IMG/VR virus record: IMGVR_UViG_3300021426_000001
Length of the DNA stretch: 64,000 nt
Strand: one strand, 5' to 3'
From: a virus
Lineage: Duplodnaviria > Caudoviricetes
Shown here: positions 1 through 64,000 of the stretch, piece by piece
Layout: each line of letters starts with the position of its first letter
Position numbering within the stretch: position 1 is the stretch's first letter
Program-made: the position numbers and the translations under genes
The notes under the pieces: model-generated
The model's database searches: none
Told to the model about the DNA's origin: nothing
Seen by the model: the letters and a program-made list of their open reading frames with translations, nothing else

Positions 1-506
1 TAGATGTCGCTGAAGAACTCGTCGAGATCGTCAGCCAAGTCGTAGGTCTCGCCAGTCTCTTCGAGGTCAGAGTCTTCGACATAGTACTCAGACTTCTCCC
101 AGTCCTCAGCGTCAGCGTTCTGAACCATGAAGCTGAAGCGTGCGATAGAGCTATCGTTGTCAGTTCCGATAGAGCCGCTAGAGTCTCCCATACTGACCTT
201 CTTGAAGAGCTTCTCCATCTGGTCGACGTAGACAGTAGCGCCAGGGATGAACTCGTGGTTGATCTCGATGAGCTCCATCTCTTCCTTGTGCTTCTCCCAC
301 TCTGGAGCTTCGAAGTACTTCTTGAAGTCTTCGACGATCTTCTTTGTGAAGTACACGTAGTCATGATACTCGCCGTCACCGTCTCCGAGCATGACCTCGA
401 AGAAGATCTTGTAGCCCGTAGCTGCATCTTCACGCTGCTTCTTGTATGCCTTGAACTCGTCCAAGAGACCCTTGCTCTTGATGAAGTCAATTTCTAGATT
501 TTCCAT
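1..506 (-). CDS. hypothetical protein (3' part runs off window)
   Basis: ATG at 506 with AGAGGA RBS; reads MENLEIDFIKSKGLLDEF...; not in ORF track because truncated. Confidence 0.7.
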   Translation of the reverse strand, partial: MENLEIDFIKSKGLLDEFKAYKKQREDAATGYKIFFEVMLGDGDGEYHDYVYFTKKIVEDFKKYFEAPEWEKHKEEMELIEINHEFIPGATVYVDQMEKLFKKVSMGDSSGSIGTDNDSSIARFSFMVQNADAEDWEKSEYYVEDSDLEETGETYDLADDLDEFFSDI

Positions 507-741
507 TAGTTGTTCCTCTCAGTAGCGGACAGCGCTTCGGCTTGTGATACTCCAAGCCGTCATATCCGATGTTTTCTCTCTGGTAGCGGTTCTTGTTGTG
601 AGAAGTCTTCACGACTTCGAAGCTAGCCAGATCAATGTTGAAGTTTCCGAGACCGCAATAGCGTCTCCAGTTGTGAGGCGTGCCCTTGAGCTCTACCTCG
701 ACGAAGTGTTCGCAGTCTTCACAGCCCTTTTCTAAGCTCAT
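487..741 (-). CDS. small Cys-rich hypothetical protein
   Basis: CEDC...C...CP pattern; overlaps neighbours in operon. Confidence 0.6.
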   Translation of the reverse strand: MSLEKGCEDCEHFVEVELKGTPHNWRRYCGLGNFNIDLASFEVVKTSHNKNRYQRENIGYDGLEYHKPKRCPLLRGTTNGKSRN

Positions 742-1055
742 ATCTTACCACTCGCGTATGCATTAGAGAGATCTATCAAGTCACCACCATTAGTAGTGAA
801 GCAGAGAACCTCTCCTATGCTGTATTTGTTCACTATAGCCGTAATATTGTCTCTGAATTCCTTCGTGAACTCGTCGTGCTTCTGTATCACTTGGCGTGCT
901 TCATCTTCGAGTCTCTTCTTGATGTCGCACAGCTTAGCGTCAGATCCAAAGGTGCTCTGAAGATCTTCCACATTGCTGATTGCGTCGAACTTCTCTGTCA
1001 TCTCCATGACAAGCTCTTTAGTCTTAGCTTCGTACTCTTCTTTGTTCTCGATCAC
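738..1055 (-). CDS. hypothetical protein
   Basis: ORF with 4-bp overlaps on both sides. Confidence 0.65.
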   Translation of the reverse strand: MIENKEEYEAKTKELVMEMTEKFDAISNVEDLQSTFGSDAKLCDIKKRLEDEARQVIQKHDEFTKEFRDNITAIVNKYSIGEVLCFTTNGGDLIDLSNAYASGKI

Positions 1056-1327
1056 TGGATTTCCCTCACAGTGATGACTCCAGATCCCTCTGCGACGAAC
1101 TCATAATCGCCCACGTCGTGTCCGTAGTAGTGCTCCTTAGCCATGCTGAGCTTGCTTCTTGCAGCGCCGAGAGACTTGAAGTGAGTAGCTTGTGCGAGAT
1201 CGTCAGTCCATGAGCCGTAGCCCTTCTTAGAGCCCCAGTACACGATCTTCTCTTTCTTCGTCTTAGAGTCGATGGTCTTCTTGCCTACGATCCAGAACTT
1301 GACTGGATCTCCGTATTGTGGAATCAT
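1052..1327 (-). CDS. hypothetical protein (similar to 18342..18623)
   Basis: first gene after promoter; AAGGAG RBS. Confidence 0.7.
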   Translation of the reverse strand: MIPQYGDPVKFWIVGKKTIDSKTKKEKIVYWGSKKGYGSWTDDLAQATHFKSLGAARSKLSMAKEHYYGHDVGDYEFVAEGSGVITVREIQ

Positions 1328-1349
1328 AAGAGATCTCCTTGATGTTGAA

Positions 1350-1398
1350 AATATACAATAATTGCGCCCCTTTCTAAATGGTAGAGGCGCAAATTATT
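1350..1398 (-). promoter_or_regulatory. early promoter (TTTAGA-N17-TATATT) embedded in terminator-like hairpin
   Basis: -10 at 1350-1355, -35 at 1373-1378; imperfect inverted repeat around the -35. Confidence 0.75.
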
Positions 1399-1409
1399 TT
1401 TTCTTTAAG

Positions 1410-2195
1410 CTAGATCTTGAACTGCTCTGGGTGGTCGTGCTTGAAGTTCTCGAACATCTTCTGGCAGAGCTGATTGAACTTGTTCATCGGCAGCTTAGAG
1501 CTATTCGAGAAGTCAACGATAGATCTGAAGTTCCTGATGAAGTCCACGAGTGTCAGATCTTTTACCCTAGTAGCGCTAGTGATCTCCCATACGCCCTCTT
1601 CGTTAGCGTAGTGCAGAGACCAGCAATCTGAGTGGTTGTACATGTCATCCACGTAGCTCTCTACACGGCTCATCGGAAGTCTAGACAGAACGCCGACGAC
1701 CATCTTAGCTCGATCTGGATTCAGAGGAATAGATCCAGTGAGCTTCTCATCGTCTTTGAGGCTGCGGATCTCTTCGTAGAGCTTGTTGTAAGCTTCAACT
1801 CGGCTGTCTGTAATGTCACGATGGACATCTACCTTGGACACGTCGAGAGCTTCTTTTACAAGGAATGCGATAGCCTCTCTGTTCTCGTCTGTGAGCTTCT
1901 CATGAAGTCTATCAGCGACGAACTTCTCGGATGCTTCCTGAACGGTGTTTACCATTCTCTCCTCTACTGCTTCGAGCGCAGCGTCTTTATCCTTGGAAAA
2001 CTTTGCGCAGTACTCTGCGATGTACTGATGAGCAGCATCTTCCAGCTTGTCAGAGTGATCCTTTACTCTGGCTTCCATAGCGCCTTCGAGCTCTCGGATG
2101 AACCCGTTATACTCTTCGATAGCGTGCTGGTCATTTCCGCACTTAGACTCGAACAGCTTCTTAAGGTCATCGAGCACTTCTCTCATTGATCTCAT
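1410..2195 (-). CDS. hypothetical helical protein
   Basis: 261-aa ORF in operon. Confidence 0.7.
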   Translation of the reverse strand: MRSMREVLDDLKKLFESKCGNDQHAIEEYNGFIRELEGAMEARVKDHSDKLEDAAHQYIAEYCAKFSKDKDAALEAVEERMVNTVQEASEKFVADRLHEKLTDENREAIAFLVKEALDVSKVDVHRDITDSRVEAYNKLYEEIRSLKDDEKLTGSIPLNPDRAKMVVGVLSRLPMSRVESYVDDMYNHSDCWSLHYANEEGVWEITSATRVKDLTLVDFIRNFRSIVDFSNSSKLPMNKFNQLCQKMFENFKHDHPEQFKI

Positions 2196-2875
2196 TTCAC
2201 TTCCCTCCCTGATTCTGCGTAGACACAGAAGAATCCAGGATCTGCGTCATCATCCCAGTCTTGAACGTTGATGATTAGCTGCTTGTCTGTAACTAATGTG
2301 TCGAATAGGCTGTCCATGAGCGCTTCCCACGTGTCATAGACGTTCTGGTCATCTTCGTCTGGTCTTATGTATTTGTTCGTGCTCTTGTTGAAGCACTTTC
2401 TCTTGAAGTCTGCCATGTACTTCTCGACTTTCGGCCACATAGCGCTGAAGTCGTCGCCGAGATACATCAGCTTCGGCTTGTCCATGCTCATAGCGCCAGA
2501 TCCCTGATCGATGACGCAGTAGACATGATCTCTCGTGATCTGCTCGCGCTTGTAAGCCTTCGTGGCCCTCATCTCTTCCATGATGCTCGGCCAAACCTCG
2601 CGCATGAACAGTTCAGAGACCGAATTATACTCATGAGCACAGAGCTGAATAGACTCCAGCGAGAAGCTGTGTCCAGCGAGATTGATGTCGCTCTTAGCTG
2701 CCCATTTCGGAATCGAGACTTGAACTGCCTCTTGATCAAGCTGTTTGATGTCGTCTGATCTTCTCACGTTAGTCGGCTCGTTTCTCAACAGCCATCTGAA
2801 ATTGATCCTTGGACTGAAGTCGTTTGGATCAAAGATGCGGTCGAACACTAGCCACATATCTTCAAATTCACCCAT
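2192..2875 (-). CDS. hypothetical protein
   Basis: 227-aa ORF in operon. Confidence 0.7.
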   Translation of the reverse strand: MGEFEDMWLVFDRIFDPNDFSPRINFRWLLRNEPTNVRRSDDIKQLDQEAVQVSIPKWAAKSDINLAGHSFSLESIQLCAHEYNSVSELFMREVWPSIMEEMRATKAYKREQITRDHVYCVIDQGSGAMSMDKPKLMYLGDDFSAMWPKVEKYMADFKRKCFNKSTNKYIRPDEDDQNVYDTWEALMDSLFDTLVTDKQLIINVQDWDDDADPGFFCVYAESGREVK

Positions 2876-2877
2876 TT

Positions 2878-3444
2878 TTAGTCATCCTCGTTTTCTTCTT
2901 TCCATTTCTTGTAAGCCTCGGCCCTGTGCTTGTTGAAGGTCCTCAGGTCGACTTCTTGCAGCTTCGCGTAGTCACGATTGCACCAGTAGTCGACATAGAG
3001 ATTGCCGTCCTTGCCGATGTTGAACATCTCTTCTGACGCGTAGTTGATCTCAGCGAACGGAGTGATGCGCATAGCCTTCAGCTCTTCACTTTCCTGGAGA
3101 TGAGAGTAGTCAGGGAATCGCCAACCATCACTGCACTTCTCTACCTTCTCGTAGATGAACTCATGCCAGAGCTTAGACTCGTTCCAGTACTTATTGTCTC
3201 TGTCGCTTCTGAGACCGAGGATCTTGATGATGTAGTTTCCACCGAACGGAGACTTGAAGCATCTCCCAACGAGCTGCTGAACTGTCTCTTCAGACGCATC
3301 GAAAAAGTCCATAATGCGCAGAAAGAAGTAGTCCTCTAAGTCGAAAGGCTTTCCATCTCTCATCAATTTGAGCCCCTCAGGAAGGTCTTCGACCTTAGTA
3401 CTCAGCTCATGGAGCTGTTGAAGGTTCATATCTTCTAGTTTCAT
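2878..3444 (-). CDS. hypothetical protein
   Basis: 188-aa ORF, GGAG RBS. Confidence 0.7.
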   Translation of the reverse strand: MKLEDMNLQQLHELSTKVEDLPEGLKLMRDGKPFDLEDYFFLRIMDFFDASEETVQQLVGRCFKSPFGGNYIIKILGLRSDRDNKYWNESKLWHEFIYEKVEKCSDGWRFPDYSHLQESEELKAMRITPFAEINYASEEMFNIGKDGNLYVDYWCNRDYAKLQEVDLRTFNKHRAEAYKKWKEENEDD

Positions 3445-3453
3445 TGTTTCTCC

Positions 3454-3804
3454 CTACAGGTGTCCCTGCTTTCTCATGAACTCGTACCACTTCCCTCTAG
3501 CAGTCTCAGCTTCCTCTGGCGTCGAGAAGGCTGCTAGTCTATAGCCCTGATAGTCGGAATCCTCGAACTTCCAGCTTCCGTCTTTCTTGATCTTGTAGTA
3601 GGTTCTGCACCAGTCCCAGTCCCAGTCTTCCCAGGTGCCAGCACGGCAGTACACTTCCAAGAACCACATTCCGTGCTGTCTCACGATCCTGGCCTGATAC
3701 ATATTCTTATAGTGAAGCGTTTTCTTTCGCTCAGGAAGAACGACTGATACCAAGATCGCCAGAATGCACATAACGATCGATAATAAGATCCCAGCTGTGT
3801 TCAT
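3454..3804 (-). CDS. hypothetical membrane-anchored protein
   Basis: N-terminal hydrophobic helix ILLSIVMCILAILVSVVL. Confidence 0.65.
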   Translation of the reverse strand: MNTAGILLSIVMCILAILVSVVLPERKKTLHYKNMYQARIVRQHGMWFLEVYCRAGTWEDWDWDWCRTYYKIKKDGSWKFEDSDYQGYRLAAFSTPEEAETARGKWYEFMRKQGHL

Positions 3805-4370
3805 TCAGCTTTCTCCTCGGATTTCTCTTTGGATTTCTCTTCCTTCAGTCTCCAGAACTCTCTAGCGATAGTGTCAGTGACTCTGAAGTTGTTGCCGTCG
3901 TAGATGTCGCAGCAGAGACCAACCTCGGAAGCGGGCCTGCACTTCTCGTAGACAGCCTCCCAGAACTTCTCACGATCTTCCCAGTCAGGGAGATCGAATC
4001 CCTCGTCTGTCTGGTTCTCGTACCAGAACGGACGAAGATTAACGTTCTCCTTGAGGAACTTGGCTGTGCTGTTCGACGGGAAGAACTGGATAGCGACATA
4101 GTTGACGCCGTCAATGGTCTTAGCGAATACGACAGCCTGGAGCTGGTAGTCCCAGACTCCGCCCTTGCGAGGATCTTTCGTATCTTTCTCTAGAGCTTCT
4201 ATCACGTCGAACTCACCTTCCATGTTCCTGTAGAAGCAGTCCCATCTGAGCATGTCCTTCGGGACCCACTCGATGAACTTCTCTCGCAGATCAGCCAGAT
4301 ATTCTCTAGCTCTGTCCACGTCCGCGAACTCTGCGTTCTCTTTGAAGAGATATGCGTAGAACACTTTCAT
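3801..4370 (-). CDS. hypothetical protein
   Basis: start moved to MKVFYAY (ATGA overlap with upstream stop). Confidence 0.65.
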   Translation of the reverse strand: MKVFYAYLFKENAEFADVDRAREYLADLREKFIEWVPKDMLRWDCFYRNMEGEFDVIEALEKDTKDPRKGGVWDYQLQAVVFAKTIDGVNYVAIQFFPSNSTAKFLKENVNLRPFWYENQTDEGFDLPDWEDREKFWEAVYEKCRPASEVGLCCDIYDGNNFRVTDTIAREFWRLKEEKSKEKSEEKAE

Positions 4371-5794
4371 CGACATGTGTGTGTCTCCCTGAACTGCTTG
4401 ATGAACTCTTCCTTCCTCGGCGTCTTCTCGTTCACATTGAAGTACCACTCGAGTCTCTGGTCTGTGTTGTACTCTTGCTCGTTAGCGGCGTTCTTGATGT
4501 CCAAGCAGCGCTTCTCCATGTACTCTTCGAGCGACTTAGTGCCGTAGTGCTCGATGAAGCCGTTCGAGAAGTCTGGCGGAACGACCTGACCAGACATCGG
4601 ATTCTGTGGCTTTCCAGTTGCGCTGAGGCAGGCGTGAGGAGAGCTGATGAGAGCCGAGTGAATGATGTGCTGGCGCATTGGAAGTCCAGTTCTGATCATC
4701 GGCTTGCAGTACCAGTCTTCTGGGAACGGCTGAGCGTACTTCACGTCTGCCGGGCACGGAGTTCTGAATCTCTGACGCACTGGCTTGTCCTCGTACAGGA
4801 CGTGACCGTTGTCGCCGTAGTACATCCAGTTGAACTTGATGATGCTAGCGCAAGCGAACGTGTGGCGGTTCTCAGACATCCACTCCTGAAGTGTCTTTCC
4901 GTTGAGATTCAAGAACTCGTCAGCGTCCAAGAAGAGCATCCAGTCGTAGTCATCGCCGAATGTCTCGTAAGCCCACTTGTAGATTCCAGCTTGGTAGCCC
5001 ATGCTAGCGAGTCTGGTTCTGCCGCGACAGTCGAACTGATGAATGTCGTTGTGAGCGAGATCGTTGAGGCTGTTGAAGACTTGCTCCTGACCAGTCTCTC
5101 CCTCGTCATCGTTGTTGAACACGTAGAAGTGATTGACGCCGAGATTGCGGTAGTACTCTACCCACTCTTTGATGTATCTCTCTTCGTGCTTCATGATTGT
5201 GACGACAGCGAAGCGAGTGCCCTTGAGAACGACTTTCTCGTAGATCTCAAGGAACTTCTTCCATGCCTGGCTCGGATCATCTGCGTTTTCTTCGTAGCGG
5301 CCAAAGCAAGCTACTGGCGCTTCTTCCAAGAGTCCCTGTTCGAACCACATGCGGTCAGCCTTTCTCTCGATGCAGCTGAGAATTCTCTTAGCAGCGTTCA
5401 CATTCATGACGAAGCCGTTGAACCAGCAGACATGCTTATCCTTAGAGACCATCGGTGCGAAGGCGCCAGCGATGTGAGCAGTCTGAGCATTCTCTGCCTT
5501 GGCGAAGTAGAGTTCGCAGTCACGACCGAACTCTCTCTTCCATACGTCTCGGACCATCGGCTGTGCATTGTTCTGCATAGCTGCGCCCTTTGTGTGAAGA
5601 TAGAGAACTGGCTGATCCAGCTGGACTGAGAGGTTAGCTGCCATAGTGAGACCGGGCAGCTCGTAGAGTTCACCAGGCGCTTCTTGTTCGACAGCTATGA
5701 CTTCGTATTTCTTAGAGAGCCACTTGAGCATCTCTTCTTTGATCTTGAGACCTTGCTCGGTCTTGAGAACGCCGAGCACGCATCTTCTCTTCAT
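4367..5794 (-). CDS. two-domain glycosyltransferase (C-terminal GT2-like / Glyco_tranf_2_4 domain; N-terminal LYLHTKG domain)
   Basis: MKHEERYIKEWVEYYRNLGVNHFYVFNND and DWMLFLDADEF (DxD) motifs. Confidence 0.8.
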   Translation of the reverse strand: MKRRCVLGVLKTEQGLKIKEEMLKWLSKKYEVIAVEQEAPGELYELPGLTMAANLSVQLDQPVLYLHTKGAAMQNNAQPMVRDVWKREFGRDCELYFAKAENAQTAHIAGAFAPMVSKDKHVCWFNGFVMNVNAAKRILSCIERKADRMWFEQGLLEEAPVACFGRYEENADDPSQAWKKFLEIYEKVVLKGTRFAVVTIMKHEERYIKEWVEYYRNLGVNHFYVFNNDDEGETGQEQVFNSLNDLAHNDIHQFDCRGRTRLASMGYQAGIYKWAYETFGDDYDWMLFLDADEFLNLNGKTLQEWMSENRHTFACASIIKFNWMYYGDNGHVLYEDKPVRQRFRTPCPADVKYAQPFPEDWYCKPMIRTGLPMRQHIIHSALISSPHACLSATGKPQNPMSGQVVPPDFSNGFIEHYGTKSLEEYMEKRCLDIKNAANEQEYNTDQRLEWYFNVNEKTPRKEEFIKQFRETHTCR

Positions 5795-5822
5795 AAGTTG
5801 AATTTCCTTTTAAGTTATGCGC

Positions 5823-5830
5823 TATTTATA
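5823..5830 (-). promoter_or_regulatory. T4-type late promoter TATAAATA
   Basis: exact match, intergenic, upstream of glycosyltransferase. Confidence 0.65.
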
Positions 5831-5836
5831 GACTAG

Positions 5837-6439
5837 CTAGACGCCCAACAGATTGCGAATCATAGCGAAGCCCTTGTTTATGCCCTGCTGGGTCTTGAGC
5901 TCCTTCAAGAGATGCTTCACGTCGTTGAGGTGTGCCTTGATGGCTGTGAGATTCTCAGCGTCTGCCTTGTCAGCTACGTCTTGGTCAGTGAGCTTGTCGA
6001 GGTCGATCACGTGATCTGCTGGACGATCCATCGGATCCCAGCTTGACGTGATGACTTGGAACAGCTTGTGGTCTCGTGTAGCGAAGTAGCAACGGTACCA
6101 GTAGCAGTTCGTGCAGTCGTAGTTTTCATTCATGAAGTCAGGGAAGGAGCTGTCGATCTCCTTGCGGAATGCTTCGAAGTCCTTCTTGAAGTCTTCCCAG
6201 ATCTGAAGATCTTCGTCTTTGTCGTCGTGACCGTAAGGATACGGATCTAGAACGTGTCTGTCTTCGTAGTGGTTGAAGTTCTCCATCTTCTCGTAGAGAT
6301 CCGAGAACCACATGTAGCTCCATTCGTCCATTCCGCCGTCTTCGTCGCCCTGCTTGCATGCGCCGAGGAAGATATACTTGTCGCTCGGCTTTCCATACTT
6401 GCTGAATAGAGAGTCGATCATGTTAGTGTACTTGTTCAT
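5837..6439 (-). CDS. hypothetical protein
   Basis: 200-aa acidic ORF. Confidence 0.7.
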   Translation of the reverse strand: MNKYTNMIDSLFSKYGKPSDKYIFLGACKQGDEDGGMDEWSYMWFSDLYEKMENFNHYEDRHVLDPYPYGHDDKDEDLQIWEDFKKDFEAFRKEIDSSFPDFMNENYDCTNCYWYRCYFATRDHKLFQVITSSWDPMDRPADHVIDLDKLTDQDVADKADAENLTAIKAHLNDVKHLLKELKTQQGINKGFAMIRNLLGV

Positions 6440-6749
6440 CTGCGAACAGCTCCTTGTACTTGTTCATAAAAGCTTCGATAGATAGAGCGATTGGGAAGTA
6501 TGCCTGTTCCTTCTTGCAGTCTTCGTAGATCTCCTTGACCTTTCCGAATGCACCGAGCTTGATGCAGAACGCTACACGATTCGGAAGCGGTAGAGTAGCA
6601 ATTATCTCTTCGAACTGTGGACTCTTGTGAAACTCTTTGATGACTTCCCTTGGTGGATGCACTGGATCACAGCCGGGATGATTCTTGTCTAAGAACTCGT
6701 GCCACTTTTCTCTGGCTATTTGTCCATTGCGTTTCTTTTCTTCTATCAT
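6423..6749 (-). CDS. hypothetical protein
   Basis: start moved to MIEEKK after AAGGA RBS, downstream of promoter. Confidence 0.65.
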   Translation of the reverse strand: MIEEKKRNGQIAREKWHEFLDKNHPGCDPVHPPREVIKEFHKSPQFEEIIATLPLPNRVAFCIKLGAFGKVKEIYEDCKKEQAYFPIALSIEAFMNKYKELFADEQVH

Positions 6750-6779
6750 GTCTATTCCTTGTTGAAGTTTTGCATATAC

Positions 6780-6818
6780 AATATAGGAAAAGAGCACGGC
6801 TTTGTAAACCGTGCTCTT
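6780..6818 (-). promoter_or_regulatory. early promoter TTTACA-N17-TATATT fused with terminator hairpin
   Basis: 10-bp stem AAGAGCACGG/CCGTGCTCTT with -35 in loop. Confidence 0.85.
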
Positions 6819-6844
6819 AAAAGTTCAGGAAAATTTACAGAAGT

Positions 6845-7192
6845 CTATGGAGCATCAGTAGCTTCTGGTGCGACTTGCGACTCGGCTTTAGCCTTCTCTT
6901 CCTCTGCGACTTCCTTCTCCATAGCAGCAGTGAGCTTCTTGGACGGATAGAAGACGACGTTGTCAGCGTCTACGATCTTCGCGAAGATAGGGACGATCTT
7001 GCCCTCTATAGACACGAAAGCCATAGCGTTCACGACGAAGTCTTCGCCAGCAGAGACTGCGAACGGGAACGGGAACACTGACTTTCTGTCTGGATCGTTC
7101 ACCATCTTCATCATCTCGCTGTAGCTGAGCATCTTCTTCTCTACGAGAGCCATCAGCTTCTTGTTCTCTTCTTGTGTCAGATTGTCTGGCAT
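6845..7192 (-). CDS. hypothetical protein
   Basis: start moved to MPDNL after GGAG; FPFPF..V motif resembles 11348..11680. Confidence 0.65.
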   Translation of the reverse strand: MPDNLTQEENKKLMALVEKKMLSYSEMMKMVNDPDRKSVFPFPFAVSAGEDFVVNAMAFVSIEGKIVPIFAKIVDADNVVFYPSKKLTAAMEKEVAEEEKAKAESQVAPEATDAP

Positions 7193-7194
7193 TG

Positions 7195-7425
7195 TCAATT
7201 CTCCATGTACTTGATGCCCTGATAGTCGCATCCGAGACTGTTTCTAGCTGTCTCGACTCCCTTCAGAGCGGTGTTCTGGCAGACCTGTTCAGGCCAGCCC
7301 TCGGATCTGCACTCGCCGAAGATCGCGTTTCCGAACTGCTGCAGGGCCTGATCTTTGTCAGTTCCCAGATAGTAGATCTTGGTGTCGTCTTCTTCGTGCT
7401 TATAGACTAGGTATGCTTTATTCAT
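7195..7425 (-). CDS. hypothetical protein
   Basis: start MNKAY, GAGG RBS. Confidence 0.6.
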   Translation of the reverse strand: MNKAYLVYKHEEDDTKIYYLGTDKDQALQQFGNAIFGECRSEGWPEQVCQNTALKGVETARNSLGCDYQGIKYMEN

Positions 7426-7853
7426 TTGAAAACCTCGAAAGGTAGCTTCTCTTTGACGCAGTTCTTGAGCCCCTCCCACTTGATGAGTCTCGTGGTAGAG
7501 TTAGTGTCGGTGATGTGGCCGATGAGCAGAGTCTCTGGATCGATAGCGTCTTCATCTACGAGATAGACTTTGATCACGCCGTTCAAGAGTCCGATCTGGC
7601 CATCTTCCTTCATCGGTGTGAAGATCGGACAAGCAGCGCCGAGAATAGTTCCGATGAGCGGACCACAGATGATAGTGTCGCCGCAATATCCACAAGCTGG
7701 CTGGATGTTGTTCGACTCCATGATGATCTTCGCTACGAAAGATCCTATTCTCTGCTGTGACCATTTTCCGATGTCATCTTCACATGTAGAAGTGTACTTG
7801 ATGACAGGAGCAGCGTAGCTGAGTCGCTCTACATCGCATTTTAAGTATTTCAT
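7422..7853 (-). CDS. hypothetical protein
   Basis: 143-aa ORF, GAGG RBS. Confidence 0.65.
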   Translation of the reverse strand: MKYLKCDVERLSYAAPVIKYTSTCEDDIGKWSQQRIGSFVAKIIMESNNIQPACGYCGDTIICGPLIGTILGAACPIFTPMKEDGQIGLLNGVIKVYLVDEDAIDPETLLIGHITDTNSTTRLIKWEGLKNCVKEKLPFEVFK

Positions 7854-7870
7854 AGTTGTACCTCTCTCAG

Positions 7871-8302
7871 TTAAAATAGGATCTTTTTGAGCTTCTCTAA
7901 AAAGCTGAGCTTCTTCTGCTTGATCTCTATTGGGTCACGTTTTGGAGGTACATACTTTGGAACATCCTTCCATGCTGCATCTACAGCCTGACCATCTGAG
8001 GGATTAGCAGCAGTCTGGCCGCAGAATCCAGTCTCTTCTGGCGGATCGGGATCATAGACGATCTTTCCAGTAGGAACAACTCGGACTTGAACGAGAACGC
8101 AGTCTTTAGTGTTCTCTGGATCTGACTCTTTGATGGCCATCAAGCGCTTCTTAGCGAGACCGAAGTCGACATCTAAGACGACAGAGTCATCTAGCTCTCT
8201 AGGAGATCCGTCTTTACTATTAGACACGAGAGTGACTATCGTGTCTGATTTTCCTCTTCTTCCGATCGTATATAGCGGTAGATTGTCAAGCATCGCTGCC
8301 AT
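7871..8302 (-). CDS. hypothetical protein
   Basis: 143-aa ORF, AGGAG RBS. Confidence 0.65.
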   Translation of the reverse strand: MAAMLDNLPLYTIGRRGKSDTIVTLVSNSKDGSPRELDDSVVLDVDFGLAKKRLMAIKESDPENTKDCVLVQVRVVPTGKIVYDPDPPEETGFCGQTAANPSDGQAVDAAWKDVPKYVPPKRDPIEIKQKKLSFLEKLKKILF

Positions 8303-8313
8303 TTTCAGTTCTC

Positions 8314-8565
8314 CTATAGTCTCGGTCCGTCGTAGTTGACTGGAGAGATGTTCTTGATTCCGATGGTCGTCTTCGGCTTCTCTTCTCTTCTTTCTTCTCG
8401 TTCTCTGAATATGATGTAGGAGTTCTTCGACTTGATTTCTTCACGGATCTTCGACGCCATTTTTCCGATCTTCCTAGAGATCAAGTTGTCGATCTCGGAC
8501 TCGGTTGCTCCGTCTGGAATTTCGAGACTGTCAGTGAATGTGTACTCAAAGCTTAGTTTTCTCAT
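8314..8565 (-). CDS. hypothetical protein
   Basis: ORF in operon. Confidence 0.55.
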   Translation of the reverse strand: MRKLSFEYTFTDSLEIPDGATESEIDNLISRKIGKMASKIREEIKSKNSYIIFREREERREEKPKTTIGIKNISPVNYDGPRL

Positions 8566-8914
8566 TGTTCATGACCTCTAGTTCAAGGTTCAAGCTGTCT
8601 GCTCTATATCTATACCACTTCTGCTGACAGAGAATAGTCTTCATGTCCGGGCACTCGTGTAGAAGATTCTCACGACTGATGCTCTTCTTGTGTTCGAGAT
8701 GAGCACGATCGAGCTTGTCGCCGAAGAGGCCGTTGATCGTAGCCATTCCGCCACCGCCGCTGACAGCTAGGAAGAGAACGACTGCTGACCAGATCTTCTC
8801 TACTCTCCTGCTGAACTTCTTGATAGAGTCGATGAGACAGCCCACCGCGAAGATGAGCAAGCAGAGTAGCAGACCTGCAGCGAAGATAGTCTCGTAGTTC
8901 AGAATATTGCTCAT
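8546..8914 (-). CDS. hypothetical membrane protein (2 TM)
   Basis: two hydrophobic segments. Confidence 0.65.
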   Translation of the reverse strand: MSNILNYETIFAAGLLLCLLIFAVGCLIDSIKKFSRRVEKIWSAVVLFLAVSGGGGMATINGLFGDKLDRAHLEHKKSISRENLLHECPDMKTILCQQKWYRYRADSLNLELEVMNNEKTKL

Positions 8915-9543
8915 TATTTCTCCTCTGTGTAGATTTTTCGGATTGCGTATCCGAGACGAACAGGTCCGTCTATTGGTTCGACAGAGACTAGCTGGGAAGC
9001 GAGAGTGCCTGGAGCAGGTCTCTTGTCTTTCTTCTCTTTTGCCTTCTTGTTGGAATCTTCTGGCATCGGGACGGATTCCATTGCTTTCGCCATAAGCATC
9101 GGTTTCCAGGGCTTTTTGAGCAAGGCTGTAGGGATATCCGGGAGCTTGCCCATGTTCGCTCTAGCACGCTCCTGCATCTTCCTACGGTGCATCCTGAGTT
9201 CAGCTTCCCAGACGCCTAGAGCCTTCCAGTCATTCTTGAAGATAGCTCTGTTCCCGTCGATCTCGACGATGCAGAAAGACGGCTGTCGGAACGTTTCTGG
9301 CTTTCCTGCGTAGACTGGAGCCCATGCCACGTTGCCCCAAGTGTTGGTCTCCACAAATGAGAGCTTTCCGGGCTCGTCAGACTCTACGACGTCCCAGTGC
9401 CAGCCCTCCATGAAGCCGTGAACGACAACGAAGTTCGCTGGCATCTGATTGCCGAGTCTATCTTCGAGCCAGACTTCCTTCTCGCCCTCGTTCTTGTAGA
9501 GGTTTCGAAGGAACTCGACACGGTAGTAATTAGGAATTCTCAT
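8914..9543 (-). CDS. hypothetical protein
   Basis: 209-aa ORF in operon. Confidence 0.7.
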   Translation of the reverse strand: MRIPNYYRVEFLRNLYKNEGEKEVWLEDRLGNQMPANFVVVHGFMEGWHWDVVESDEPGKLSFVETNTWGNVAWAPVYAGKPETFRQPSFCIVEIDGNRAIFKNDWKALGVWEAELRMHRRKMQERARANMGKLPDIPTALLKKPWKPMLMAKAMESVPMPEDSNKKAKEKKDKRPAPGTLASQLVSVEPIDGPVRLGYAIRKIYTEEK

Positions 9544-10405
9544 TGTTCTTGACCTTCTCTTCGGCTGCAGCTCGAATCTCGTCGATCACAGACTTGTGCT
9601 CAAGGTTCTTAGCTTCGCGGTTGAGCTTAGCTTCATGCATAGTCTCAAAAGAAGTGTAGCTTCTTGTGACTGTTTCTGGATAGTCGAACTGAATGTCACG
9701 GACTTTCTTCTCAGCAGTAGAAGAAGTGTTAATAGAGTCGTTAGCCATGCAGCTGATCAAGTATTCGCGGTACTCGTTCAGATACTTGAGATTGAGAGGC
9801 TTGAGATGTTCGATGATCGCGTTGAGACGATCAGGACGAACGACTGTCTCGATGATGAAGTCGTAGCCAGTCCAGCGTAGCTTCGAGAACTGCGGCATCA
9901 AGAGGGTCTTGTCTGTAGTAGCGATATATGCTCTGAGATTTTCGAGAGCCTTGTAGTACTTGTCGCACCAGTCAGTGAGGTTATTGACGTCATGAATGTC
10001 AGTCATGTACTGCTTGTTGAGGTATTTCACTCGTTCGTGTGTGGTCTTGCCGTCATAGTAGCACTTTCCGAGATCGACCTGATAGAATCCAGTCTGGTCG
10101 ATGAAAGCAACCATTGCGCAGTTGTGGATGCCGATAGAGCACTCACGTTCATAGTTGCTGGAGTAGATGAAGAACTTGCTCAAGAGAGGAGTGCCGTCGA
10201 AGAGCTTAGCTTCGACCAGATCTTGGAGAATCGCCAATCCGTTGGGATTGTATCGTCTCGATGCCATGAAGGAGCAGAATCTCTGAACCTGGCCGACATC
10301 GAACATAGAGCTCTTGAGCTGACCGATAGCTCTAGATGCGAGCTCGTTCCATTCTTTTTCCTTTCTCTCTTCTTCTTTCTTTGCCTTTGACTTAAAGAAC
10401 AGCAT
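9530..10405 (-). CDS. hypothetical protein
   Basis: 291-aa ORF, GGAGG RBS. Confidence 0.7.
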   Translation of the reverse strand: MLFFKSKAKKEEERKEKEWNELASRAIGQLKSSMFDVGQVQRFCSFMASRRYNPNGLAILQDLVEAKLFDGTPLLSKFFIYSSNYERECSIGIHNCAMVAFIDQTGFYQVDLGKCYYDGKTTHERVKYLNKQYMTDIHDVNNLTDWCDKYYKALENLRAYIATTDKTLLMPQFSKLRWTGYDFIIETVVRPDRLNAIIEHLKPLNLKYLNEYREYLISCMANDSINTSSTAEKKVRDIQFDYPETVTRSYTSFETMHEAKLNREAKNLEHKSVIDEIRAAAEEKVKNNENS

Positions 10406-10818
10406 TAGTTGCCTCCCTTGATGAGTTTGATGATTGTTTCGACCGCTTCCTGATGTGGAAGCGGAGTGCGTTCAGTGACGCGACTGTTGTCTTTGAAGAC
10501 GCTTACGGAGAACTTGTCTGCGAGGAATCCGTTGTTGAGTGCTGGATCCACCATCTTGATGATCGTGATCATCCAGTCGGGCTTGATGTAGAGCGTAGCC
10601 ATCACGCAGTCAAGTCCGCATCCGACTCCGAGCTCTACCAAGCAGTCTTTGATGGGAAGAACGCATGCGTAGTCGCGAATTGTGTTGAATGCGGGTTCGA
10701 ACTTGCTCTTGTCAAGCTCTGGACGAGTGTAGAAGTTCTTTCGGAATTCGGCGTCGAGAATCTTCTTGCTCTGGTGAATGTAGGGATTAGTCTCCCTGGC
10801 TTTTGGACCTCTCTTCAT
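10405..10818 (-). CDS. hypothetical protein
   Basis: first gene after promoter, AGGAG RBS. Confidence 0.7.
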   Translation of the reverse strand: MKRGPKARETNPYIHQSKKILDAEFRKNFYTRPELDKSKFEPAFNTIRDYACVLPIKDCLVELGVGCGLDCVMATLYIKPDWMITIIKMVDPALNNGFLADKFSVSVFKDNSRVTERTPLPHQEAVETIIKLIKGGN

Positions 10819-10840
10819 TGAGTCTCCTGTTTTTGTGGAA

Positions 10841-10880
10841 AATATACAACAAATTCTGGATCTTGTAAACCCAGAATTTG
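10841..10880 (-). promoter_or_regulatory. early promoter fused with terminator hairpin
   Basis: -10 10841-10846, -35 10864-10869; stem CAAATTCTGG/CCAGAATTTG. Confidence 0.85.
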
Positions 10881-10890
10881 AACTTTTTTC

Positions 10891-11169
10891 TTATTTCCAC
10901 TCTTCAGGCTTGAATCCGTACTGCGAGAAGAACCTGTAGTAGTGCCAGCGCGCAGTCTCTAGCTCTCTAGCTTCCTCATACTGTTTCTGTGTAGAGAAAC
11001 ATGTGATCTTGCCGTCGTAGTTTAGAATGCTGCCTTGCGGATCTCTTGCGATGACATATCGATTCAGCTGCTTGTTCCATACACACGGACGAGTTGCAGA
11101 AATGATAGGGCCTTTCGCAGCAGCGATCTGTCTGAGAAAGTTGCCAGGAAGTTTTTTCAAAGTTACCAC
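10891..11169 (-). CDS. hypothetical protein
   Basis: ORF in operon. Confidence 0.6.
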   Translation of the reverse strand: MVTLKKLPGNFLRQIAAAKGPIISATRPCVWNKQLNRYVIARDPQGSILNYDGKITCFSTQKQYEEARELETARWHYYRFFSQYGFKPEEWK

Positions 11170-11351
11170 CAGAAGAACCCTCCGACTACGAGAACGGCTA
11201 CTATCATGATCACTACCGAGACTACGATAGCGAAGTCTCTGTCTGAGCCCAGGTAGCCAGATGCTGAGCTAGATGTGAGAATCCATACTCCGAGAATCAC
11301 TCCCAGAGCTATGAGAATTATCCACGGAAGAGATAGTGTTACGCTGATCAA
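11163..11351 (-). CDS. small membrane protein (2 TM)
   Basis: almost wholly hydrophobic 62 aa. Confidence 0.6.
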   Translation of the reverse strand: MISVTLSLPWIILIALGVILGVWILTSSSASGYLGSDRDFAIVVSVVIMIVAVLVVGGFFWW

Positions 11352-11680
11352 TTTATGATCTCCCTGCTGCGAGACTTTCCACGGTAGCCCTGAGGCTCGT
11401 CTTCTTGGATAGCCTGGTCGCTGAAGTTGATGAGACAGATCTGTCCCTTTCCGTTGATGAAGCAGAAGCGGTTGATTACGCTGCCGTCGTCTTGCTTCTG
11501 AAGGACGCAGTGAGTCGCGATCATCTCTTGTCCGTCAGCTCCGATTCCGACTCTCATCGAACACGGAAGCGGGAACACGAAGACATCATCGCTCTTCGGA
11601 ATGCCCTTCTTGAAGTCCTTGCAGCTCACCAGCTGGTTGACTGCTATCCTCTTGTTTTCCTTGATCTGTTTCTTTGCCAT
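11348..11680 (-). CDS. hypothetical protein
   Basis: AAGGA RBS. Confidence 0.65.
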   Translation of the reverse strand: MAKKQIKENKRIAVNQLVSCKDFKKGIPKSDDVFVFPLPCSMRVGIGADGQEMIATHCVLQKQDDGSVINRFCFINGKGQICLINFSDQAIQEDEPQGYRGKSRSREIIN

Positions 11681-11769
11681 TTGTGTTCCTTTCGTATCCG
11701 AGATCTGACATGCCGCTGAGCAAGTTCTTGAGCTCTGTCAAGATCTCTGCGTTCGCTTTTTTCTGTTTC

Positions 11770-12147
11770 TTAGTTATTCGTTGCTTTCGGCTCATAAGTC
11801 GTCTTGTCCGTCATCCCATACATCAGCTGGGTCTGCTTGATGAGATACCCGTTCTCTGCCAGCGCCTGAATGAACTGAGCGAGACAGTCCTCATCCTTGA
11901 GATAGGCGCCTTCTCTGTATGGCTCTTTGCATCTGACCTCGCCATTCTGCGCTATCATCTCTATATCATTTACAGACTTTCTCTTGTGAAAGATTATAGA
12001 GAGCTGAGCACGGTCGAAGTAGTACCGAGCCATCTCAGGCTTCTGGAAGTCTGGATAGTGCTCTTTGATTAGCTTAACTATAGTAGTCGGAGTCATTCCA
12101 TTACACCTTGATGTTAACGTGTTCAACAATGTACTTATCCATGTCAA
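11770..12147 (-). CDS. hypothetical protein
   Basis: ORF in operon; start uncertain. Confidence 0.55.
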   Translation of the reverse strand: MTWISTLLNTLTSRCNGMTPTTIVKLIKEHYPDFQKPEMARYYFDRAQLSIIFHKRKSVNDIEMIAQNGEVRCKEPYREGAYLKDEDCLAQFIQALAENGYLIKQTQLMYGMTDKTTYEPKATNN

Positions 12148-12162
12148 AATTCTGATCTCACG

Positions 12163-13221
12163 TTAGGACTTGAAAGCATCAGTTTTTCTCTCTAGATGCT
12201 CAGCGAGATAGACGCCGAGGTCATAGACGGTCACGAGGTTCTTGAAGTCCTCGATCTCGTAGGACTTCTTGTTGCCGAAGAGATTGTAAGCGTCTTTCAT
12301 GAGATTCACGAAATCACTCACCTGCATAGAGTAACGTAGAATGTACTCGGTCGTGATCAAATCTCGCTGAACATGATCGTGATAGACGAGCCAGTCAACG
12401 ATGAACTTGAAGTACGGAGTTCCGTCTGCTGGCTTCTCTTCTGTATCTTTAACATTGGTCAGAGTGTGGTTTTTGAAATACATCACAAGCCCGCCAACTG
12501 TATGCAGAAAGTCCATTATCTCATTGACGAAGGAATCACCATTTTGGCCGAACTTGGCAAATGTCGACGTCATAAGATCCAAATAGTCTGACTGCGTAAG
12601 TTCTAGCTTAGATAGCTCGGTTTTGTCGAAGTCTTTAGTGTCGAAGATGGAGATATTGCCCAATACTTTGCGACAATGTTCCTGCAGCCAAGATCTTACG
12701 AAGGCTCCGACCGAGTCATCTTCTTCAACTTCTACCTTGTCGCCGACAGCCTCTTCGTTAGCGAGATCTGGCCAGTCAGCTATGCTCTTATTGAATGTCT
12801 CCATCGGAGCAGCTCTGAGATCGGGAACTCCAGCAGCGTCCATCATTTCTTGAATATTCTGCTCTACCTCTTCGAGATCCTTCATAGGTGTACCAGCGAA
12901 GCCAGGAATAGCTTGGATCTTCTCATCAGTAACTGGAGTAGGTTCGATGTCCATGCCCTGAACTGCCGTGACTCGGGCAATTCCAGTCTTCTTTGCTAGT
13001 TCTGCCTCTTTCTTGATCTTCTCTCTGGCATCGAGTCGTTCGATGACAGCATCTGCGTGACCGAACTCACGAAAGAAGTTGAAAGCTTCTTCGAAGCCGA
13101 GCTCGAAGCCCTGCTGGAACTTAGCGTCTGGCTTGTCGCATACGGACTCCATCTTGAGAATCGCCATGCGAGTACCCATCGCGTGAATCATCGCTCTTGT
13201 GAACTGATTTTCAAAATCCAT
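12163..13221 (-). CDS. protein with two degenerate acyl-carrier-protein-like repeats
   Basis: aa171-252 and aa270-343 share W-L...SD(Y/F)xxLM...FG...TVxxLxxY pattern resembling ACP helices 2-4. Confidence 0.5.
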   Translation of the reverse strand: MDFENQFTRAMIHAMGTRMAILKMESVCDKPDAKFQQGFELGFEEAFNFFREFGHADAVIERLDAREKIKKEAELAKKTGIARVTAVQGMDIEPTPVTDEKIQAIPGFAGTPMKDLEEVEQNIQEMMDAAGVPDLRAAPMETFNKSIADWPDLANEEAVGDKVEVEEDDSVGAFVRSWLQEHCRKVLGNISIFDTKDFDKTELSKLELTQSDYLDLMTSTFAKFGQNGDSFVNEIMDFLHTVGGLVMYFKNHTLTNVKDTEEKPADGTPYFKFIVDWLVYHDHVQRDLITTEYILRYSMQVSDFVNLMKDAYNLFGNKKSYEIEDFKNLVTVYDLGVYLAEHLERKTDAFKS

Positions 13222-13634
13222 TACTTGTTCTCTCCGTTCTTGAGTTCGTCAATGACTCGCTGGCACTCTTCCTTAGCCACTTCTTCGCCCATCTTGCGGA
13301 GAAGTTCGTCGCCAGGGTTGTCTTCCTTCGGCTGGTCTGGAGTAATGGTCAGATAGACCTTGTTTACTGCGACGCCAGAGTTGAAGATTGCGTCAACGAT
13401 CTTGCGGAGGTGATCTTCGTCGGTGATGTCTGTCGTGGTCATGAAGCGCTTGTAGTGCATTCTGCCTCCCTCTTCAAGACAGAGCCACTCTTCAGTCCAC
13501 GGACCAGAGCTGCCAGTGCCGAATGTGATGCCCACGCTCGAGATCTTGTCAGTGAAATCTCTCACTCGTTCGAAGTCGATCTTGATGAGCGGGAACTTCT
13601 CGATTACGATGTTCAAAAATTCCTTTGGATTCAT
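13221..13634 (-). CDS. hypothetical protein
   Basis: first gene after promoter, GAGGA RBS. Confidence 0.7.
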   Translation of the reverse strand: MNPKEFLNIVIEKFPLIKIDFERVRDFTDKISSVGITFGTGSSGPWTEEWLCLEEGGRMHYKRFMTTTDITDEDHLRKIVDAIFNSGVAVNKVYLTITPDQPKEDNPGDELLRKMGEEVAKEECQRVIDELKNGENK

Positions 13635-13656
13635 CTATTCCTCTTTGTTTTTATAA

Positions 13657-13693
13657 AATATAGGAAAAGCGCACAGCTTCGTAAACCGTGCGC
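13657..13693 (-). promoter_or_regulatory. early promoter TTTACG-N17-TATATT with hairpin
   Basis: stem GCGCAC/GTGCGC around -35. Confidence 0.75.
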
Positions 13694-13719
13694 ATCAATT
13701 ATTTCAGAAAGTTTACAAA

Positions 13720-14028
13720 TCAGTTGTCGTCAGTAGTTTGACGCTGATCATCTGGAAGGACGTACTTCGTCTTCAGGGTGTCTGCTCCGAAATCTACTAT
13801 TGGAATCTGGCATCCATAGAGGGCAACGATAGAGTCTTTGTGCCTCTCTCCGAACCTCTCTAAGTCTTTCCAGAGGTCTTCGTTGCCGATCTTCTTCTCT
13901 GGCTCTATCTTAGACGGCTCGATCTTGACTGGTCCCAAGCACTTATCTAATGCTCCACTCTTGACTATCTGATCGAACTCTTCTGGTGAGCCCTCGAACT
14001 CGAACATTCCGCACTTGATCTTCATCAT
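13720..14028 (-). CDS. hypothetical protein
   Basis: FEGSPEEF motif; GGAGG RBS. Confidence 0.6.
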   Translation of the reverse strand: MMKIKCGMFEFEGSPEEFDQIVKSGALDKCLGPVKIEPSKIEPEKKIGNEDLWKDLERFGERHKDSIVALYGCQIPIVDFGADTLKTKYVLPDDQRQTTDDN

Positions 14029-14357
14029 TCCTCCGTAGATTCGAACTCGAACTCGATGCCGAGAGCCGTGAAATTTTCTGGATCGATCTTCAGAGCCATC
14101 TTAGAAGTCTTGAAGCAGTTTTTGCTCAGGATCTTGTTCATCTCGTTGCGGAACTTAGCAGCTCTCATGTCTGCTTCACGGTCTCTGCTTCCGAAGAGGA
14201 ACTCCCCGTGCTTAGTTACGAACTGGATGATGGCTGGATCGACGTTCTCTCTGAAGCGCGTGATCTGCCTGGACTGGCCGATAGTGCCCTCAGAGTCATC
14301 TATGATCTGTCCGTGCCATACGTGATTCCCGTCTACTGACAGTAAGTACTTAACCAT
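14025..14357 (-). CDS. hypothetical protein
   Basis: ORF in operon. Confidence 0.65.
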   Translation of the reverse strand: MVKYLLSVDGNHVWHGQIIDDSEGTIGQSRQITRFRENVDPAIIQFVTKHGEFLFGSRDREADMRAAKFRNEMNKILSKNCFKTSKMALKIDPENFTALGIEFEFESTEE

Positions 14358-14901
14358 TCTTTCTCTCCTTTCGTGCTTGCTCCACGATGTCGGGCTTTGC
14401 GATCTTCAGGCATTCTCCGATGAAGTTAGAAGTCTTGATGTCGAGCTTGTTCAGATACTCGATAACCTCGCTCTCCTTCATGATCTGGATGCACGCTTCT
14501 TCGTGAACCTCTGTGTTGCTGTCGCTAGACATGCTTACGTAGGCGCTCTTGCTTTCCTCTTCGTCCTGTTCGATAGAGATCATCTTCGAGTACTTGATTG
14601 CAAACTTCTCTCTGTGCGTGAAGATGTCAGTGCACTTAAGAATTCGGAAAGTCTCGAAGGTCGGATTCTTAGTGTCAGTCTCGTGAACCCAGAGTCCGTT
14701 GATCTTGAGCCACTTTCCAGTGTAGCGCTCTTTCACCATCTCGTTGCAAGCGTTGTACAGCTTATATCTCTCCTCACTGATCTTCTTGTCGATCTTTGAA
14801 CGGACTTTCTCAAGACGCTTGATAGACTTGAGACAGTTGTTGCATATCTGCTTGTCTGTGAGCTTCTTCTTGGTAGGCTTGGTAGTTTTCGAATTCTTCA
14901 T
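14350..14901 (-). CDS. hypothetical protein
   Basis: AGGAG RBS. Confidence 0.7.
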   Translation of the reverse strand: MKNSKTTKPTKKKLTDKQICNNCLKSIKRLEKVRSKIDKKISEERYKLYNACNEMVKERYTGKWLKINGLWVHETDTKNPTFETFRILKCTDIFTHREKFAIKYSKMISIEQDEEESKSAYVSMSSDSNTEVHEEACIQIMKESEVIEYLNKLDIKTSNFIGECLKIAKPDIVEQARKERKNG

Positions 14902-14954
14902 TTTGTTCTCCTAGTAGGATGCTGACTTCTTCTGGCTGAAGCTTAGCGAGCCAG

Positions 14955-15491
14955 TCAATTAGGCTTCTCGGACTCGTCGGATTCATTCTCGGATCCTCTG
15001 ACTGCCTTCCAGAACGAGTGCTGCATCTGCTCGAATGCGTAGTTGAACTCTCCGATTGCGCCAGACACGTCGTCATCGCTCAAGCTGAAGATGTCTTCCT
15101 TTGGAATTCTCAGCTGGTTCGTGTGATAGATCTTCGCAGTGATCTTGTCAAGGTTGCTGTCAGCGATGTGGTCCGCTACGTCTCGATATGTAGTGTCTCT
15201 GAACAGATCGAACACAGTGCCCTGCACCACGATCTCGTTGCCATACTCACGTACAACATTCTCTATGAAGACGATCTCCATGTCTTCCTCACGCTCACGC
15301 TTGTTGAGAGGACTCAATCCGCAATCCCAGAGTCGGACATGAACGATCTTGCCCTTGTACTGCTTGTTGAGCTCTTCTAGAGCGCCAGACTCTTGCCTGT
15401 TGCGGTACTCGTGTAGCTCTTTGTCTTTCTGGAGATACTGCTGGTACAGATCATCTCTCTCTTTTCTCAGTTGTGCTTCTTTCTCAGTCAT
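14955..15491 (-). CDS. hypothetical protein
   Basis: start moved to MTEKEAQ. Confidence 0.65.
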   Translation of the reverse strand: MTEKEAQLRKERDDLYQQYLQKDKELHEYRNRQESGALEELNKQYKGKIVHVRLWDCGLSPLNKREREEDMEIVFIENVVREYGNEIVVQGTVFDLFRDTTYRDVADHIADSNLDKITAKIYHTNQLRIPKEDIFSLSDDDVSGAIGEFNYAFEQMQHSFWKAVRGSENESDESEKPN

Positions 15492-15876
15492 GTGGTCTTT
15501 CTCCGTGTGCGAACTGGTCGAGGTACTTGACCAGCTTCTCGTCTCCGAGGTAGTTCGATTCTGGAATGCATCCAAGGAAGTTGACTAGCAGCTGACCGAA
15601 TCGCCAGTCAGGGAAGAACTCTCTGTGAAGATCTCGGAACTTGTCGTAAGTGTCAGACTTGAAGTTAACATTTCCGTCCCACTCTGGCTGCGTGCGTCCC
15701 TTAGCCCACTTTTCGACAGCTTTGAGATACTCGTCTTCTTCAGGGAAGAACGGATCTCGATTGTACTGCTTCAGGAAGTCATAGTTGAACTTCTCAAAGG
15801 TGAGATCTGGACAGTAAGTTGACTGGATCTTCTGGAGTTCCGAGTAGAATTTGTAGAGGCGATCTGGGTCACGCAT
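15484..15876 (-). CDS. hypothetical protein with internal duplication (PDWRFGQL-type domain)
   Basis: PDLTFEKF...DEYLK and PDWRFGQL...DEKLV halves. Confidence 0.65.
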   Translation of the reverse strand: MRDPDRLYKFYSELQKIQSTYCPDLTFEKFNYDFLKQYNRDPFFPEEDEYLKAVEKWAKGRTQPEWDGNVNFKSDTYDKFRDLHREFFPDWRFGQLLVNFLGCIPESNYLGDEKLVKYLDQFAHGERPHD

Positions 15877-15878
15877 TG

Positions 15879-16391
15879 TCATTCTCCATACTGCTTGTTC
15901 TGCTTTGCTTTTTCACGGTTGAGAGATTCGAAGTGGATCACGTCCCAGCCGATAGAGCCGTCAAGCCAGTCTTGATAGTTGTATTCCCATGTCTGGTACT
16001 GTTCGTAGGAGAAGTCGAGAGCCCTGATCAATAGCTTCTTGTCCTTCTTCCACTGGTGAAGGTTGTACATGTAGCCATCGCCATTTCCGTAGATGTAGCT
16101 CACAGTGTCAAACGGCTTACAGTGAATTCCAGAACAGTTGAGACGAACCTCAACATGTCGTGCGAACTCTACGACTAGTGGAACGACTGTATCTTGGAAC
16201 GGACCAAAGCCTAGACGGATGAACCATCTGTCGTCAGTCTTTTCTGGATAGTACGGGTTGTAGTAGTCTTTAGTTTTCAGATTGTCTTCTTTGTGAAGGT
16301 CGAAACGGAGCTTGTAAGTGTTGATGAGATCACAGACTTCTCGGTAAATGTCTTCGCCTGAGATCTTGCGGAAACGGTCAAAAATTCCCAT
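15879..16391 (-). CDS. hypothetical protein
   Basis: first gene after promoter. Confidence 0.7.
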   Translation of the reverse strand: MGIFDRFRKISGEDIYREVCDLINTYKLRFDLHKEDNLKTKDYYNPYYPEKTDDRWFIRLGFGPFQDTVVPLVVEFARHVEVRLNCSGIHCKPFDTVSYIYGNGDGYMYNLHQWKKDKKLLIRALDFSYEQYQTWEYNYQDWLDGSIGWDVIHFESLNREKAKQNKQYGE

Positions 16392-16420
16392 TTTCAGTTC
16401 CTTTGTGTAAGTTTGATGTA

Positions 16421-16460
16421 AAAATAAGAAATTCCGTCCGAGTTGTAAACCCAGACGGAA
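16421..16460 (-). promoter_or_regulatory. early promoter with hairpin
   Basis: TTTACA-N17-TATTTT; stem TTCCGTC/GACGGAA. Confidence 0.75.
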
Positions 16461-16466
16461 GAGTTT

Positions 16467-17027
16467 TTAGAATCCGTGGCCCTCGAAACACTCGAGCCAC
16501 TCTTGGTTGTCTGGATCTTTTGCAGTCTCCTCGCTGACTTCGAGGTTGCCGAGCCATTCTCTCAACATATCTTCAGTCGGAGGATTGTCGAATCCGAACT
16601 TGTCGAAGTCGTAGCAGCGGTCCACGTCTTCCTTGAGGTCTCCGTTGACAAAAGACAGCAACTTGTCGCAGAGGAGATCGAAGTGATAGCAGTCCTTGAG
16701 CTTGATGTTCATCTTCGGATCTGGCTGGTAGTCCATACGTGCTGGATCCCTGTAGTCGAACGGGAGTAGATCTTCGTTCGTTACGAAGTAACCCCAAGAC
16801 ATCGTGTCGTTGAACCTGTTACCGCTAGACTCGTAGCAGCAGCGAGTGTAGTGGCCTTCCCAGAAGAACACGCGATTCACGAGTGGCTGTTCCTGCTTCG
16901 CTTTGATCTTGTCCTGTTCCTGTTTCACGTAGCGAGGCTGGCACCATTCGCCGCATTCCTCGTAGAGTCCCTTCTCTTTTAAGAAGGCGATGAGATTTTC
17001 TTTAGTTAGTGCTTGTTCAGAGAACAT
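16467..17027 (-). CDS. hypothetical protein
   Basis: 186-aa ORF, AAGGA RBS. Confidence 0.7.
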   Translation of the reverse strand: MFSEQALTKENLIAFLKEKGLYEECGEWCQPRYVKQEQDKIKAKQEQPLVNRVFFWEGHYTRCCYESSGNRFNDTMSWGYFVTNEDLLPFDYRDPARMDYQPDPKMNIKLKDCYHFDLLCDKLLSFVNGDLKEDVDRCYDFDKFGFDNPPTEDMLREWLGNLEVSEETAKDPDNQEWLECFEGHGF

Positions 17028-17039
17028 TTTGAGTTTCCT

Positions 17040-18338
17040 TTAGATAGAGTAGTTCGGGTTCTTCACTTTGAATGACACGTTGTAGTCGTCTCTGAGACGG
17101 AGAACGAAGCCCTCACGCTTGTGAGACAAGTTCTTTCCGAAGCAGGTGTTCTTGTCGGACTGCTGGAGCATGATGTCCACGCCAGTGACCTTGACGCCCT
17201 TGTCGTTGATCATCTCGCCAGGCAGCTTGTAGTGCTCGTCGAGAACTGGAACGAACTTCAGATCGTGCTCAGCAGCGAACTTGACAGACTGCTCGTAGTT
17301 GAGCTTGTTCCATCTGACCTTCCACTTCTTGCCGTTCGTGGTGTCGAGGTACTTCTCCTTCCAGTAGAAGTCGAAGAAGATTACATCCGTCTCGTCCAGC
17401 TTGTATATGTTCCCCTGGATGCCCGGACCCACGTGCTCGCCACGGCAGAACCACTCGCCCGGAATAGCCTCGATCTTCTTGTCTAGACCGAGTCTCTTCA
17501 CAGTGTCCCAGAAGTTCTTGCCAGTCCCCTTCGGGTTGAGCTCACGGGTGCGAGAGCAGACGCCGACGTGCTTCTTCTTGCGTCCGAAGATCCCTTTCTT
17601 CTTCATCTCTGTGAAGATGGTGATGTTCTGACCCTCGAGCTTCTCGGTAGCTACCCACTCTCTGTCCTTGTACTGCTCGTACATTCTCGTGTAGAGCTTC
17701 TGGACGTTCTCTTCGTCAGACTTGCCAGGGTGAGTCGGATCCCATGTTTCTGAGATGTGACGAGACTTTCTGAGGTTTCTGAACCACTTGAATCTCATCA
17801 GGAATCGGAGAATGAAGCCGTCTCTCGAGGTGTCAAGCTTCTGAGCTGCGAGACCAGCCTCCTCTTCGTCCTCGACCATCTCCCTTATCTCGAACTGAGC
17901 AGTGAAGTCCTGACCGAGCTTATACTTAGTCAGACCGACGTCCTCGGGCTTGAATAGAATGCCCTGAGAGATAACGCCGAACTTGCTTAGCTTCATAGAC
18001 TTGATCTTGAACTTCTTTCCGCGCAAGAACTCGAAGTACGGGTACTTGTGCATGTCCATAATCGTCTTGACAGCAGCGTGGATAGACTCCTCAGACCAAG
18101 AAGCATATTCGCCGTCGTGCTGAGAGAGCTTGACGAGCTTGTCTGCTAGATCTGGAGTCAGTCCGTCAGGCAGAACAGAGTCTACCTCGACATAGAGACC
18201 GAGATCTCCAGGCTTGAACTCGTTCTTCTTCACGACTACAGTGTAGTCCATGACGGATGCGAGTTCGATTCTGTCGGCGCCAGGAATCTCCCTGATCTCG
18301 CCGATCTTTACGATGTAAGCTAATGGCTTTCCATACAT
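17040..18338 (-). CDS. RNA ligase, Rnl2/DRB0094-like family with N-terminal OB-like domain
   Basis: IPGADRIELA...EVDSVLP N-terminus; TEKLEG, GEHVGPGIQGN, EGFV, SFKVK nucleotidyltransferase motifs. Confidence 0.85.
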   Translation of the reverse strand: MYGKPLAYIVKIGEIREIPGADRIELASVMDYTVVVKKNEFKPGDLGLYVEVDSVLPDGLTPDLADKLVKLSQHDGEYASWSEESIHAAVKTIMDMHKYPYFEFLRGKKFKIKSMKLSKFGVISQGILFKPEDVGLTKYKLGQDFTAQFEIREMVEDEEEAGLAAQKLDTSRDGFILRFLMRFKWFRNLRKSRHISETWDPTHPGKSDEENVQKLYTRMYEQYKDREWVATEKLEGQNITIFTEMKKKGIFGRKKKHVGVCSRTRELNPKGTGKNFWDTVKRLGLDKKIEAIPGEWFCRGEHVGPGIQGNIYKLDETDVIFFDFYWKEKYLDTTNGKKWKVRWNKLNYEQSVKFAAEHDLKFVPVLDEHYKLPGEMINDKGVKVTGVDIMLQQSDKNTCFGKNLSHKREGFVLRLRDDYNVSFKVKNPNYSI

Positions 18339-18341
18339 AGT

Positions 18342-18623
18342 TTATCTTTCCTCTACTAGTTCTAGTTTAGATGTGTAAGTCAAAAGTCTGATCTTGTCGC
18401 AGCCTTTCTTCTCTGTTTTGATTCTCTTCTCAGCCCAGGACTTCATGCTGTAGTGTGTGCCCTCGTGAGGACTGTCCTTCCACTTGTAGCCCTTTCCAGA
18501 GCAATAGTACTTGACCTTGTCGCCATAACCCTTCGGTGTAGCTTCGATCACGTAGAATGTGAATCCGTTTCTCTCAGCCATCAGTGGCACTCCATCCTTT
18601 CGATTATCCAGTTGTTCACTCAT
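18342..18623 (-). CDS. hypothetical protein
   Basis: Y.xSxKGY..W.D....TH shared with 1052..1327. Confidence 0.6.
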   Translation of the reverse strand: MSEQLDNRKDGVPLMAERNGFTFYVIEATPKGYGDKVKYYCSGKGYKWKDSPHEGTHYSMKSWAEKRIKTEKKGCDKIRLLTYTSKLELVEER

Positions 18624-19095
18624 TTGGCTTTCCCACCTCTATTGTCAGTAGACAGTGCTCTTTCTTAGTCTTAGACGACTGTCTCTGAAGCTCGTTGTAC
18701 TTGTCGGGAATTCCGAGCTTAGTCTGAACTTCCCTCTCGATCCACGGCATCACGTAGGATTCTCCATTGATGACGATGTATGCGATGTCTCTTCTCATTC
18801 TGAGCTCGTTGATGGCCTCGCAGCCGTCATCCCAGACAGTTACATCTCCATCTACCGTTCTAGGCGTGTGAGAGAAGCACTTGACTTCCTCCAGATCGAC
18901 CGTCATGGTGAAGAACTTGACTTTGTGACCGTGCAGGAGATCCTTTCTGTTCGGATCGAATGAGAAGGTCTCGCCATCTGTCTCGAACCAGAGATTCTTG
19001 ATAGCCCAGTAGTCTACCTTGACGGTGACCGGGTCATTGAAGACGATCTCGATGTGCTGGTCGTGGATCTCGATAGTCTTCATTCTTAGCTCCAC
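18616..19095 (-). CDS. hypothetical protein
   Basis: ORF in operon. Confidence 0.65.
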   Translation of the reverse strand: MELRMKTIEIHDQHIEIVFNDPVTVKVDYWAIKNLWFETDGETFSFDPNRKDLLHGHKVKFFTMTVDLEEVKCFSHTPRTVDGDVTVWDDGCEAINELRMRRDIAYIVINGESYVMPWIEREVQTKLGIPDKYNELQRQSSKTKKEHCLLTIEVGKPNE

Positions 19096-19233
19096 ATCAG
19101 CTCGTTCATCTTGTTGAACACAGCTTCGACTGACTGTCCCTTAGCCCACTCTAGCGATGCACGGTCCTGCGTGAAGTTTCTCACTTGCTGGCTCATCATC
19201 ATGAGCTGCTCTGGCACTAGAAAGTCTCCATCT

Positions 19234-19818
19234 TTACACTGAATCTTCATCTTTCTTTTCCTCTTTTGATTCGTCACTATTTATAGATGCCTTGGCCTCA
19301 GCGACGATGACAGAGAGCTCATCGCTGGCAGCTAGAAGATACTTGGCTTCCTCCTGCAGGCTCTCGATGCGCTCATTGCACTTGTCGATGTCGAGGACAG
19401 CGCCAGCCCTCTCCAGCATCTTAGCGATCCATTCGCCAGACTTCTCGAAGTCGATCTCCTTGAAAGACTCCATCTTCTCTTGAGCGTAGACTGCGTCAAT
19501 TCCGCACTCGCGTTCAGGAATGTATGCGTCCACTCTGTATGATTTCAGCACCTTTCCCGACCAGTAGTCTTCGTGCTCGTCGAAGTCCTCGACTAGCTTA
19601 ATTCCAGACATTGATTCTCTCATGTAGTCGATCAGATCGTCGGATGCGAAGTTGTGGTCTCCGTGGTAATTGTCGTATTTCCTCTTGTCTTCTGGACTTT
19701 CGATCATCTTTGGAAACTTATACCACAGGTTGAAGCGGTAGTTGCTGTTTCCGATCTTCGGATAGTCGCCACGGTCTGGCACATTTTCTGGTTCTGGAAT
19801 TACGTCAAATTTTTCCAT
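19234..19818 (-). CDS. hypothetical protein
   Basis: 194-aa ORF. Confidence 0.7.
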   Translation of the reverse strand: MEKFDVIPEPENVPDRGDYPKIGNSNYRFNLWYKFPKMIESPEDKRKYDNYHGDHNFASDDLIDYMRESMSGIKLVEDFDEHEDYWSGKVLKSYRVDAYIPERECGIDAVYAQEKMESFKEIDFEKSGEWIAKMLERAGAVLDIDKCNERIESLQEEAKYLLAASDELSVIVAEAKASINSDESKEEKKDEDSV

Positions 19819-20061
19819 TTATCCCTCTCGTTGTATAACTTCTTCTAGTGTCTTTGGCTCTTCTAACACTTCAATCTCGTCTTCGGGACGAATTTTGATC
19901 TTTCCCCACGTACCGTAGAGATCGCCTATGCCTCCAATGGAAGTGACCCGGCCAGTCTTTCCTATGAACTTCGCTTCGTAGGCGAAGATCTTTCCGTCAC
20001 TGTCTGATTTGAATCCGAGAATCCTGATAGTGTCGCCAACTTTTGGATTATAAATGCGCAT
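19819..20061 (-). CDS. small hypothetical protein (possible SH3-like barrel)
   Basis: KVGDTIRI...GKTGRVTSI...GTWG pattern. Confidence 0.55.
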   Translation of the reverse strand: MRIYNPKVGDTIRILGFKSDSDGKIFAYEAKFIGKTGRVTSIGGIGDLYGTWGKIKIRPEDEIEVLEEPKTLEEVIQREG

Positions 20062-20356
20062 TGATTGCCTCCATCTGGTTCATAGCCGTGTCGACTATGG
20101 TAGAAGCGTCTGCCAGAGAGCAGATCTGTAGCTCTTGAAGAGTCATTTTCTGAGGCACTCCGTCGAGCCAAGCGTTGAGACTGAGATCCTGAAGTCGGTT
20201 AGCGATCTTCGTGCAGAACTCGTCGTATGCTATGTCTAGCTCTTCTACGCTAGAGTTCGGATCATGCTTCATCGTATAGAATGTAGCCAAGTCTTCCCTG
20301 AACTGATCAATGTACTTGGCAGTGTCGAGACTATACGGCTTCGGAAAATACTTCAT
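20048..20356 (-). CDS. hypothetical protein
   Basis: first gene after promoter at 20394-20422. Confidence 0.65.
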   Translation of the reverse strand: MKYFPKPYSLDTAKYIDQFREDLATFYTMKHDPNSSVEELDIAYDEFCTKIANRLQDLSLNAWLDGVPQKMTLQELQICSLADASTIVDTAMNQMEAINAHL

Positions 20357-20393
20357 CTATATCTCCATATTGAAGTTTAACGGTTACATATAG

Positions 20394-20422
20394 AATATAG
20401 GATTTCGAAGCGATTTTGTAAA
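20394..20422 (-). promoter_or_regulatory. early promoter TTTACA-N17-TATATT
   Basis: consensus match. Confidence 0.75.
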
Positions 20423-20440
20423 CCCGAAAACTGAAAAATA

Positions 20441-20974
20441 TTATAGTTCCTTGCAGTTGTCGCGAATGCAGAAGTTTATGAGTCCATCTGATGTGTTCTC
20501 TCGCTTGCACTTCTTGATGCACTGTTCTCTAGATGGGCTGGACTCTTCTCTGCTAGAACCGCTCTTAGTTTCAATTTTAGAGCTGATTGCAGACGCTTCG
20601 CCCTGTGGGAGTACCAAGTACACAGTGTCGCGCTTTTCGACGTATACAGTGTCTTTACGGACCGTCTGGCGCCCCTTTGCTTCATCCAGTATCGCAGCGA
20701 TCTTCGCGATCGGAATGTTCTGAGAGTGTCTGCCAGAGCAGTAGCTCTCGTCTCCGCCGCATACTGTGATCACTGCGGTCTTCAGATCACGGTCGTTGCA
20801 CTTATCGGGATGTGAGAGACATGCTCTGAGATAGAGATCCCAGTCTTCCGCTTTGCATTTTTCCATGTCAGACGCGCACTTCATACCGAAGAGCTTTGGA
20901 ACTGCTACGGCAGCTAGAATGAGGATGATTACGATGACTACCATGAGTTCGATCAGTGTAAATCCCTTTTTCAT
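20441..20974 (-). CDS. type IV pilin-like protein (prepilin cleavage/methylation motif), Cys-rich
   Basis: MKKG/FTLIELMVVIVIILILAAVAVPKLFG with E5 and P22; TAATG coupling to upstream gene. Confidence 0.85.
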   Translation of the reverse strand: MKKGFTLIELMVVIVIILILAAVAVPKLFGMKCASDMEKCKAEDWDLYLRACLSHPDKCNDRDLKTAVITVCGGDESYCSGRHSQNIPIAKIAAILDEAKGRQTVRKDTVYVEKRDTVYLVLPQGEASAISSKIETKSGSSREESSPSREQCIKKCKRENTSDGLINFCIRDNCKEL

Positions 20975-21324
20975 TATTTCTCCTTGCATAGTATTTCAAT
21001 GCACTTGTCGATGTCGGATTTGATGTAGTGGGTAGACTTGCATGTCTCTTCGCAGTTCTCGTCGATCAAGACCTCATCGAACAACGTCGGATCAGACGGA
21101 ACGGCTCTAAGAGATCTGCCGTTGGTTCTAGACTCGTACTTCTTCGGAGGGATGTTCTCACGAACCTTGACTCTTTCCTGGATCTGATTTCTCTCTTGCT
21201 TCTCCAGGAGAGCAGCAATTCTGTCAAGCGTCTGCTCGATGTGGCGTAGCTTATCCATGCACAGCATGTCGCAGCTGTATGAGCTCACGACGACTGCGAA
21301 GACTATCATCATCAACTTCTTCAT
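20974..21324 (-). CDS. secreted/lipoprotein-like protein with C-terminal 4-Cys domain
   Basis: signal peptide MKKLMMIVFAVVVSSYSC; CxxxC-x12-CxxxxCKE. Confidence 0.7.
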   Translation of the reverse strand: MKKLMMIVFAVVVSSYSCDMLCMDKLRHIEQTLDRIAALLEKQERNQIQERVKVRENIPPKKYESRTNGRSLRAVPSDPTLFDEVLIDENCEETCKSTHYIKSDIDKCIEILCKEK

Positions 21325-21328
21325 GTCC

Positions 21329-21598
21329 CTATCTCCTTCCGATGATGTTCTTTATGAATATTCCAGACAAGAGCACTGTGAAGAATCCTAGGATCCAGAT
21401 AGCGCCCATGTAAGAAGAGTCGACTGGCTTGTGCGGATCTACTACGAATGTCGTCTTCGTAGGAACCTGGATCTCTGCCATAGAAGAGTATGTGTAAGCG
21501 GGAAGGTTCAGCTGCTTCGGTTTGCTGTCGTGGATCTCTACGTCGTCCTTGAATACTGGCAGCTTTGAGAGGTGAAACTCGAACGTCTCTTGTTCCAT
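21329..21598 (-). CDS. C-terminally anchored membrane protein
   Basis: TM helix then IIGRR; first gene after promoter. Confidence 0.65.
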   Translation of the reverse strand: MEQETFEFHLSKLPVFKDDVEIHDSKPKQLNLPAYTYSSMAEIQVPTKTTFVVDPHKPVDSSYMGAIWILGFFTVLLSGIFIKNIIGRR

Positions 21599-21630
21599 TT
21601 TGTCTCCTATTGTCTCCTAGTTTGTTTTGA

Positions 21631-21676
21631 AATATAGAAAAAAGAGGAAGCGCTTGAAAATTATAGCAGCTTCCTC
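21631..21676 (-). terminator. intrinsic terminator overlapping promoter -10 TATATT
   Basis: stem GAGGAAGC/GCTTCCTC followed by U-run on minus strand, then TATATT. Confidence 0.7.
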
Positions 21677-21688
21677 GGTAAGTATTAT

Positions 21689-21848
21689 CTCCGCGTCTAT
21701 CGGAAGACCATTGGCTGGTCGCGATAGACCATTGGGGCGGAGTTTGTCACCTTAGCAGCTCCCAACGCTGCGGGTGGACTAGTTCGCTTATTTCGTTTCT
21801 GAGCCTTCTCAGGGCTCGGTCCTGTAGCACTAACTGGGGCTACGACCG
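21689..21848 (-). ncRNA. unclassified structured RNA (four stem-loops plus possible pseudoknot)
   Basis: nested CTCCGC/GCGGAG, GTCTATCG/CGATAGAC, GACCA/TGGTC; GCAGC/GCTGC; GAGCC/GGCTC; GTAGC/GCTAC. Confidence 0.55.
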
Positions 21849-21858
21849 GTCTGGAATC

Positions 21859-23139
21859 TCACTTGGAGGAGAGCTTGTTGGTGATCTCCATTAGCATGTT
21901 GAGACCAACAGCGTCCATAGCGTTTGCGCCCTTAGAGTCGGATCCGTTGAGCATGATTTCAGGTACGAGCGGATGAGCGGAGTTAGCGAGAGCCTGAGCC
22001 ACGCCGACCTTAGTCTTATATTCCCATTCAGCTCTTTCTTGCGGAGTAAGACCAGCTCTTACGAGTGCCATGTTAGCAGCAGCTTCTGCTTCCTTTTCGG
22101 CCTTGATCTTCTTAGCGACTTCGTTTGCTCTCTTAGCTTCGTATTGTGCCACTTCGAAGTCCTTCTGAGCTTGTAAGACTGCCACTTCCTTTTCCTTCTC
22201 AGCGATTGTAGTCGCCTTGATCTTTTCCACGAGCTGTTGTGCCTGTTCACGTGCTACGTCTGCCTTGCCCTTTTCACGAGCGGTGATAGCTTCCTGCTTA
22301 GCAGCTTCAGCTTCTGTAGCCTTGGAGACACGTTCCATTTCTCTCTTCTTTACCACGTCCAACTGATCCTGAGCGATCTTGTCTAGCTTGACCTTCTGAA
22401 TGACGCACTGAGTGATCTGGATGCCTGCCTTAGTGAGAGCAGACGGCTTCAAGATGATGCGGCGGCCGTTAGTGTCGAGCTTGAGCTTCGTGATCGTATA
22501 TTCTTGGTATTCAGCCTTCTTAATGACCTTTCCATTCGAGTCGAGTTCATCTGGGCCTGTCGGTTCCTTGATGACGTTAGTCTGTGTGAGGTATTCACCT
22601 TCAACGACCTGGTCATTGAACATGCGGTTCATTTCAGCGAACTTAGTGACCTTTGCCTCTTCTGCTGTGTATAGCGGAGCAGTCTTACGGACAGCGGATA
22701 GCACTTCGTTTCTCACGAGGTTGTGCTTGATGTTCTTAGAGCTGCCGTAGATTCGATGTAGCGCTAGGAGCTTTTCGCAGTCTGTTGGAAGTTCATAGAG
22801 AACGTAGCCTGACATAGAAGCGCCAGCGTTTCGAGACAGAGTCACGTCGACATCGTCTTCGTCAGTGTCATCGCCTTCCCAGCCCTCACCACGGACCTTT
22901 TCCGTAGATGAGTTGAAGTAGAACGCCTTAGCACGTTCGTAAACGTAGATGTCTGCGAAGCCCTTGACGTACCAGCCCTGACCTTCTACGCAGCTCATGG
23001 TTCCGAACGGGCTCTGCTTGATGATGAGCTCGGTCGAGTTCTTGTGACCCACGAGCATGTTGAAGAGGATGATTCCCAGGATGATGGTGGCCACGAGAGC
23101 GCCAGCGATAATCTTGGTCTTTGTGGAAAGATTTTCCAT
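21859..23139 (-). CDS. SPFH / band-7 family membrane protein with coiled-coil tail
   Basis: N-terminal TM, IKQSPFG..., long EA/KA-rich coiled coil, VPEIM C-terminus. Confidence 0.75.
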   Translation of the reverse strand: MENLSTKTKIIAGALVATIILGIILFNMLVGHKNSTELIIKQSPFGTMSCVEGQGWYVKGFADIYVYERAKAFYFNSSTEKVRGEGWEGDDTDEDDVDVTLSRNAGASMSGYVLYELPTDCEKLLALHRIYGSSKNIKHNLVRNEVLSAVRKTAPLYTAEEAKVTKFAEMNRMFNDQVVEGEYLTQTNVIKEPTGPDELDSNGKVIKKAEYQEYTITKLKLDTNGRRIILKPSALTKAGIQITQCVIQKVKLDKIAQDQLDVVKKREMERVSKATEAEAAKQEAITAREKGKADVAREQAQQLVEKIKATTIAEKEKEVAVLQAQKDFEVAQYEAKRANEVAKKIKAEKEAEAAANMALVRAGLTPQERAEWEYKTKVGVAQALANSAHPLVPEIMLNGSDSKGANAMDAVGLNMLMEITNKLSSK

Positions 23140-23189
23140 TGAGTTATCTCCTTGTTAAGAGTTTGAGGTTTGTTGAATTTGATGAAGTA

Positions 23190-23217
23190 AACTTAGATAT
23201 TTTTCTCGGTTTCTAAA
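23190..23217 (-). promoter_or_regulatory. variant early promoter TTTAGA-N16-TAAGTT
   Basis: similar variant at 47867-47895. Confidence 0.5.
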
Positions 23218-23241
23218 TATCCCAAGTATGTAAAGTTTTTG

Positions 23242-23952
23242 TTACTTGTTCATCATCTTGATCTGATCTTCAGTCAAGCGCTGAACGCCATACTTCTTGA
23301 GATCTTCTTCTGTCGCTTCATGGAACTTGGCCATGCTGTCGAAGTAGACGTACTTGTCGACGTGAATGCGCTCATGGTTCGGACAGAGGATGTACGAGAG
23401 GTAGTTGAAGTCACGATCGTGACCGTTGTCCTTGAGCTCTTCTGACATTCTCACGCGCCACGGATAGCGTGGAGGACAGTACGGGAACTTGATTTCTAGA
23501 GCTTCTGGGCAGTACTTCTTGAGAACCTTGTCAGTTCTGTTAGTGCCGAGAGCCATAGCGTGACCGTCTGCCAGCTTGACTTCGTCAAGAACCGTGTTGT
23601 CGATGTCGTGATAAGAGACATTGCCGTCTGCGTCTATCTCCTTGAACAGAGAAGATCTGCGAACGCACTGGAAGTGCTTTCTCTTGTCGTTCTCTCCAAG
23701 GCCGTAGCTGTCGCCCCAGGACTCTGGAACGTCCTCGATCGGAGTCAGCGGAATGTCGTGCATGAGACACTCTAGGATGCTGCGAGTGATGGAGAAGGAC
23801 ATGCCTGAGTGGCCGTCCTCACAGAGAGACTTGTAAGCCTTAAGCGCAGAGTCGAGACAGCCGTTGACATACGGAGTCCAGCCGCAAGCTTCTTTTCCCT
23901 CGAATTCCTTCTTGAGCTTGATTTCGTTTTCTGCCCATTCAACAAGTGACAT
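23242..23952 (-). CDS. conserved phage hypothetical protein
   Basis: DGHSGMS...PLTPIED...QCxRxSSLFK motifs recalled from other large phages. Confidence 0.7.
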   Translation of the reverse strand: MSLVEWAENEIKLKKEFEGKEACGWTPYVNGCLDSALKAYKSLCEDGHSGMSFSITRSILECLMHDIPLTPIEDVPESWGDSYGLGENDKRKHFQCVRRSSLFKEIDADGNVSYHDIDNTVLDEVKLADGHAMALGTNRTDKVLKKYCPEALEIKFPYCPPRYPWRVRMSEELKDNGHDRDFNYLSYILCPNHERIHVDKYVYFDSMAKFHEATEEDLKKYGVQRLTEDQIKMMNK

Positions 23953-24178
23953 AGTTTGTTTCCTCTTAGTTAGTTTCCTCTTAGTTAGTTCTTCTTGGTT
24001 AGTTTGAGATAGAGATTGTAGAGGAGAGTGAACAACAGCTCGCCGATCTTCTGGATTGATAACATAATGAAGATGGCGAGAAGTACAGCGATAGCGAGCC
24101 AGAGAGTAGTAGAGCTGTAAATTGTGCTCTCCACGTTTCCCTGCGCAAGATGAAGCGCTAACGCGGTGTTCATCTCAT

Positions 24179-24430
24179 TCATCGCTTGACCCTCGGGACT
24201 CTGTGCACGATCGGCTGCTCGTGATGAACTGGATATTCCTTCTTAGCTGGACCCTTCTCTTGGACGAGCGGATCTGGGAGCCAGAATACGTTTCCGTCAA
24301 CAGTCACCTTTCGAATATTTGTCCACTTAGCTACCGTCTCGACAGCCTGACGCAATGCGCGCTCGATGGCGTCCAAGACGATCTCGTTGGTGATCTGGTC
24401 TTCGAAGTCGATCTCGATTTTCTTTTTCAT
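24179..24430 (-). CDS. hypothetical protein
   Basis: ORF in operon. Confidence 0.55.
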   Translation of the reverse strand: MKKKIEIDFEDQITNEIVLDAIERALRQAVETVAKWTNIRKVTVDGNVFWLPDPLVQEKGPAKKEYPVHHEQPIVHRVPRVKR

Positions 24431-24663
24431 TATTCACCCTTTGTGTGATAAGTTTTTGGATCGAACCCTAGCTTAATCGCTTGGGCGAGTAGTTTGTCGA
24501 TATTCTTTGCGTGCTTCTCAGACTTCTCCTTCATCTTCGCAGCAGTGACGAAGTCTCCGAGAGCTGCCAAGTTGCAGGAGATCATGTGAAACTTCTGAGA
24601 CTCAGCAGTAGCTCTGAGTGAGCGCTGTAGCCATAGTGCGATCTTAAGCTGCTGTTCCGTCAT
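24430..24663 (-). CDS. hypothetical protein
   Basis: ORF in operon. Confidence 0.55.
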   Translation of the reverse strand: MTEQQLKIALWLQRSLRATAESQKFHMISCNLAALGDFVTAAKMKEKSEKHAKNIDKLLAQAIKLGFDPKTYHTKGE

Positions 24664-25159
24664 CTTCTACCTTCTTCTTGCGTCCGCGAGTCGGCTTCTT
24701 CGGAGCTTCAGCTTCTGCCTTCTCTGCTAGCATCTTGTCCAAGATCTGCTGACAGAGCTCCGTCGTGCTAGACATGTCGAGGATCTCGTGAACGTCGATG
24801 GACTTGAGATACTTCTCAGAGTTCTTCATCTTCTGAGACTCAGTCTGGCTGTCCTGAATGCTCTTGAACTTGAACTGAGCCATCAGCTCGCAGTAAGCGT
24901 TCTTGACTTCCTTCTCAGTCTTGTAAGTGGTCGGAAGATTCTGCCAGATCCACTTGCCTGGCTCGCCCTCCTTGGTGACGAAAGTGTAGTTCTGAATGCA
25001 GAACTGGTTGAGCCCGTTTCTGATCACTCGATACGGATTAGCGAGATACTTTTCGTGTTCACGCTGCTCTCGTGTAGTCTTTATGTCGTTCACTGCATTG
25101 ATGATCAAGTAGCATACGACGAAGATGAAAAAGATTGCGATAATTGCTATTCCAAGCAT
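24644..25159 (-). CDS. membrane-anchored hypothetical protein
   Basis: N-terminal TM; AGGAG RBS. Confidence 0.7.
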   Translation of the reverse strand: MLGIAIIAIFFIFVVCYLIINAVNDIKTTREQREHEKYLANPYRVIRNGLNQFCIQNYTFVTKEGEPGKWIWQNLPTTYKTEKEVKNAYCELMAQFKFKSIQDSQTESQKMKNSEKYLKSIDVHEILDMSSTTELCQQILDKMLAEKAEAEAPKKPTRGRKKKVEDDGTAA

Positions 25160-25180
25160 GTTGTCTCCTGTTTATAGGAC

Positions 25181-25215
25181 AATATAGTAAAAAGAGGCCA
25201 CTTTGTAAATGGCCT
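25181..25215 (-). promoter_or_regulatory. early promoter with hairpin
   Basis: TTTACA-N17-TATATT; stem AGGCCA/TGGCCT. Confidence 0.8.
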
Positions 25216-25324
25216 AATTGAAATATTTGTTGTAGATTATGATTCCGACACAGATTGCGCTCAATACGACGCAGAGCCAAATTACTATGTCGTAGACTAG
25301 AGTAGACTTGTGAAACAGCTTCAT
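25214..25324 (-). CDS. 36-aa single-TM peptide (not in ORF track)
   Basis: MKLFHKSTLVYDIVIWLCVVLSAICVGIIIYNKYFN. Confidence 0.5.
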   Translation of the reverse strand: MKLFHKSTLVYDIVIWLCVVLSAICVGIIIYNKYFN

Positions 25325-25363
25325 GCCTTATTTATCGTAGATGCACTCATCAGTATGCACTTA

Positions 25364-25624
25364 TCAGTAGATAGTCTTGATCTTGTCAAGGAACTCTTCA
25401 ACGTCTTGGCGCATCTTGAGCGAAGCGCCGTGAGGAAGTCCCTCTAGCACATGCCACTTCCAGACTTTCAGATTGTCTGTCTCGATCTCCGACAGCGGAT
25501 TCGTGACTGATACTGCGTTTTCGATTTCTCTTCTTAGGTCTTCTGCCGTCTCGATTAGATCATCCAGTGATCTCAGTGCGCTTCTCTTCTCGATTCGGAC
25601 TTCTTCTTCGTATGAGTTGTACAT
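25364..25624 (-). CDS. hypothetical protein
   Basis: start MYNSY after GGAGG. Confidence 0.6.
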   Translation of the reverse strand: MYNSYEEEVRIEKRSALRSLDDLIETAEDLRREIENAVSVTNPLSEIETDNLKVWKWHVLEGLPHGASLKMRQDVEEFLDKIKTIY

Positions 25625-25690
25625 AAAAAAGCCTCCATGATCCAATATAGTAAATCATGGAGGATATTGATTTTGTCTCTATAGATGTCT

Positions 25691-26659
25691 TTACGGCACG
25701 TAGAGGATTGTAGGGTTGTCCTTGTGCATATCAAAGCACTTCATGAAGAAGCGTTGCGAGACGCAGTAGTTGTGCCATTCACGAACTAACTTCACAGCAT
25801 CGAACGGACAGTCGATCTTTACGAGAGTCTTGTTCTGGTCCATCTTCACGATCTCGATAGCGCCAGTCGGATTGCACTTAGCAGTGCGGAGGCACTCTTT
25901 GAGACCCTCTGCGTGGTTGATGTACTTGTCCGTGAGACTGAAGACCGTTCTGCCCTTTTCGTATTCCTTGTTCTGGGGAATCGGAGCAGTGATCTGGTAC
26001 TGAGTCGTGTACTGTTCCCAGAGATCTTTGAAAGTCTTCGTGTTGAACGGACGAGAGATGATGTGAATGCCGTGCTTCGTCGGCACTTCGGCAAAGTTCT
26101 CTTCTGCGAAGATGCCGTGATGACGTTCCCACGGAATCTGAGAGTGAGTGTCCTGAAACTCTTTCCACTTCGGAGAGATTGGATCACACTGGAAGATCAT
26201 GTCGTAGATGACGCTCTTGTGCTGAAGATATTCTTCATCCAAGTCTAGGATCCATGTCTTTCCTTCTCCTGCGCAGTTGGCGTTTCCAGCAGCGCTAGCC
26301 ACGAGACTGAACGGGCTGTTGAAGGACTGGCCAGACACGAGCTGCTCTGTGATGTGCTTCATGATAGCGAAGCTGATCTGCTGATAGTTTCGCTTGTTGA
26401 GGCGGATGTAAGCGCGAACGTTGAAGACGTCGCAGAGTTTCTTGATTTCGTCTTCTTTCTGGTCGAAGTATTCGAGAGACGGAATGAAGTAGTCCTTGAT
26501 GCTGCGGCTGTGCATGTTGCCGTGATAGTTCGGATCAGGCTTGCCGTCAATCATCGGATCGTCGGACTGACGACGGAGAAGCTGGAGGTAATAGCAGTCT
26601 CCTGGATTTTCGAACTTGAGAAGCTTGCGGATGATTGCGAAATTGTCTACTTTAGCCAT
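25691..26659 (-). CDS. conserved phage protein, possible AEP (primase-polymerase)-like fold
   Basis: WILDLD (DxD) and PTKHGIHII motifs; C-terminal HKDNPTILY. Confidence 0.45.
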   Translation of the reverse strand: MAKVDNFAIIRKLLKFENPGDCYYLQLLRRQSDDPMIDGKPDPNYHGNMHSRSIKDYFIPSLEYFDQKEDEIKKLCDVFNVRAYIRLNKRNYQQISFAIMKHITEQLVSGQSFNSPFSLVASAAGNANCAGEGKTWILDLDEEYLQHKSVIYDMIFQCDPISPKWKEFQDTHSQIPWERHHGIFAEENFAEVPTKHGIHIISRPFNTKTFKDLWEQYTTQYQITAPIPQNKEYEKGRTVFSLTDKYINHAEGLKECLRTAKCNPTGAIEIVKMDQNKTLVKIDCPFDAVKLVREWHNYCVSQRFFMKCFDMHKDNPTILYVP

Positions 26660-26663
26660 TTAG

Positions 26664-27188
26664 TTAGTCCTTTGTTGAAGTTGCAGATACAATATAGGAA
26701 TTTCTCAACAGCTTGTAAACCGTATTTTTGAGATTTTCTAGCTCTTCTGGGCTGTTGTTCTTTGCTTCGACTAGCTTCTTCTTATAGAATTTCTTCTTAA
26801 ACTCACAGATGCCCTCTAGGACGCGGCATCCGCACCACCAGCAGTCATCGAACTTCTTAGCTTTCTCAAATGAAAAAGTTCCATCGTCGAGAAGTTTTAG
26901 AAGATAGTGAGCGTCTTTAGAGTTGTTCTCGATATGTCCGTAGAATCCGTGACAATTGGGACGCCTGCCTGCTACTGTCCACTTCAGGGTGATGTAGTAT
27001 GGCTGATACTTCTCGCCAGGCCAGTCCTTAGCGAAGAACAGATCTACCCACTTGAACAGCTCTGGACGCTCGCTGCTGTTCGTGATCTTTCCAGTGTCTG
27101 CGATATTGCACAGCTCTTCGTAAGCTTTTGGAAACTCATCCAGACACTTGATTCTGTACTCGATTTCTTCTATCGTATCTCTACTCAT
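26664..27188 (-). CDS. hypothetical protein
   Basis: 174-aa ORF; internal early promoter at 26691-26719. Confidence 0.65.
   Translation of the reverse strand: MSRDTIEEIEYRIKCLDEFPKAYEELCNIADTGKITNSSERPELFKWVDLFFAKDWPGEKYQPYYITLKWTVAGRRPNCHGFYGHIENNSKDAHYLLKLLDDGTFSFEKAKKFDDCWWCGCRVLEGICEFKKKFYKKKLVEAKNNSPEELENLKNTVYKLLRNSYIVSATSTKD
26691..26719 (-). promoter_or_regulatory. early promoter TTTACA-N17-TATATT
   Basis: consensus match with conserved leader AACTTCAACAAAGGA. Confidence 0.75.
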
Positions 27189-27714
27189 CGCACTTCCTCT
27201 TGTCGCTTGCGTTCTCTATGTCTTCTTGGATAGCCTTGAGAACATTCTTCATTATCTCGCTCATCTGATCAACTGAGACGAAGAGCTCGGTGTTGATCGC
27301 GTACTTGTTGTCGCAGCGCTTCATCCAGGCTTCGAATTCTGGTATGGGCATAATGTCAGCTGCTACGCCCTGCCCGTACATGAAAGAGATCACGGACTTC
27401 TTGCCGTTGTTCTCCACGATGAAGAACTCTAACGGAAAGACAGACTCTTCTATGTTCTGAAACGGAAGATGCTGAGTGACTACGCTAGTGAGTCCAGTCC
27501 AGAGATCTGCGAACTTGTGCTTCTCTGGATCTTCCGAGTAAACACACTCTTCGTCGCCGAGACATAGCTGCTTGTCTATTGCCTCTCTCAGCAGATCGGG
27601 ATTGAACTTCGGAATAGCCTCCAAGTCATGCTCATATCGCATCTTCAGCAGATCTCTAGGAGACTTGCTGTCGAACCATTTCCTCATAGCCGCGAGATTC
27701 TCTTCCAGATTCAT
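27181..27714 (-). CDS. hypothetical protein
   Basis: 177-aa ORF. Confidence 0.7.
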   Translation of the reverse strand: MNLEENLAAMRKWFDSKSPRDLLKMRYEHDLEAIPKFNPDLLREAIDKQLCLGDEECVYSEDPEKHKFADLWTGLTSVVTQHLPFQNIEESVFPLEFFIVENNGKKSVISFMYGQGVAADIMPIPEFEAWMKRCDNKYAINTELFVSVDQMSEIMKNVLKAIQEDIENASDKRKCDE

Positions 27715-27984
27715 CTACTTTTCTCCGTAGTAGTACCAGTACTTGCCCTTAGTCGATAGGTTCAAGTTCAAGAACTTGAGTCCCACCATGTTCACTGGCA
27801 TGTTCTGTGGACCGTTGCACTCGACGATAGCGTAGCGCTTGTACTTGACGTACTCGTCGTAGTAGTCCTCTTCCCACTTGACCAAGCTGCAGCCCTTGCG
27901 TGCGACTGAGACCTGAAAGTCAAGCTTGATGTCTGCGAATGCTGCGACTGCGAAAGCGAGCAGCAACAGAGCGATCTTCTTCAT
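27715..27984 (-). CDS. small secreted protein
   Basis: Sec signal MKKIALLLLAFAVAAFA. Confidence 0.7.
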   Translation of the reverse strand: MKKIALLLLAFAVAAFADIKLDFQVSVARKGCSLVKWEEDYYDEYVKYKRYAIVECNGPQNMPVNMVGLKFLNLNLSTKGKYWYYYGEK

Positions 27985-27985
27985 A

Positions 27986-28264
27986 TCATCTCCTATGTGA
28001 AAGTTTGAGGTCGATCATTTCTCTATCGACCTTGAGCTTTAGCTCGTATAGTTCTCGGTAGTCAAGAAGCACTTCCAGTCTCGGAAGAATCTCCCTGAAG
28101 TCATTCTTGAACAGAAGCGTATCTGACTTGTAGAATCCCCAGAACCACTTATTTATCCTTCTCTGGACTTCGAACTGGACCGTGACTGTAACATGCTTCA
28201 GCGGGAACGGCCTGCGGTAGTACTTCACCGAGAACAGCTTCTGCTTGAAGAACTCACTTCTCAC
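27986..28264 (-). CDS. hypothetical protein
   Basis: ORF in operon. Confidence 0.55.
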   Translation of the reverse strand: MRSEFFKQKLFSVKYYRRPFPLKHVTVTVQFEVQRRINKWFWGFYKSDTLLFKNDFREILPRLEVLLDYRELYELKLKVDREMIDLKLSHRR

Positions 28265-29057
28265 GCTTGGCCTTCCTGAACGAGGTCTTTGGATCGAACC
28301 CGTGAGACTTGATTCTCACTAGATCGTCTCCGACTGGAACGACTGCGTCATCTGGACGAGCGTGCGAGTCTATCCAGTTGTCTATCTCCCAGAGAGCAGT
28401 GAACGGATCCTTGACCTTCTGGAATCCGAAAGTCTGAAGTCTCGGATTCTTCACGATCGTGATAGCTTTCTGCTCTGCCTGACGGCAAGTGTATGCGATG
28501 ACTGGATAGATCATCAAGAAGATCGGCCCGAACTCTTCGAAAGCTCTGTCTTTCCAATACTCGCACTCTTCTGGATTTCTGAAGTCTCCGTCAAATGTCG
28601 GCTTGATTCCGCACTTGCTATTGAAGTCCCACGAGAAGCTAGAGTACTTCCTGACATCTTCGAATGTAGATGGCTCGCATGTCCATCTAACGCCGTCTCT
28701 GATCATCTCTGGATATAGATTTCCAGCAGCTGCCTTCGAATCTCCGTGAACGATCTCGCCGATAGAGCCAGACGGAGTCACGAACGGATAGTACTTCCCG
28801 CAGAAGCCGATCCAGAAGCTGTATAGCTGTGCGTCGAGTCTGAACTTGTCGCTGATCTCCTTGCGGAAGAGATCTGGATGATTCAGCATGAAGCCCTGAT
28901 GACTGGTTATTCTGCCGTCAAAGTCCTTGCCGAGCTCCCGGTGGTCTTTGTAGCTGAGAAAGTGAAGCTCTGGGCTTCTGTTGAATCTCACTTCGGACTC
29001 CGTGAATGAGCCGAGCGCCGAGTCATAATAGTCTTTGAACTTAGAGTAGATCTTCAT
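28254..29057 (-). CDS. conserved phage hypothetical protein (likely leaderless)
   Basis: MKIYSKFKDYYD...IGFCGKYYP...HGFDPKTSFR; ATG 7 nt below -10. Confidence 0.75.
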   Translation of the reverse strand: MKIYSKFKDYYDSALGSFTESEVRFNRSPELHFLSYKDHRELGKDFDGRITSHQGFMLNHPDLFRKEISDKFRLDAQLYSFWIGFCGKYYPFVTPSGSIGEIVHGDSKAAAGNLYPEMIRDGVRWTCEPSTFEDVRKYSSFSWDFNSKCGIKPTFDGDFRNPEECEYWKDRAFEEFGPIFLMIYPVIAYTCRQAEQKAITIVKNPRLQTFGFQKVKDPFTALWEIDNWIDSHARPDDAVVPVGDDLVRIKSHGFDPKTSFRKAKREK

Positions 29058-29064
29058 ATTTTGA

Positions 29065-29093
29065 AATATAGAAAAAGTCTGTGATTTTGTAAA
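29065..29093 (-). promoter_or_regulatory. early promoter TTTACA-N17-TATATT
   Basis: consensus match. Confidence 0.8.
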
Positions 29094-29110
29094 TGGTAAA
29101 AACATAGGAG

Positions 29111-29138
29111 GGGACTGGCTCAATACGAAACCAGTCCC
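29111..29138 (-). terminator. hairpin after DUF2828 gene
   Basis: GGGACTGG/CCAGTCCC stem. Confidence 0.55.
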
Positions 29139-29171
29139 GCACCCCTTTCCAAAAATCCGTTTCCAGATTTT

Positions 29172-30671
29172 TTACTTGATCTGCTCATAGCGAGCAGAGA
29201 GAAGCACATCCTTCAATACCTCGAACGGATCGAACTTGTTGGACATAGCCATCTTCAAGATGTTCTGGCTGAAGCCCGAGAGCAGCTTGAGACCTTGGTC
29301 GTTCTGCTGCAGCGGCATAGCGTTCGTTCTGGAGTTGACGTTCCAGAAGAGCAAGCCAGGCATCTTGTAGCCCTTAGCCTTGAACTTTCCAGCGATCGTC
29401 TCGAAGAGAGTCTTCCAGCGATCCTTAGAGCGGTCGTACTTGAGGGTCGTTGCGCCGTTGAACTCCATGTCGGAGATGATCAAGACGTCCGGGATGTCCT
29501 CCTGCTTCATCTTGTTGTCGACGGCAGTTCTGAGGATCAAGTTCATTGTAGCCTCGATGTTCGTAGAGCCGCATGAGTCCTCCTTGAATGTTCTCACGAG
29601 CTTGTCGTGGAGAGACATCTGGTCGCTGAGCTTGATGAGAGTCGGATGATCATCGAAGGTGATGAAGGTGTTCTTGAATCCACCAACGTTTCTCTCAGCG
29701 CAGTAGATTGCGAGAGCCGTAGCCACGTCCTCTGCCTGAATGTTGGAGTTCGGGATCGTAACGTCCATAGAGCCAGAGCCGTCGCGGACGACGATGAGAG
29801 GCTTAGACATGTCGATCTTCGGCAAGTTCTTCCACATACCCTCGAGAGCTGCGTCATACGGCTTTGCGGTCGGATTCCAGCCGCTCACAGTCTTGTAAGC
29901 GTGGACGATGTCGTGCGGGAACGCGACAGCGGAGTTGATCTTGACCTCGCCCTTGTCCAGAGCGTTCAAGAACTCGCGGCGGCGTGCCTCGTCGTGCTTG
30001 AGGAAGGAGTCCTTGTACTTCAGGTTGGCCTTAGACGGCACAGTCTGGTAGTTGATCTCGTCCCACTTGTTAGCACAGAGCTTGACCTCGATGACGTTCG
30101 AGTAAGCGCGAAGCTTAGAGAGTGTCTTGCGGTACTGAGCCGGGTGCATGCCGAGAGCCTTGCAGAGCAGGTGAGCCTTTGCGACAGTCTCCTTAGAGGA
30201 GGTGTTCACAGACGGCAGCCACTTGCCGAGCAGAGAGATCGGCTTGTTATCCTTGAGCGCCTTCAAGTCAGTGTCGAGCTGAGTCTTGATGAGAGCGATA
30301 GCGTCATCTTCTGCTGTAGTGCCGAAGAGCTCTGTCACGATGTCCCAGCGAGAGTACTCGGGAATGAGCTTGATGAGGTGCTTGTACTTCGGAAGAACGT
30401 TCTTCACGAGGATCTTGAAGAGACGGCGCTCGCCGAGACCCTGACGAACGTCGCCAGCGTAGAACATCCACTTCAGGGCGAGGACCGGATCCTCTGCGAA
30501 AGCTGCCAAGAAGTCCGAAAGAATTGTCTCCTCAGTAGCGCCACGGTAAGACGGAACCTTGAAGTTCATATCCACGAGAGCGTTGCCAGAAGTAGCGAAC
30601 GAGACTGCACCGTTCTCGGTACGAGTCGTGCGCTTGTTGAGAATTTTCTCCATTTGAGAGTAGAATGACAT
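29172..30671 (-). CDS. DUF2828-type TROVE/VWA (Ro60-like) protein
   Basis: TENGA, DVRQGLGER, GKWLPS, VRDGSGSM (MIDAS), STN, ISDMEF, FWNVNS, SGFS motifs; start MSFYSQ after AAGGA. Confidence 0.8.
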   Translation of the reverse strand: MSFYSQMEKILNKRTTRTENGAVSFATSGNALVDMNFKVPSYRGATEETILSDFLAAFAEDPVLALKWMFYAGDVRQGLGERRLFKILVKNVLPKYKHLIKLIPEYSRWDIVTELFGTTAEDDAIALIKTQLDTDLKALKDNKPISLLGKWLPSVNTSSKETVAKAHLLCKALGMHPAQYRKTLSKLRAYSNVIEVKLCANKWDEINYQTVPSKANLKYKDSFLKHDEARRREFLNALDKGEVKINSAVAFPHDIVHAYKTVSGWNPTAKPYDAALEGMWKNLPKIDMSKPLIVVRDGSGSMDVTIPNSNIQAEDVATALAIYCAERNVGGFKNTFITFDDHPTLIKLSDQMSLHDKLVRTFKEDSCGSTNIEATMNLILRTAVDNKMKQEDIPDVLIISDMEFNGATTLKYDRSKDRWKTLFETIAGKFKAKGYKMPGLLFWNVNSRTNAMPLQQNDQGLKLLSGFSQNILKMAMSNKFDPFEVLKDVLLSARYEQIK

Positions 30672-30685
30672 TTTGAAGTTTTCCT

Positions 30686-30756
30686 TCGGTTCAAAGTTGA
30701 TCAAGATGGAATTTTGATTGTGCGAACCAAGCATATCAAATTGCTGTTACCATCTT
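30686..30756 (-). ncRNA. structured 5' leader RNA of the DUF2828 gene
   Basis: AAGAUGG/CCAUCUU and UUUGAU/AUCAAA stems, ACAGCAA internal loop, apical loop complementary to RBS-adjacent GAACCGA. Confidence 0.6.
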
Positions 30757-30775
30757 TCGATTTGTTTGTAAGCCA

Positions 30776-30804
30776 ATTATAGAAACAATTGCTAGATTTG
30801 TAAA
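30776..30804 (-). promoter_or_regulatory. early promoter TTTACA-N17-TATAAT
   Basis: consensus match. Confidence 0.8.
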
Positions 30805-30827
30805 CCGAATTCTTTGTAAATTCAAGT

Positions 30828-31964
30828 TTACAAATCATCATCTTCATCATTGAACTTCGTCTTTAGCTCGTCTACGACATGACGGAAGATCTTCTCGTTG
30901 ACGGACTTGCCGCAAGCGACTTGGATAGCCATGTTGCCTACGAACTTTCCGCCGAGAGAGATAGCCTGCTCGTAGCGCTCACGACCAGTCAGACCAGAGA
31001 TCTGGTAGACGACCGTAGAGATCTGAGCGAGCAGAGAGCGGCATCCCTCGTCGAGGTTCTCAGCGTAGTACTTCATCTGCGGGAGCTCTTCCGGAATAGC
31101 AGCCTTGTACTCCGGATCGACCTTGAGAGTCTTTACGTCGAAGTGCAAGCGGATGTCCTTCTTAGTGATCCCAGAGATCATGTGGAACTTAGAGAGGTAT
31201 TCCAAGCCCTTGACCTTTACCTTGAAGCCAGAGTCGAAAGTGACTACGAAGCCCTCGTGATCCACGTCAAGCGCTCTCGCGTACTTGACCATCTCCTGGT
31301 AAGTCTTGAACTCCTTCATGGTAGAATAGCGGACTCCGATGCGGCCAGCGATCTCTATGATGTCGATCATCTCAGACTCTTCATGATTCTCGTCGAGAGC
31401 GCCCAATAGAACCAGACCCTCGTAGTTGTAGTGACATACGTGCTGATCTTCCCTAGAGACGATCTCGAAGCAGTAAGTCCAGCCGTAGTCCAAGTAGCGG
31501 TCGCAGATTTCCTGCCCTACGCACTTGTCAAGCCACTTCTGAGCCCACTTAGCCTGATCAGAGGTGAATGAGCCGCCAGTCTTGATGATCCACTTGCCGT
31601 CGTAGTAGAATAAGATGCCGAGCGAGCCGTCGATCTTGTCCATAGCTCTGAAGAATCTCGTCATCTTCGGCTCGAAGCCGTGACCGAGCTTCTGAAGGAT
31701 CTTTCCGACTTCAGCGAGCTGACCGTCTTCTGTCCAGATCTCTTCAGTGTTGAAGAACTTGTTGAACGGCCAAGCGACGATGTCGCCAGTAGCCTTGTCG
31801 AACACGATGCCACGGCAGCAGAGAGTGATCTCGTCCCACGCGTGGTCATAGACAGTCTGTAGAGAGTACTTGAAGCCGATGAGCTTGCCGTCTTCGGACT
31901 CGTGTGAGTTTAGCCAGCCGAGCTTTTCATATTCTAAGCACTTTTCAAGAGTTAAGCAGTTCAT
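30828..31964 (-). CDS. RNA ligase 1 (T4 Rnl1/RnlA-like)
   Basis: CRGIVFD, PFNKFFN, KIDGSLG, TYCFEI, EGFVV, KVK motifs. Confidence 0.85.
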   Translation of the reverse strand: MNCLTLEKCLEYEKLGWLNSHESEDGKLIGFKYSLQTVYDHAWDEITLCCRGIVFDKATGDIVAWPFNKFFNTEEIWTEDGQLAEVGKILQKLGHGFEPKMTRFFRAMDKIDGSLGILFYYDGKWIIKTGGSFTSDQAKWAQKWLDKCVGQEICDRYLDYGWTYCFEIVSREDQHVCHYNYEGLVLLGALDENHEESEMIDIIEIAGRIGVRYSTMKEFKTYQEMVKYARALDVDHEGFVVTFDSGFKVKVKGLEYLSKFHMISGITKKDIRLHFDVKTLKVDPEYKAAIPEELPQMKYYAENLDEGCRSLLAQISTVVYQISGLTGRERYEQAISLGGKFVGNMAIQVACGKSVNEKIFRHVVDELKTKFNDEDDDL

Positions 31965-32296
31965 ACCAGTTCATTTCCTTTCCACTTCAGAACCGGAGTG
32001 GTAGAGTGTGAGTACGGATCCGAGTTCGGTTCGATAGTCAGATTCTGTTTGACTTCTTCGTTTACAACTTCAGCAGCGATGCGCTTGATCATGTCATGGA
32101 GAGGTTCGCTCTTCAGCTTTTCGATTTCTTCTTTGAGAGCCTTTTCGCGGTCGAGGAAGAACTTCTTCTGTTCTTCGAGCTCTAGCTGAATGCAGCGGAG
32201 AGTCTCTTCAGTCATTACAGAAGCTAGCTTGTTTGCGCGATCGATGCTGATCTTGAGGTGGTCTCGTAAGAGTGATGCGAACATCGGAGTTTTCAT
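31961..32296 (-). CDS. hypothetical coiled-coil protein
   Basis: first gene after promoter. Confidence 0.65.
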   Translation of the reverse strand: MKTPMFASLLRDHLKISIDRANKLASVMTEETLRCIQLELEEQKKFFLDREKALKEEIEKLKSEPLHDMIKRIAAEVVNEEVKQNLTIEPNSDPYSHSTTPVLKWKGNELV

Positions 32297-32327
32297 TGTA
32301 GTAGGTCCTTGTTGAAGTTACATCTAC

Positions 32328-32365
32328 AATATAAGAAAATCGGGGCTTGTTGTAAACCCCGATTT
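32328..32365 (-). promoter_or_regulatory. early promoter fused with terminator hairpin
   Basis: stem AAATCGGGG/CCCCGATTT with -35 in loop. Confidence 0.85.
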
Positions 32366-32387
32366 GTTGATTTTATGCAAGTTTTTA

Positions 32388-32966
32388 TTAGATGTGCTTA
32401 TCTTCTTGAGCTCGATCACGATAGATTTCGCCAGCTTCGAGCGCTTCGTCGTGAGCTATGCAGAGCTGATCTAGCTCACGATCATCTTCAAGGATCCGCT
32501 GGATGAAGAACAGTGCAGAGTCTGCGTCCTTGAAGAGAACACCTCTTCCCTCGGGAACTCCCTTAGCGAGATCTACGTTCTCTTTCTTGTCGTCGACCAA
32601 GATGTCGCCCTCGTCGAGCTCCAGCCACTTGTCTATGCCCTTCTGCGTGATGATCACGTTCTTAGGATCGATCTCCGGGCAGTTCTTCTCCAGCCAGTAT
32701 CTCTTGCCAGCCTTTCCGCAGCTGAGAAAGATAGCAGATGCGATTCCGATCTCGACGTCTGGGTACTTCTTCTTGAGTTCGAGGACGCCGTTGTAGAGCT
32801 TGTGACCCTCTACGATCCACGGCATCGATGACCAGAAAGAAGCGCCGATCTTCTTGAGAAGATTCCAGTCGCACTTTCCGTTCTCTTTTCTAGCCTTGTA
32901 GAACTCGACCTGGTGATCGAAGTCGCACAAGACTCCGTCCATGTCGAGCATGATTCTTCTCTTCAT
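32388..32966 (-). CDS. HAD-family 5'(3')-nucleotidase-like phosphatase
   Basis: LDMDGVLCDF, GKRYWL, ILVDD motifs; start MKRRIML. Confidence 0.8.
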   Translation of the reverse strand: MKRRIMLDMDGVLCDFDHQVEFYKARKENGKCDWNLLKKIGASFWSSMPWIVEGHKLYNGVLELKKKYPDVEIGIASAIFLSCGKAGKRYWLEKNCPEIDPKNVIITQKGIDKWLELDEGDILVDDKKENVDLAKGVPEGRGVLFKDADSALFFIQRILEDDRELDQLCIAHDEALEAGEIYRDRAQEDKHI

Positions 32967-32970
32967 TTTC

Positions 32971-33402
32971 TTACTTCCTCGGATTGACGCAGAGTTCGCC
33001 AGGATAGTCCTCGAACGACTCAAGCATCTTTTGAACTGTTTCGGCCGGCACCGCATGAACGTTCTGGAACTGACCAAACATACGGTAGATGTCATACTTT
33101 GCGCCAGCCTCTTCAGCGATCTTAACATAGATGTCTACATCCTTCTTCTTGACGCTAGTGTTGGATACGATCACGACATCGCAGTTCTGGAGGGCCTCAC
33201 GAACTTTGTTCTGGCACCACTGATGAGCGAAGCCGATCTGGTTCGGATTCCAGTGGTAGCTGCCGTCTTCGTGAGTGAAGAACATGTCTGCTTCGAAGTG
33301 AGCAGTCGTTCGTCCCTCAGCCTGATATGCCTTGATGAGGCTGTTAGCGTGTGTAGACTTTCCGGAGCCCGGAATGCCGCGAATGATTACAAGCTTCTTC
33401 AT
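32971..33402 (-). CDS. P-loop kinase (AAA_33 / polynucleotide-kinase-like)
   Basis: IIRGIPGSGKST, EADMFF, AHQWCQ, VSNT, NVHAVP. Confidence 0.8.
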   Translation of the reverse strand: MKKLVIIRGIPGSGKSTHANSLIKAYQAEGRTTAHFEADMFFTHEDGSYHWNPNQIGFAHQWCQNKVREALQNCDVVIVSNTSVKKKDVDIYVKIAEEAGAKYDIYRMFGQFQNVHAVPAETVQKMLESFEDYPGELCVNPRK

Positions 33403-33418
33403 GTGTGTTATCCTGCAA

Positions 33419-33712
33419 TTATCCCTGTAATAGAGGTGAAAGTTTCTCTACGACCTTGTAGACCACGTAGATCCACGAGGTGCAGAAGTGAAGTATGCTC
33501 CAGAGGATCCCGTTGCCCAAGAAGTGCGAGAGAAACGCTGAAGCGAAGCAGCCGACGAGAGACGGTACAGCGACCTTTACTGTCAAGATTGGTCCCTGTC
33601 TCTTTCGGAGCACGTTTAGAAATAGAACGACGAGATCAGACCATGTGCGCTTTCTCGCGCTCATCTTCTTGAACCCATTGTTCTCTTCCGAAGTTCCAAT
33701 TAGTTCATCCAT
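33419..33712 (-). CDS. membrane protein (likely leaderless)
   Basis: hydrophobic C-terminal half ILWSILHFCTSWIYVVY. Confidence 0.6.
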   Translation of the reverse strand: MDELIGTSEENNGFKKMSARKRTWSDLVVLFLNVLRKRQGPILTVKVAVPSLVGCFASAFLSHFLGNGILWSILHFCTSWIYVVYKVVEKLSPLLQG

Positions 33713-33718
33713 GCGTTA

Positions 33719-33758
33719 AATATAGGAAAGTCCAGAAGTCTTGTAAACCCCTGGACTT
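33719..33758 (-). promoter_or_regulatory. early promoter fused with hairpin
   Basis: stem AAGTCCAG/CTGGACTT. Confidence 0.8.
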
Positions 33759-33796
33759 GGTTTTTCTCGCAAAAGCTAGAAATTAAAGCAGTTTCA

Positions 33797-34267
33797 CTAA
33801 GCGGCAGTTTCTACCGTTTCGACCTTCTTTTCCTTCTTAGGAGCCTTCTTTTCCTTCTTCGGAGCTTCCACGATCTTCATCGTGGCGAGATCTAGCTGAA
33901 GGATCTGGAGCGGCTGAGCCTGACCCTGCTTGGTCTTCGGAAGTTCGATAGCTGTGTAGTCGAACTCGTCGAGATCTGGCGTGTCAGTGAAGTCCACGAA
34001 GGAGACACGCTTGGAGCCGTCTGGGAATGTGACTTCGACATACGGATTCTTGGCTTTCTGACCGCTGTAGTCGTCGACCATCTTGTAGAGGCCGTCCTTG
34101 GTGCGATTGAGCTTGAAAGCAGAAGTGACCTTGCCCTTGCCCTGGTGGATCAGGATGAAGTCAATGTCTTTGACCTTGATCTTGCTGAGGTTCCACCAAG
34201 CGAGCGTCTTGAAGAAGTCTGCGCCCTTGGAGTGAATAGTGAGGACATTTACGATTTTGGATTTCAT
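33797..34267 (-). CDS. hypothetical protein with basic APKKEKK repeat tail
   Basis: GGAG RBS; 21-bp tandem repeat. Confidence 0.7.
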   Translation of the reverse strand: MKSKIVNVLTIHSKGADFFKTLAWWNLSKIKVKDIDFILIHQGKGKVTSAFKLNRTKDGLYKMVDDYSGQKAKNPYVEVTFPDGSKRVSFVDFTDTPDLDEFDYTAIELPKTKQGQAQPLQILQLDLATMKIVEAPKKEKKAPKKEKKVETVETAA

Positions 34268-34281
34268 GAGTTAGTTCTCCA

Positions 34282-34725
34282 TTACATGGCAGTTTCTGGT
34301 TTGCCGAACAGATCAGTCAGCCATGAAATGTCTGATCCGTCGAATTCATATCGTTCAGTGATCGTTCCGTGATAGATGTTCGGATTGTCTTTGTCTTTGA
34401 AGAGTTGTCGGATGATGAAGATTGAAAGTGTCTTCTCGTCGTCTTTGGTCTCTCGATAGCTCACCTGCATGAACTTGTCGTCTATGAGCATCGGCTCTCC
34501 ATTCTCGCAATTTAGCTTAAGAGTGCAGTCGACTTTGTAATCGATAGCTAGCTTTTTCTCGAGCTCTGCCATCTTTCGATTGTACTCTTCAGTGAACATC
34601 TCATCTTCATGATAGGTATGTTCCCTTTTCTCCCAATAGAAGAAACGTCCGATATTTCTAGCGAGCTTGTGCCATGAGCGAACGTCATTCATGAGCTCGC
34701 AAGGGATTGCGAGAAGTTTAGCCAT
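34282..34725 (-). CDS. hypothetical protein
   Basis: ORF in operon. Confidence 0.65.
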   Translation of the reverse strand: MAKLLAIPCELMNDVRSWHKLARNIGRFFYWEKREHTYHEDEMFTEEYNRKMAELEKKLAIDYKVDCTLKLNCENGEPMLIDDKFMQVSYRETKDDEKTLSIFIIRQLFKDKDNPNIYHGTITERYEFDGSDISWLTDLFGKPETAM

Positions 34726-35485
34726 TCTTTACCTCGTTGTTTACTTTCACCCAGGCGTCTACTTCGTAACCAGTGAAGTTGAGATTGTCGCCAGTCCATT
34801 CAATGAAGCCCTTGTGCTTGTCGATGCAGCAGTTGATGTAGTGCTGATCGATGTCCCACTGAGTGTATTCACGTTCAGGGAACTTCTTGACCATCTGAGG
34901 AGCTTCCTGACCATTAGCCTTAGCTTCTCTGACAGTCTTAACGTAGTTATCGTAGTCGTAGCAGAAGTAGTCCGGTTCGATGTCCTTGTCGTGGGTGTGA
35001 CCGTACAAGTTGATGAAGTGAGTGTTGCCCTTTCCGAGATAGACCGGTTCATGAGAGAGGACGAAGTTGTCTTCTACGATGACCGGTGTGTCATAGACCT
35101 TGTCGAATCCGATCTCTTCGTAGAATTCGATTCTGGACTGACCATGGAAGTGAAGTGTGTCGTGGTTGCCGAGAACCAAGAAGAGACGGCGGCTGTCGCC
35201 CTTCATGCACTTCACGATGTCTTTGAGCAAGAGGAAGTCTCCGTCGTTCATCTGATGGCTGCCACCAGCGAAGTAGAAGTCGCCGAGGTTCCAGATGTCG
35301 CAGTCTTTTGGAAGCTTGTCGAAAGCTTTGAGAATGTCTTCCTTCATCTGAATCATGAGCGGAGTGTTAGCTGGATTCTTGTTCGGAGCTACCGTAGCAT
35401 ACGGACGATTGCAGAATCGGCAGATGTTCGGATGACCGAAGTGAAGGTCGGAAGTGATGAAAGTTTTGCGAGAGCGGAAGAGCAT
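34718..35485 (-). CDS. calcineurin-like metallophosphoesterase
   Basis: SDLHFGH, LGD, GNHD, SHEP, GHTH motifs. Confidence 0.9.
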   Translation of the reverse strand: MLFRSRKTFITSDLHFGHPNICRFCNRPYATVAPNKNPANTPLMIQMKEDILKAFDKLPKDCDIWNLGDFYFAGGSHQMNDGDFLLLKDIVKCMKGDSRRLFLVLGNHDTLHFHGQSRIEFYEEIGFDKVYDTPVIVEDNFVLSHEPVYLGKGNTHFINLYGHTHDKDIEPDYFCYDYDNYVKTVREAKANGQEAPQMVKKFPEREYTQWDIDQHYINCCIDKHKGFIEWTGDNLNFTGYEVDAWVKVNNEVKNG

Positions 35486-35515
35486 TTGAGCCTCCAAGTT
35501 GAAAGTTACGTGAAC

Positions 35516-35544
35516 AATATAGGAAATTGTTCACAGTTTGTAAA
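35516..35544 (-). promoter_or_regulatory. early promoter; hairpin GTGAACAAT/ATTGTTCAC covers the -10
   Basis: consensus match. Confidence 0.75.
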
Positions 35545-35553
35545 CCCAAAAAC

Positions 35554-35814
35554 TCAGTTTTCTCTGAGATGGTAGAATCCGAGACGCTTCAGAGCATCTT
35601 CTAGATCGTTGAAAGATCCGAACCAGACCTTGACTTCTTGGTCTACCCACGGCTTCACGATCAAAGCCTCTTCAGCAGATGTGTCATATCGGATGATGTA
35701 TTCTTGTCCGTACTCGTCCCAGAACTTGGTAGTGTTGAACTCAGCTGCGTGAAATCCTCTGAGCTTGCCCTCGAAGTTCTTGTACTTCCAGAGCGCGAAA
35801 GTTGAAGCGTCCAT
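35554..35814 (-). CDS. hypothetical protein
   Basis: ORF in operon. Confidence 0.6.
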   Translation of the reverse strand: MDASTFALWKYKNFEGKLRGFHAAEFNTTKFWDEYGQEYIIRYDTSAEEALIVKPWVDQEVKVWFGSFNDLEDALKRLGFYHLREN

Positions 35815-35815
35815 T

Positions 35816-36103
35816 CTATACTGCCTCTTTTACTCGTTCCTTCCAGTCGTCAACGATCGATGTGATCCTCTCTGGAAGCGAAGCGATGTTTGAAGTTTGG
35901 AGTGTCTCCATTGGATTCCACTCGTCTATGATGAAAATTCTGCTGTTGCCGTAGACATACGAGATCATCAGCTCGTGGTCGCCATATCTGACCTTGATAG
36001 ATGCGCACTTGTTTGGAACGAAGTGATACTCAGTCCCGTGCTGAAGAGAGTATCTGTTGAGCATCTCTGACATGGTCTTGAATTCTTCGAGGTTGATGTC
36101 CAT
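35816..36103 (-). CDS. hypothetical protein
   Basis: ORF in operon. Confidence 0.6.
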   Translation of the reverse strand: MDINLEEFKTMSEMLNRYSLQHGTEYHFVPNKCASIKVRYGDHELMISYVYGNSRIFIIDEWNPMETLQTSNIASLPERITSIVDDWKERVKEAV

Positions 36104-36107
36104 AACC

Positions 36108-36245
36108 TTACCCAGTGATTTGACGGACCATGCTCCAGATCATAGAGATGACAGCTATGGTCCCTAGTCCAGCGAACAGCCAGATCACGACGTCGATCGG
36201 ATCAGCGTCAATGATCTTAGCTATCAGGTCAAAAAGCTTGTTCAC
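36108..36245 (-). CDS. 45-aa single-TM peptide (not in ORF track)
   Basis: GTG start; MNKLFDLIAKIIDADPIDVVIWLFAGLGTIAVISMIWSMVRQITG fills the gap. Confidence 0.5.
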   Translation of the reverse strand: MNKLFDLIAKIIDADPIDVVIWLFAGLGTIAVISMIWSMVRQITG

Positions 36246-36259
36246 CCTAAATTGTCGCC

Positions 36260-36718
36260 CTAAACCCAGTTGATCTGTCTCATAGATTCTGGCTCGTTGC
36301 AGAATGATCCATGGCCAAATTGAAGATCTTCGATCTTCCTGCAGAGATTAGAGAGCGCGAGGAAGAGAGGAGACTTGCGGTCGTGGTTGATTGCCTTGTA
36401 GACGTCATCAGCGATCTTGTCGAATGCGTCTGCGACTTCTGCCTTGAACATCTTGTTGATCTTTTCCTTCTCTTCCCTGACGGACTTGTAGTCGTCGTTA
36501 GCGAGCGCCCTAGAGATCCATGGAGCATCGATCATGGACTCAAAATCACTCACTCGATCAGACATCTTCTTGATCTTCTCGATGAGCGCCGGAGCCTTCT
36601 TAGCAGCTCTTCGTGCCTTAGCGCGTTCACGACGGCGAGCGATCTGTTCAGGTGTCTTTTCCACCTTGATGTGGTTTTCGTTGAGAACTTCGAGAGCTTT
36701 TTCGATTTTCATTTCCAT
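36260..36718 (-). CDS. hypothetical protein with Arg-rich helix
   Basis: IEKALEVLNE and TPEQIARRRER motifs shared with 40787..41689. Confidence 0.7.
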   Translation of the reverse strand: MEMKIEKALEVLNENHIKVEKTPEQIARRRERAKARRAAKKAPALIEKIKKMSDRVSDFESMIDAPWISRALANDDYKSVREEKEKINKMFKAEVADAFDKIADDVYKAINHDRKSPLFLALSNLCRKIEDLQFGHGSFCNEPESMRQINWV

Positions 36719-36743
36719 AGTGTTTTACCTCTTTTACACTGAA

Positions 36744-36779
36744 AATATAAGAAAATCCTGGGTGCTTGTAAACCCAGGA
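36744..36779 (-). promoter_or_regulatory. early promoter fused with terminator hairpin
   Basis: stem TCCTGGGT/ACCCAGGA. Confidence 0.85.
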
Positions 36780-36799
36780 CTTGAAGTTTTTCTCAGATC

Positions 36800-37504
36800 T
36801 TAGCGTGAGATCTTCTTCCACTCAGCCATGAACTCCTTCAGAGCCTCGGTCACAGCCTTAGTGCCCTGAGCGTCAAGCTTCTTCTGGAACTCTTCGTGAG
36901 CTGGCTCGATCAGAGCGCCGATCTGGTCAGGCGTCTTAGTAACCAGACGCTCGACATAGAGGTTCGTAGACTCGTTGAGAACCCACTCGTAGGACTCGTT
37001 CACTGCGTTCACGTAAGCGTCTGGACAGCTCGGTCCATAGACTGCGTCGATCGTGATGAGGTGGAAGTTAGACTCGACGATTCCAGTCTTCTTGTCCACG
37101 TCTCCGACTCCACGTGAAGAGACGCCCATTCTCACGTCCTTGAGAAGGTTAGCGAGCATGTGACCGTTCGGCATGTAGTCTAGTACTTTAGCCTTTCCGA
37201 GAGCGAAGTCTTCGTCCATTCTCAGCTTGATGATCTTGATAGCGGCTTCCTTCGGGTTGACCTTGGAAGTCTCTGGGTGCTCAAGCTCGCCAAGTGCCTC
37301 GTTCGTTGCGATGAGGTCGTTGAATCTGTTTACTTCGCGCTCAAGAATCTCTCTGTGATACAGTCTGCCGTTACGGTTTCTCTTCTCGGCGCCCATGAAG
37401 ACGCCCTCAATGTAGAGGGTCTTTCCATCATCGCCACCGTTGTGATCGACAGTCAGATCGTTGATGAAGCCCTCGTTCAATAGCTTTTTAGGTTGTTCTG
37501 CCAT
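36800..37504 (-). CDS. prohead core protease (T4 gp21-like)
   Basis: LYIEGVF, NRNGRLY, GELEHP, GVSSRGVG, DAVYGPS motifs; late promoter upstream. Confidence 0.92.
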   Translation of the reverse strand: MAEQPKKLLNEGFINDLTVDHNGGDDGKTLYIEGVFMGAEKRNRNGRLYHREILEREVNRFNDLIATNEALGELEHPETSKVNPKEAAIKIIKLRMDEDFALGKAKVLDYMPNGHMLANLLKDVRMGVSSRGVGDVDKKTGIVESNFHLITIDAVYGPSCPDAYVNAVNESYEWVLNESTNLYVERLVTKTPDQIGALIEPAHEEFQKKLDAQGTKAVTEALKEFMAEWKKISR

Positions 37505-37536
37505 TTTACAGCTCCTTAAGAACTCTTATTACCTAT

Positions 37537-37544
37537 TATTTATA
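37537..37544 (-). promoter_or_regulatory. T4-type late promoter TATAAATA
   Basis: exact match upstream of prohead protease. Confidence 0.75.
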
Positions 37545-37555
37545 TGGCAGAAAAC

Positions 37556-37628
37556 TGTCTCAATTCTCGCTAAACACAAGAAAATCGAGACATTATGTCT
37601 CGATTCTTGTCTCGATTCTGTCTCAATT
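37556..37628. repeat. TGTCTC(A/G)ATT repeats (4 direct, 1 inverted)
   Basis: copies at 37556, 37596, 37608, 37619; inverted 37583-37592. Confidence 0.75.
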
Positions 37629-38140
37629 TACTTGAGTTCGATCTGCTCGCAGGTGATTCCGTTCTGTCGGAGATATTCCACTCCTGACGTATCATCATAC
37701 TTCTCAAGATAGTAGACTTCCTTGACTCCAGATGTCAGGATCAGCTTGCAGCAGTTCAGACACGGACTCGTGGTCAAGAACAGCTGTGCGCCCGTGATGT
37801 CGGTGTTGTTTCTCAGAGCGAAGCCCAAGCAGTTCATCTCTGCGTGAATCTCGAACTTGTCTGCGAACTCGTGATGGACCTTTCGGTACTGCTCGTAAGT
37901 GAGCTGGCGAACCTTGATCTTCTGGCCTGGAATTCTCTCATTGAAGTTGAAAGATCCGTCAGGATTTCTCGTGAAGATCTTGTTGCACTCCATAGCGCCC
38001 TTAGCGACTCCGTTGTAGCCAGAGCTGAGAATTCTAGAGTCTTTCACCAAGATTGCAGCTACCTGCAAGCGTGAGCAGGTAGAGTATGTTCTAAGCGAGT
38101 TCAGAACGTCGACATAGAAGCGGTTGAACTTACTTAACAT
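37628..38140 (-). CDS. dCMP deaminase
   Basis: STCSRLQVAA, SGYNG, HAEMN, SPCLNC zinc motifs. Confidence 0.92.
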   Translation of the reverse strand: MLSKFNRFYVDVLNSLRTYSTCSRLQVAAILVKDSRILSSGYNGVAKGAMECNKIFTRNPDGSFNFNERIPGQKIKVRQLTYEQYRKVHHEFADKFEIHAEMNCLGFALRNNTDITGAQLFLTTSPCLNCCKLILTSGVKEVYYLEKYDDTSGVEYLRQNGITCEQIELK

Positions 38141-39002
38141 TGACTCTCTCCATGCTGCTGAATGCGTTAGCGTATTGAGGAGACTTGTCGAAGAGGTTCA
38201 TGCAGTCAGCTGCTTGGAAGAAGTTGATCACGTCTCTCTTAGACATCGGCTCCCACTTGTAGTTCTTGAGCTCGTCGATGACGGCGGTCTCTACCTCGAT
38301 AGGAATTCTGTCGAAGTCTATGAGAGTCTTGTTTCTCTCGAACTCAGCTCTCACGCCCTCTTTCTCGATCCACTCTTCGAGACCCTCGTCGATGATCTTC
38401 GGAGCGGTCTTTGTGGAGACTCTAGCCTTGACGTGAGGAACGCCGTCACCCTTGTCGCCGACGATCACTTTCTCTAGGAGATAGCGCTCTGGGTTGAGAA
38501 CTTCGACGTACTTTCTCTTGATCGGGTGGAACTGACGATAGCCCGGATATTTCAGAAGCTGGTAGAAGTCTCGGTCGGTAGAGACGCAGATCACGTCGTA
38601 GTCTGGAGTGAGATGCTTCGTGAGTGAAGCGACGACATCGTCTCCCTCTGCTCTCGGCACCCTGATCTGGTAGATGTTCGGCATGTACTGTCTGAGAAGC
38701 GAGCAGAAGCTGTCGAACATCGGATAGTAAGTCTCGAAGTCCATCTTTGCTTTAGCTTTCTCTTCCTTTCGGTGAGACTTGTACTGGTCGAACACTTCGT
38801 AGCGCCAGCACTTCTTGCCCTCCATAGCGAGAATCATGGACGTGGCTTCAGTTTCTCTCATCAGCCATACGAACTTTTCGAGGATCTCGCTCTTCCATCT
38901 CACGTAGCGAGTGTCTGTCGGGTCGTCCCTGTAGCACGCCATAGCAGTTCTGATGCCCATGTTGGCCATGTCTATAAGGAGTATCTTTTTTCTTTCTTTC
39001 AT
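38130..39002 (-). CDS. RNase H / 5'-3' exonuclease (T4 rnh-like, FEN1 fold)
   Basis: LLID, WRY...YKSHR, EGDD, STDRDFYQL, GDKGDGVP. Confidence 0.88.
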   Translation of the reverse strand: MKERKKILLIDMANMGIRTAMACYRDDPTDTRYVRWKSEILEKFVWLMRETEATSMILAMEGKKCWRYEVFDQYKSHRKEEKAKAKMDFETYYPMFDSFCSLLRQYMPNIYQIRVPRAEGDDVVASLTKHLTPDYDVICVSTDRDFYQLLKYPGYRQFHPIKRKYVEVLNPERYLLEKVIVGDKGDGVPHVKARVSTKTAPKIIDEGLEEWIEKEGVRAEFERNKTLIDFDRIPIEVETAVIDELKNYKWEPMSKRDVINFFQAADCMNLFDKSPQYANAFSSMERVNVK

Positions 39003-39098
39003 GGTTTTACACCTATGTTGGTTGTGTTTGAAGTAAATATAGAACAAAATTTAATAAACAGTATTCTGTTTCCGCAGGGTTTTTATTATATTTTGAAC

Positions 39099-40733
39099 AT
39101 GAACATTGAATTTCCATACGAAAAGATCCGTCCGGAACAGCAAAAGTTCCTGGAAACTGTAAAAGATACTGAGAAAAAGTACATCGTCGCTCAGATGCCG
39201 ACTGGCTCTGGCAAATCAGGCATCGCTCTCTACGAGTCTCTGCTGTCCGACAACGCTTATCTGGTCGTTACCAACAAGGCGCTTCAGGATCAGTACTGGA
39301 ATGACTTCAAAGACAAGTACCCGATCAAGATGCTCAAGGGCATGAACAACTACGTCTGCCAGATCGCTACTGGCTGCCGTTGCGACCAGGGACCGTGTCA
39401 GGGCTCTGACTCTACATCCATCGGAATCAAGCGCTACTGCAAAGCCAACGACCTCTGTCCATATTACAGAACCGCTGGCGCAGCCTTCAAGTCTAAGATC
39501 TTCCTGGCTAACACCTCTATCATGAGAGCAGTCATCGGCCCGAAGCAGCTGAAGCGTCAGACGCTCATTATCGACGAAGCTCATCTCCTCGAAGACTTCC
39601 TCGTTGACTGCGGCACTATCAGATTCTCATACGATGTCGCAAGCAGAGTCCTTGAAGCTGAGAAGCGTCTCACCTCTCAGGATCTCGAATTCCTGAAGCA
39701 CGCTGAGCTAGAGTCCTCGGTCACTCCGACTGCTAAGATGGAGAAGTTCATCAGGATCTGCAAGACTCTCGTGACTGATGTCTACCACGACTTGGTGGAG
39801 TACGAGAACGAGCAGGCTAAGTCCATTCGAGACTCTGCCGTGAAGAGCGCTATCGAAGCTGCTGAGAACAAGAAGAAGCAGCGCTTCAAGCACAAGCGCG
39901 AGATCGTAGATCTGATGACGAAGCTTGAGTCCTACGAGAACGGAGGAGAAGCTAACAAGTGGGTCTACAACTGGGACAAGAAGAATCGGGCTCTCGACAT
40001 CGTTCCTCTGAACGTCGACTGGATCTTCAAGAAGTACTTTGACGGAATCGCTGACAAGATCATCTTCATGTCCGCTACAATCTTGAACTTCGCGAACTTC
40101 GCTAACACTCTCGGAATCCGCAAGGACGAGTGCTGCATCGTAGATGTCGCCTCTACCTTCGATCCGAAGAACGCGCCGATCATCAACATCGGCAACTGCG
40201 CTACGAGCTACAAGGACCTCCAGGACTCCGCTAACATGGACAAGATCGTGAAGACGGTCCAGTACATCCTCGATCAGCACAAGGGAGAACGCGGAATCAT
40301 CCACACTGGAAACATGAAGATCTCTAAGTACTTGAAGGAGAACTGCCGTGACAAGCGTCTCCTGGTCCGTCTGGATGATGTCACTAACGAAGACATTCTG
40401 GAAGAGCACAGCCTTCGCACTGACTCAGTTCTGGTCTCCTCTTCCATGACTGAGGGAATCGACCTTCACGACGACCTCTCTACATTCCAGATCATCGTTA
40501 AGCTTCCGTGGGACAGCTTGGCCAACTTGAGAACGAAGACTCTCGCTGAAGAGATCCCGCTCTGGTACTCGAACAAGATGTGGCAGAAGCTTCTTCAGGC
40601 GAGCGGCAGATCTATCCGTAGCCATACGGACTACGCAGAGACTTTCGTCTTGGACGCTTCCTTCAACTTCCAACACAAAAAGTTCTCGAGCTATCTGCCC
40701 GAGTACTTTGAAAAGCGCCTCATCAACCCGTAA
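39099..40733 (+). CDS. DinG/Rad3-like SF2 helicase with Cys cluster (likely leaderless)
   Basis: PTGSGKS, DEAH, SAT, EGIDL, QASGRSIR motifs; TATATT at 39087-39092 just before ATG. Confidence 0.88.
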   Translation: MNIEFPYEKIRPEQQKFLETVKDTEKKYIVAQMPTGSGKSGIALYESLLSDNAYLVVTNKALQDQYWNDFKDKYPIKMLKGMNNYVCQIATGCRCDQGPCQGSDSTSIGIKRYCKANDLCPYYRTAGAAFKSKIFLANTSIMRAVIGPKQLKRQTLIIDEAHLLEDFLVDCGTIRFSYDVASRVLEAEKRLTSQDLEFLKHAELESSVTPTAKMEKFIRICKTLVTDVYHDLVEYENEQAKSIRDSAVKSAIEAAENKKKQRFKHKREIVDLMTKLESYENGGEANKWVYNWDKKNRALDIVPLNVDWIFKKYFDGIADKIIFMSATILNFANFANTLGIRKDECCIVDVASTFDPKNAPIINIGNCATSYKDLQDSANMDKIVKTVQYILDQHKGERGIIHTGNMKISKYLKENCRDKRLLVRLDDVTNEDILEEHSLRTDSVLVSSSMTEGIDLHDDLSTFQIIVKLPWDSLANLRTKTLAEEIPLWYSNKMWQKLLQASGRSIRSHTDYAETFVLDASFNFQHKKFSSYLPEYFEKRLINP

Positions 40734-40742
40734 AACACAATC

Positions 40743-40778
40743 AAAATTGGCCTCATAGATTTTTATGAGGCCAATTTT
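40743..40778. terminator. bidirectional intrinsic terminator
   Basis: AAAATTGGCCTCATA/TATGAGGCCAATTTT between convergent genes. Confidence 0.85.
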
Positions 40779-40786
40779 GTTGCTAG

Positions 40787-41689
40787 TTACCAGTCTCTGC
40801 TGTGTTCGCTGCTCTCTTCGCCTTTCGCAAGGTCAGCTTCGATCTGTGAAAGGATCTTTGGTGGTACCCAGTCCTTAGAGACTAGCTTAGCCATGTCCTC
40901 TACATCATATCTGATCCTCTTTCCTGCTAGAAGATCTGCTCCTCCAATGATTCCAAATGACTTCTGGAGAGTAGCGAGATCTTTGTAGCCGATATAGCTA
41001 GGAGCGGCTCCCTCTGCAGTAATCTTCACGTAGTATGGCTGATTTATTCGCTTCAGACGCTCTCTGCGAGCCTTTCTTCTTGCTCTTCTAGCTTCTATCT
41101 GCTCAGGAGTCAGCACGGCCTCGGAAAGGAGAGGCCATGAGATAGCAGATTCATCTAGATCAGACTCCCATGGCTCGTCTTCTGGCTGTACATACTTGAT
41201 CTTAGCGTCATCGAGAGTCTTCAGAGCGTCAGAGATGTTCATCTTGCTTGCGTATTCTGGATGCTTAGCTACGTTTCTGCCCTTGAGAACTTCATAGACG
41301 TAGTAGCAGTCAGCAACAGTAGATTGCTTCTTGCTCTTTCGCCATGAAGTGTCGAGAAAGTCAGTCTCTTCTGTGTTGTCTCTCTTCCAGTCAAGACCCT
41401 CCTCCTTGATGACTTGCTTGATCTTCTTAGCAAACCATGCCCTTATCTCCTCATCCTTCATCCAGCAGAATTGGTTGTTTGGATACGAATCTCGGTAGAG
41501 GTCCTTAGATATGTGTAGAACTACTTCCCCATTCTCAAACTTAGCTTCGAAATATGGCCAATAGCCTCTAGCAGATCGGCTGTTCTCCCACATACCGTCA
41601 GACAGCTGACCTTTCACCCCATTTAGAATGTCGCACTCTTGCTGTGTCTTCAAGCCAGTCTTGATGACTCTATAATCTACATCTCTCAT
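40787..41689 (-). CDS. hypothetical protein, possible head-internal protein
   Basis: start MRDVDY after GAGG; GQLSDGMWEN motif; in late operon. Confidence 0.65.
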   Translation of the reverse strand: MRDVDYRVIKTGLKTQQECDILNGVKGQLSDGMWENSRSARGYWPYFEAKFENGEVVLHISKDLYRDSYPNNQFCWMKDEEIRAWFAKKIKQVIKEEGLDWKRDNTEETDFLDTSWRKSKKQSTVADCYYVYEVLKGRNVAKHPEYASKMNISDALKTLDDAKIKYVQPEDEPWESDLDESAISWPLLSEAVLTPEQIEARRARRKARRERLKRINQPYYVKITAEGAAPSYIGYKDLATLQKSFGIIGGADLLAGKRIRYDVEDMAKLVSKDWVPPKILSQIEADLAKGEESSEHSRDW

Positions 41690-41691
41690 TG

Positions 41692-42603
41692 TTACCTCTT
41701 CATAAATTCCAGCAGCTCTTTGCGAACTGAGTCGTAGTACTTGTCCCAGATCTCGATCACTTCCTGAACAGTCTTGTCGTCCACTTTGTCCATCTTGATC
41801 TTTGACGGATGTGAAGGAGAAGCTCTGAACACGTTCTCCTTTCCGATGTTGGCGCAGCACTCGTAGTAGTTGGATAGACCAGATCTTGCGACCCACTCAT
41901 CTAGAATGTACTCTAGCCAGCCAACAGCAGTCTTATTTCCAGAGTCAGTGTTTGGAGTGTCCATTCCAGTGTTGAACTGGAGAATCTTGAAGTTGTCGTG
42001 ACCAGAGTTCTTCAATCCAGACTCTAGAACCATTATCGGATCGTTAGCCCACATGCCGCCATCGCAGTATGAGTTCTTTCCGTCCATGATGACGTCGAAG
42101 TATGTCGGAGCTGCACAGCTAGTCAAGATAGCGAACCACTTCTCTACGTCCCCGTCTCCGAGGTCCCAGACCTTTTCGACGCTCTTTCCGTTCATGTGAG
42201 TCGTCGGAATGTAGATGGGCTTCTCCCAGTCTCTGATGTAGCCGCCGAACTTGCCTCTCAGTGCGCTTCTAGCGTCTCTGATGATTCCGATGAACTCTCG
42301 CTTCAGGATCTTCTTCAGATTAGAGTTGTCGTATGTCGGGCACTTTAGATTGAGTCTCTTGTACCACGAGTACTTGTCAAAAATCTTCTTCAGGTTTCCC
42401 TTGTAGAGATCCATGAGCTCCTGAGCAGACTTTCCCTCAGCGAGACCAGCAGCGATGATAGATCCAGTCGAAGTTCCGCCGTATGCGAAAGACACGTCAC
42501 ACAGCTTCTTTCCGAGATCTGACTCAAGTCTGCACATGAACTGAAGCGGGCCTACCCCGAGCATGCCTCCGCCATTGATCGAAATTCCCAATTTCTTACT
42601 CAT
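41692..42603 (-). CDS. patatin-like phospholipase
   Basis: NGGGMLG, GTSTG, AAPTYF, DGG motifs. Confidence 0.9.
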   Translation of the reverse strand: MSKKLGISINGGGMLGVGPLQFMCRLESDLGKKLCDVSFAYGGTSTGSIIAAGLAEGKSAQELMDLYKGNLKKIFDKYSWYKRLNLKCPTYDNSNLKKILKREFIGIIRDARSALRGKFGGYIRDWEKPIYIPTTHMNGKSVEKVWDLGDGDVEKWFAILTSCAAPTYFDVIMDGKNSYCDGGMWANDPIMVLESGLKNSGHDNFKILQFNTGMDTPNTDSGNKTAVGWLEYILDEWVARSGLSNYYECCANIGKENVFRASPSHPSKIKMDKVDDKTVQEVIEIWDKYYDSVRKELLEFMKR

Positions 42604-42700
42604 TATCTTCCTCTCTTTTGCTACCTCTGATAGCTTTGACTGCACAAACGACTGCTAGTACGATGTACAGAATGAACATGATTCCCAGAATCCACAGCAT
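42596..42700 (-). CDS. 34-aa single-TM peptide (not in ORF track)
   Basis: MLWILGIMFILYIVLAVVCAVKAIRGSKREEDNE, coupled to endolysin stop. Confidence 0.6.
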   Translation of the reverse strand: MLWILGIMFILYIVLAVVCAVKAIRGSKREEDNE

Positions 42701-43251
42701 CACTTCAGCGCCCTGTAAGTCTTTCCGTTGTCAGTGCTCATCAGGAACTTCTTTCTCTTGATGGCGCTGGCTATGTTGGTTGCGAAGCTGAATATGAGCT
42801 CAGGATCATTTCCGAGATGGATCCACTCGTTTCCAGTCTTCGGGTTCTTCTCGTAGATCACCTGACCGAATGAGACGTGATCATGCTCGACTGAGTCCTT
42901 GATGAGAAGAGCGATCTCTCTCATGCTCAGCTTGCAGTTCGAGACTACTATGTCTGCTGCGCCGAGTGTCGGAAGTCCGTTTGGCTGGAGTCCGCACAGA
43001 TGATCTGAGTTCTCAGACGGATTGTAGCCCTGCTTCTTCAATCTCGCTATGTCAGCTTTAGTTCTGACTCCAGAAGTGATCGTGATGGTCACTGGCTTAT
43101 TTCCGGACTTGTGATCCTGAAGAAGATCTCTGACGAGCTGCAGCTCTCCAGCTAGAACTCGGAGAAGTTCGACCTGATAGTCATTCACTTGCTTCGGATC
43201 ACAGAATTCCGATAGCTTGAAGTTTTCTGTAAGTTTTATGTCTTTTGCCAT
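42700..43251 (-). CDS. peptidase M15-family endolysin
   Basis: LTENFKLSEF, ITSGVR, SDH, AADI, WIHLG motifs. Confidence 0.8.
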   Translation of the reverse strand: MAKDIKLTENFKLSEFCDPKQVNDYQVELLRVLAGELQLVRDLLQDHKSGNKPVTITITSGVRTKADIARLKKQGYNPSENSDHLCGLQPNGLPTLGAADIVVSNCKLSMREIALLIKDSVEHDHVSFGQVIYEKNPKTGNEWIHLGNDPELIFSFATNIASAIKRKKFLMSTDNGKTYRALK

Positions 43252-43270
43252 TTTTAGTTAGTCCTCTTAG

Positions 43271-44155
43271 TTAGTCCCTCTCATAGAGGATTCCGCACTT
43301 GTCCAGAATCTCTAGCGCTTCGCTGACTCCAACGCCTGGAAAGTTCTTGTAGATGAATGAGCGTGCGTAAGCGTAGTATTTTCCGAAAGCAGCCTTTCCC
43401 TCTGGTGAGTCTAGAAGAGCTCTGATCTTCTTGATCGTCTCTGGATCAGCGACAGAGTCAGTGAGTCCAGTAGCTTTGACCTTCTTCTGAATAGCCCAGA
43501 ATGCGAAGACGAGCTTCTTAGCGTCTGATCCGACTTCGACTGGCTCTGCTGGTGTCTCGATGCCGTAGAACTTGTTGAATGCAGCCTTGCTCAGAACACG
43601 ACCCAGGAAGTCTCTAACCTTCGGATTGTCCTTGATGATCATGTCGTAAGTGAGCTTCTGTCCCTCTCTCTTGAAGTCTGACACGTCGCCAGAGTACATC
43701 TCTTCTGGAATCTGGAAGAGAATCTCCATGTCCCTGCCGTGAGGGTGATTCATCTCTCTGTCGTTGACGATAGAATCTTGATCTGGACCAGAGACGACGC
43801 CGAATCCGTCATATAGCTTCCATGTCGAGTCTGGACGGATCTCGCCCTGAGGAACTTCGAGGATCTTGAAGTAGATCGTTCCGTCCTCTCTCCTGCTCTC
43901 AAAGGCGCTTCCGCACTTGTTCAGAACAGTCAGATCAGGCATCTTAGCGAGCTTGTCAAGGAATTTCTTGACTGCTGGAACGACCCTCTTGCTGCTCATA
44001 TTGTGAACATCGACAGCAGAGCAGTAGGAGTCTGCATCTACGGATCCGCTTACGTGATCTCCGCGATTGCCTCTGTGCCAGCCGCTTCCGTATGATGAAT
44101 GGTGATAATAGTTGAAGCGTCCCGCTTCATTCAAATTGTCGAACATGCTTTCCAT
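43271..44155 (-). CDS. hypothetical late protein, possible head-internal protein
   Basis: directly after TATAAATA; N-terminal LNE. Confidence 0.65.
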   Translation of the reverse strand: MESMFDNLNEAGRFNYYHHSSYGSGWHRGNRGDHVSGSVDADSYCSAVDVHNMSSKRVVPAVKKFLDKLAKMPDLTVLNKCGSAFESRREDGTIYFKILEVPQGEIRPDSTWKLYDGFGVVSGPDQDSIVNDREMNHPHGRDMEILFQIPEEMYSGDVSDFKREGQKLTYDMIIKDNPKVRDFLGRVLSKAAFNKFYGIETPAEPVEVGSDAKKLVFAFWAIQKKVKATGLTDSVADPETIKKIRALLDSPEGKAAFGKYYAYARSFIYKNFPGVGVSEALEILDKCGILYERD

Positions 44156-44159
44156 GTGT

Positions 44160-44167
44160 TATTTATA
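44160..44167 (-). promoter_or_regulatory. T4-type late promoter TATAAATA
   Basis: exact match; preceded by terminator TGGCGCTGA/TCAGCGCCA at 44176-44199. Confidence 0.7.
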
Positions 44168-44205
44168 CACAAAGATGGCGCTGATTTTACTCAGCGCCAA
44201 GGATT

Positions 44206-44649
44206 TTAGTGCAGAAGTTCTAGAGTTAGAGAGATTATCGAATATGCTAGAATAGCTAGCAGAGCTGCTGAGCATAGACCGACGAAGGTGCCAGCAGACT
44301 GATAGTACCACCAGTACTCGAACTTGCATCTAGCGTTCCAGATAGACTTCTTGATTGAAGCTTTGATCTGAGCTCCGTCATACTTCAGCTTTAGACACAG
44401 CAGAGTGATCACGAGTGATGTCGCTATAGCGTAGTTGAAGTATTGAGGCCATTGCCAGAACCCCTGCTGGATGTTCGTATAGAGGATGTAAGAGGCGCTC
44501 GTCAGGTTCCCCAATAGGGAAAGTAGGACGAACAGCAAGCTGATGTCTCCAGTGCTCTTACGCTTCTTTACGCGCAGGATTTGAGGAAGGGTGCATAGTG
44601 CGAAAGACGCTGCACCTATGAATCCGAGGATAGTGAAGAATATTGTCAT
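44206..44649 (-). CDS. PQ-loop (SemiSWEET-like) membrane protein
   Basis: LPQILRVKKRKSTGDIS motif; about 4 TM helices. Confidence 0.8.
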   Translation of the reverse strand: MTIFFTILGFIGAASFALCTLPQILRVKKRKSTGDISLLFVLLSLLGNLTSASYILYTNIQQGFWQWPQYFNYAIATSLVITLLCLKLKYDGAQIKASIKKSIWNARCKFEYWWYYQSAGTFVGLCSAALLAILAYSIISLTLELLH

Positions 44650-44654
44650 ACTTC

Positions 44655-45266
44655 CTATTTATCGGACTTTTCGCTCTGCTCTTCGAAGTAGCTTCCGAGC
44701 CCCTTAATCTTAGCAGCCCAATAGCCGCAGGTCTTGAACTCGGGACAGCTGTGAAGATACTCGCACTGAGGAACTAGCACATCTTCGAACTCTGGGTTCG
44801 TCTTTAGAACAGCCATCTTGATCATCTTCATGATCTTCTGGCAGTTCTTAGAAGCCATGTGACAGAGTCTCTTTCTCGCCATGAACATGAGCTCTTGAGC
44901 GTTCACTACCATGACGTGGGAGACTAGATGTCCCTGCGGCTCCTGGTAGCGGTCGAACTTGTCCTGACGGTCATTTCTCTGCGACTGAACGAAGTGTTCA
45001 ACGCCGAGCTTGTGACGGCAGAAGCACACAGAGTCGCAGTACGGGATCTGCATGCGGATGATGAACTGAAGATAGCGAATCGGAGAGTGCTCCGACTTCA
45101 GATACTTCTTCTTCATCTCGAGTGACGGCTCCTTAGAGTCCTTCTCGTCGTAGATCTTTCCAATTGTGTTCTGCGCTAGAAAGCGTACCCAAGCCCAGTC
45201 GATAGATGTCGGGTACTTGAGCACTTCTACGCAGATTCCTTGAACTCCCTCGGGTCCACAGATCAT
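44655..45266 (-). CDS. thyX: FAD-dependent thymidylate synthase-like protein
   Basis: EHSPIR, RH...QSQR, NAQEL...RKRLC motifs. Confidence 0.7.
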   Translation of the reverse strand: MICGPEGVQGICVEVLKYPTSIDWAWVRFLAQNTIGKIYDEKDSKEPSLEMKKKYLKSEHSPIRYLQFIIRMQIPYCDSVCFCRHKLGVEHFVQSQRNDRQDKFDRYQEPQGHLVSHVMVVNAQELMFMARKRLCHMASKNCQKIMKMIKMAVLKTNPEFEDVLVPQCEYLHSCPEFKTCGYWAAKIKGLGSYFEEQSEKSDK

Positions 45267-45429
45267 CTTCCAAGCTCCTTCTTCAGTTGCGCTATCTCGT
45301 TCTCCAAGTTCATGATCTTGGAGTTGAGTTGGCTGTTGATGCGGAGAAGCGCACTATTGTCGGCGACGATCTGATTGATGTAGTTGCCGATGTTGTAGAG
45401 CGCATCTCTAGCTTCATCAGGATTGTTCA

Positions 45430-45861
45430 TTAGTTGACTCCAGTGCTTCCAAATCCGCCGCGATCAGACTGATCAGACAGATCATCTTCGACGAACTCGA
45501 TCTCTGGCTGGCGCTCGATGATTCTGAACTGGCAGATTCTCGCACCTTTCTTGATTTCGATGTCCGTAGGACCCGGGTTGAAGGCTGGGAACTTCCACTC
45601 GTCATTTGGACCGGAGTAGGAGTTGTCCACTACGCCGACCGAGTTCGTCTGAAGGATCTTGAAGTTCTTGAAGGTGGAGGATCTCGGAGCGAGATGAGCT
45701 TCATAGCCCTCTGGAAGCTTCATAGCCACGCCGAGAGGAATGAGCTTCATTCCACCAGCTGGAACGATTACGTCTTCATTAGCCTGAAGATCGATCCAGT
45801 CGCCGTTAGCGCGAACCTTGATCTTCTCTGCACCTGGAAAATACTTGATTCTGATTAGCAT
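45430..45861 (-). CDS. dut: dUTPase (trimeric)
   Basis: WIDL, PRSS, GVVDNSY, RICQ, RGGFGSTG motifs. Confidence 0.93.
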   Translation of the reverse strand: MLIRIKYFPGAEKIKVRANGDWIDLQANEDVIVPAGGMKLIPLGVAMKLPEGYEAHLAPRSSTFKNFKILQTNSVGVVDNSYSGPNDEWKFPAFNPGPTDIEIKKGARICQFRIIERQPEIEFVEDDLSDQSDRGGFGSTGVN

Positions 45862-46392
45862 TTAGTTTCCCTTTTTGCTTGTTACAAAAGTCTTCTTGGA
45901 GTCGTCAGCGTCCTCGCTCACGGCATAAGTGCGATATGAGACATTGCTGTCGAACTGAAGAGATACGCGGTTCACGTTCTTCGGCCAGTTTTCGAGACAC
46001 TTCTGAATCGCTTGAGCAAGAGATGTGAGCTGATCTGCTGTCAGAACAACGGTGAACGGCTCAAAGTTTTTCTTCTCTTCCTTCTTGCACTGCTCTACTG
46101 GAACGTTCGTGAAGAGCTTGAGGGAGAGCTTATTGAGAGCCTTTCTACGAGCGTCGAATGCTCGCTTTACTATGATCAAGTAGTCCTTTGCCTTTGCATA
46201 GTCAGAAAGGAACTTGTCGTTGATAGTAGCGTGCTTGCGAAGACCGTTGATGTGCTTTCTAGCCTTCTTGTATCTCTTCTTGTTAGTGAGGAAGGACTTG
46301 TAGACCTCTTCCCATCTAGCTCTGAACTTCTCTGGGATAGATGGCCAGATTTTTTCGATTGCCTTAGATTCAAGGATTGACTTACCTTTCAT
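45862..46392 (-). CDS. basic hypothetical protein
   Basis: AAGGAG RBS. Confidence 0.65.
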   Translation of the reverse strand: MKGKSILESKAIEKIWPSIPEKFRARWEEVYKSFLTNKKRYKKARKHINGLRKHATINDKFLSDYAKAKDYLIIVKRAFDARRKALNKLSLKLFTNVPVEQCKKEEKKNFEPFTVVLTADQLTSLAQAIQKCLENWPKNVNRVSLQFDSNVSYRTYAVSEDADDSKKTFVTSKKGN

Positions 46393-46415
46393 GTCAATTC
46401 TCCTTTTGATTAAAT

Positions 46416-46688
46416 TTAGTTATTTTCGTCTGTCTGATCGTTCTCATCAATGCGGATCAGCAGCTTTTCAAAGTTAGCCAAGTCATCTTTGCGTGCTAGC
46501 GCAAGAGTGACCTCTCGCTCACGCTCCGTCAGTCCAAGCCACAGCGTCTGAATGTTGTCTGCGAACTTCGGACGATAGAATAGGTCTGAGCGGGTAGCCT
46601 TGTAGTATCTGTCTAGGAAGTCTCTTACGACTCCGAACATCTTCATCATTTTGGTTTCTCCTGCTTTCTTAGTGTTCAGCATCTCCAC
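46416..46688 (-). CDS. hypothetical protein
   Basis: ORF in operon. Confidence 0.55.
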   Translation of the reverse strand: MEMLNTKKAGETKMMKMFGVVRDFLDRYYKATRSDLFYRPKFADNIQTLWLGLTEREREVTLALARKDDLANFEKLLIRIDENDQTDENN

Positions 46689-46690
46689 CT

Positions 46691-47584
46691 CTATTTATAT
46701 TTCTCCGGGTTGAAGATCACTTCGAGATTGCACTCTTCCGAAGACTTGTCGTAGACGAACTTCTTCTCCTGCATGATCTTCTTCAGAGCCGAGGTAGCTC
46801 TCGCTAGCGCTCTCGAACGCTTCTGTCTCATTCTCTCGCCAGACAGACCTCTCAGCTTGCCCATCTCGTCCTGAGTCATCCCGTAGAGGTAGGTCTCACG
46901 GATCATGTTGTAGTCATCTTCCGAGCAAGAAGCCTTCAAAATCTCGCCGAGCTTTCTATCCATGTCTTCGTCTACGACTCTCTTGTGTGAATCGCCGCAG
47001 TCGCACGCGATAGTGTCTCCCAGAGTGATGGCGACATCTTCCATGCTCGACGTCTGAGTGCCGTTCTTGACTTTGACGTCGAGCGAGAGTACTGGCGCAG
47101 TAGCCCTGAGGAAGTCCACAGACCTCTGCTCCGAGGTGTCGAGCAGATTCTCTTTGAACTTCTTCATCATCACGGACTTTCCGTACATCGGAACGTGAAC
47201 TGCGTCATTGCAGCGGTATATCTCCTCGTTCATCTTCTGAGTGATCCACCAGATAGCGTAAGAGGTGAAACGGCACTTCTTGCCTCCGACCCTCTTTTCT
47301 GGATCGTAGTCGGTAGCAGCTCTTATTATTCCGATCACGCCAGCCTGATAGAGGTCGGGAATCCCTTGGCCGTTCTTCTTCGCCTTCATCCTAGCGACAC
47401 TAAATATTAGACGGCTGTGGGACTGAATGAGCTTGTTTCTAGCGAGAAGTCTGATCATCGCTGGCTTACTCTCGTCTCTCATGATGTCGATCGTTACACG
47501 CTCCTCGCGTTCAGTCATCACTGGCGAGTCTTTGAGCGTGTTCTTCAAGTAGTCTAGGTTTTCGTAGAGATCAATGTCATTCAT
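46691..47584 (-). CDS. sigma-70 family RNA polymerase sigma factor
   Basis: region 2 DLYQAGVIGIIRA..YDP..RFTSYAIWWI; region 4 TQDEMG...LSGERMRQ. Confidence 0.88.
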   Translation of the reverse strand: MNDIDLYENLDYLKNTLKDSPVMTEREERVTIDIMRDESKPAMIRLLARNKLIQSHSRLIFSVARMKAKKNGQGIPDLYQAGVIGIIRAATDYDPEKRVGGKKCRFTSYAIWWITQKMNEEIYRCNDAVHVPMYGKSVMMKKFKENLLDTSEQRSVDFLRATAPVLSLDVKVKNGTQTSSMEDVAITLGDTIACDCGDSHKRVVDEDMDRKLGEILKASCSEDDYNMIRETYLYGMTQDEMGKLRGLSGERMRQKRSRALARATSALKKIMQEKKFVYDKSSEECNLEVIFNPEKYK

Positions 47585-47604
47585 AGCTTTCAGAGAAATA
47601 TAGG

Positions 47605-47814
47605 TTATTTGAGGAACATATCATATACTTTCATGAGACCATTCAGTACGCAGAATATTGCGACGAAGTATGCGATCGGGAATACTATTCCGTCCATGAA
47701 CCATTCGACGACCTGTTTGTGATACGCTACTATGATCATCTCACGTTCTACGTCGGTGAGCTCGTGATCTTCAGCGAGCAGTTTTTCATAGTCCAAGTTC
47801 ATTTTTGTCCTCAC
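47605..47814 (-). CDS. small membrane protein
   Basis: C-terminal TM helix. Confidence 0.55.
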   Translation of the reverse strand: MRTKMNLDYEKLLAEDHELTDVEREMIIVAYHKQVVEWFMDGIVFPIAYFVAIFCVLNGLMKVYDMFLK

Positions 47815-47866
47815 AGTTTAGTGTACAATTTTAGAAGAGAGCACCGGTGGCGCCCTCTTCATGGTA

Positions 47867-47895
47867 AACTTAGATTATGTTAGCAGAAATGTAAA
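47867..47895 (-). promoter_or_regulatory. early promoter TTTACA-N17-TAAGTT upstream of the sigma operon
   Basis: near-consensus. Confidence 0.6.
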
Positions 47896-47925
47896 TAGAT
47901 AAGTCTTTATTTTTTCGTTACGAAG

Positions 47926-48264
47926 CTATTTGTCTCTCGAATTCTCAACTCTCTCGATTCTCTTGTCTAGGTTCAAAATATTCTCTCGTATAGCTGACAG
48001 ATTCTCGTTGATCTTTCCAAGGAGCTCCTGCAGTGTGTCCCATCTGTTGCTGAGCATGTCGACCTGCTTCTTCAACATCTCGATGTCTTTTCCCTGTAGG
48101 GCGAGCTTCACATCCAGCTCCTTCTTGTCGGTGTCTCGCTTCGTAGCGGTCTTTTCGCGCTGGCCGCTGATGATGTAGTAAACGAGAAGAACAAGCCCTA
48201 CACAGATTATCACAGCTGGAGAGTTTGTCTTTATAGCCTCTAGGAGTACTGGTTCCATGTTCAA
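47926..48264 (-). CDS. TM plus coiled-coil late protein (possible holin/lysis accessory)
   Basis: one N-terminal TM; TATAAATA at 48291-48298. Confidence 0.5.
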   Translation of the reverse strand: MNMEPVLLEAIKTNSPAVIICVGLVLLVYYIISGQREKTATKRDTDKKELDVKLALQGKDIEMLKKQVDMLSNRWDTLQELLGKINENLSAIRENILNLDKRIERVENSRDK

Positions 48265-48290
48265 TCCTTCTTTTTATGTGCCCTACTTAT

Positions 48291-48298
48291 TATTTATA
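48291..48298 (-). promoter_or_regulatory. T4-type late promoter TATAAATA
   Basis: exact match; terminator hairpin ATTTCTGTTA/TAACAGAAAT just upstream. Confidence 0.7.
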
Positions 48299-48368
48299 CA
48301 GAAAAATTTCTGTTACCTTTCAGATAACAGAAATGTAAAGAAGAAAGAAGTGTATCAACTGTATGCAG

Positions 48369-49016
48369 TTATGCGTCGTTAGCTGCTGTGAAGTCCTTCT
48401 CGCTCGGCTCAGCGTATTCGATAGCGTCAGCCGCGTCCATCATAGCTACGTACTTAGCGACTCTCTCCTCGGTCAAGAAGCTGTCGTATTCCATAGCCTG
48501 AATAGCGTGCTTAGCCTCTCGGAAGGATCCTGTCGTGAGAGCAGTTACTACTGGAGCTAGCTTAGCCATCAGCTCATCTGGAGTTATGTTGACGAACTCT
48601 GTGTATACCGTCTCTTCCTTGAACAGAGAGATGAACTCGCTTGCGACTTCGATGTTGTAGAGGACTTCGCCGGTGAGTCCATTTATCGACAATAGTCGAT
48701 TTAGATTGCTGTTGAATTCGTCGACATATCTGTCATAGGTCACTGGTTTTCCCAAGAAGTCTAGGACCTCATGTTCAGCGAAATTCTCTTTGGTGATCGG
48801 ATTCTCTACTGCCGTCTTTGTCCAGTACTCCCTATTGTTGTAGATGCATTTTCCATCGACGTACGTTATTCGTGATGCGTCCTTCATACAAAACTCCTGT
48901 AGGATTAGATAGTCTTTGATGTCAGCTTTTGCCTGCTCCATCATGATGTCGAGATTCTGCTTGTTAGGGCAGACAAAGTGAACTTTCTGATCTTCTTTGC
49001 CTATAGCGTATAGCAT
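48369..49016 (-). CDS. tail-fibre operon protein (possible assembly chaperone)
   Basis: last gene of late fibre operon; positional inference only. Confidence 0.45.
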   Translation of the reverse strand: MLYAIGKEDQKVHFVCPNKQNLDIMMEQAKADIKDYLILQEFCMKDASRITYVDGKCIYNNREYWTKTAVENPITKENFAEHEVLDFLGKPVTYDRYVDEFNSNLNRLLSINGLTGEVLYNIEVASEFISLFKEETVYTEFVNITPDELMAKLAPVVTALTTGSFREAKHAIQAMEYDSFLTEERVAKYVAMMDAADAIEYAEPSEKDFTAANDA

Positions 49017-50230
49017 TAAAATACCTCATTTCCATTAAGTCGGAAGTATAACTTATCGCCGGTTGTTACTGAAACGTTGTTGAAGTCCTTTGCATAGTTA
49101 TCATTTACTTTTTCAGCATAGTTGGTTGCGGTATATGTGCTATCAGCAGTAAACTCAACATTATAGCCTTTAGCAATTTCCCACTGATTATTATTCCACG
49201 CAACAACAGCACGCTGGCTGATATTACCCCAAGTCTGAGCATTAGACTTGTAATAAATTCCCCAGTTTTCAGGATTGCTTGGCGGACTATCCATTGGTGT
49301 CATACTAGTAATATGATTTCTCGCCATGTTGGAAGAAAGCGTAAAAATCTTTTGCCTATTACCATTGAAAGCTACGTATGACTGATCCGAAGGATCAATG
49401 TTAAAGCCTCTATCCCAATAGTTAGTGTTCATGATGAACTCATCGCCTGGAGTATTTCCAACGATATAGAAGAGATATGCATAACGTGCTACGTCGTCAT
49501 TATAGTTTCCGATAGGCACATTACTAAATTCAGGATCAGTAAAAACGTGCTTTACTCTGCTCATATCTCGTTTGAGCAGATATGGATATGGGTTACCAGA
49601 ACCGCTCTCTGATGGGACCATCCCGTTCTCCATCTGATTCCCTCGCCAAATGAAATAGCCTACGCCTTTTTGGCAAATCTCGGAGAAAGTCTCAGCGGAT
49701 CCATAGCATTTGTGATTCCATGCGTCAGAAGAATAGACCCCATTTATGTTTGCGATCCCTGACCATAGTTTTTGTCTTCCAGTAAGACCAATGTACGTTG
49801 ATCCAGTCATTCCAGAGCCTTCGCCGTCACCGCTATAAGGCCCTTTAATGTTGATGTAATAGACATTGTCTTTAAACAACGTAACCGTTCCAAGACTTGT
49901 GAAGGTTTTCAGTGAACCTCCAAGATTGTAAACAGTGACGTTGAGTTGAACGCCATTTTCATCACGATACACTACACAGATTCCTACTTCATTCAGGATT
50001 CTCAATTTAGCGTGTGTATCTGACGAGTTGTTACCAGAAAAGAACTCGACGTCAGTAAGCACAATATCTTCAGTCGGAATAAATTCGAAGCACTCGTGAT
50101 GCAAAAACGCAGACTGTAGCTGCTTTACTACACGCGTCCATACAAGCTTGTTGCCTCGGTAGATCGAAGCAACTCGCTTATTGCCGAAGTACATGTCGGC
50201 TGGATTCTTTTGATGTATTACTATGCTCAT
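49016..50230 (-). CDS. putative receptor-binding / tail-associated protein
   Basis: N-terminal MYFGNKRVASIYRGNKLVW motif typical of fibre-associated proteins; Asn/Gly/aromatic rich. Confidence 0.55.
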   Translation of the reverse strand: MSIVIHQKNPADMYFGNKRVASIYRGNKLVWTRVVKQLQSAFLHHECFEFIPTEDIVLTDVEFFSGNNSSDTHAKLRILNEVGICVVYRDENGVQLNVTVYNLGGSLKTFTSLGTVTLFKDNVYYINIKGPYSGDGEGSGMTGSTYIGLTGRQKLWSGIANINGVYSSDAWNHKCYGSAETFSEICQKGVGYFIWRGNQMENGMVPSESGSGNPYPYLLKRDMSRVKHVFTDPEFSNVPIGNYNDDVARYAYLFYIVGNTPGDEFIMNTNYWDRGFNIDPSDQSYVAFNGNRQKIFTLSSNMARNHITSMTPMDSPPSNPENWGIYYKSNAQTWGNISQRAVVAWNNNQWEIAKGYNVEFTADSTYTATNYAEKVNDNYAKDFNNVSVTTGDKLYFRLNGNEVF

Positions 50231-50231
50231 C

Positions 50232-52277
50232 TTAGCTTTCTAGGAAGATTCTAAGTACTCCATCATCAGGCAGATTTGAGGTCGATGTGCCTGCTGGATA
50301 TACCTGCACATTATTTATTCCCTGGTAGCTTCCAACGTTGTCAGATCCGCTCTTGTTAGCGAAACGTGTAGCAGATACCCCGCCGTCCATTCCAACTACC
50401 ATAGCATCGGATCTTCGGTTTCCGTTTCCAGTACCGTTGCCTACGACGAATAGAGCATTTGACTGAGTCTTGTTCCATCCGCCTATTGCTAGACCTCCTC
50501 TTCCAGTAGCAGTAGTCTCTCCAGTGAACTTGACTCCACGACCGAATGCCTGAGAGAAGTTGTATGCCTCGCAAGCATCACCCATAGCGACAGAGTAGTT
50601 ATTTGCGATGCACTTGCCATCGTCGTTATTGTAGCCACCGTAACCTATAGCTACGGAGTGATTATAAGCGCTTACTTTATTGCCTCCAGCTAGAGAGTAT
50701 AGCGCAGCAGAGCTAGTACAGCCAAAAGCGAACGAGTTATCCCAAGCCACGTTGTTATCGTTTACAGCGCATGAGTTTCCAGACACGTTGCATCCGTTAC
50801 CGATAGCGACGCACTTTCCATCATTCTGAACGGTGTTGTTGTTTCCGATATTTAGAGAAAGGCCTTCTGATCCCTTCCTAATGTATCTACCGTCAGAGGA
50901 AGACTTCGTGTAGAATGTGTTAGAAAGATCTACCCAGCCTGAAGTGTTATTTGAGCTGTCGAGATAATAGCCAAGGTATTGTCTATCAGCGTTCGGCATA
51001 GGTGCAAATGAGCCCGAGTAGTCATCCCATACCTCTTGATCAAGCTTCGCACGATCAAGATAGTTGAACATATTTGTGAACTTTAGATAATGTCCTTCGT
51101 GCTCGTCCCAGTAGCCTTCAGCGGATTGTGCGCTGTAAGAGCGTTCGATTTCTCCGTAGATCTTTCCATCAGCGCTAAGATCTCCTGCAGCCCATAGGGT
51201 TCCATCACGGTAGAAGATGAAAGCGTCACTGAGTACGTAAGATGCATCGTATTGTACGTCAGGATGGAGTCTGTGACCGTTACCGATCACCTTCAGAATT
51301 CCTCCATGAACTGGACCACGAGTCTCATTCACACCGCTGTACGGAGTCTCTCTAGTCTTGTTGCAGATTCCCTCAACAGATGCGCCAGCTCCGTGGTTCC
51401 ACCACTTGTCTCCACCATCTCCACTATCAGAGATGAAGCATGTCCATAGACCCTGAGCGTTCACGCCATAGCCGATTGCCGAACATCCTACGTTCTGAGC
51501 ATGATTTCCCTGACCCTTCGCATAGGTCCACATGCCCTCTACGTGGTTAGCTCCACCGGACACCCAGGTCTCATGACCCTCGACCATGTTCCAGAATCCG
51601 CCAGCGTCAGTACCATCAGTGTTGAAGCAGATGTTTCCGGCAGTATCAAATCTTAGATCAGGACCATTTAGCTTAGCCTGAATGGTATCATGTTCTTGTC
51701 CAGTAACAATCTGAATACCAGGTCCTTCAAGATATGATCCACCTCCGCCACCTCCCTGTCCAGGTGCACCGTTGAATGCGGAGTAAGATATGTTCTTCGG
51801 ATCTCCTTCTCCATAGTAGAAAGTTATTCTAGTTCCGCCGTTAGTATCAGCTGGATCAGTCGTCTGGTGAGAGATGGCTTCTAGACGAACTTCTGGTGTA
51901 ACGCCGTCCTTTCCGTCAGTTCCATTGGTTCCGTCAACACCATCTTTACCAGCAGGACCAACTGCGCCAGAAGTCGTCTGATTTGTATCGTACCAAGTGA
52001 CACGATCTCTACTCCACTTGAGATGAGAATTCACAGGATCGACCATCAGAAAAGGCGCTTTCCCCTCAGGTCCTCTAATGTTCATTGTAGGAGGAACATC
52101 TCTCGAATTTTCCTCATCGTAAGTCCATGAGATATCACCTCCAGCATTTACTGCTGGACGCCAGATTCCCTTTCCGGTGATTACGCCAGACAGAGTGAGG
52201 CTGAGATTCTGATTCTCCTCCTCAGAGAGCGGTACCGGGAAGTTCGTTATCAGCTTGTTAGATTCAATTTTTGCCAT
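50232..52277 (-). CDS. tail fibre-like protein with collagen-like and YadA-head-like repeats
   Basis: GPAGKDGVDGTNGTDGKDG; VEG/AIG repeats; two GNG...SDA...DG modules. Confidence 0.7.
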   Translation of the reverse strand: MAKIESNKLITNFPVPLSEEENQNLSLTLSGVITGKGIWRPAVNAGGDISWTYDEENSRDVPPTMNIRGPEGKAPFLMVDPVNSHLKWSRDRVTWYDTNQTTSGAVGPAGKDGVDGTNGTDGKDGVTPEVRLEAISHQTTDPADTNGGTRITFYYGEGDPKNISYSAFNGAPGQGGGGGGSYLEGPGIQIVTGQEHDTIQAKLNGPDLRFDTAGNICFNTDGTDAGGFWNMVEGHETWVSGGANHVEGMWTYAKGQGNHAQNVGCSAIGYGVNAQGLWTCFISDSGDGGDKWWNHGAGASVEGICNKTRETPYSGVNETRGPVHGGILKVIGNGHRLHPDVQYDASYVLSDAFIFYRDGTLWAAGDLSADGKIYGEIERSYSAQSAEGYWDEHEGHYLKFTNMFNYLDRAKLDQEVWDDYSGSFAPMPNADRQYLGYYLDSSNNTSGWVDLSNTFYTKSSSDGRYIRKGSEGLSLNIGNNNTVQNDGKCVAIGNGCNVSGNSCAVNDNNVAWDNSFAFGCTSSAALYSLAGGNKVSAYNHSVAIGYGGYNNDDGKCIANNYSVAMGDACEAYNFSQAFGRGVKFTGETTATGRGGLAIGGWNKTQSNALFVVGNGTGNGNRRSDAMVVGMDGGVSATRFANKSGSDNVGSYQGINNVQVYPAGTSTSNLPDDGVLRIFLES

Positions 52278-52292
52278 TTCTCAATTCCTCTA

Positions 52293-54866
52293 CTACGTGC
52301 CAACGTGATTTCTGATTTGAAGGAAGAAGCGCTTCATCGGAGCGTACTCTGCATACTCCGAGTTCCACCAGTCGCTATTTCCGAGTGAGCAGTCAGGACT
52401 GTTCCAGTTAGAGATTCCAGCTACGTTCTGCCATCTCCAGTTGAGTGTCGGATTAGCGTGGACGTCGTTGTCGTAACCGTTTGCGCAAGCTAGGAAGAGT
52501 CCAGTGTTGTGAACTGCCGGAATAGCGATCGCAGCGTAGTATGCTCTGTCTGATCTCAGCTCGTTGTGTTCTGGGTTGATGTGAGTTACTCGGAAGTCGA
52601 GTCTGTCGCTAGCTGACTGCTTACCAAGACTGATCGGGCCAGTGTCGCATACCCACTCGGTAGTACCAGATCCGTTGTTTCCCTCGAAGTCATACTCGAA
52701 GATTCCAAGCATGACCTTGGTGTTAGGGTAGCCAGTGTCCATCATGTAGACAGTGAAGTAAGTGTCTTCAGTGATCATGTGGTTCAGAGATACGGAGAAG
52801 AGCTGGCAGATGCAGCAGTCGCCGTTCATGCTCTGAAGATAGTCTGTGAAGTCCTGATGGGTGTTAGTGATCAGCGGGTACGGGAAGTTAGTCGTCAGCT
52901 TTCCATCTAGCTCTCTCTTCAGTCTGTTGACCGTGTCGACGACGCCCTCGACCTCCTGGTCGAGGATGATCTGCTTTCCAGAGTAGGTGAGACCGTAGCC
53001 AACATCCACGCACATCTGACCAGCAGAGTTGAATGACAGACCTGAGTTGATGTTAGCCATCAGGTTGCCGTTCTGATCGAACTTGATGCCTGAGTTTACT
53101 CCAACGTGTAGCGCAGAAGTAGTCGGGTCAGTCTTTAGACCTGCTCCGAGATTCAGATCCAGAACTGCTCTGTCTGCGCCTGGAGTCCAAGCAAGGCCAG
53201 GACCAATGTCGAAGTCTTCTGCCTTTGTGTCGATCATGTCAAGGATGTCTTCGTAAGTTGACTGAATGCTGAGAGGATTTCCTACAGTTCCATCACCCTC
53301 GATAGTGTCATCCGTAGCTACATGCTCAAGACCGCCAGAAGATCCTCCTCCAACGCATGAGTCAAGCTTCACGATCTGAAGCTTCTGAATATAGCAGTCT
53401 GTCCACTGAACCTTAGTCGATGGTGCAAAGTACAGAACCTTTCCATCACTTTCTGTAACGTGACGTACGAACGTGACTCGGAGATTGTGTCGATTGCCGT
53501 TAGCTTCAGGTCCAGACGAGTCAAGCTGATAAGCTATAGACTCGTTAGCGTTGCCATATCCAGTGTAGACCAAGACTTCATCAAGAGTATTCGAGAGATC
53601 TTCTCTATCCTGCTGATATCTGATGATGCAGTCAATGTAGTATAGACCTGGCTTCAAATAGATGTAGCCATCGTAAACCCCGTCAGGATATGGACATTTC
53701 TCTATGTGATCGATGAAGTCTCCAACATAATCTACTGCTCCACTTCCCTGTAGGCGACCCGTGCTGATGCCAAGGGTATGTCCTATGTTATCGCCAGGGA
53801 ACGGCATATAGCTCGGGCCGTATCCGCCAAGCCAGTGCTGGCAAGATTCCTTGCTGATCTCTAGGTTGAAGTGTCCCGCAGCAGAGCTAGTGATGTCGAT
53901 CGTCTTTCCAGAAGAAGTGATGTCGACATCTACCTTCACGTCTCCACTGAGACCGACAGCGTAAGAACCATGCTCTTCGTCGAAGTGTGCCTCTACTCCG
54001 TCATAGCCGTAGATGTCTGGAATGTTGATCGTCTCAACTGACAGATCGAATACTCGGTTTCCGTTCTCGTCATATCCGCTATTGACGCCTATGCTTCCGT
54101 TAGTTGAGTGAACTCTCGTGTTGTGGAAAGAGCTGACTTCGTTCCATGCTGCTGAATGTTCATGGAGAGTGTCGTAAGCGCCGTCCCACTTTCCTGAGAG
54201 ATCGTCTAGAGCGTCAGCTGGCATGTAGTCGCCCTTCAGCTGATACTTAGCGAACTCGTCTGCGAGCTCTTGCTTTCCGCTAGTCTCCGTCTTGGCGTAG
54301 ACTTCTTCCTTGGTGTAGTAGTCGTCAAGATTGAACTTATGCTGGTAATTCTCCTCTACCCAAGCAGACTGAGCATAAGCGCTCATGCCCGAAGCGTCGA
54401 ACTTGCTAGATACGTCATTCCAGCGGTCTACTGCTTCTTTCCATATTCCGAACGGAGAAGAGTCAGTTCCGTCTCCGCTGACTGGATATTGCGAAGATGC
54501 GCCGCTGAAGATGAAGTTAACGTTAGTCTTGCCCTCTACAGTATCTTTTCTAACTTCGATTCCGTAGCCGCCCACATAGTCAACGAGGCCTGGAATGTCT
54601 GACTTCTTCGCGTAGTCGCCAGAGACTGAGATCTGGTGACCATCGACTTTGATTCCGTCTCCTCCCTTATACTCTTCGATGTCCCAGTGCTGTGTCTGTG
54701 CAGACCAGGATTCGAATGCGCTCTTGTCAAGCTTTGCGCTCGTCTTCTGGATTTCTTCGTAAAGACGCTGATCCAGGCCGAGAGGCACCTTCACGCCGTC
54801 ACCAGAAAACGTGACGTCGTGTTCAACCTTGTGTATGGCCAGGATATTTCCACCTGAAACAATCAT
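52293..54866 (-). CDS. large structural / tail fibre-like protein
   Basis: repeated GDG..PL and GxGI/L motifs; first gene after late promoter. Confidence 0.65.
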   Translation of the reverse strand: MIVSGGNILAIHKVEHDVTFSGDGVKVPLGLDQRLYEEIQKTSAKLDKSAFESWSAQTQHWDIEEYKGGDGIKVDGHQISVSGDYAKKSDIPGLVDYVGGYGIEVRKDTVEGKTNVNFIFSGASSQYPVSGDGTDSSPFGIWKEAVDRWNDVSSKFDASGMSAYAQSAWVEENYQHKFNLDDYYTKEEVYAKTETSGKQELADEFAKYQLKGDYMPADALDDLSGKWDGAYDTLHEHSAAWNEVSSFHNTRVHSTNGSIGVNSGYDENGNRVFDLSVETINIPDIYGYDGVEAHFDEEHGSYAVGLSGDVKVDVDITSSGKTIDITSSAAGHFNLEISKESCQHWLGGYGPSYMPFPGDNIGHTLGISTGRLQGSGAVDYVGDFIDHIEKCPYPDGVYDGYIYLKPGLYYIDCIIRYQQDREDLSNTLDEVLVYTGYGNANESIAYQLDSSGPEANGNRHNLRVTFVRHVTESDGKVLYFAPSTKVQWTDCYIQKLQIVKLDSCVGGGSSGGLEHVATDDTIEGDGTVGNPLSIQSTYEDILDMIDTKAEDFDIGPGLAWTPGADRAVLDLNLGAGLKTDPTTSALHVGVNSGIKFDQNGNLMANINSGLSFNSAGQMCVDVGYGLTYSGKQIILDQEVEGVVDTVNRLKRELDGKLTTNFPYPLITNTHQDFTDYLQSMNGDCCICQLFSVSLNHMITEDTYFTVYMMDTGYPNTKVMLGIFEYDFEGNNGSGTTEWVCDTGPISLGKQSASDRLDFRVTHINPEHNELRSDRAYYAAIAIPAVHNTGLFLACANGYDNDVHANPTLNWRWQNVAGISNWNSPDCSLGNSDWWNSEYAEYAPMKRFFLQIRNHVGT

Positions 54867-54896
54867 TATCTAAACCTGCTTTGCTATCCTATGCTT

Positions 54897-54904
54897 TATT
54901 TATA
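54897..54904 (-). promoter_or_regulatory. T4-type late promoter TATAAATA
   Basis: exact match. Confidence 0.75.
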
Positions 54905-54920
54905 GCTTGGAACACAAAGA

Positions 54921-55000
54921 GGGCGCTGAGGAAATGCCCGAACCTCAGCGCCCGACTCCGCCAAAGAAGGTAAAAGCGGAGCCTAGGAGACCTTTCTAGG
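54921..55000 (-). ncRNA. three-hairpin 3'-UTR element ending in a terminator
   Basis: CCTAG/CTAGG, CTCCGC/GCGGAG, GGGCGCTGAGG/CCTCAGCGCCC. Confidence 0.55.
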
Positions 55001-55007
55001 AGATCAT

Positions 55008-55208
55008 TTAGTGCTGCGAGATGAAGTCAAGTGCAGCGCCGAGCCAGAGAGCGCCAAACATGAGAGCAGAAGCCCCGACGATGCAGCAAGCGAGCTTCAT
55101 CTTTGCGAAAGCTTCGCGAGCCATAGCTTTTCGATTTTCTGAGTTTCTCTCAGCCTGATAGAAGTCGTTCCAAGAAGTGAAGCCAGTCGGGAAATATTCT
55201 CTTGTCAT
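55008..55208 (-). CDS. 66-aa membrane peptide, monocistronic
   Basis: C-terminal TM; own promoter 55240-55268, AAGGA RBS. Confidence 0.65.
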   Translation of the reverse strand: MTREYFPTGFTSWNDFYQAERNSENRKAMAREAFAKMKLACCIVGASALMFGALWLGAALDFISQH

Positions 55209-55239
55209 TTTGACGGTCCTTGTTGTTGGTTATGCGATA

Positions 55240-55268
55240 AATATAAGTAAAATATTACGAACTCTAAA
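55240..55268 (-). promoter_or_regulatory. early promoter TTTAGA-N17-TATATT
   Basis: consensus match. Confidence 0.75.
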
Positions 55269-55298
55269 CCCTTTTTCTGAAAAAACTTGGAGATTCTT

Positions 55299-55775
55299 AT
55301 GGAGAAGATGAGCATCGAGAGACAGCAGAACCGAATGCTGGTTGAAGCAATCCGCAAAGTCGTGACAAATCCCAGAACGCCGGGCTGGATCAAGAATCCG
55401 CTCACAGAGGCTGTAAAAGAGGCGAAAGCGCTCAAGCCGACTGTCACTACGGCTGTTCAAAAAGAAGAGCCAGAACAAGAGTTCTGGCCGCCATACGTGG
55501 GAGCTGAGTGTGTCGATGCGCTAGATCCGAGAGACAAGTGCCTCTACAAGATCATGAGAAAGGGAATCGTGATAGATCAGATCCAGCTCTACGATGTCCA
55601 AGTCCTCAAGGGAGACAGCAAGACTCCTCCCGGAGTGATCATGCACAATGTCCCGAGCAACTATCTGAAGGCTATCAAGCCGGAGCCAGCGCCTCAGGAT
55701 CTTCAGGATCATCGTGATGTCCAAGAGGCGGCTCAAGCCCAACCTTCATCTTCCACTCCTGAACATCAAGCATAA
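55299..55775 (+). CDS. hypothetical protein (rare plus-strand gene)
   Basis: GGAG RBS; fills gap; phage-like codons. Confidence 0.6.
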   Translation: MEKMSIERQQNRMLVEAIRKVVTNPRTPGWIKNPLTEAVKEAKALKPTVTTAVQKEEPEQEFWPPYVGAECVDALDPRDKCLYKIMRKGIVIDQIQLYDVQVLKGDSKTPPGVIMHNVPSNYLKAIKPEPAPQDLQDHRDVQEAAQAQPSSSTPEHQA

Positions 55776-56184
55776 AGTTCATCCATACATCCACGCTAGC
55801 CTCTTCTGACGACTCACCCATGTCGCCATAGAGACGATAGTAGTACGTGTCGCCGAGTGTCTTTCTGACCCAGCCGTCGAGAAGACTGTAGATGTTTCCA
55901 GCGCCTGTCGGCGTCTTGAAGGTCTTGTCCTCTCTGACATTGTAGAACTGAAGCATGTACTGTTGATTGAACTCTATTCCGACGAGAACGAGCTCTGATG
56001 TTCCAGTGAAGTCTAGCTTGTCCATAATGTAGCACAGACAGTCTAGCAGCTCACGGTTCGACAGAGGAGCCAGGCTGTACGTGATCTCCTTCATCAAGAG
56101 ATCGTTGAAGTCGTAAGCTTCCTGCTCTTCTGGCGAAAGGTCATCCTCGCCCTCGTAGTCATCTTCTTCAAAATCTTCTCTCAT
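55675..56184 (-). CDS. acidic hypothetical protein
   Basis: ATGA-coupled to neck gene. Confidence 0.65.
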   Translation of the reverse strand: MREDFEEDDYEGEDDLSPEEQEAYDFNDLLMKEITYSLAPLSNRELLDCLCYIMDKLDFTGTSELVLVGIEFNQQYMLQFYNVREDKTFKTPTGAGNIYSLLDGWVRKTLGDTYYYRLYGDMGESSEEASVDVWMNFMLDVQEWKMKVGLEPPLGHHDDPEDPEALAPA

Positions 56185-56936
56185 GGCAGCTCGTCTGATC
56201 TGAACTTGTACTCCCAGTCGAACAGGTCGACATGGTCCTTGTCGGGAACATCTTTCTGTTCCAGTCTGAGTATGTCTGGTGTAGGTCTGTCAGCGTCAAG
56301 GCCTATAGACGGAGCGACTTCACGGATCGGATCATCATCTGGGATCGTCGGATTCTGGAGGACTGGTCTCTTCAAGTCTTTGTAGACTCTCATCGTGATG
56401 GTGCTGTATCTGGAGTTTAGACCGAAAGCCTCTTCGTACTGCTTCACGTCCACGATCTCGTAGAAAGTGCCGTTGTTGGGAATTCTGACGATGTCTCCGA
56501 TTCTCGGCGTGATCGCTTCATCTTTGTAGACTTCTGGCGTGTTTCGATCTGCTCCGCCGTAAGTGGAGAAGTACTTGAAAGCAGCGTTAGCAACGTATAC
56601 CTGCACAACGTCCTCGCCCCAGATGCCCTGCAGCTGGTAGGTGCGAACGTTCGGAGGCAGCTGTGTCACATAGCCCATGAACCAGAAAGCTCTCTCGATA
56701 GACTCTAGCTGATCCTCGCCGAAGAGCGGATCACGATGTGTGCAGACATGGACTGCGTAGTAAGCCATCTTGAGACCGTAGAGATCGATCCCCTCGATAG
56801 AGACTCGCTCTGAGTTCGCTGTGTCTGGCTCTGAGACGTTCTTTCCGTCATCAGTTCCGCACGGATCGGGCAGCTCCCTCACTGTGCTGCACAGCCACGG
56901 CTGCTCGAAGATTCCTCTATCTTGTCCATATCCCAT
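56181..56936 (-). CDS. neck / head-closure protein (T4 gp14-like)
   Basis: EGIDLYG..YY, DPLFGED, PRIGDIV.IP....YEI..V motifs. Confidence 0.7.
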   Translation of the reverse strand: MGYGQDRGIFEQPWLCSTVRELPDPCGTDDGKNVSEPDTANSERVSIEGIDLYGLKMAYYAVHVCTHRDPLFGEDQLESIERAFWFMGYVTQLPPNVRTYQLQGIWGEDVVQVYVANAAFKYFSTYGGADRNTPEVYKDEAITPRIGDIVRIPNNGTFYEIVDVKQYEEAFGLNSRYSTITMRVYKDLKRPVLQNPTIPDDDPIREVAPSIGLDADRPTPDILRLEQKDVPDKDHVDLFDWEYKFRSDELP

Positions 56937-56939
56937 AGA

Positions 56940-57497
56940 TCACTCCTGCTTGGATTTCTCTCCGAAGACGATCTGATTGACGACGGATCCGAGAAGGATT
57001 GACAGTATTCTCGGGCTGACTCCCTTGACCTGACGGTTCACGTCCCTGAGACAGCATACTCTAGCGACGACTGGAGTGTCGAGAATCTCTCTGTTCTTCT
57101 TCTCTCCCTCTGCCATTCTGTCGAAGAACGGCTTGAACTCGCCAGTCTTGAGCTCTTCAAGCTCTCTGCTGAACTCTACCGCGTTCTCTTCCACCGAGAC
57201 AGATCCGTCCTTGCGGAACTTGATCTTTCCCATGTTGTCGCGGTCAGCGTGCTTCTCCAGGAGACCAGCCTCGGCTCTCTTCCAGTCTTCCCACTGCTCG
57301 TCTCTCTCTTTGCTCCATAGAGATCCGACAGTCTTCTCGTACCAGTCTGCTAAGATTCCCTCGTTGATAGAGATCGCGAGTCCGACGACCGGATCCTCGC
57401 ACGGCTGATCGAGACTAGATCTGCACCAGTCGTAGAAGTTGAGAAGTCCCTGAGTCACTATCTTGAGATTCGCCATCTCCAGAAATTCATTTTTCAT
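56940..57497 (-). CDS. hypothetical protein
   Basis: GAGGA RBS. Confidence 0.65.
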   Translation of the reverse strand: MKNEFLEMANLKIVTQGLLNFYDWCRSSLDQPCEDPVVGLAISINEGILADWYEKTVGSLWSKERDEQWEDWKRAEAGLLEKHADRDNMGKIKFRKDGSVSVEENAVEFSRELEELKTGEFKPFFDRMAEGEKKNREILDTPVVARVCCLRDVNRQVKGVSPRILSILLGSVVNQIVFGEKSKQE

Positions 57498-57564
57498 AGT
57501 TTCCTCTACATTCAGTTTATTCTGAATATATATAGAAACTTTTTGGACCCAGTCAACTTCGCAG

Positions 57565-57780
57565 TCACTTCTGATCGTACTCTCTTATCACAGTTCTCTT
57601 GTCTCCGCCCTTGAGCTTGAGATACTCAGAGACGTACTTCTCAGCTGCTTCGAGTGTCGGAAGCCACGGATGAAGAAGATGCTCCCACCAGAAGAAGTAC
57701 TTCCTCTCCACGTGATAGCAGACTTGGACTTCACTGTCGGTAGATCCCATCTCCTCGACTTTTACTATTCTCAGCTTCAC
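57565..57780 (-). CDS. small hypothetical protein
   Basis: LRIV...YHVERKYFFWW...TLEAAE. Confidence 0.6.
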   Translation of the reverse strand: MKLRIVKVEEMGSTDSEVQVCYHVERKYFFWWEHLLHPWLPTLEAAEKYVSEYLKLKGGDKRTVIREYDQK

Positions 57781-58154
57781 TTATCATCCTCCATCTTCTT
57801 CAACTCGTTGAAGTACTTCTTTCCGTATCTCTTCACGATCCAGTAGTCCACGTACTTCTGATAGTCTTCAGCAGAGATCTCGTACAGCTTTTTAGCGTAG
57901 ACTGGATTGATGAAGGTGCCGAAACAGGTCAAGCACATTCCGTTATAGAGCCAAGCCTCTGGTCCGCCATAGTCTATGTCTCCAGTCCAGTAAGCGTGAC
58001 CCTCCTGAAGGTCTTTCCTTTCGACTAGCTTTCCGAGTTCGATCTTCGGCTTACTAGTGTTGGATTTCTCGCGCTTCTTAAACCACTTCTCTAGCTTCTG
58101 CTCTAGTCCGTTCTCTTCGACGAACTCTTTGTATAGCTTCAATGGTATCTTCAT
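57777..58154 (-). CDS. hypothetical protein
   Basis: start MKIPLK after GAGG. Confidence 0.65.
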   Translation of the reverse strand: MKIPLKLYKEFVEENGLEQKLEKWFKKREKSNTSKPKIELGKLVERKDLQEGHAYWTGDIDYGGPEAWLYNGMCLTCFGTFINPVYAKKLYEISAEDYQKYVDYWIVKRYGKKYFNELKKMEDDK

Positions 58155-58166
58155 TTGTACCTCAAT

Positions 58167-58215
58167 TGACAATATAAGCATTTGACAATATAAGAAATGA
58201 GAGCGCATTTGTAAA
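58167..58215 (-). promoter_or_regulatory. early promoter with duplicated -10 block
   Basis: TTGACAATATAAG twice; -35 at 58210-58215. Confidence 0.7.
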
Positions 58216-58223
58216 CCCTATTT

Positions 58224-58800
58224 CATCATCAACATCATCACAGACGGGAATCACGGGCGATCCCGGGCGAACATTCGTGAGGAAATAATGAGGATGTCTT
58301 GGGTATGTAGCGCCCAAAAATTTTGTGAAAAAATTTTGTAAAAAATTTTTTACAGACTAACATTTCGGGCGATTTTGCAGAAAAAAATTTTGTGGAAAAT
58401 TTTCGAAAAAATTTTGAAAAAAAATTTGCGAAAAATTCTGTGCCGTGTTACATTTGCTCCGTTTTGCGGATTTCGGGTAAAGCGGACAGTGACTTTTCGC
58501 AATTTTTTCGAAAAAATTTTGGCGCCATCTTTTCGGGAGGTCTCGGGTATTTTCGGGAATTTTACGGGAATTTTTGATAAAAAATTTTGCGAAAATCTCT
58601 GCACGGGTGAACGGGAGGTCAAGTCGCGATATAGGGCGGGATCCGAAGTTCGGGGCGCCCCATATCCCTAATAGGGTGATACAATCTTTTTGAGTTGATG
58701 ATGATGTTTCTACTGGGACCTAGGGGTTCTGGCATATATACCGGCCCGGAATCCCGCCAAGATACATGCCAGTTCTGGGAGGGTAGCGGGAGGGTATCTG
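58224..58800. other. long non-coding A/T-tract element (origin, terminus or packaging-site candidate)
   Basis: many AAAATTTT tracts, CGGG(A/C) repeats, flanking inverted CATCATCAAC. Confidence 0.55.
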
Positions 58801-58815
58801 GAGGTGTTCACGGGA

Positions 58816-59385
58816 TCACACATCATCGTCTCGGGAGGGATCGGGAGTCCTGGGAGGATAGCTTCGTCTGATGATCAGAAGAGGAGGAGAAGCAGTAGGG
58901 ATGTAGACTGATCCGTTCTCTGTGCGCATGTGGTTGATCATGTGGGTGAGATCTGCTAGGTATCTATTGAAGTCGTCTGAGGATAGGGGCTCATCTCGCA
59001 TTCTACGGCCGAGCATGCGGATAGCAATAGGGTCAAGGAATCTGTGAGCTGCTAGGTCACTATCAGATAGGAGGATAGCGCCGTCATAGATAGCGCACGT
59101 GGGCCTTGAGTATCTGTTGTCGCCCACTAGCCATCTAGATATGTGGTAGAGTGTTGGGATGTATGTAGCTATCGGGCCATATCCGTATGTGAGTATAGCC
59201 CTGTACAGCTCGGCATCATCTGAGACATTCTCTCTGATGTCTCTGTTGATGTCTGCTACTAGGGCTTCTCCAGTAGCGAGGCCACTTATGGGAGTATATC
59301 GTCTGAATAGGGTGTTTGCATGGAATTGATATATGGTGTCATCCATGCGCTTGCGGCACGTGTATACGATAGTTGTCGGCTTCAT
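58816..59385 (-). CDS. hypothetical protein, atypical codon usage
   Basis: 189-aa ORF coupled to upstream ORF. Confidence 0.5.
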   Translation of the reverse strand: MKPTTIVYTCRKRMDDTIYQFHANTLFRRYTPISGLATGEALVADINRDIRENVSDDAELYRAILTYGYGPIATYIPTLYHISRWLVGDNRYSRPTCAIYDGAILLSDSDLAAHRFLDPIAIRMLGRRMRDEPLSSDDFNRYLADLTHMINHMRTENGSVYIPTASPPLLIIRRSYPPRTPDPSRDDDV

Positions 59386-59584
59386 CTGGCAGTGACTCCA
59401 TTTGCTGAGTGCATATCATCTCTGTCGTCTTCCTCTTCCCAGTAGAATAGAGTGAAGGATGTGTCTGGGTAGCTGCCCTTCATGTTGAACGAGTGGGTGA
59501 TGGATTGAATATCTTCACGCTTTAGATTGCTGTTGACGAACTTCAACAAGTCTCTCGTGAATTCGAATGTCTTTGATCTGAGCT

Positions 59585-59956
59585 TCATCGGCTTTTCCTT
59601 TCATCGAGTGCTGTACTTCTCCTCACGTCGAAGTATCTGTGTATGGTGTCTATGCGCTTCTTGCGCTTCTCTGTGTCTATCCTGCTGGGAGACTCTAGCA
59701 GCCAGGATATGGCTAAGTCTACCTCGCTCATGGGATGAGAGAACATGATGACGGCTTTCTCAGCGTCTGCATAGAGGGTAGAGACGCCATCTGGGTTGAG
59801 TGAGGGGTAGTACTTGGCTATGCAGACATAGTTGTCATAGACATCGCCCACTGGCTCTCCACGGTGCATCACCGTCGTGCTCTGAGATGCATCGCTGCTC
59901 ACTCTGAGGATGAAGCCTCGGTCTCTGAGCCTCTTCTCTACCTGTTCTCTCGTCAT
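59585..59956 (-). CDS. hypothetical protein
   Basis: ORF in operon. Confidence 0.6.
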   Translation of the reverse strand: MTREQVEKRLRDRGFILRVSSDASQSTTVMHRGEPVGDVYDNYVCIAKYYPSLNPDGVSTLYADAEKAVIMFSHPMSEVDLAISWLLESPSRIDTEKRKKRIDTIHRYFDVRRSTALDERKSR

Positions 59957-59959
59957 CTG

Positions 59960-60355
59960 CTACATGCCTCCAAAGAGCTTGTCTATCTTGTCGAGCTCTG
60001 CCATCATCTGCTCTTCGCTGCGTACTTGTTTTGGACCGTTTGAGAGGTGACGGACAGTCTCTTGAGGGATCTGAGGGATAGAGGGTCTTCTGCGTGGTGC
60101 GAACTCTCCATCGGGAGGGCACGGGAGATCTTCGGCGTTGAACGTGATCGGCTGGAACTTGGCGTGATCTGGATGCGCATACTGAGTGATCTCTAGGGCT
60201 GCTGGAGAGGCTGCTATCTCTGTGTCTGGCGTGATGTCTGAGAATCCCGCAAGGATAGCGTCAGTGTCTAGCTGAACGTGTGAGACGTCATACGGAGACA
60301 CTGGCTCTGCTGGAATGTCCATGCGGAATCTTGGAATTGACGGATCCCAGCCCAT
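59960..60355 (-). CDS. Pro-rich hypothetical protein
   Basis: start moved to MGWDPS. Confidence 0.55.
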   Translation of the reverse strand: MGWDPSIPRFRMDIPAEPVSPYDVSHVQLDTDAILAGFSDITPDTEIAASPAALEITQYAHPDHAKFQPITFNAEDLPCPPDGEFAPRRRPSIPQIPQETVRHLSNGPKQVRSEEQMMAELDKIDKLFGGM

Positions 60356-60648
60356 CAGCGTCTTCTCCTGCTGCGGATCGCAGAGCAGCGGACTGGAGCG
60401 CCAGTAGAGTCGACTCGTACTGTTATTCCTCCCTTGTTCCAGCCCATCTTGATGTACGTGACGTCCATCTCTTCGTCGCAGAATAGCGCGAAGTGGTTGC
60501 GTGGAGTCGTTCCGTCTATCCTGTTGAGGCCGAACGGAGCTGACTCGTACTTCTCTGCTGGCGAGCTGCACGCTGTGAGTCCTATCCCTGTCGCGAACGC
60601 TGTTAGCGCTACTATCGCATATATGCAGATCTTCTGTTTTGATGTCAT
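60355..60648 (-). CDS. lipoprotein (paralog of 60645..60935)
   Basis: lipobox LTAC; CDE...Y...GGIT..D..G..V.CS. Confidence 0.7.
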   Translation of the reverse strand: MTSKQKICIYAIVALTAFATGIGLTACSSPAEKYESAPFGLNRIDGTTPRNHFALFCDEEMDVTYIKMGWNKGGITVRVDSTGAPVRCSAIRSRRRR

Positions 60649-60935
60649 TTTCTGTTCCTCCTGAGGTCTGAGCACTTGACTATCTTCCCGTTCTCGTCAA
60701 GGTACGGGGTGATCCCTCCGTGAACCTGGCTGAGCTGAAGATATACGTTGTTCCTGCTCTCGTCGCAGATGAGGTAGAAGGAGATGCCGAGCGTGTCTCC
60801 ATCTATGCTTCTCATGCGGTTGTACTGAGTGTCCCTGATGCGGTTCTCGTACTGGATCTGCTTGTCGATGTCAGAGCATGCTCCCGTTATCGCTGCTATC
60901 GCGAGGATCACTATCGCTTTGATTGCTGTCTTCAT
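60645..60935 (-). CDS. lipoprotein (paralog of 60355..60648)
   Basis: lipobox TGAC; same motif. Confidence 0.7.
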   Translation of the reverse strand: MKTAIKAIVILAIAAITGACSDIDKQIQYENRIRDTQYNRMRSIDGDTLGISFYLICDESRNNVYLQLSQVHGGITPYLDENGKIVKCSDLRRNRK

Positions 60936-61264
60936 TGTTCTATCTCCTTTTTCTTGCGGTACATTGTTGCCCTGCTGACTCCCAGAGCCTCGGCTGCCTG
61001 TGCGACATTGCCGTTAGCGCTCTTGAGAGCTTCGCGGGCGAGAAAGTCTTCCATGTCTGCCCTGTTCATAGTGAGAACCTCTGATCTCTGGCTCATGAGG
61101 AGATTCTCGTACTTGTCGAGCTGGTAGTCGAGCTGATCCAGCACCTGCTTGAGCGTCATAGAGGTCCCGTAGACCCTTATTAGCTCCAGGACCATTCCCT
61201 TGTGCTCGCGGGCGCAGCAGTAGATGTTGAGGTCGTTCTGAAAGTCGTGCTTCTCTATGCTCAT
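60932..61264 (-). CDS. Fis-type helix-turn-helix protein
   Basis: EALKSANGNVAQAAEALGVSRATMYRK. Confidence 0.8.
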   Translation of the reverse strand: MSIEKHDFQNDLNIYCCAREHKGMVLELIRVYGTSMTLKQVLDQLDYQLDKYENLLMSQRSEVLTMNRADMEDFLAREALKSANGNVAQAAEALGVSRATMYRKKKEIEQ

Positions 61265-61438
61265 TTTCTCTCCCAGCCGATCAACTGGTCGGCGTTGACC
61301 AGAGGCTTTCGCTGCTCTGGAATCAGCATTGACGGATAGTCGTAAAATTGGATCGGCTCTGGACGTCTCATGAGGTAAGCCCTCGCGTCGAACCTCATCG
61401 CCTCCATTAGAGTGCCTGTAGTTATTCTGTTCATGTCG

Positions 61439-61864
61439 TTACCATTCCTTCGCTGGCGCAATGATGTGCCATATCCTTTCGCCAGTCTTGAAGATGATCT
61501 CTCTCGTGTTGATGATTCTGCCGTCACCGACTAGACCCTCTTTGTTCACCTTGAGATATCCGAGTTCGATCCTGTACCAGCCCTTTTCGCGGGCTTCGTT
61601 GATGACAGAGAGGAGCCTGTCTGCGAAGACATTGACCTCTCTTAGCTCCTTGAGGGCTTCTCTCTTCTCTTCGTCGTAGTCGGAATTCGTCTTCTTGTCG
61701 AAGTCAGTTATCTCTTCTACTGTCTTCACTACTTCGTCGCCCAGCTCTTCGACGCTCTTGCCCTTGACCGCTCGAATGAGGTCCTGAAGGCTGTTGGCGT
61801 AGTTGAGCAGCTGCACCTTCCACGTCTTGCACTCGTCAAGGTCTGATTGATATGCGTGTGGCAT
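61439..61864 (-). CDS. hypothetical protein
   Basis: GGAGG RBS. Confidence 0.65.
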   Translation of the reverse strand: MPHAYQSDLDECKTWKVQLLNYANSLQDLIRAVKGKSVEELGDEVVKTVEEITDFDKKTNSDYDEEKREALKELREVNVFADRLLSVINEAREKGWYRIELGYLKVNKEGLVGDGRIINTREIIFKTGERIWHIIAPAKEW

Positions 61865-62196
61865 TACTTGCCTCCGAGAAGCTTAGCGATCTGGTCGGGA
61901 TCGATTCCGTTGCTCTTGAGGATCTTCGGCGTGTCGTAGCCGTCGCTTGCGAGACACTGACTCAAGCACTTGACGGCAGCGATGAGAATGTCCCTGTCGC
62001 CTCCCTTGTACTGCTTGAAGTCGTCTTCACGTAACTTGAGCATGATTCCTACGTTTTCAGTGGGTTCTCCGTATTCCCATGCATAGCTCACCTCGCCAGA
62101 GTGGCGGCGGACGACATCGATAGCCTGAGCTTCTGTGAGATGATGTTTGTTGATGAGGACGTGTTTGACAGCTGCGAAGTATTCAGATTGAGTCAT
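61864..62196 (-). CDS. hypothetical protein
   Basis: first gene after promoter 62243-62271. Confidence 0.65.
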   Translation of the reverse strand: MTQSEYFAAVKHVLINKHHLTEAQAIDVVRRHSGEVSYAWEYGEPTENVGIMLKLREDDFKQYKGGDRDILIAAVKCLSQCLASDGYDTPKILKSNGIDPDQIAKLLGGK

Positions 62197-62242
62197 GTGT
62201 TTCTCCCTGACCAGATGGTGATTAGATGGTGATTACATGTCT

Positions 62243-62271
62243 AATATAGGTAATTTGTCTCAGTTTGTAAA
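62243..62271 (-). promoter_or_regulatory. early promoter TTTACA-N17-TATATT
   Basis: consensus match. Confidence 0.75.
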
Positions 62272-62342
62272 TGGATAATCTCAAAAATACACAAAAAAGT
62301 CTGCCCGCGATGGACAGACTCTGAAAGATTGGAGGTTTTTGC

Positions 62343-63005
62343 CTAGCCGTTGAGATAGTCTTCTTCGAACTTGGCTGGCTCTCGCTTCTCTGGCGCATCC
62401 TCGAAGAGGCGCTCCATAGCTTCATCAAGACGCTCGGACGGGAAGAGCTTCTCCATCTTCGCTTCGTTCACAGTGTTCTGCTGCTTCTCTGCCCATGGCA
62501 GATCTGCGTAAGCGATAGACTCGCCGATCTTGAGAGCGTTCTCAGCTGGCACCCTAGACTTGAAAGCGAGAATGACTGGAACCTGGTCACCCCAGACGAA
62601 GGTAGAGTTGATCCATCCAGGGAAGTCCTCGTCTCCCTCCTTGAGGAGAGTTTCGAGGTCCTTGATAGCCTCTTCCTTAGTCTTGCCCTCCTCGGTGGCG
62701 TTCTCCATGAATCCGCGAAGGTCACGCTGGATTTCCGGTCCCATCTTCTTGATGAGACGCTGGAACATCTTATCCACTTTGGCTTCGTTGTTGATGCCGT
62801 AGTAGTCAGCGAGCTCTTGCATGTTCGTTACGTAGATCTCAACTCCGAGTCCAGTTCGACCCTCGATAGGACGAGCGTCCAGTGCGCCAGCTTCGTCCAT
62901 GACCCCATTCTCTTCCATGTTGAATAGAGCGAGACGGATGAGCGGGATAGCCTTGTTCGGATCGAGCTTTTCGATGGTGAGTGTGCCGTTGAACGGATTG
63001 ATCAT
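62343..63005 (-). CDS. acidic hypothetical protein
   Basis: GGAG RBS; promoter 63040-63068. Confidence 0.7.
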   Translation of the reverse strand: MINPFNGTLTIEKLDPNKAIPLIRLALFNMEENGVMDEAGALDARPIEGRTGLGVEIYVTNMQELADYYGINNEAKVDKMFQRLIKKMGPEIQRDLRGFMENATEEGKTKEEAIKDLETLLKEGDEDFPGWINSTFVWGDQVPVILAFKSRVPAENALKIGESIAYADLPWAEKQQNTVNEAKMEKLFPSERLDEAMERLFEDAPEKREPAKFEEDYLNG

Positions 63006-63039
63006 ATTTTCTTCTCCCTTTCTTATTATTTACATGTGA

Positions 63040-63068
63040 AATATAGGATTTTCTAGTCCTTTTGTAAA
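63040..63068 (-). promoter_or_regulatory. early promoter TTTACA-N17-TATATT
   Basis: consensus match. Confidence 0.75.
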
Positions 63069-63775
63069 GCGTTTTCTTGTGCTATCTTGGCTTCTGCTGC
63101 TCTGAGATACGGCTCCAGAGGTCCTATTCCCTTCTCAGCGCATACCTTGTCAACCTTCTCTGCGAAACGGATCCAGTTCTTCCACTTGCATGTAGGAGTC
63201 TTGGCTCGGAGATATGCTGCAACGCACGCTCTGCCGAACTGATACGAGCATACCTGCTCTGGTGTGTAGCCGTTCTTGAGGAACCACATGAGCGAGTGGA
63301 TCACCTTCGGTCTGATGTAGCCGATCTCGAATCGTATCTCACGGTCTGCGAAGCCCATCTCCCTCAAGAGATCTTCTATCATAACCAGATCGAACTGGAG
63401 ATTCCAAGGGATGACAGACGCACGCAGAACGACGGTCACTCGATCCCTCGTAATGACCATCTTAGTGAGACATCCACCCTTAATGTGGTCGAACTCGTGC
63501 TGGACGTTCTTGAACTTGAACTCAGCAACGCCGTTCTTCAGATACTCCTTGTGGCATCTGTCTAGCTCTGACTCTTCGACGTACAGGCGTCTGAGCTGCT
63601 TCATCTTCTTCGGGTGCTCTGATGCCATCTCTCGGGTTAGCGGGCAGTTAGTAGATCCGCAGATGATGACGACATCGTCCTCTCTGCTCGTGTTGCACTT
63701 GAATGTCTCCAGCGTGTACTTGGACAGACGCAGCATGGCGTCGTCGAAGTCTTTGCAGTTGAATGTGTTAGCCAA
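63053..63775 (-). CDS. divergent thymidylate-synthase-fold protein (possible nucleotide modification enzyme)
   Basis: TTG start after AGAGGA; GCL...VVLRAS...FDL spacing. Confidence 0.4.
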   Translation of the reverse strand: MANTFNCKDFDDAMLRLSKYTLETFKCNTSREDDVVIICGSTNCPLTREMASEHPKKMKQLRRLYVEESELDRCHKEYLKNGVAEFKFKNVQHEFDHIKGGCLTKMVITRDRVTVVLRASVIPWNLQFDLVMIEDLLREMGFADREIRFEIGYIRPKVIHSLMWFLKNGYTPEQVCSYQFGRACVAAYLRAKTPTCKWKNWIRFAEKVDKVCAEKGIGPLEPYLRAAEAKIAQENALQKD

Positions 63776-63776
63776 C

Positions 63777-64000
63777 TTAGTTCCTCTCTTTTCTCGGTTT
63801 CCACATGACCGAGCGTGTTCTGTTCTTCCAAAACTCCTGAATGTGCTTCGGGAACGGGCTCGGATCAGAGTCATTTTGCTCTATCAAGAGCTCCGTTCTT
63901 AGTGACTCGGCAGCGCCGTACGCGTCTACCACGTCTGAGAGTCCCGGCGTTCCCTTCTTTCCGTTAGTCACTGGCGGGAAAATGCTCAGGTCTGGCTTCA
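63777..64000 (-). CDS. C-terminus of gene entering window, possibly RuvC-like nuclease
   Basis: PGLSDVVDAY motif. Confidence 0.35.
   Translation of the reverse strand, partial: KPDLSIFPPVTNGKKGTPGLSDVVDAYGAAESLRTELLIEQNDSDPSPFPKHIQEFWKNRTRSVMWKPRKERN

Follow-up and report, generated by a model that had tools for sequence, protein, structure and literature searches.

Ten of the 19 promoter-like sites in the 64,000-nt stretch of phage DNA analysed here (the window) are composite, with a hairpin bracketing the −35 box and a T-run behind it that extends to the −10 box. As judged from sequence comparisons, these units are most probably cassettes of the PeSL type (promoter-early stem-loop), in which a T4-like phage combines a promoter with a terminator. 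The original prediction of fused terminator-promoter modules was right, but such modules are already known as PeSL elements.

Early-type promoters and hairpins of the window

An exact search for TTTAC-N16-18-TATATT in the window yielded 14 matches, all on the minus strand, while 0.00 were expected from shuffled sequences. A two-block weight matrix applied to the whole window revealed 19 promoter-like sites; these, too, lie without exception on the minus strand, the gene strand. This number agrees with the prediction of about 20 minus-strand promoters of the type TTTAC/GA-N17-TATATT. The 19 sites follow the consensus GG-TTTACAA-N11-TTYY-TATATT with a spacing of 17 nt between the −35 and −10 hexamers, and the distance from the −10 box to the start codon is 21–37 nt at most sites. 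A distal A-tract (GAGAAAAAC-like) is located at about −50. No TTGAC-type −35 boxes were found in a search of the window. The promoters are likely to be strong early promoters of the host-sigma70 type and would be read by host sigma70. Table 1 gives an overview of all sites, 15 of which lie within 1–37 kb among short ORFs.

Table 1 Early-type promoters of the window and associated hairpins
Site	Position	Strand	dG (kcal/mol)	Remarks
Composite terminator-promoter; hairpin 1357-1398; weaker −35 TTTAGA 1373-1378; −10 TATATT 1350-1355	1350..1398	-	−17.3	Stop codon 11 nt upstream of stem
Composite terminator-promoter; hairpin 6790-6818, 13 bp, ACA loop; −35 TTTACA; −10 6780-6785	6780..6818	-	−19.0	
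Composite terminator-promoter; hairpin 10850-10880, 14 bp	10841..10880	-	−15.4	Listed by terminator scan
Composite terminator-promoter; hairpin 13669-13693; −35 TTTACG	13657..13693	-	−16.3	Positional counterpart in G001 also with hairpin
Composite terminator-promoter; hairpin 16432-16460; −10 variant TATTTT	16421..16460	-	−18.2	L021 ortholog: different stem, same position
Composite terminator-promoter; hairpin 21644-21676, larger loop; weak −35 TTTTCA; 18-nt spacer; T6 run	21631..21676	-	−16.1	Homologous spot in L021: plain terminator without −10
Composite terminator-promoter; hairpin 25195-25215, 9 bp	25181..25215	-	−11.2	L081 ortholog: C:G to T:A compensatory change
Composite terminator-promoter; hairpin 32337-32365, 12 bp	32328..32365	-	−16.3	L001 ortholog: G:C to T:A compensatory change
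Composite terminator-promoter; hairpin 33728-33758, 14 bp	33719..33758	-	−17.5	Kept in three orthologous lineages
Composite terminator-promoter; hairpin 36753-36782, 11 bp	36744..36782	-	−16.3	
Early-type promoter without −35 hairpin	20394..20422	-	−2.8	Hairpin also absent at G001 orthologous junction
Early-type promoter; just a weak 6-bp, long-loop inverted repeat	26691..26719	-		Promoter search and folding
Early-type promoter; separate terminator hairpin 29111-29138 before it, T-run abutting −35	29065..29138	-		Promoter search
Early-type promoter, −10 TATAAT, without hairpin; drives structured leader and DUF2828 gene	30776..30804	-		G006 ortholog also without hairpin
Early-type promoter 35516-35544, another subclass; 6-bp hairpin 35510-35534 wraps −10	35510..35568	-		Promoter search and folding; weak hairpin and T5 over upstream stop codon (35553-35568)
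Weaker promoter-like site TTTAGA, inside or at end of ORF, without hairpin	55240..55268	-		Same in G002
Early-type promoter without hairpin	58187..58215	-		Promoter search and folding
Early-type promoter 62243-62271; separate upstream terminator 62298-62320 with T-run	62243..62320	-		Promoter search
Early-type promoter overlapping end of upstream ORF, without hairpin	63040..63068	-		Promoter search and folding

Inverted repeats around the −35 box had been predicted for the ten sites listed as composite, and a hairpin was present at every one of them (minimum free energy −11.2 to −19.0 kcal/mol); the stem sequences given with the prediction were correct. The −35 box is indeed bracketed, but it does not sit in a large open loop. 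The stem (9–16 bp) enters the box itself (GGTTT / ACA / AAxCC), so that TTT is part of the stem and ACA lies in the loop (3–8 nt) at the apex of a helix of 11–14 bp.

Pairing of the arms and its conservation

As a control, chimeras were built by joining the upstream arm of one site to the spacer of another. They reached a mean of −4.9 kcal/mol (sd 2.7; first percentile −12.5), a limit surpassed by 9 of the 19 cognate sites, and none of 5000 permutations gave a mean stem score as good as that of the cognate arms. Scoring stems against shuffled spacers had been suggested as a check, and the outcome with chimeras confirms that the stem sequence is specific to each site while the pairing is kept. 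Only the outer 6–9 bp of each stem count as independent evidence, since the inner 5 bp follow from the promoter consensus (GGTTT..AAxCC). The pairing might be a functionless by-product of this quasi-palindromic consensus and of base composition: GGTTTACAAxCC alone provides about five inner pairs, and chimeras now and then fold with energies as low as −13 kcal/mol. Nevertheless, besides the permutation result, a hairpin was found in 26% of 211 distinct promoter instances versus 3% of chimeras, and compensatory changes occur at orthologous junctions. A by-product is thus hardly conceivable, and chance pairing was ruled out by the two controls and the compensatory changes.

The junction following the gene at 33797-34267 illustrates this conservation. 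Its 14-bp helix is retained in three lineages with 100% of cells paired; three pairs changed on both sides and four changed between GU and GC. An alignment-based metagenome scan with this gene gave 9 loci; a single-protein locus search with the same gene found nothing. Presence or absence of the hairpin matches between the window and related rumen phages at five junctions with and four without a hairpin. The design with the −35 box at the apex was also detected in 44 other sequence sources (IMG/VR and metagenomes), and across the promoter instances the loop apex is fixed on the ACA of TTTACAA.

The folding is biased towards the RNA strand. In 48 of 58 hairpin cases the sense strand folds more stably than the antisense strand (Wilcoxon 3.5e-8), and G·U pairs account for 12.8% of stem pairs. 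The last eight spacer bases contain on average 5.0 T with a hairpin versus 3.1 without (p = 4e-11); the T-run is tied to the hairpin rather than to the promoter. Compensatory changes, RNA-strand bias and the linkage of T-run and hairpin together indicate that the hairpin has been selected as an RNA structure.

As an alternative, a DNA-level element had been considered, in which a cruciform, or a dimeric protein bound over the −35 box, gates the promoter by supercoiling or a phage factor. DNA hairpins can be promoter signals, as in N4-type promoters, and the near-perfect repeats with short loops centred exactly on the −35 box would suit such a role. For a promoter of this type, strand symmetry would be expected, or a conserved hairpin sequence to which a dedicated polymerase or factor responds. 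The stems differ at every site, leaving no common protein site, and stability is split 48:10 between sense and antisense; each G·U pair becomes an A·C mismatch on the other strand. Furthermore, the T-run after the 3′ arm (4.8 of 8) has no equally strong A-run before the 5′ arm (3.7 of 8) as counterpart, and a complete sigma70-type −35/−10 pair is present. The cruciform or operator reading, highly improbable on this evidence, was rejected because of strand asymmetry and stem diversity.

Proposed termination, initiation and cassette exchange

A PeSL cassette lies between genes, in the order stop codon of the upstream gene, cassette, Shine-Dalgarno sequence and start of the next gene. In line with this layout, the distance from stop codon to stem is 6–38 nt for eight of the ten hairpins, and two follow longer 3′ untranslated regions. 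An independent terminator scan of three 20-kb segments listed seven of the ten hairpins, which head its list in 1–20000 and 20001–40000; the hairpins at 6780, 1350 and 21631 fail its simple tail or loop criteria. As in canonical intrinsic terminators, a GC-containing hairpin of 9–16 bp with a loop of 3–8 nt, just past a stop codon, is directly followed by a U-rich tract on the transcribed strand, which in such terminators spans 7–9 nt. In contrast to them, loop and tail double as −35 and −10 of the next promoter, and the U-tract (4–7 T among the 8 nt that follow the stem) is interrupted by C and A, so that termination may be partial.

It was therefore considered whether the hairpins are mainly 3′-end structures of the upstream messages, i.e. 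stabilisers, processing barriers or leaky attenuators, rather than efficient terminators, with insulation playing a minor part. The interrupted U-tracts and the three sites missed by simple terminator criteria would fit this explanation, as would the stand-alone terminators with cleaner T5–T6 runs that the same phage uses elsewhere (25632-25663, 37581-37607, 62298-62320); the authors of the PeSL work themselves speak of a 'terminator/attenuator' (PMC2839356). It is nevertheless rather unlikely, since a pure stabiliser would have no use for the T-runs that are specifically enriched behind hairpins, and one PeSL stem-loop lowered lacZ expression to about the same extent as rrnB T1 (PMC2839356).

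That a single unit of about 45 bp terminates the transcript of the upstream gene and initiates the following one is supported by all sequence evidence, namely by hairpin and U-tract after stop codons, compensatory conservation, the RNA-strand signal and the linkage of T-run and hairpin. The novelty originally attached to this claim did not hold, as it corresponds to the published PeSL concept (PMC2839356, PMC4122927). From the observed motifs, pairing, conservation and RNA-strand bias we infer actual termination and initiation, and their efficiencies. At the ten composite sites, the two stretches left free by the promoter, one at about −36 to −47 and the other being the spacer, have become complementary, and the transcript of the upstream gene would therefore fold into a hairpin of 9–16 bp. 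Its tip would be the −35 sequence itself, with UUU paired to AAx and ACA as the loop, and its U-rich tail would be formed by the end of the spacer and the −10 box. RNA polymerase arriving from upstream would terminate within or just before the −10 box, and a new polymerase would initiate about 7 nt downstream of this box. Every gene block would then rely on its own promoter and not on read-through that accumulates over 35 kb of arrayed, co-directional strong promoters.

With the terminator placed inside the next promoter at distance zero, termination and initiation could also be coupled mechanically, beyond mere compaction, but we regard this as doubtful. Bacterial RNA polymerase is reported to remain on the DNA after 'recycling' termination and to re-initiate at whichever promoter is nearest (PMC11347151). 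A polymerase released at the U-tract would already be on the next −10/−35 pair and could be handed on directly; conversely, a promoter-bound polymerase could prevent hairpin-dependent release. In both cases, how well the unit insulates would be set by the occupancy of the promoter. The apex position at exactly the ACA of the −35 box, conserved in many uncultured phages, agrees with such coupling but is no demonstration of it.

The units had also been proposed to insulate swappable gene cassettes. Individual indels are bounded by them: a 7-kb block (26.7–33.7 kb) is missing from the relatives G001 and G002, where one cassette is found at the joint, and the gene at 10891-11169 is missing from G001 together with cassette 10841. 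A promoter was present at 7 of 30 synteny breakpoints versus 3 of 29 non-breakpoints (p = 0.30), and the relatives are too diverged for this comparison (about 50% amino-acid identity). Enrichment for G001, G002 and G003 gave p = 0.30–0.62 in a test that is weak in both directions, because gene calls mis-assigned some promoters (26691, 29065 and 30776) and the presence of small diverged genes leads to an inflated breakpoint count. Support for exchange is thus anecdotal, with examples but no statistical significance.

Relation to PeSL elements of T4-like phages

The phage of the window is an uncultured, T4-like rumen phage with 48% GC. Public phage records contained no relative of the window by DNA or protein search, and no Rfam family matched within it. 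The window encodes a T4 RNase H C-domain, a gp21-type protease, Rnl1 and a dCMP deaminase, and a syntenic relative (G005) carries a Gp23 capsid gene; this gene content supports the putative assignment to the T4-like phages. In line with PeSL elements, sigma70-like early promoters with an AT-rich upstream region occur in many copies (19 sites versus 0 expected), 15 of them among the short ORFs of 1–37 kb, which would correspond to the hyperplastic region of a T4-like phage with its small accessory genes, and stable stem-loops overlap the promoter boxes (ten hairpins, −11 to −19 kcal/mol, beyond the chimeric controls).

PeSL elements were described in the Vibrio phages nt-1 and KVP40 (Comeau, Arbiol, Krisch 2014, PMC4122927), likewise T4-like phages with a composite of sigma70-like early promoter and stem-loop in intergenic gaps. 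The nt-1 sequence, read directly, is AAAGGGTTGC-loop-GCAGCCCTTT followed by TTTG and then TATTAT. Its geometry equals that of the window, with the −35 box inside the hairpin, the 3′ arm filling the spacer and a T-run up to the −10 box. The nt-1 stems, however, are near-identical in every copy (A3-4 G3 ... C3 T3-4), whereas those of the window are site-specific, and the boxes differ (−35 TTGYVH versus TTTACA; −10 TAWWAT versus TATATT).

In the hyperplastic regions of coliphages RB49 and phi1, about 50 PeSL copies are present per genome (Arbiol et al. 2010, PMC2839356). The concept is the same; promoter and terminator activity as well as mini-circle formation were demonstrated there, the activities by lacZ reporters (PMC2839356). 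Five subclasses were distinguished by stem-loop position, one overlapping the −35 box (PMC2839356). In RB49/phi1 the hairpin is most commonly located between −35 and −10 or over −10, with Gn-loop-Cn stems; in the window the class with the −35 box at the apex prevails (10 of 19), and isolated cases of the upstream and the −10-wrapping class occur as well. The T4 early promoter consensus TTTACW-N17-TAYWAT (PMC4122927) shares the −35 TTTACA, the 17-nt spacing and the A-rich upstream region. Unlike T4 early promoters, those of the window have TATATT as −10 (T at position 5), a conserved GG before the −35 box and a conserved GTAA about 7 nt after the −10 box.

The cassettes reveal no new mechanism. 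New in comparison with the original PeSL papers are the compensatory changes at orthologous junctions, the RNA-strand bias and the linkage of T-run and hairpin. The cassettes may be of practical use for annotating transcription units in metagenomic phage genomes and as compact (about 45 bp) insulator-plus-promoter parts. They would extend the range of PeSL-type cassettes beyond a few T4-like phages in culture to an uncultured lineage of the rumen.

Early promoters and hairpins around the -35 box

An exact search for TTTAC-N16-18-TATATT gave 14 matches in the window, all on the minus strand, versus 0.00 expected, and no TTGAC-type boxes were present in the window. A two-block weight matrix trained on these sites yielded a total of 19 sites with none on the plus strand; the lowest scores were obtained at 21631, 55240 and 1350. 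From upstream to downstream the consensus consists of a distal A-tract (GAGAAAAAC-like), GG-TTTACAA, a spacer with a TTYY end, TATATT, and a conserved GTAA about 7 nt further downstream. In the window GTAA(C) follows each TATATT at a distance of 7–10 nt and lies at the presumed transcription start, and many early genes continue from there with the leader CTTCAACAAGGA and ATG.

For each site the region from -25 through the spacer end was folded. A helix bracketing the -35 box, with -11.2 to -19.0 kcal/mol, was found at ten sites (1350, 6780, 10841, 13657, 16421, 21631, 25181, 32328, 33719 and 36744), and these are exactly the ten named in the original prediction. Chimeras combining the upstream arm of one site with the spacer of another, which preserve the position-specific composition, folded with a mean of -4.9 (sd 2.7, first percentile -12.5). 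When the partners were permuted, the observed mean stem score was reached in 0 of 5000 cases. The helix extends into the promoter box itself: GGTTT is paired with AAxCC and ACA alone is unpaired, and therefore the -35 box forms the tip of an 11–14 bp hairpin. The association of hairpin and promoter is real and statistically solid.

The minus strand carries nearly all open reading frames of the window, which has a GC content of 48%. Neither DNA nor protein searches with the window revealed a relative in the public phage collection. Pfam matches include the C-terminal domain of T4 RNase H, a gp21-type prohead protease, dCMP deaminase, dUTPase, RNA ligases of the Rnl1 and Rnl2 types and a Ro60-like DUF2828 protein; the T4 Gp23 capsid gene is present in a more distant syntenic relative. 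The gene hits are in line with a T4-like giant phage of the rumen. No early-type promoters occur between about 37 and 55 kb of the window.

Features of the window (G002 and G003 are related uncultured phages)
Feature	Position (strand)	Remarks
Terminator scan, 1–20 kb	16432-16460	among top three
Terminator scan, 1–20 kb	13669-13693	among top three
Terminator scan, 1–20 kb	10850-10880	among top three
Terminator scan, 20–40 kb	33728-33758	among best
Terminator scan, 20–40 kb	32337-32365	among best
Terminator scan, 20–40 kb	36753-36782	among best
Terminator scan, 20–40 kb	25195-25215	among best
Stand-alone terminator	25632-25663 (-)	strong; 10-bp stem CCTCCATGAT/ATCATGGAGG, then CTTTTTT; 12-nt loop TTACTATATTGG
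Stand-alone terminator	37581-37607	
Stand-alone terminator	40742-40779	
Stand-alone terminator	44176-44199	
Stand-alone terminator	48306-48334	
Stand-alone terminator	55468-55489	
Non-coding stretch	21677-21858 (-)	~180 nt, from SPFH/Band-7 gene to cassette 21631
Prohead protease gene, gp21-type	36800-37504 (-)	Peptidase_S77, 1e-34; adjoins dCMP deaminase and RNase H genes, apart from other head genes; early-type cassette directly downstream
Patatin-like phospholipase gene	41692-42645 (-)	92% amino-acid identity in G002, versus 47–80% for adjacent genes
Sigma-70-family protein gene	46691-47584 (-)	297 aa, longer than T4 gp55; Pfam Sigma70_r2 only; PHROG 351 'RNA polymerase sigma factor'; kept in G002 (54%) and G003 (43%)

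Terminator-like features and probable level of action

A consensus terminator scan, which is blind to promoters and provides independent evidence, placed several of its best hits at cassettes (see table). Within the ten cassettes the stem ends 1–8 nt before the -10 box, and the 8 bases after the stem contain 4–7 T. At eight of the hairpin sites the upstream stop codon lies 6–38 nt before the stem, while longer 3′ UTRs precede the other two. A separate hairpin directly precedes three of the promoters that have none around the -35 box (29065, 62243 and, weakly, 35516), and at 35516 a small hairpin also wraps the -10 box.

The original prediction had also considered that the repeat is extruded from DNA as a cruciform, which would gate -35 recognition. 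Among 58 hairpins picked regardless of strand, the sense strand was the more stable one in 48 (Wilcoxon 3.5e-8), and G·U pairs make up 12.8% of stem pairs. With a hairpin the last 8 spacer bases contain 5.0 T, compared with 3.1 in its absence (p=4e-11), and the trend for A is the opposite; the T-run is thus more than a part of the promoter. In most cases the loop is centred on ACA of TTTACAA. Strand bias, hairpin-linked T-run and loop position are compatible with a terminator in the RNA of the gene strand; they oppose a common protein-binding palindrome as well as a cruciform and make the latter unlikely.

The constraints of a sigma70-type promoter fall on the -35 and -10 boxes and on the distal UP region; the stretch from about -36 to -47 and the spacer are left free, and the arms of the hairpin fill exactly these two stretches. 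The tip comes from the partial palindrome of the -35 box, and the U-rich tail from the T-rich spacer end together with UAUAUU. Transcripts arriving from upstream would stop in the -10 box or shortly ahead of it, and the next transcript would begin about 7 nt after it. From these sequence features we infer that both termination and initiation take place at the cassettes.

Two further elements of the window were noted. In the terminator at 25632-25663 the loop plus the last stem base reads as TTTAC fused to TATATT, which resembles a promoter with collapsed spacer; perhaps it is a degraded cassette like the '1/2 PeSL' of Comeau et al. (2014). The non-coding stretch upstream of cassette 21631 shares conserved blocks with the related locus L021, e.g. 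GCGTTGGGAG and CCAATGGTCTT. It had no match in Rfam and looks like a candidate structured 3′ UTR RNA.

Conservation and possible cassette exchange in related phages

In a pattern scan of IMG/VR, promoters of this type turned up in many contigs of uncultured large phages. Of 211 distinct instances (window plus loci, from 44 sources) 26% had a hairpin with a folding energy of -11 kcal/mol or lower, versus 3% of chimeras. Syntenic relatives were identified by matches to flanking proteins with 45–90% amino-acid identity. At the junction after gene 33797-34267 a 14-bp helix is kept in the same register in three lineages (types of the window, L155 and L157). Pairing extends to 100% of the cells; both partners have changed in three pairs, four pairs have switched between G·U and G-C, and no pair is broken. 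Pairing falls to 71% when the partner is slid by one column. With only five distinct sequences this covariation is supportive rather than conclusive for a conserved helix. Single compensatory changes were seen at orthologs of 25181 (C:G to T:A) and 32328 (G:C to T:A), and for 16421 and 13657 the ortholog or positional counterpart has a wholly different stem in the same place. Where a junction of the window has no hairpin, the relatives have none either; this applies to the junction ahead of 34718-35485, to that between 20441 and 20048, to the Rnl1–DUF2828 junction and to 55240.

A different cassette variant was observed in four related contigs (L106:3408-3460 (-), L006, L043 and L078), with near-identical arm sequence in all of them. 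Its 13-bp stem (GGATTTTCTTGAG / CTCAAGAAAATCC) holds the -35 box within an 18-nt loop, and the 3′ arm abuts TATATT with no intervening T-run. Possible readings of this variant are a conserved cassette and a palindrome bound by a protein.

Several indels fit the proposal that the units may insulate swappable gene cassettes. In the related phages G001 and G002 the 7-kb block bounded by cassettes 33719 and 26691 is absent and one cassette sits at the joint, gene 10891-11169 and cassette 10841 are both missing in G001, and G006 is without the small gene that separates cassette 32328 from Rnl1. In a count over all junctions, however, promoters were located at 7 of 30 breakpoints versus 3 of the 29 junctions that are conserved (p=0.30), in highly diverged relatives in which breakpoints are everywhere, and counts for G002 and G003 were no better.

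Relation to PeSL elements

About 50 PeSL (promoter-early stem-loop) cassettes per genome were described for RB49 and phi1, with five subclasses defined by stem-loop position, -35 overlap included (Arbiol et al. 2010, PMC2839356). In lacZ reporters termination by a PeSL stem-loop was roughly on a par with rrnB T1, and the cassette was a very strong promoter (Arbiol et al. 2010). Under a title that calls them conserved composite motifs of promoter and terminator, PeSLs were extended to T4/PST and KVP40/nt-1 (Comeau et al. 2014, PMC4122927). The published stem type occurred five times in the 42 kb of nt-1 searched. In four of these copies the hairpin encloses the -35 box, the spacer is taken up by the 3′ arm, and TTTG or TTAG leads into TATTAT, TATCAT or TTATTC. 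This geometry is the same as in the window. The window cassettes differ from published PeSLs by an own stem per site, by dominance of the class with the -35 box at the apex and by the TTTACA/TATATT boxes, which are differences of degree. The prediction of a fused terminator-promoter is correct in substance, but it is not new and rediscovers PeSL elements. The value of the present data lies in the comparative evidence that the RNA hairpin is under selection and in the wide occurrence of this design among uncultured large phages.

Follow-up and report, generated by a model that had tools for sequence, protein, structure and literature searches.

Genes and promoters of the locus

The locus lies on the minus strand of a 64,000-nucleotide stretch of viral DNA (the window), in which RNA ligases, a T4 RNase H and late TATAAATA sites indicate a T4-like phage. 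Three tightly packed genes, orfA, orfB and a prepilin-like gene, are present (Table 1), and all the elements of a preliminary description of this unit were read in the sequence at the coordinates it gave.

Table 1. Features of the prepilin-like locus and of the adjoining SPFH gene
Feature	Position	Strand	Remarks
SPFH/Band 7 membrane protein	21859..23139	minus	Pfam Band_7, 25.7 bits (cut-off 23.6)
Hairpin-embedded early-type promoter, 5' of orfA	21631..21676	minus	layout of the TTTACAA-N17-cTATATT class
orfA, 89 aa	21329..21598	minus	C-terminal transmembrane segment, then KNIIGRR
orfB, 116 aa	20974..21324	minus	Sec-type signal peptide and C-terminal 4-Cys module
4-Cys module of orfB (residues 91-115)	20980..21054	minus	C-x3-C-x12-C-x4-C
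Chimeric prepilin-like protein, 177 aa	20441..20974	minus	PF07963 and TIGR02532 matches
Leader MKKG and alpha1-N (precursor residues 1-31)	20882..20974	minus	Gly-1, Phe1, Glu5, Pro22; host-pilin-like part
Codons Ile13-Leu14 (ATC CTC)	20921..20926	minus	relatives: Met13-Gly14 (ATG GGC)
Cys-rich head, predicted all-helical (residues 33-102)	20669..20878	minus	fast-evolving; three C-x6-C pairs
Tandem K/R-D-T-V-Y repeats (residues 107-120)	20615..20656	minus	inside low-confidence linker
4-Cys module of the prepilin-like protein (residues 152-176)	20447..20521	minus	predicted helix-loop-helix
Consensus early-type promoter of the next gene	20394..20422	minus	promoter-class match; closes the unit

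The product of orfA is acidic in its N-terminal part, where a PVFKDD motif occurs, and has a single C-terminal transmembrane segment, for which the positive-inside rule gives a probable N-out/C-in topology. It has no match in Pfam, PHROG or NCBIfam, and homologues (84% identity) were found only in two related phages, L025 and L026. OrfB begins with a signal-peptide pattern (MKK, a hydrophobic stretch and SSYS) and has CDMLC (C-x3-C) where the mature protein is predicted to start; a long amphipathic helix and a disordered linker then lead to the 4-Cys module. For orfB, 23 homologue clusters were found at 68-98% identity. An AGGAG ribosome-binding site precedes the prepilin-like gene, the ATG of which overlaps the orfB stop codon by one base (TAATG). 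The dN/dS ratios calculated against L025 (0.40 for orfA, 0.14 for orfB and 0.24 for the prepilin-like gene, whose ratio spans 0.24-0.27 overall) indicate that purifying selection acts on all three genes.

The window contains 14 promoter-like sites of the TTTACAA-N17-cTATATT class, where 0.02 would be expected, and every one of them lies on the minus strand. The site 5' of orfA shows a stem, GAGGAAGC/GCTTCCTC (21669-21676 / 21644-21651), with a -35-like TTTTCA (21655-21660) in its loop, followed by a T-run and a -10-like TATATT (21631-21636); it departs from the class by a single mismatch in the -35 element and by its spacer of 18. The proposal of a promoter-bounded unit is borne out by the promoter-like sites at 21631-21660 and 20394-20422, and the promoter of the unit belongs to the early class rather than to the late TATAAATA class. 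Separately, a metatranscriptome contig spans a relative of the prepilin-like and orfB genes that is approximately 92% identical; carry-over of DNA is possible in that sample, and the contig is not counted as a sign of expression.

A pilin-type N-terminus on a predicted non-pilin body

The precursor starts as MKKG/FTLIELMVVIVIILILAAVAVPKLFG (MKKG/FTLIE) and scores above the cut-off with both Pfam N_methyl (PF07963; 32.9 bits, cut-off 21.2) and TIGR02532 (34.9, cut-off 16.3). The mature numbering given earlier (E5, L14, P22) is correct for the window protein, as is the statement that a phage here encodes a fully canonical prepilin N-terminus with no pilus genes nearby. No pilus machinery was recognized among the larger ORFs of the window, no second class III signal peptide was found in it, and no prepilin peptidase or secretin was detected in four related phage fragments, which at 10-35% completeness are too partial for the absence to be informative.

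Type IVa major pilins and type II secretion pseudopilins have the same basic leader, Gly-1, Phe1, Glu5, Pro22 and hydrophobic alpha1-N. Unlike type IVa pilins, the phage protein shows no sequence similarity to pilins beyond residue ~31, has ten cysteines and lacks a predicted alpha-beta globular domain. Six of the cysteines form the C-x6-C pairs of the head (C33/C40, C52/C59 and C72/C79). The AlphaFold2 model (pLDDT 67; head 75-87) is all-helical with zero strands and contains a low-confidence linker of 43 residues. No pilin was among its Foldseek or VIA fold matches: Foldseek against the PDB returned nothing at E <= 0.001, the VIA wide fold search reached a best Z of 4.3 with no meaningful match for the head, and a Protein Atlas feature search gave no usable match. 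A sequence profile matched solved pilins only over its N-terminal ~30-50 positions (alpha1). A type IVa pilin head is not supported, the body being predicted all-helical and having no pilin match; with such a head, packing into a filament is uncertain.

The family to which this protein belongs numbers 33 matches among 1.84 billion (1.84e9) representatives, all of them in phages. The body (head and hairpin) has no homologue outside the phage family in that set and was found in 0 of 101 Fibrobacter genomes, a search in which the positive control recovered 4 of 4 phage records. By these sequence comparisons the family is closed and phage-only. The INPHARED phage collection yielded no match, either to the region by megablast or to the pilin by tblastn. 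Column identity over 84 family members is 0.91 for the leader and alpha1-N versus 0.43 for the head, and among 62 distant members the N-terminus is still 87% identical whereas the head retains 25% identity.

Among genomes of 185,579 species, the best N-terminal matches are in ruminal Fibrobacter (90% over residues 2-31), and the family consensus of the mature N-terminus is identical at 27 of 27 residues to a ruminal Fibrobacter pilin (L030). Since this similarity is itself a clue to the host, to call the N-terminus a copy of the host pilin depends on the SPFH gene for independence. The nearest cellular homologues of the latter lie in Fibrobacter chromosomes (56-68% amino acid and 65-70% DNA identity), a sequence-based host link that is independent of the pilin N-terminus. 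A glycosyltransferase (4367-5794) had only distant matches, to Chlamydiae and Selenomonas, and was uninformative as to the host. From the sequence matches, the carriers are large T4-like (jumbo) phages of ruminant-gut Fibrobacter, and the SPFH and pilin matches together provide a usable host assignment for the phage clade. Fibrobacter genomes encode a prepilin peptidase (Peptidase_A24) and secretins.

In pilins, Gly14 and Pro22 bracket the alpha1-N segment that melts on assembly (PMC5059446), and Pro22 is essential for melting and assembly (PMC10710030). The preliminary description had built its mechanism, a processed pilin that poisons or caps assembly of the host pilus, on the leucine at position 14; such a residue would act by stiffening alpha1-N. 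The residue is truly present: it is fixed at depth 112 in the contig of the likely source run and recurs in a zero-difference contig of 82 bases from a second sample of the same study, while a contig from a sheep run has the Met-Gly form, all of which show the presence of an allele and not its frequency. Because of this depth and recurrence, an assembly error is unlikely. Nor do host pilins commonly carry Leu14; those of Fibrobacter have Gly, Ser or Ala there. However, Gly14, which the family consensus shares with type IVa pilins, occurs in 93 of the 97 family representatives and Leu14 in none (0/97), Glu5 and Pro22 being kept in 97 and 96 of them, respectively. L025, which is 90% identical, reads ATG GGC where the window has ATC CTC, and the closest relatives differ at these codons only by a three-base cluster. 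These comparisons make Ile13-Leu14 a private allele of one strain, and a Gly14-to-Leu "poison pilin" therefore fails as a property of the family. Pro22 is retained in the window. An allele-specific effect is the most that could be expected, and the mechanism is very unlikely; on the sequences at hand, Leu14 is a strain-level allele outside the mechanism.

Gene order and a shared four-cysteine hairpin

In every relative examined, an SPFH gene lies upstream of the pilin-like gene, and the genes between the two vary. All the relatives examined have the pilin-like gene, some of them also have orfB, and the closest (L025 and L026) alone have orfA; neither orfA nor orfB is present in L001 or in L023, the latter with an SPFH protein of 95.5% identity. 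A three-gene operon is accordingly not conserved as such, the pilin-like gene being its only constant member among relatives.

That the secreted partner encoded in the same transcription unit (orfB) has a C-terminal 4-Cys module in common with the prepilin, as first described, was confirmed. The motif C-x3-C-K-x8-I-x2-C-I-x3-C-K-E is found ungapped in both proteins and lies one residue away from the C-terminus of each; the two agree at 9 of 26 positions. Alignment of the two family profiles with hhalign gave E 2.1e-5 over 30 columns, and this module also led an exhaustive profile search, started from the pilin body, to the small companion proteins (E 1e-4 to 1e-13). The resemblance exceeds chance, and by these profile scores the motif is a homologous module. 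The pattern C-x3-C-x12-C-x4-C occurs in 90 of 97 pilin-like family members, and the module is found on at least 4 protein architectures in related phages. Prediction of a complex between the pilin body and mature orfB gave a score of 0.00 against a mark of 0.32, which counts neither for nor against binding.

In the pilin-like protein the module is predicted to form two helices (147-159 and 163-173; block-mean pLDDT 83-86 over residues 151-170). The only consistent fold matches to residues 142-177 are weak (Z 3.0-3.3, rmsd 2.0-2.6) and are to plant alpha-hairpinins (BWI-2c, 2lqx; Luffin P1, 2l37; vicilin-buried peptides, 9q1l), likewise helix-loop-helix structures of ~30 residues with four cysteines placed for stapling two helices. 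In the phage module, however, the second motif is C-x4-C instead of C-x3-C, no sequence relationship exists, and the module is of bacterial-virus origin and attached to larger proteins. As the scores are weak for so small a domain, the predicted likeness is taken as a structural analogy only.

In relatives, neighbouring phage proteins also have the H/K-D-T-V-Y motif, placed after the membrane anchor. Together with the hairpin and a P-x-V-F/Y-K/R-D/E motif, H/K-D-T-V-Y is shuffled among Sec-secreted, transmembrane-anchored and pilin-anchored proteins, and the set recurs in an in-frame extension of the SPFH gene. Other anchors of the hairpin at the locus are a Sec signal peptide plus helix (orfB) and, in relatives, Cys-cluster signal peptides and plain transmembrane helices. 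Since the hairpin is mounted on several anchors, it is probably the working end, binding one common envelope target. The sequence DTVYV resembles a TonB box; nothing similar was found in the N-termini of the four Plug-domain receptors of one Fibrobacter genome.

The adjacent, translationally coupled genes raise the question of a spanin pair, in which orfB would be an outer-membrane, lipoprotein-like o-spanin disulfide-linked to the pilin-like protein as the inner-membrane i-spanin. One protein is indeed N-terminally membrane-anchored with a predicted helical periplasmic part, the other is secreted with a Cys at its predicted mature N-terminus, and both are Cys-rich. This arrangement was nevertheless rejected as highly improbable because orfB is not constant, being absent beside the pilin-like gene of L023 and L001; its S-Y-S-C site is non-canonical as a lipobox, the promoter is early-class rather than late, and the conserved pilin assembly residues would be left unexplained.

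Small early membrane or periplasmic proteins that act in the envelope to exclude superinfecting phages are known from T4 (Imm and Spackle); neither has a pilin-type N-terminus or a known relationship in sequence or fold to the prepilin-like protein. An SPFH-organized envelope module of this kind is a possible, if somewhat doubtful, explanation of the locus. The pilin-type N-terminus would then be a mere cleavable inner-membrane anchor, the hairpin would bind a periplasmic target, and the protein would stay in the inner membrane or periplasm with SPFH and the other hairpin- or DTVY-bearing proteins, where it may block genome entry by a second phage, as Imm and Spackle do, or tune lysis. The invariant order of SPFH and then pilin gene across variable intervening genes argues for such a module, as do the shuffling of the three motifs across anchor types and the SPFH extension, the early-class promoter, and the predicted non-pilin head on its long flexible linker. 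Against it, Glu5, Gly14 and Pro22 are conserved, whereas a mere membrane anchor would need none of these residues, and near-identity to the host pilin N-terminus would be equally superfluous; other proteins at the locus make do with ordinary transmembrane helices or signal peptides.

Proposed role as a pilin mimic

The reading that we tentatively favour, by analogy and at slightly less than even odds, is that the protein is expressed early, mimics a pilin and either enters the type IV filament machinery of the host or blocks it. Transcription would start from the early sigma-70-type promoter. The first ~31 residues are a near-copy of the Fibrobacter pilin N-terminus (basic leader, Gly, Phe1, Glu5, alpha1-N and Pro22), for which reason the protein should be acceptable both to the prepilin peptidase of the host and to its type IV filament machinery, whether of a pilus or a type II pseudopilus. 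Inserted in the inner membrane, it would most likely enter or jam a host filament, so that filament display is altered or the filament is stopped. If P-FimU and the PilA-like proteins of phages are a guide, the infected cell and the phage progeny may be shielded from pilus-dependent adsorption and superinfection, and pilus-dependent attachment to cellulose could change. What follows residue ~31, namely the predicted head, the DTVY-repeat linker and the conserved four-Cys C-terminal hairpin, is foreign to pilins. A role in the inner membrane or periplasm is equally compatible with the constant SPFH partnership and with the reuse of hairpin and DTVY on non-pilin anchors.

The suggestion of a pilin mimic acting in superinfection exclusion has, by analogy, a published precedent. 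Prophage FimU mimics (P-FimU) become part of the pilus and prevent adsorption, and a like mode of action is proposed for the PilA-like proteins of virulent phages, some of which are 60-residue N-terminal-only forms (PMC12952977). P-FimU of Pseudomonas F10-like prophages, the PilA-like proteins of Xylella prophages and those of virulent phages also have a type IV pilin N-terminus; like the Fibrobacter phage family, they are encoded by phages without pilus machinery and have a highly diverse variable part, and the role proposed for them is to alter or block the pilus against phage adsorption (PMC12952977). P-FimU and P-PilA, however, resemble the host protein from end to end and retain the pilin fold. 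Here no such full-length likeness or shared fold was found, and only residues 1-31 match bacterial pilins; the head is predicted to be all-helical, Cys-rich and unrelated, the predicted disulfide hairpin is common to neighbouring secreted proteins, and the gene follows an SPFH gene. As far as the models indicate, the protein starts as a near-copy of a host pilin and continues as an unrelated cysteine-stapled helical protein, which would add a further variant to the known phage pilin mimics.

A broader and unlikely reading is that of a modular envelope-display system. An SPFH scaffold captured from Fibrobacter would be combined with interchangeable anchors (the host-identical pilin stem, signal peptides of the Sec and Cys-cluster types, and plain transmembrane helices), each of which would present one and the same disulfide-stapled hairpin by way of the short linear motifs DTVY and PxVF[KR]D. 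The pilin-anchored form would ride the host pilus or pseudopilus machine and place the hairpin beyond the inner membrane. If so, a type IV filament would serve as the delivery arm for a foreign effector domain, a function beyond receptor masking.

Only recent work has shown phage-encoded pilins to act as receptor-masking defences, and it left the PilA-like genes of virulent phages unexplained; the present family adds a conserved example from large T4-like Fibrobacter phages. Its predicted design is unusual in joining a host-identical pilin stem to a disulfide-rich body that is not pilin-like, and other secreted proteins of the phages bear the terminal hairpin as well. Should the protein enter host filaments, the alpha1-N stem alone would suffice for the machinery to take up a foreign domain. 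Fibrobacter is a key cellulose degrader of the rumen with almost no characterized phages, and its pilins and type II secretion have been implicated in cellulose attachment (PMC4668043); entry of the phage protein into these filaments would constitute a possible tie between phage infection and the pilus-dependent attachment of Fibrobacter to fibre.

The three-gene unit and its neighbourhood

All genes of the window lie on one strand, and their products include T4-type RNA ligases, a T4 RNase H, a Tad3-like protein and an SPFH protein (Table). The public runs containing the stretch are without exception ruminant gut metagenomes, the scaffold of one relative reaches 252 kb, and no isolate phage was matched by megablast of the region or by tblastn of the pilin against INPHARED. 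The Tad3-like protein (Pfam Tad3, E 8.5e-22) belongs to a family of type I Thoeris inhibitors; its gene sits a short distance upstream of SPFH, a position conserved in the related loci L023 and L025.

Table. Coordinates of features in the window or, where a locus is named, in related phages
Feature	Coordinates	Strand	Properties
orfA	21329-21598	-	89 aa; acidic N-terminal part; one C-terminal hydrophobic segment, then KNIIGRR
orfB	20974-21324	-	116 aa; Sec-type signal pattern at N-terminus
pilin-like gene	20441-20974	-	177 aa; AGGAG ahead of ATG
SPFH gene	21859-23139	-	stop TGA at 21859-21861
SPFH extension	21700-21858	-	53 open codons, ending ...APMVYRDQPMVFR
SPFH stretch matching Fibrobacter	21869-22971
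Tad3-like gene	23242-23952
322-aa ORF	25691-26659
part of 322-aa ORF matching Fibrobacter	26385-26650		72-74% match
early-class promoter examples	20394-20422, 32328-32356, 33719-33747, 36744-36772	-	TTTACAA-N17-cTATATT
patatin-like phospholipase	41692-42645
protein with sigma-70 region 2	46691-47584
family 2 glycosyltransferase	4367-5794
secreted hairpin proteins	L003 4744-5085; L027 3651-3998		Cys cluster; P-x-V-F/Y-K/R-D/E
SLT lytic transglycosylase	L027 116-805; L029 92-781		H-D-T-I-Y

The three ORFs are densely packed (20441-21636), four bases separating the orfA stop from the orfB ATG and the ATG of the pilin-like gene overlapping the orfB TAA by one base. The operon, tail anchor, signal peptide, prepilin N-terminus and common cysteine ending reported in the preliminary description are all present in the sequence, and promoter-like sites flank the unit as proposed there. 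The pilin-like product begins MKKG/FTLIELMVVIVIILILAAVAVPKLFG, exceeds the curated thresholds of both PF07963 and TIGR02532, and in mature numbering has E5 and P22 with Leu at position 14; it ends, like orfB, in C-x3-C-K-x8-I-x2-C-I-x3-C-K-E. All three genes are coding, as judged from dN/dS against the close relative L025 (orfA 0.40, orfB 0.14, pilin-like gene 0.24; neighbouring SPFH gene 0.10).

Two promoter classes occur in the window. The late one, TATAAATA, was found 7 times against 0.47 expected, including sites before large late-type ORFs (e.g. starts 54866, 48264 and 44155). The early class is sigma-70-like; its 14 sites, where 0.02 would be expected, are confined to the minus strand. 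Most of these are built into a hairpin followed by a T-run, with the -35 in or beside the loop and the T-run after the 3' arm serving as spacer before the -10, and they look like compact terminator-promoter units. The promoter 3' of the pilin-like gene is a perfect member of this class and that before orfA an imperfect one (TTTTCA-N18-TATATT inside the hairpin GAGGAAGC/GCTTCCTC), from which we infer that the unit is expressed early.

In all the relatives examined the SPFH gene is followed by the pilin gene, and the interval between the two codes for zero to four small proteins of secreted or membrane type. The three-gene operon itself did not prove to be conserved: orfB occurs in a subset of relatives (23 clusters) and may be 76% identical beside a pilin only 37% identical, orfA was found in the two closest phage relatives (L025, L026) only, and neither is present in L001 or in L023, the SPFH protein of which is 95.5% identical. 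The reading frame beyond the SPFH TGA is also open in L025, L026, L023 and L001, where the stop is likewise TGA, and over its first 36 codons dN is 0 and dS 0.245 against L023. Relatives with a TAA stop (L027, L029, L003 and L004) are without the extension and have instead a separate secreted protein with a P-x-V-F/Y-K/R-D motif. The extension is a candidate for programmed TGA readthrough, or for an unrecognised start.

A pilin stem on a non-pilin body

Conservation along the pilin-like protein is bimodal. Column identity is 0.91 in the stem (leader and alpha1-N), 0.43 in the head, 0.38 in the linker and 0.66 in the C-terminal hairpin; the identities between the window protein and 62 distant members are, in the same order, 87%, 25%, 28% and 53%. 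The head carries three C-x6-C pairs, invariant or nearly so, and was predicted by AlphaFold2 to be all-helical with zero strands; the linker (103-145) was of low confidence. Solved pilins align to the family profile only over its N-terminal ~30-50 positions (alpha1), and for the body no pilin or convincing fold came out of Foldseek or of an exhaustive VIA search. Of 1.84 billion representatives, an exhaustive body-only HMM search retrieved 33, each either a family member or a small hairpin-bearing companion.

More than 100 full-length clusters of homologues, all metagenomic, were recovered in a word-indexed search. Among the 97 representatives whose N-terminus could be recognised, 93 have Gly at position 14, two have Ser, one has Ala, one Val and none Leu; Glu5 is retained in 97 and Pro22 in 96. 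Codons 13-14 are ATC CTC in the window and ATG GGC in L025 (90% identical), with nearly the same flanking DNA. The Leu14 allele was recovered in the probable source run (contig depth 112) and on a zero-difference contig from another sample of the study; in a sheep run the form is Met-Gly. On the evidence of these codons, counts and contigs, Leu14 is a real, private three-base allele. Gly14 and Pro22 border the segment that melts on pilus assembly (PMC5059446), Pro22 having been singled out as the essential residue (PMC10710030). The earlier proposal that Leu14 poisons or caps the pilus cannot describe the family function, since the allele is private and Pro22 is retained; it describes at most one strain, and as an explanation is poorly supported and very unlikely. 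Nor is Leu14 common in host pilins, those of Fibrobacter having G, S or A and never L.

The shared hairpin and other shuffled elements

The C-termini of the orfB and pilin-like families align in profile-profile comparison (E 2.1e-5), so that the shared cysteine domain noticed earlier is a homologous module; its exact C-x3-C-x12-C-x4-C spacing occurs in 90 of 97 pilin-like family members. In the AlphaFold2 prediction the module forms a helix-loop-helix (147-159, 163-173; block-mean pLDDT 83-86 at residues 151-170), the sole consistent, weak fold matches being plant alpha-hairpinins (Z 3.0-3.3). Among relatives, proteins of four or more types end in the module: the pilin-like one; the orfB type, which has a signal peptide, C-x3-C and an amphipathic helix; a type of 105-171 aa with a signal peptide, mostly followed by a CGCxCC-like cluster, and with P-x-V-F/Y-K/R-D/E repeats; and a type in which HDTVY comes after a plain transmembrane helix. 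That orfB and the pilin-like protein form a spanin pair is a poorly supported idea to which we attach hardly any probability.

In companion hairpin proteins (P0158, P0166, P0167, P0168 and those of L003 and L027) cysteine clusters such as AGCGCFCCK, GPCCFCGKC, NLCGCLCCK and SNCSCFCCN directly follow the signal peptide, and may be multiply acylated or metal-/disulfide-rich N-termini. The P-x-V-F/Y-K/R-D/E motif recurs, often in tandem, in orfA, the SPFH extension, P0162 and the secreted hairpin proteins of L003 and L027; it is a third shuffled element of the locus, besides DTVY and the hairpin. Related phages (L027, L029) encode a membrane-anchored SLT lytic transglycosylase with H-D-T-I-Y soon after its transmembrane helix, a placement resembling that in the cassette's pilin-like and transmembrane proteins.

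Fibrobacter as the probable host, and a proposed role for the stem

When genomes from 185,579 species were searched with the stem, ruminal Fibrobacter gave the best matches (90% over residues 2-31); over 27 mature residues one such pilin (L030) is the same as the consensus of the phage family, and beyond them it diverges totally. The head or hairpin was found in none of 101 Fibrobacter genomes, the positive control giving 4 of 4 phage records. Gene comparison points to SPFH as a host link independent of the stem: roughly one in four of the 101 genomes has a DNA match to it of 65-70%, ~1.1 kb long, and its closest cellular homologues at the protein level (56-68%) come almost exclusively from Fibrobacter, where they lie amid housekeeping genes on contigs as long as 288 kb. 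Matches outside Fibrobacter are few, and the resolvable ones (L142, L144 and L147) are short contigs that carry pilin or hairpin genes beside SPFH; the MAGs they come from bear the labels Clostridia and Rickettsiales, and the contigs are probably misbinned phage DNA. A 'Bacilli' MAG (L149, 266-kb contig) has an SPFH homologue (58%) with no pilin family gene within 5 kb. The SPFH stretch matches a chromosomal gene of Fibrobacter (loci L136-L141 and L148), and in several of the same genomes the match of the 322-aa ORF sits ~600 bp from the SPFH homologue, which suggests that a two-gene host block was captured by the phage.

Fibrobacter genomes encode prepilin peptidase and secretins, and the stem would engage host type IV filament components beyond anchoring the protein in the membrane, since Gly-1, Phe1, Glu5, Gly14 and Pro22 are kept while the body falls to 25%, and since the stem is near-identical to a host pilin. 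The main rival, which we consider rather unlikely, is that the stem is an anchor only, the protein doing its work in the periplasm as part of a module organised by SPFH. In its favour are SPFH as an invariant partner and the way modules are shuffled between proteins with different anchors, but the stem is strictly conserved where the body diverges, and sibling proteins at the locus manage with ordinary anchors. The best reading, although a tentative one, draws on stem retention, the early-class promoters and the precedent of the prophage-encoded FimU mimic P-FimU and phage PilA-like proteins (PMC12952977): the protein would be a pilin mimic that either enters the pili or pseudopili of the host or blocks them. 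The pilin-mimic concept and shared module of the preliminary description thus stand, without the Leu14 design or a conserved three-gene operon. Phage-encoded pilin mimics are known; what is notable here is the chimeric non-pilin body with its reusable disulfide hairpin. As the attachment of Fibrobacter to cellulose has been linked to its pilins and to type II secretion (PMC4668043), this phenotype may be altered too.

What the first reader, a model, noticed from the sequence alone, without database searches (positions are those of the whole stretch)
21644..21848. About 200-nt structured RNA with a pseudoknot after the SPFH gene
Seen: in an otherwise gap-free genome, a GC-rich intergenic stretch folds into four consecutive stem-loops plus a terminator. 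On the transcribed strand the loop GUUGGGA (21760-21766) is complementary to the bulge CCCAAU (21731-21736) inside the next nested helix (CUCCGC / GUCUAUCG / GACCA). CCAAUGGUC occurs twice. It did not fit tRNA, hammerhead or HDV cores by eye. Inference: an unclassified ncRNA (3'-UTR stabiliser, protein sponge or processed sRNA) directly upstream of the pilin-mimic operon.
Basis: partly seen in the sequence, partly recalled or inferred. Interest (0 to 1): 0.72.

Follow-up and report, generated by a model that had tools for sequence, protein, structure and literature searches.

The report
Read-through tail of a phage SPFH gene
The "structured RNA" after the SPFH gene of this rumen jumbo phage is most likely a 53-codon tail of that gene, translated when ribosomes occasionally read through its UGA stop; a hairpin 9 bases downstream may promote this, which would be an unusual case of programmed read-through in a DNA phage.

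Summary
On the minus strand, 21638-21858 folds into four hairpins plus an intrinsic terminator (z -4.7).

The ncRNA reading misses the main signal. The stretch is an open frame of 53 codons, in frame with SPFH, directly behind its TGA stop.
- All six SPFH relatives that end in TGA carry such an in-frame tail. It starts basic-x-basic-Pro (L007: Thr) and, in the five complete tails, ends in [P/A][M/L]V[F/L][K/R]-stop.
- None of the 13 relatives ending in TAA has a related tail.
- One relative (P0019) carries the same motif as its ordinary C-terminus, with no stop.
- Another (L003) carries it in a separate small gene just downstream.
- Indels against the only other lineage with the full element are +6, -15 and +3.
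- "CCAAUGGUC twice" is the peptide repeat Pro-Met-Val.

RNA structure is also selected: six compensatory pairs, and a hairpin starting 8-9 nt after the UGA in five of six lineages despite different sequences.

Best reading: programmed UGA read-through gives a minor, C-terminally extended SPFH isoform, with the structure acting as stimulator and protector. Rfam, tRNA, SECIS and Y-RNA checks were negative. The pseudoknot has no covariation support. All evidence is comparative.

The parts
21859..23139 (-). SPFH/Band-7 gene (426 codons) ending in TGA at 21859-21861. N-terminal membrane helix, SPFH domain, long coiled coil.
   Evidence: Pfam PF01145 and phrog_11908. Closest named relatives are the SPFH proteins of crAss001-like phages. 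Twelve protein clusters at 94-100% identity, from independent assemblies, all stop at the same place.
21700..21858 (-). In-frame extension of 53 codons behind the TGA: a basic, proline-rich linker, then PMVYRD and PMVFR, followed by TAG at 21697-21699.
   Evidence: Homologous in-frame tails occur in L001, L044, L007, L006 and L004. The motif is fused in P0019 and lies in the small protein at L003:4346-4687. dN/dS is about 0.3.
21850..21858 (-). Purine-rich 9-nt spacer between the UGA and the first hairpin.
   Evidence: The spacer is 8-9 nt in L001, L006 and L004, and 9-11 nt in L044.
21817..21849 (-). Hairpin P1 (10 bp with an AG bulge), the candidate read-through stimulator.
   Evidence: Double changes against L001. 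A hairpin sits at the same position in five of six TGA lineages, with different nucleotide and amino-acid sequences.
21802..21816 (-). Small hairpin P2 (4 bp, 7-nt loop).
   Evidence: A C-G to U-A double change against L001. The window's own MFE prefers a shifted 5-bp version.
21746..21779 (-). Hairpin P3 with the loop GUUGGGA (21760-21766).
   Evidence: two double changes and one G-U change in the upper stem. The loop is invariant and lies in the Ala-Leu-Gly codons.
21689..21742 (-). Long hairpin P4. It spans the two Pro-Met-Val repeats and holds the second stop codon (TAG 21697-21699) in its 3' arm.
   Evidence: The outer and apical helices are kept in L001. The middle helix re-forms in a different register.
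21638..21676 (-). Intrinsic terminator: an 8-bp GC-rich stem (21644-21676) with a 17-nt loop, then U6.
   Evidence: helix 9, 100% paired, one double change. The consensus scan missed it because its loop exceeds 8 nt.
21329..21598 (-). Next gene: an 89-aa membrane protein that itself carries an LPVFKDD motif.
   Evidence: This gene and the next one are absent from the L001 lineage, where the pilin-like gene follows the terminator directly.

Best explanation
The stretch is the 3' part of the SPFH mRNA and is translated at low frequency.

Most ribosomes stop at the UGA (21859-21861) and release the 426-aa SPFH protein. A minority insert an amino acid there, most likely Trp from a near-cognate tRNA-Trp. 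They continue for 53 codons to the UAG at 21697-21699.

The product is a minor SPFH isoform with a flexible, basic, proline-rich linker and a tandem P-M-V-[Y/F]-R motif at its end. The same short motif appears in related phages in two other forms. In P0019 it is fused directly to SPFH. In L003 it sits in a separate small exported protein encoded just downstream. It therefore probably docks something to the SPFH assembly, or docks the assembly to something. Read-through would fix the ratio of tagged to untagged subunits.

Hairpin P1 starts 9 nt after the UGA. That places it at the ribosome's mRNA entrance while the stop codon is in the A site, which is the position of known read-through stimulators. 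The remaining hairpins (P2-P4) probably keep the rarely translated tail folded and protected from nucleases or Rho. The terminator at 21638-21676 ends the transcript.

Shown here: the conserved TGA, the conserved in-frame coding tail, the natural fusion, and the conserved hairpin position with compensatory changes. Inferred: that read-through happens, its rate, the inserted residue, the stimulatory role of P1, and what the motif binds.
For: (1): behind the TGA the SPFH frame stays open for 53 codons (window), 51 (L001), 36 (L044), 34 (L007), 23 (L006) and at least 19 (L004, contig end). The tails begin [D/K/N]-x-[K/R/Q]-P (L007 has T). The five complete tails end in [P/A][M/L]V[F/L][K/R]-stop (alignment). 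The 13 relatives ending in TAA have no related tail.

(2): TGA rows are scattered among TAA rows in the core clade of the SPFH tree, so the association recurs in several separate lineages.

(3): P0019 is sister to L001 and 79% identical over 361 residues. It ends in the same 14-residue motif with no stop codon in between.

(4): the window tail matches the small protein at L003:4346-4687, encoded after a TAA-ending SPFH, at 10 of 14 residues (E 4e-7); the window's own next gene carries LPVFKDD.

(5): indels against L001 inside the tail are +6, -15 and +3. After the second stop they are +2 and -1. The last codons differ only synonymously, and the stop changes from TAG to TGA; dN/dS is about 0.30, against 0.14 in SPFH. 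The other two frames are closed in both lineages. L035 differs from the window by one synonymous change in 159 nt, while the true intergenic part differs much more.

(6): TGA ends 33 of 99 genes in the window, so the genome is not recoded; none of the 32 tRNAs of the complete relative G003, nor the tRNAs found in G009, has anticodon UCA. Both carry tRNA-Trp(CCA).

(7): a hairpin starts 8-9 nt after the UGA in five of six lineages (-13 to -18 kcal/mol in four), although the encoded residues differ; six pairs changed on both sides.

(8) Literature: UGA is the leakiest stop codon (PMC7026636). Stem-loops with 7-9-nt spacers, spanning 100-200 nt 3' of a UGA, stimulate read-through up to 10-fold in alphaviruses and plant viruses (PMC3159437). 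Phage Qbeta makes its A1 protein by read-through of the coat gene terminator (PMC3159437).
Against: - There is no direct evidence of translation: no proteomics, ribosome profiling or reporter assay.
- To my knowledge, structure-stimulated read-through has not been demonstrated on bacterial ribosomes. Basal UGA read-through is low.
- L007 lacks a convincing P1 hairpin (z 0.09). Single-hairpin z-scores are modest (-1.5 to -3.4).
- The +4 base is G or A, not the leaky C.
- The full five-hairpin element exists in only two lineages, so covariation statistics rest on essentially one comparison.
- An open frame of about 50 codons is not rare by chance (p about 0.08). L002 has an unrelated 67-codon open frame after its TAA.
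- Database searches for fused forms using the tail as query found nothing usable. P0019 was found only by inspecting C-termini.
- Synonymous divergence in the tail is not lower than in SPFH, though that alignment is uncertain.
Confidence: 0.6

Rival explanations
1. A non-coding structured RNA. It would be a 3'-UTR or processed small RNA acting as a stabiliser, sponge or regulator. The open frame would be incidental.
For: A strong fold. Compensatory changes in P1, P2, P3 and the terminator that cost amino-acid changes. A terminator that would give a defined 3' end. A hot spot for RNA genes: L006 has a tRNA-like gene at the same place.
Against: It does not explain the perfect TGA/tail versus TAA/no-tail split, the shared C-terminal peptide motif across lineages whose nucleotide sequences no longer align, the in-frame indels, the synonymous-only changes at the end, the P0019 fusion or the L003 protein match. 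There is no Rfam match even at E 10. There are no copies elsewhere in the window or in five related phage records.
Confidence: 0.12
2. A decaying remnant. A downstream motif-bearing gene like that of L003 lost its start and now lies, untranslated, behind SPFH. The structure and the frame would be leftovers.
For: L003 and L005 have the motif in a separate gene. The downstream gene content is fluid: two extra ORFs in the window compared with L001.
Against: Six diverged lineages (56-86% SPFH identity) keep the frame, the TGA and the terminal motif. The window and L035 differ by one synonymous change in the tail, but by many changes just downstream. dN/dS is below 1.
Confidence: 0.08
3. An independent micro-ORF. 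It would start at an internal codon, for example the GUG that lies 8 nt after GGGAG in the window and L001. It would encode a peptide of about 17 aa ending in PMVFR.
For: GGGAG-N8-GUG is conserved between the window and L001. In-frame AUGs exist in the Pro-Met-Val repeats.
Against: L006 has no in-frame start at all. L044 has no Shine-Dalgarno sequence, and in L007 it lies only 2 nt from the AUG. This model does not explain why the 33-36 codons upstream stay open, with indels in multiples of three and a conserved start directly after the UGA.
Confidence: 0.08
4. Selenocysteine insertion: the UGA is decoded as Sec, directed by hairpin P1 acting as a bacterial SECIS.
For: An in-frame UGA followed by a translated region, with a hairpin about 10 nt downstream. 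That is the bacterial SECIS layout.
Against: Apical loops differ in every lineage and none starts with G or GU (the criterion is recalled from the literature). No relative has Cys at that position; they have TAA or nothing. There is no tRNA-Sec among the phage tRNAs scanned. No Rfam family, the SECIS models among them, matched even at E 10. A Sec in a disordered linker has no obvious chemistry.
Confidence: 0.04
5. A cis-regulatory leader (riboswitch or attenuator) that controls read-through of the terminator into the pilin-like operon.
For: A structured domain, then a terminator, then an RBS and start codon within about 45 nt. That is the classic layout. In L001 the pilin-like gene follows directly.
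Against: By inspection there is no convincing antiterminator: only 5 bp between CUUCC and GGAAG. The downstream gene differs between the two lineages, whereas the upstream SPFH junction is constant. The coding signature is left unexplained.
Confidence: 0.05

Closest known systems
Read-through of the coat gene stop codon in RNA phage Qbeta (A1 protein)
   Same: In a phage, a stop codon ends an abundant protein. Occasional read-through gives a minor C-terminally extended isoform in a fixed ratio (PMC3159437).
   Different: Qbeta is an ssRNA phage with a long extension, and it is not known to depend on a nearby hairpin. Here the phage is a roughly 260-kb dsDNA phage, the tail is 23-53 aa, the protein is a membrane scaffold, and there is a hairpin 8-9 nt downstream.
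Extended 3' stem-loop read-through stimulators of alphaviruses, tobraviruses and furoviruses (Firth et al. 2011, PMC3159437); MuLV gag-pol pseudoknot
   Same: A UGA, a 7-9-nt spacer, and then a stem-loop or structure spanning 100-200 nt of the read-through ORF, supported by compensatory substitutions.
   Different: Those act on eukaryotic ribosomes and mostly have UGA-C contexts. Here the system is bacterial with a UGA-G/A context, the fold is a chain of local hairpins rather than one long-range stem, and nothing has been tested.
Programmed frameshift isoforms of tailed phages (lambda G/GT; capsid and tail proteins of Listeria phages A118, A500 and PSA; PMC5009743)
   Same: dsDNA phages that use recoding near the end of a gene to make a fixed minority of C-terminally extended protein.
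   Different: Those shift frame at slippery sites. Here the frame is unchanged and a stop codon is decoded.
Bacterial SECIS elements
   Same: An in-frame UGA with a hairpin about 10 nt downstream, inside translated sequence.
   Different: No conserved loop, no Cys homologues, no tRNA-Sec found and no Rfam match. See the membership test.
Bacterial SPFH proteins with a partner gene immediately downstream (HflK/HflC; stomatin-NfeD operons)
   Same: An SPFH scaffold gene followed by a small membrane or exported partner. The motif-bearing small proteins of L003 and L005, and the window's 89-aa protein, occupy that position.
   Different: No NfeD or HflC homology was detected. The partner motif is here appended by read-through. 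What the motif binds is unknown.

Membership tests
Any Rfam 15 family (includes SECIS, Y RNA/YrlA, viral read-through and frameshift elements, riboswitches, ribozymes) | Covariance-model match at or near the gathering score | tested here: not met
   No match at gathering score in the whole window. With E up to 10 on 21560-21900, the only hit was a chance 13-bit match to a nematode snoRNA.
tRNA / tmRNA | Cloverleaf detected by ARAGORN | tested here: not met
   No tRNA or tmRNA in the window.
Programmed stop-codon read-through | A leaky stop codon (UGA) conserved at the same position across diverged relatives | tested here: met
   TGA at the homologous codon in the window, L035, L001, L044, L007, L006 and L004. 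Twelve near-identical protein clusters end at the same residue.
Programmed stop-codon read-through | An in-frame downstream ORF under protein-coding constraint | tested here: met
   Six of six TGA lineages have a homologous tail and none of 13 TAA lineages does. Indels are +6, -15 and +3. dN/dS is about 0.3. The motif also occurs in ordinary ORFs, P0019 and L003.
Programmed stop-codon read-through | A stimulatory 3' RNA structure about 8 nt after the stop | tested here: met
   A hairpin starts 8-9 nt after the UGA in five of six lineages, with compensatory changes between the window and L001. L007 is the exception. Its function as a stimulator is inferred.
Programmed stop-codon read-through | The extended protein is actually made | not testable with these tools
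   Needs proteomics, ribosome profiling or a reporter assay.
Bacterial SECIS / selenoprotein gene | A conserved apical loop (G or GU at its start) at a fixed distance from the UGA | tested here: not met
   Loops differ in every lineage and none begins with G. The criterion is recalled from the literature, not re-derived here.
Bacterial SECIS / selenoprotein gene | Cys-containing homologues at the UGA position; tRNA-Sec and SelB available | tested here: not met
   Relatives have TAA or no residue there. There is no UCA-anticodon tRNA among the phage tRNAs scanned. Host sel genes were not tested.
Genome-wide stop-codon reassignment (code 4/25-like phages) | TGA avoided as a stop and frequent inside genes; a suppressor tRNA present | tested here: not met
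   TGA ends 33 of 99 genes in the window, including overlapping junctions. No suppressor tRNA in G003 or G009.
Y RNA (partner of Ro60-like proteins) | A terminal stem formed by the 5' and 3' ends with a Ro-binding bulged helix, plus a tRNA-like module; encoded beside the Ro gene | tested here: not met
   No Y_RNA or YrlA match. The fold is a chain of local hairpins without a closing stem. The Ro-like DUF2828 gene is about 7 kb away. G003 has that gene at 69% identity but no match to the RNA model.
Intrinsic (Rho-independent) terminator | A GC-rich stem followed by a U-tract | tested here: met
   An 8-bp stem at 21644-21676 plus U6. It is conserved in L001 with one double change.
Riboswitch or attenuator leader | Mutually exclusive terminator and antiterminator pairings conserved across homologues | tested here: inconclusive
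   Only a 5-bp candidate was found by inspecting. There was no systematic search.

The most novel reading that the evidence does not exclude
A clade of rumen jumbo phages uses true programmed UGA read-through on bacterial ribosomes, driven by a hairpin 8-9 nt downstream. The product is a minor SPFH-scaffold isoform tagged with a PxVF[K/R] docking motif. The same function is met in sister lineages by gene fusion or by a separate downstream gene. This would be the first structured read-through signal described for a dsDNA phage or bacterial system.
Probability: 0.4. Interest if true: 0.75.

Novelty: new variant of a known kind. Interest (0 to 1): 0.6.

Why it matters
Programmed read-through is textbook for RNA viruses and phage Qbeta. 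I know of no documented case for tailed dsDNA phages or bacterial genes, apart from selenocysteine. The recoding reviews I read (PMC5009743, PMC7026636) list none.

A conserved UGA-plus-hairpin signal here would show that bacterial ribosomes can be programmed in the same way. It would provide a compact, testable element of about 60 nt. It would also warn that "intergenic structured RNAs" directly behind UGA stops in phage genomes can be hidden coding sequence that gene callers truncate.

It also points to a short linear motif, PxVF[K/R](D), shared by several small proteins around phage SPFH genes. That is a handle on what these widespread phage SPFH scaffolds do.

Tried and rejected
- Rfam at gathering score and at E 10: nothing.
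- ARAGORN: nothing.
- blastn of the element against 50,697 phage records: no match.
- Pattern scans of IMG/VR and the JGI metagenomes. Only the window-like lineage (L035) and the L001/L037 lineage carry the full element. All other hits were unrelated coding sequence.
- Covariance model R1. No further copies in the window, in 19 loci or in five whole related phage records. R-scape-style statistics are therefore impossible.
The DUF2828/DUF7788 domains are confirmed, but the RNA shows no Y-RNA features, and a relative has the protein without the RNA.
- Riboswitch or antiterminator: no convincing alternative pairing by inspection.
- CRISPR-repeat mimic: considered from memory only and not pursued. 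No repeat arrays were available to compare.
- Pseudoknot: no covariation for either partner.
- Searches for fused proteins with the tail as query. The word-index search found none. The full HMMER scan found only a low-complexity false positive, P0123.
- PDB sequence search with the SPFH protein: no hit.
DNA for the many ENA/Logan relatives (P0002-P0019) could not be fetched, including the contig of the fused form P0019.
- No whole genome is held for the window.

Full report
**Context**

The window is part of a large phage genome. Almost all genes lie on the minus strand, tightly packed. No whole genome is held. The protein index records contigs of up to 262 kb for the window's SPFH protein. 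Related IMG/VR records are 184-411 kb.

The finding lies between two genes:
- upstream, the SPFH/Band-7 gene at 21859-23139 (Pfam PF01145, phrog_11908);
- downstream, an 89-codon gene at 21329-21598.

A Tad3-like gene lies upstream and a pilin-like gene downstream. Earlier notes of this scan name rumen Fibrobacter as host; I did not test that.

**The observation**

The minus strand of 21599-21858 folds into four hairpins and a terminator:

| Element | Coordinates |
|---|---|
| P1 | 21817-21849 |
| P2 | 21802-21816 |
| P3, loop GUUGGGA | 21746-21779 |
| P4 | 21689-21742 |
| Terminator stem plus U6 | 21638-21676 |

The MFE is -83.5 kcal/mol with z -4.68. The other strand folds less well. GC is 0.54-0.57 against 0.49 for the window. 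There is no Rfam family and no tRNA.

**Relatives of the element**

The SPFH protein has hundreds of relatives, and 19 distinct IMG/VR loci were fetched. The full five-hairpin element occurs in only two lineages:
- the window's own, represented by L035 from a JGI metagenome (97.5% nt identity);
- L001/L037, where SPFH is 82% nt identical.

A covariance model built from these finds nothing else in the window, in the loci, or in five whole related phage records.

L001 folds the same way (z -3.8). On the model-guided alignment, 92% of cells pair and six pairs changed on both sides. Slid controls give 35-42% paired and 0-1 double changes. So the fold is real and selected, but the statistics rest on essentially one comparison.

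**The turn**

Translating the region showed that it continues the SPFH frame. Behind the TGA, the frame stays open for 53 codons in the window and 51 in L001. The two tails are alignable as protein.

I then read the end of SPFH in every locus.
- All six lineages that end in TGA have an in-frame tail: the window, L001, L044, L007, L006 and L004.
- The tails begin with a basic tripeptide and Pro (Thr in L007).
- Wherever the contig is long enough, they end in [P/A][M/L]V[F/L][K/R]-stop, usually twice (alignment).
- All 13 lineages that end in TAA have no related tail.

In the SPFH tree the TGA rows are scattered among TAA rows of the core clade. The association therefore recurs in several lineages rather than being inherited once.

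**Further coding evidence**

- Indels between the window and L001 inside the tail are +6, -15 and +3. After the second stop they are +2 and -1.
- The last codons differ only synonymously, and the stop codon itself changes from TAG to TGA.
- dN/dS is about 0.30, against 0.14 in SPFH. The alignment of the linker part is uncertain.
- The other two frames are closed in both lineages.
- L035 differs from the window by a single synonymous change in 159 nt, but by many changes in the real spacer further down.

Most telling is P0019, an SPFH protein from another assembly. It is sister to L001 in the tree. It ends in the same 14-residue motif as an ordinary C-terminus, with no stop in between.

In L003, where SPFH ends in TAA, a separate small protein with a signal peptide is encoded directly downstream. 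It contains the same double motif: 10 of 14 residues match the window's tail, E 4e-7. The window's own next gene carries LPVFKDD. The gene after that carries the four-cysteine domain that forms the C-terminal half of the L003 protein.

The motif is thus a protein-level module that travels with SPFH in three arrangements: read-through tail, fusion, and separate gene. The GUUGGGA loop lies in the codons for Ala-Leu-Gly.

**How the UGA would be decoded**

The genome is not recoded. TGA ends 33 of 99 genes in the window, including overlapping junctions.

The complete relative G003 has a TGA plus a tail. None of the 32 tRNAs found in it has anticodon UCA, and the same holds for the tRNAs found in G009. 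Both carry a tRNA-Trp(CCA). Near-cognate decoding, classically by tRNA-Trp, is therefore the likely route.

UGA is the leakiest stop and UAA the tightest (PMC7026636). That fits the TGA/TAA split.

**The RNA structure**

A hairpin begins 8-9 nt after the UGA in five of the six TGA lineages. Four of them fold at -13 to -18 kcal/mol. Both the nucleotides and the encoded residues differ between lineages. For example, Val-Val-Ala...Ser-Ala-Thr-Gly in the window corresponds to Val-Val-Val...Thr-Thr-Thr-Gly in L004. Pairing, rather than peptide sequence, seems to be what is kept there.

This matches known read-through stimulators in position and scale. Those have a 7-9-nt spacer and structure over 100-200 nt of the read-through ORF (PMC3159437). 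L007 is an exception, with no convincing hairpin (z 0.09).

Compensatory changes in P2 and P3 also cost amino-acid changes. The downstream hairpins are therefore selected too. My inference is that they keep a rarely translated stretch folded and protected until the terminator.

**The pseudoknot**

The alternative partner, the second CCAAU, is invariant, as expected for conserved codons. It therefore says nothing either way.

**Rivals**

| Rival | Main problem |
|---|---|
| Pure ncRNA | Does not explain the coding signature |
| Decaying gene remnant | Does not fit conservation across six lineages |
| Micro-ORF from an internal start | Fails in L006, L044 and L007, and leaves the upstream open frame unexplained |
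| Selenocysteine | Fits the layout, but there is no conserved loop, no Cys homologues, no tRNA-Sec and no Rfam match |
| Leader or attenuator | No conserved alternative pairing |

**Limits**

All evidence is comparative. Read-through, its rate, the inserted residue and the role of the hairpin are inferred.

**Verdict**

The best reading is a programmed UGA read-through tail of the SPFH gene with an embedded RNA signal, at confidence about 0.6. It is a new variant of a known kind of recoding.

An overlapping window of this genome was noted before as a "compact multi-stem RNA" (e1-5459668).

Noticed in passing
L006:3949-4065 (IMGVR_UViG_3300045988_180157): Directly after the short SPFH tail of this relative lies a 117-nt tRNA-like gene with a clean acceptor stem and T arm. 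It has an insert of about 45 nt in the anticodon/variable region. Rfam tRNA scores 40 bits, but ARAGORN does not call it. It could be an intron-bearing or otherwise unusual tRNA.
   Followed up: partly
window 21329-21598 and 20974-21324 (-); L003:4346-4687; L005:4348-4665: A short motif, PxVF[K/R](D/E), recurs in small membrane or exported proteins next to SPFH. A four-cysteine domain is shared between the window's 116-aa protein and the C-terminal half of the L003 and L005 small proteins. The module is shuffled between lineages.
   Followed up: partly
window 23242-23952 (-): The gene just upstream of SPFH matches Pfam Tad3, an inhibitor of type I Thoeris defence (E 8.5e-22).
   Followed up: no
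window 29172-30734 and 30828-31964 (-); L038: A DUF2828 + DUF7788 protein with a weak Ro60-vWA match sits next to a T4-type RNA ligase 1. A second ligase is at 17040-18338. The complete relative G003 has the DUF2828 protein at 69% identity.
   Followed up: partly
window 21631-21660 (-): A promoter-like TTTTCA-N18-TATATT overlaps the loop and 3' arm of the terminator after the tail. It is not above chance in the scan.
   Followed up: no
G003:131497-140714 and G009:38-7114 (loci L052-L081): Related phages carry large tRNA clusters: 32 tRNA hits in G003 and 18 in G009. One G009 call has an odd two-base anticodon (L066:2506-2577). The window itself has no tRNA.
   Followed up: partly
L007:4378-4600: In this relative, a further non-coding stretch of about 220 nt follows the tail's stop. 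It has several hairpins and a terminator, and contains GGUUGGGAGG. The covariance model R1 does not match it.
   Followed up: no
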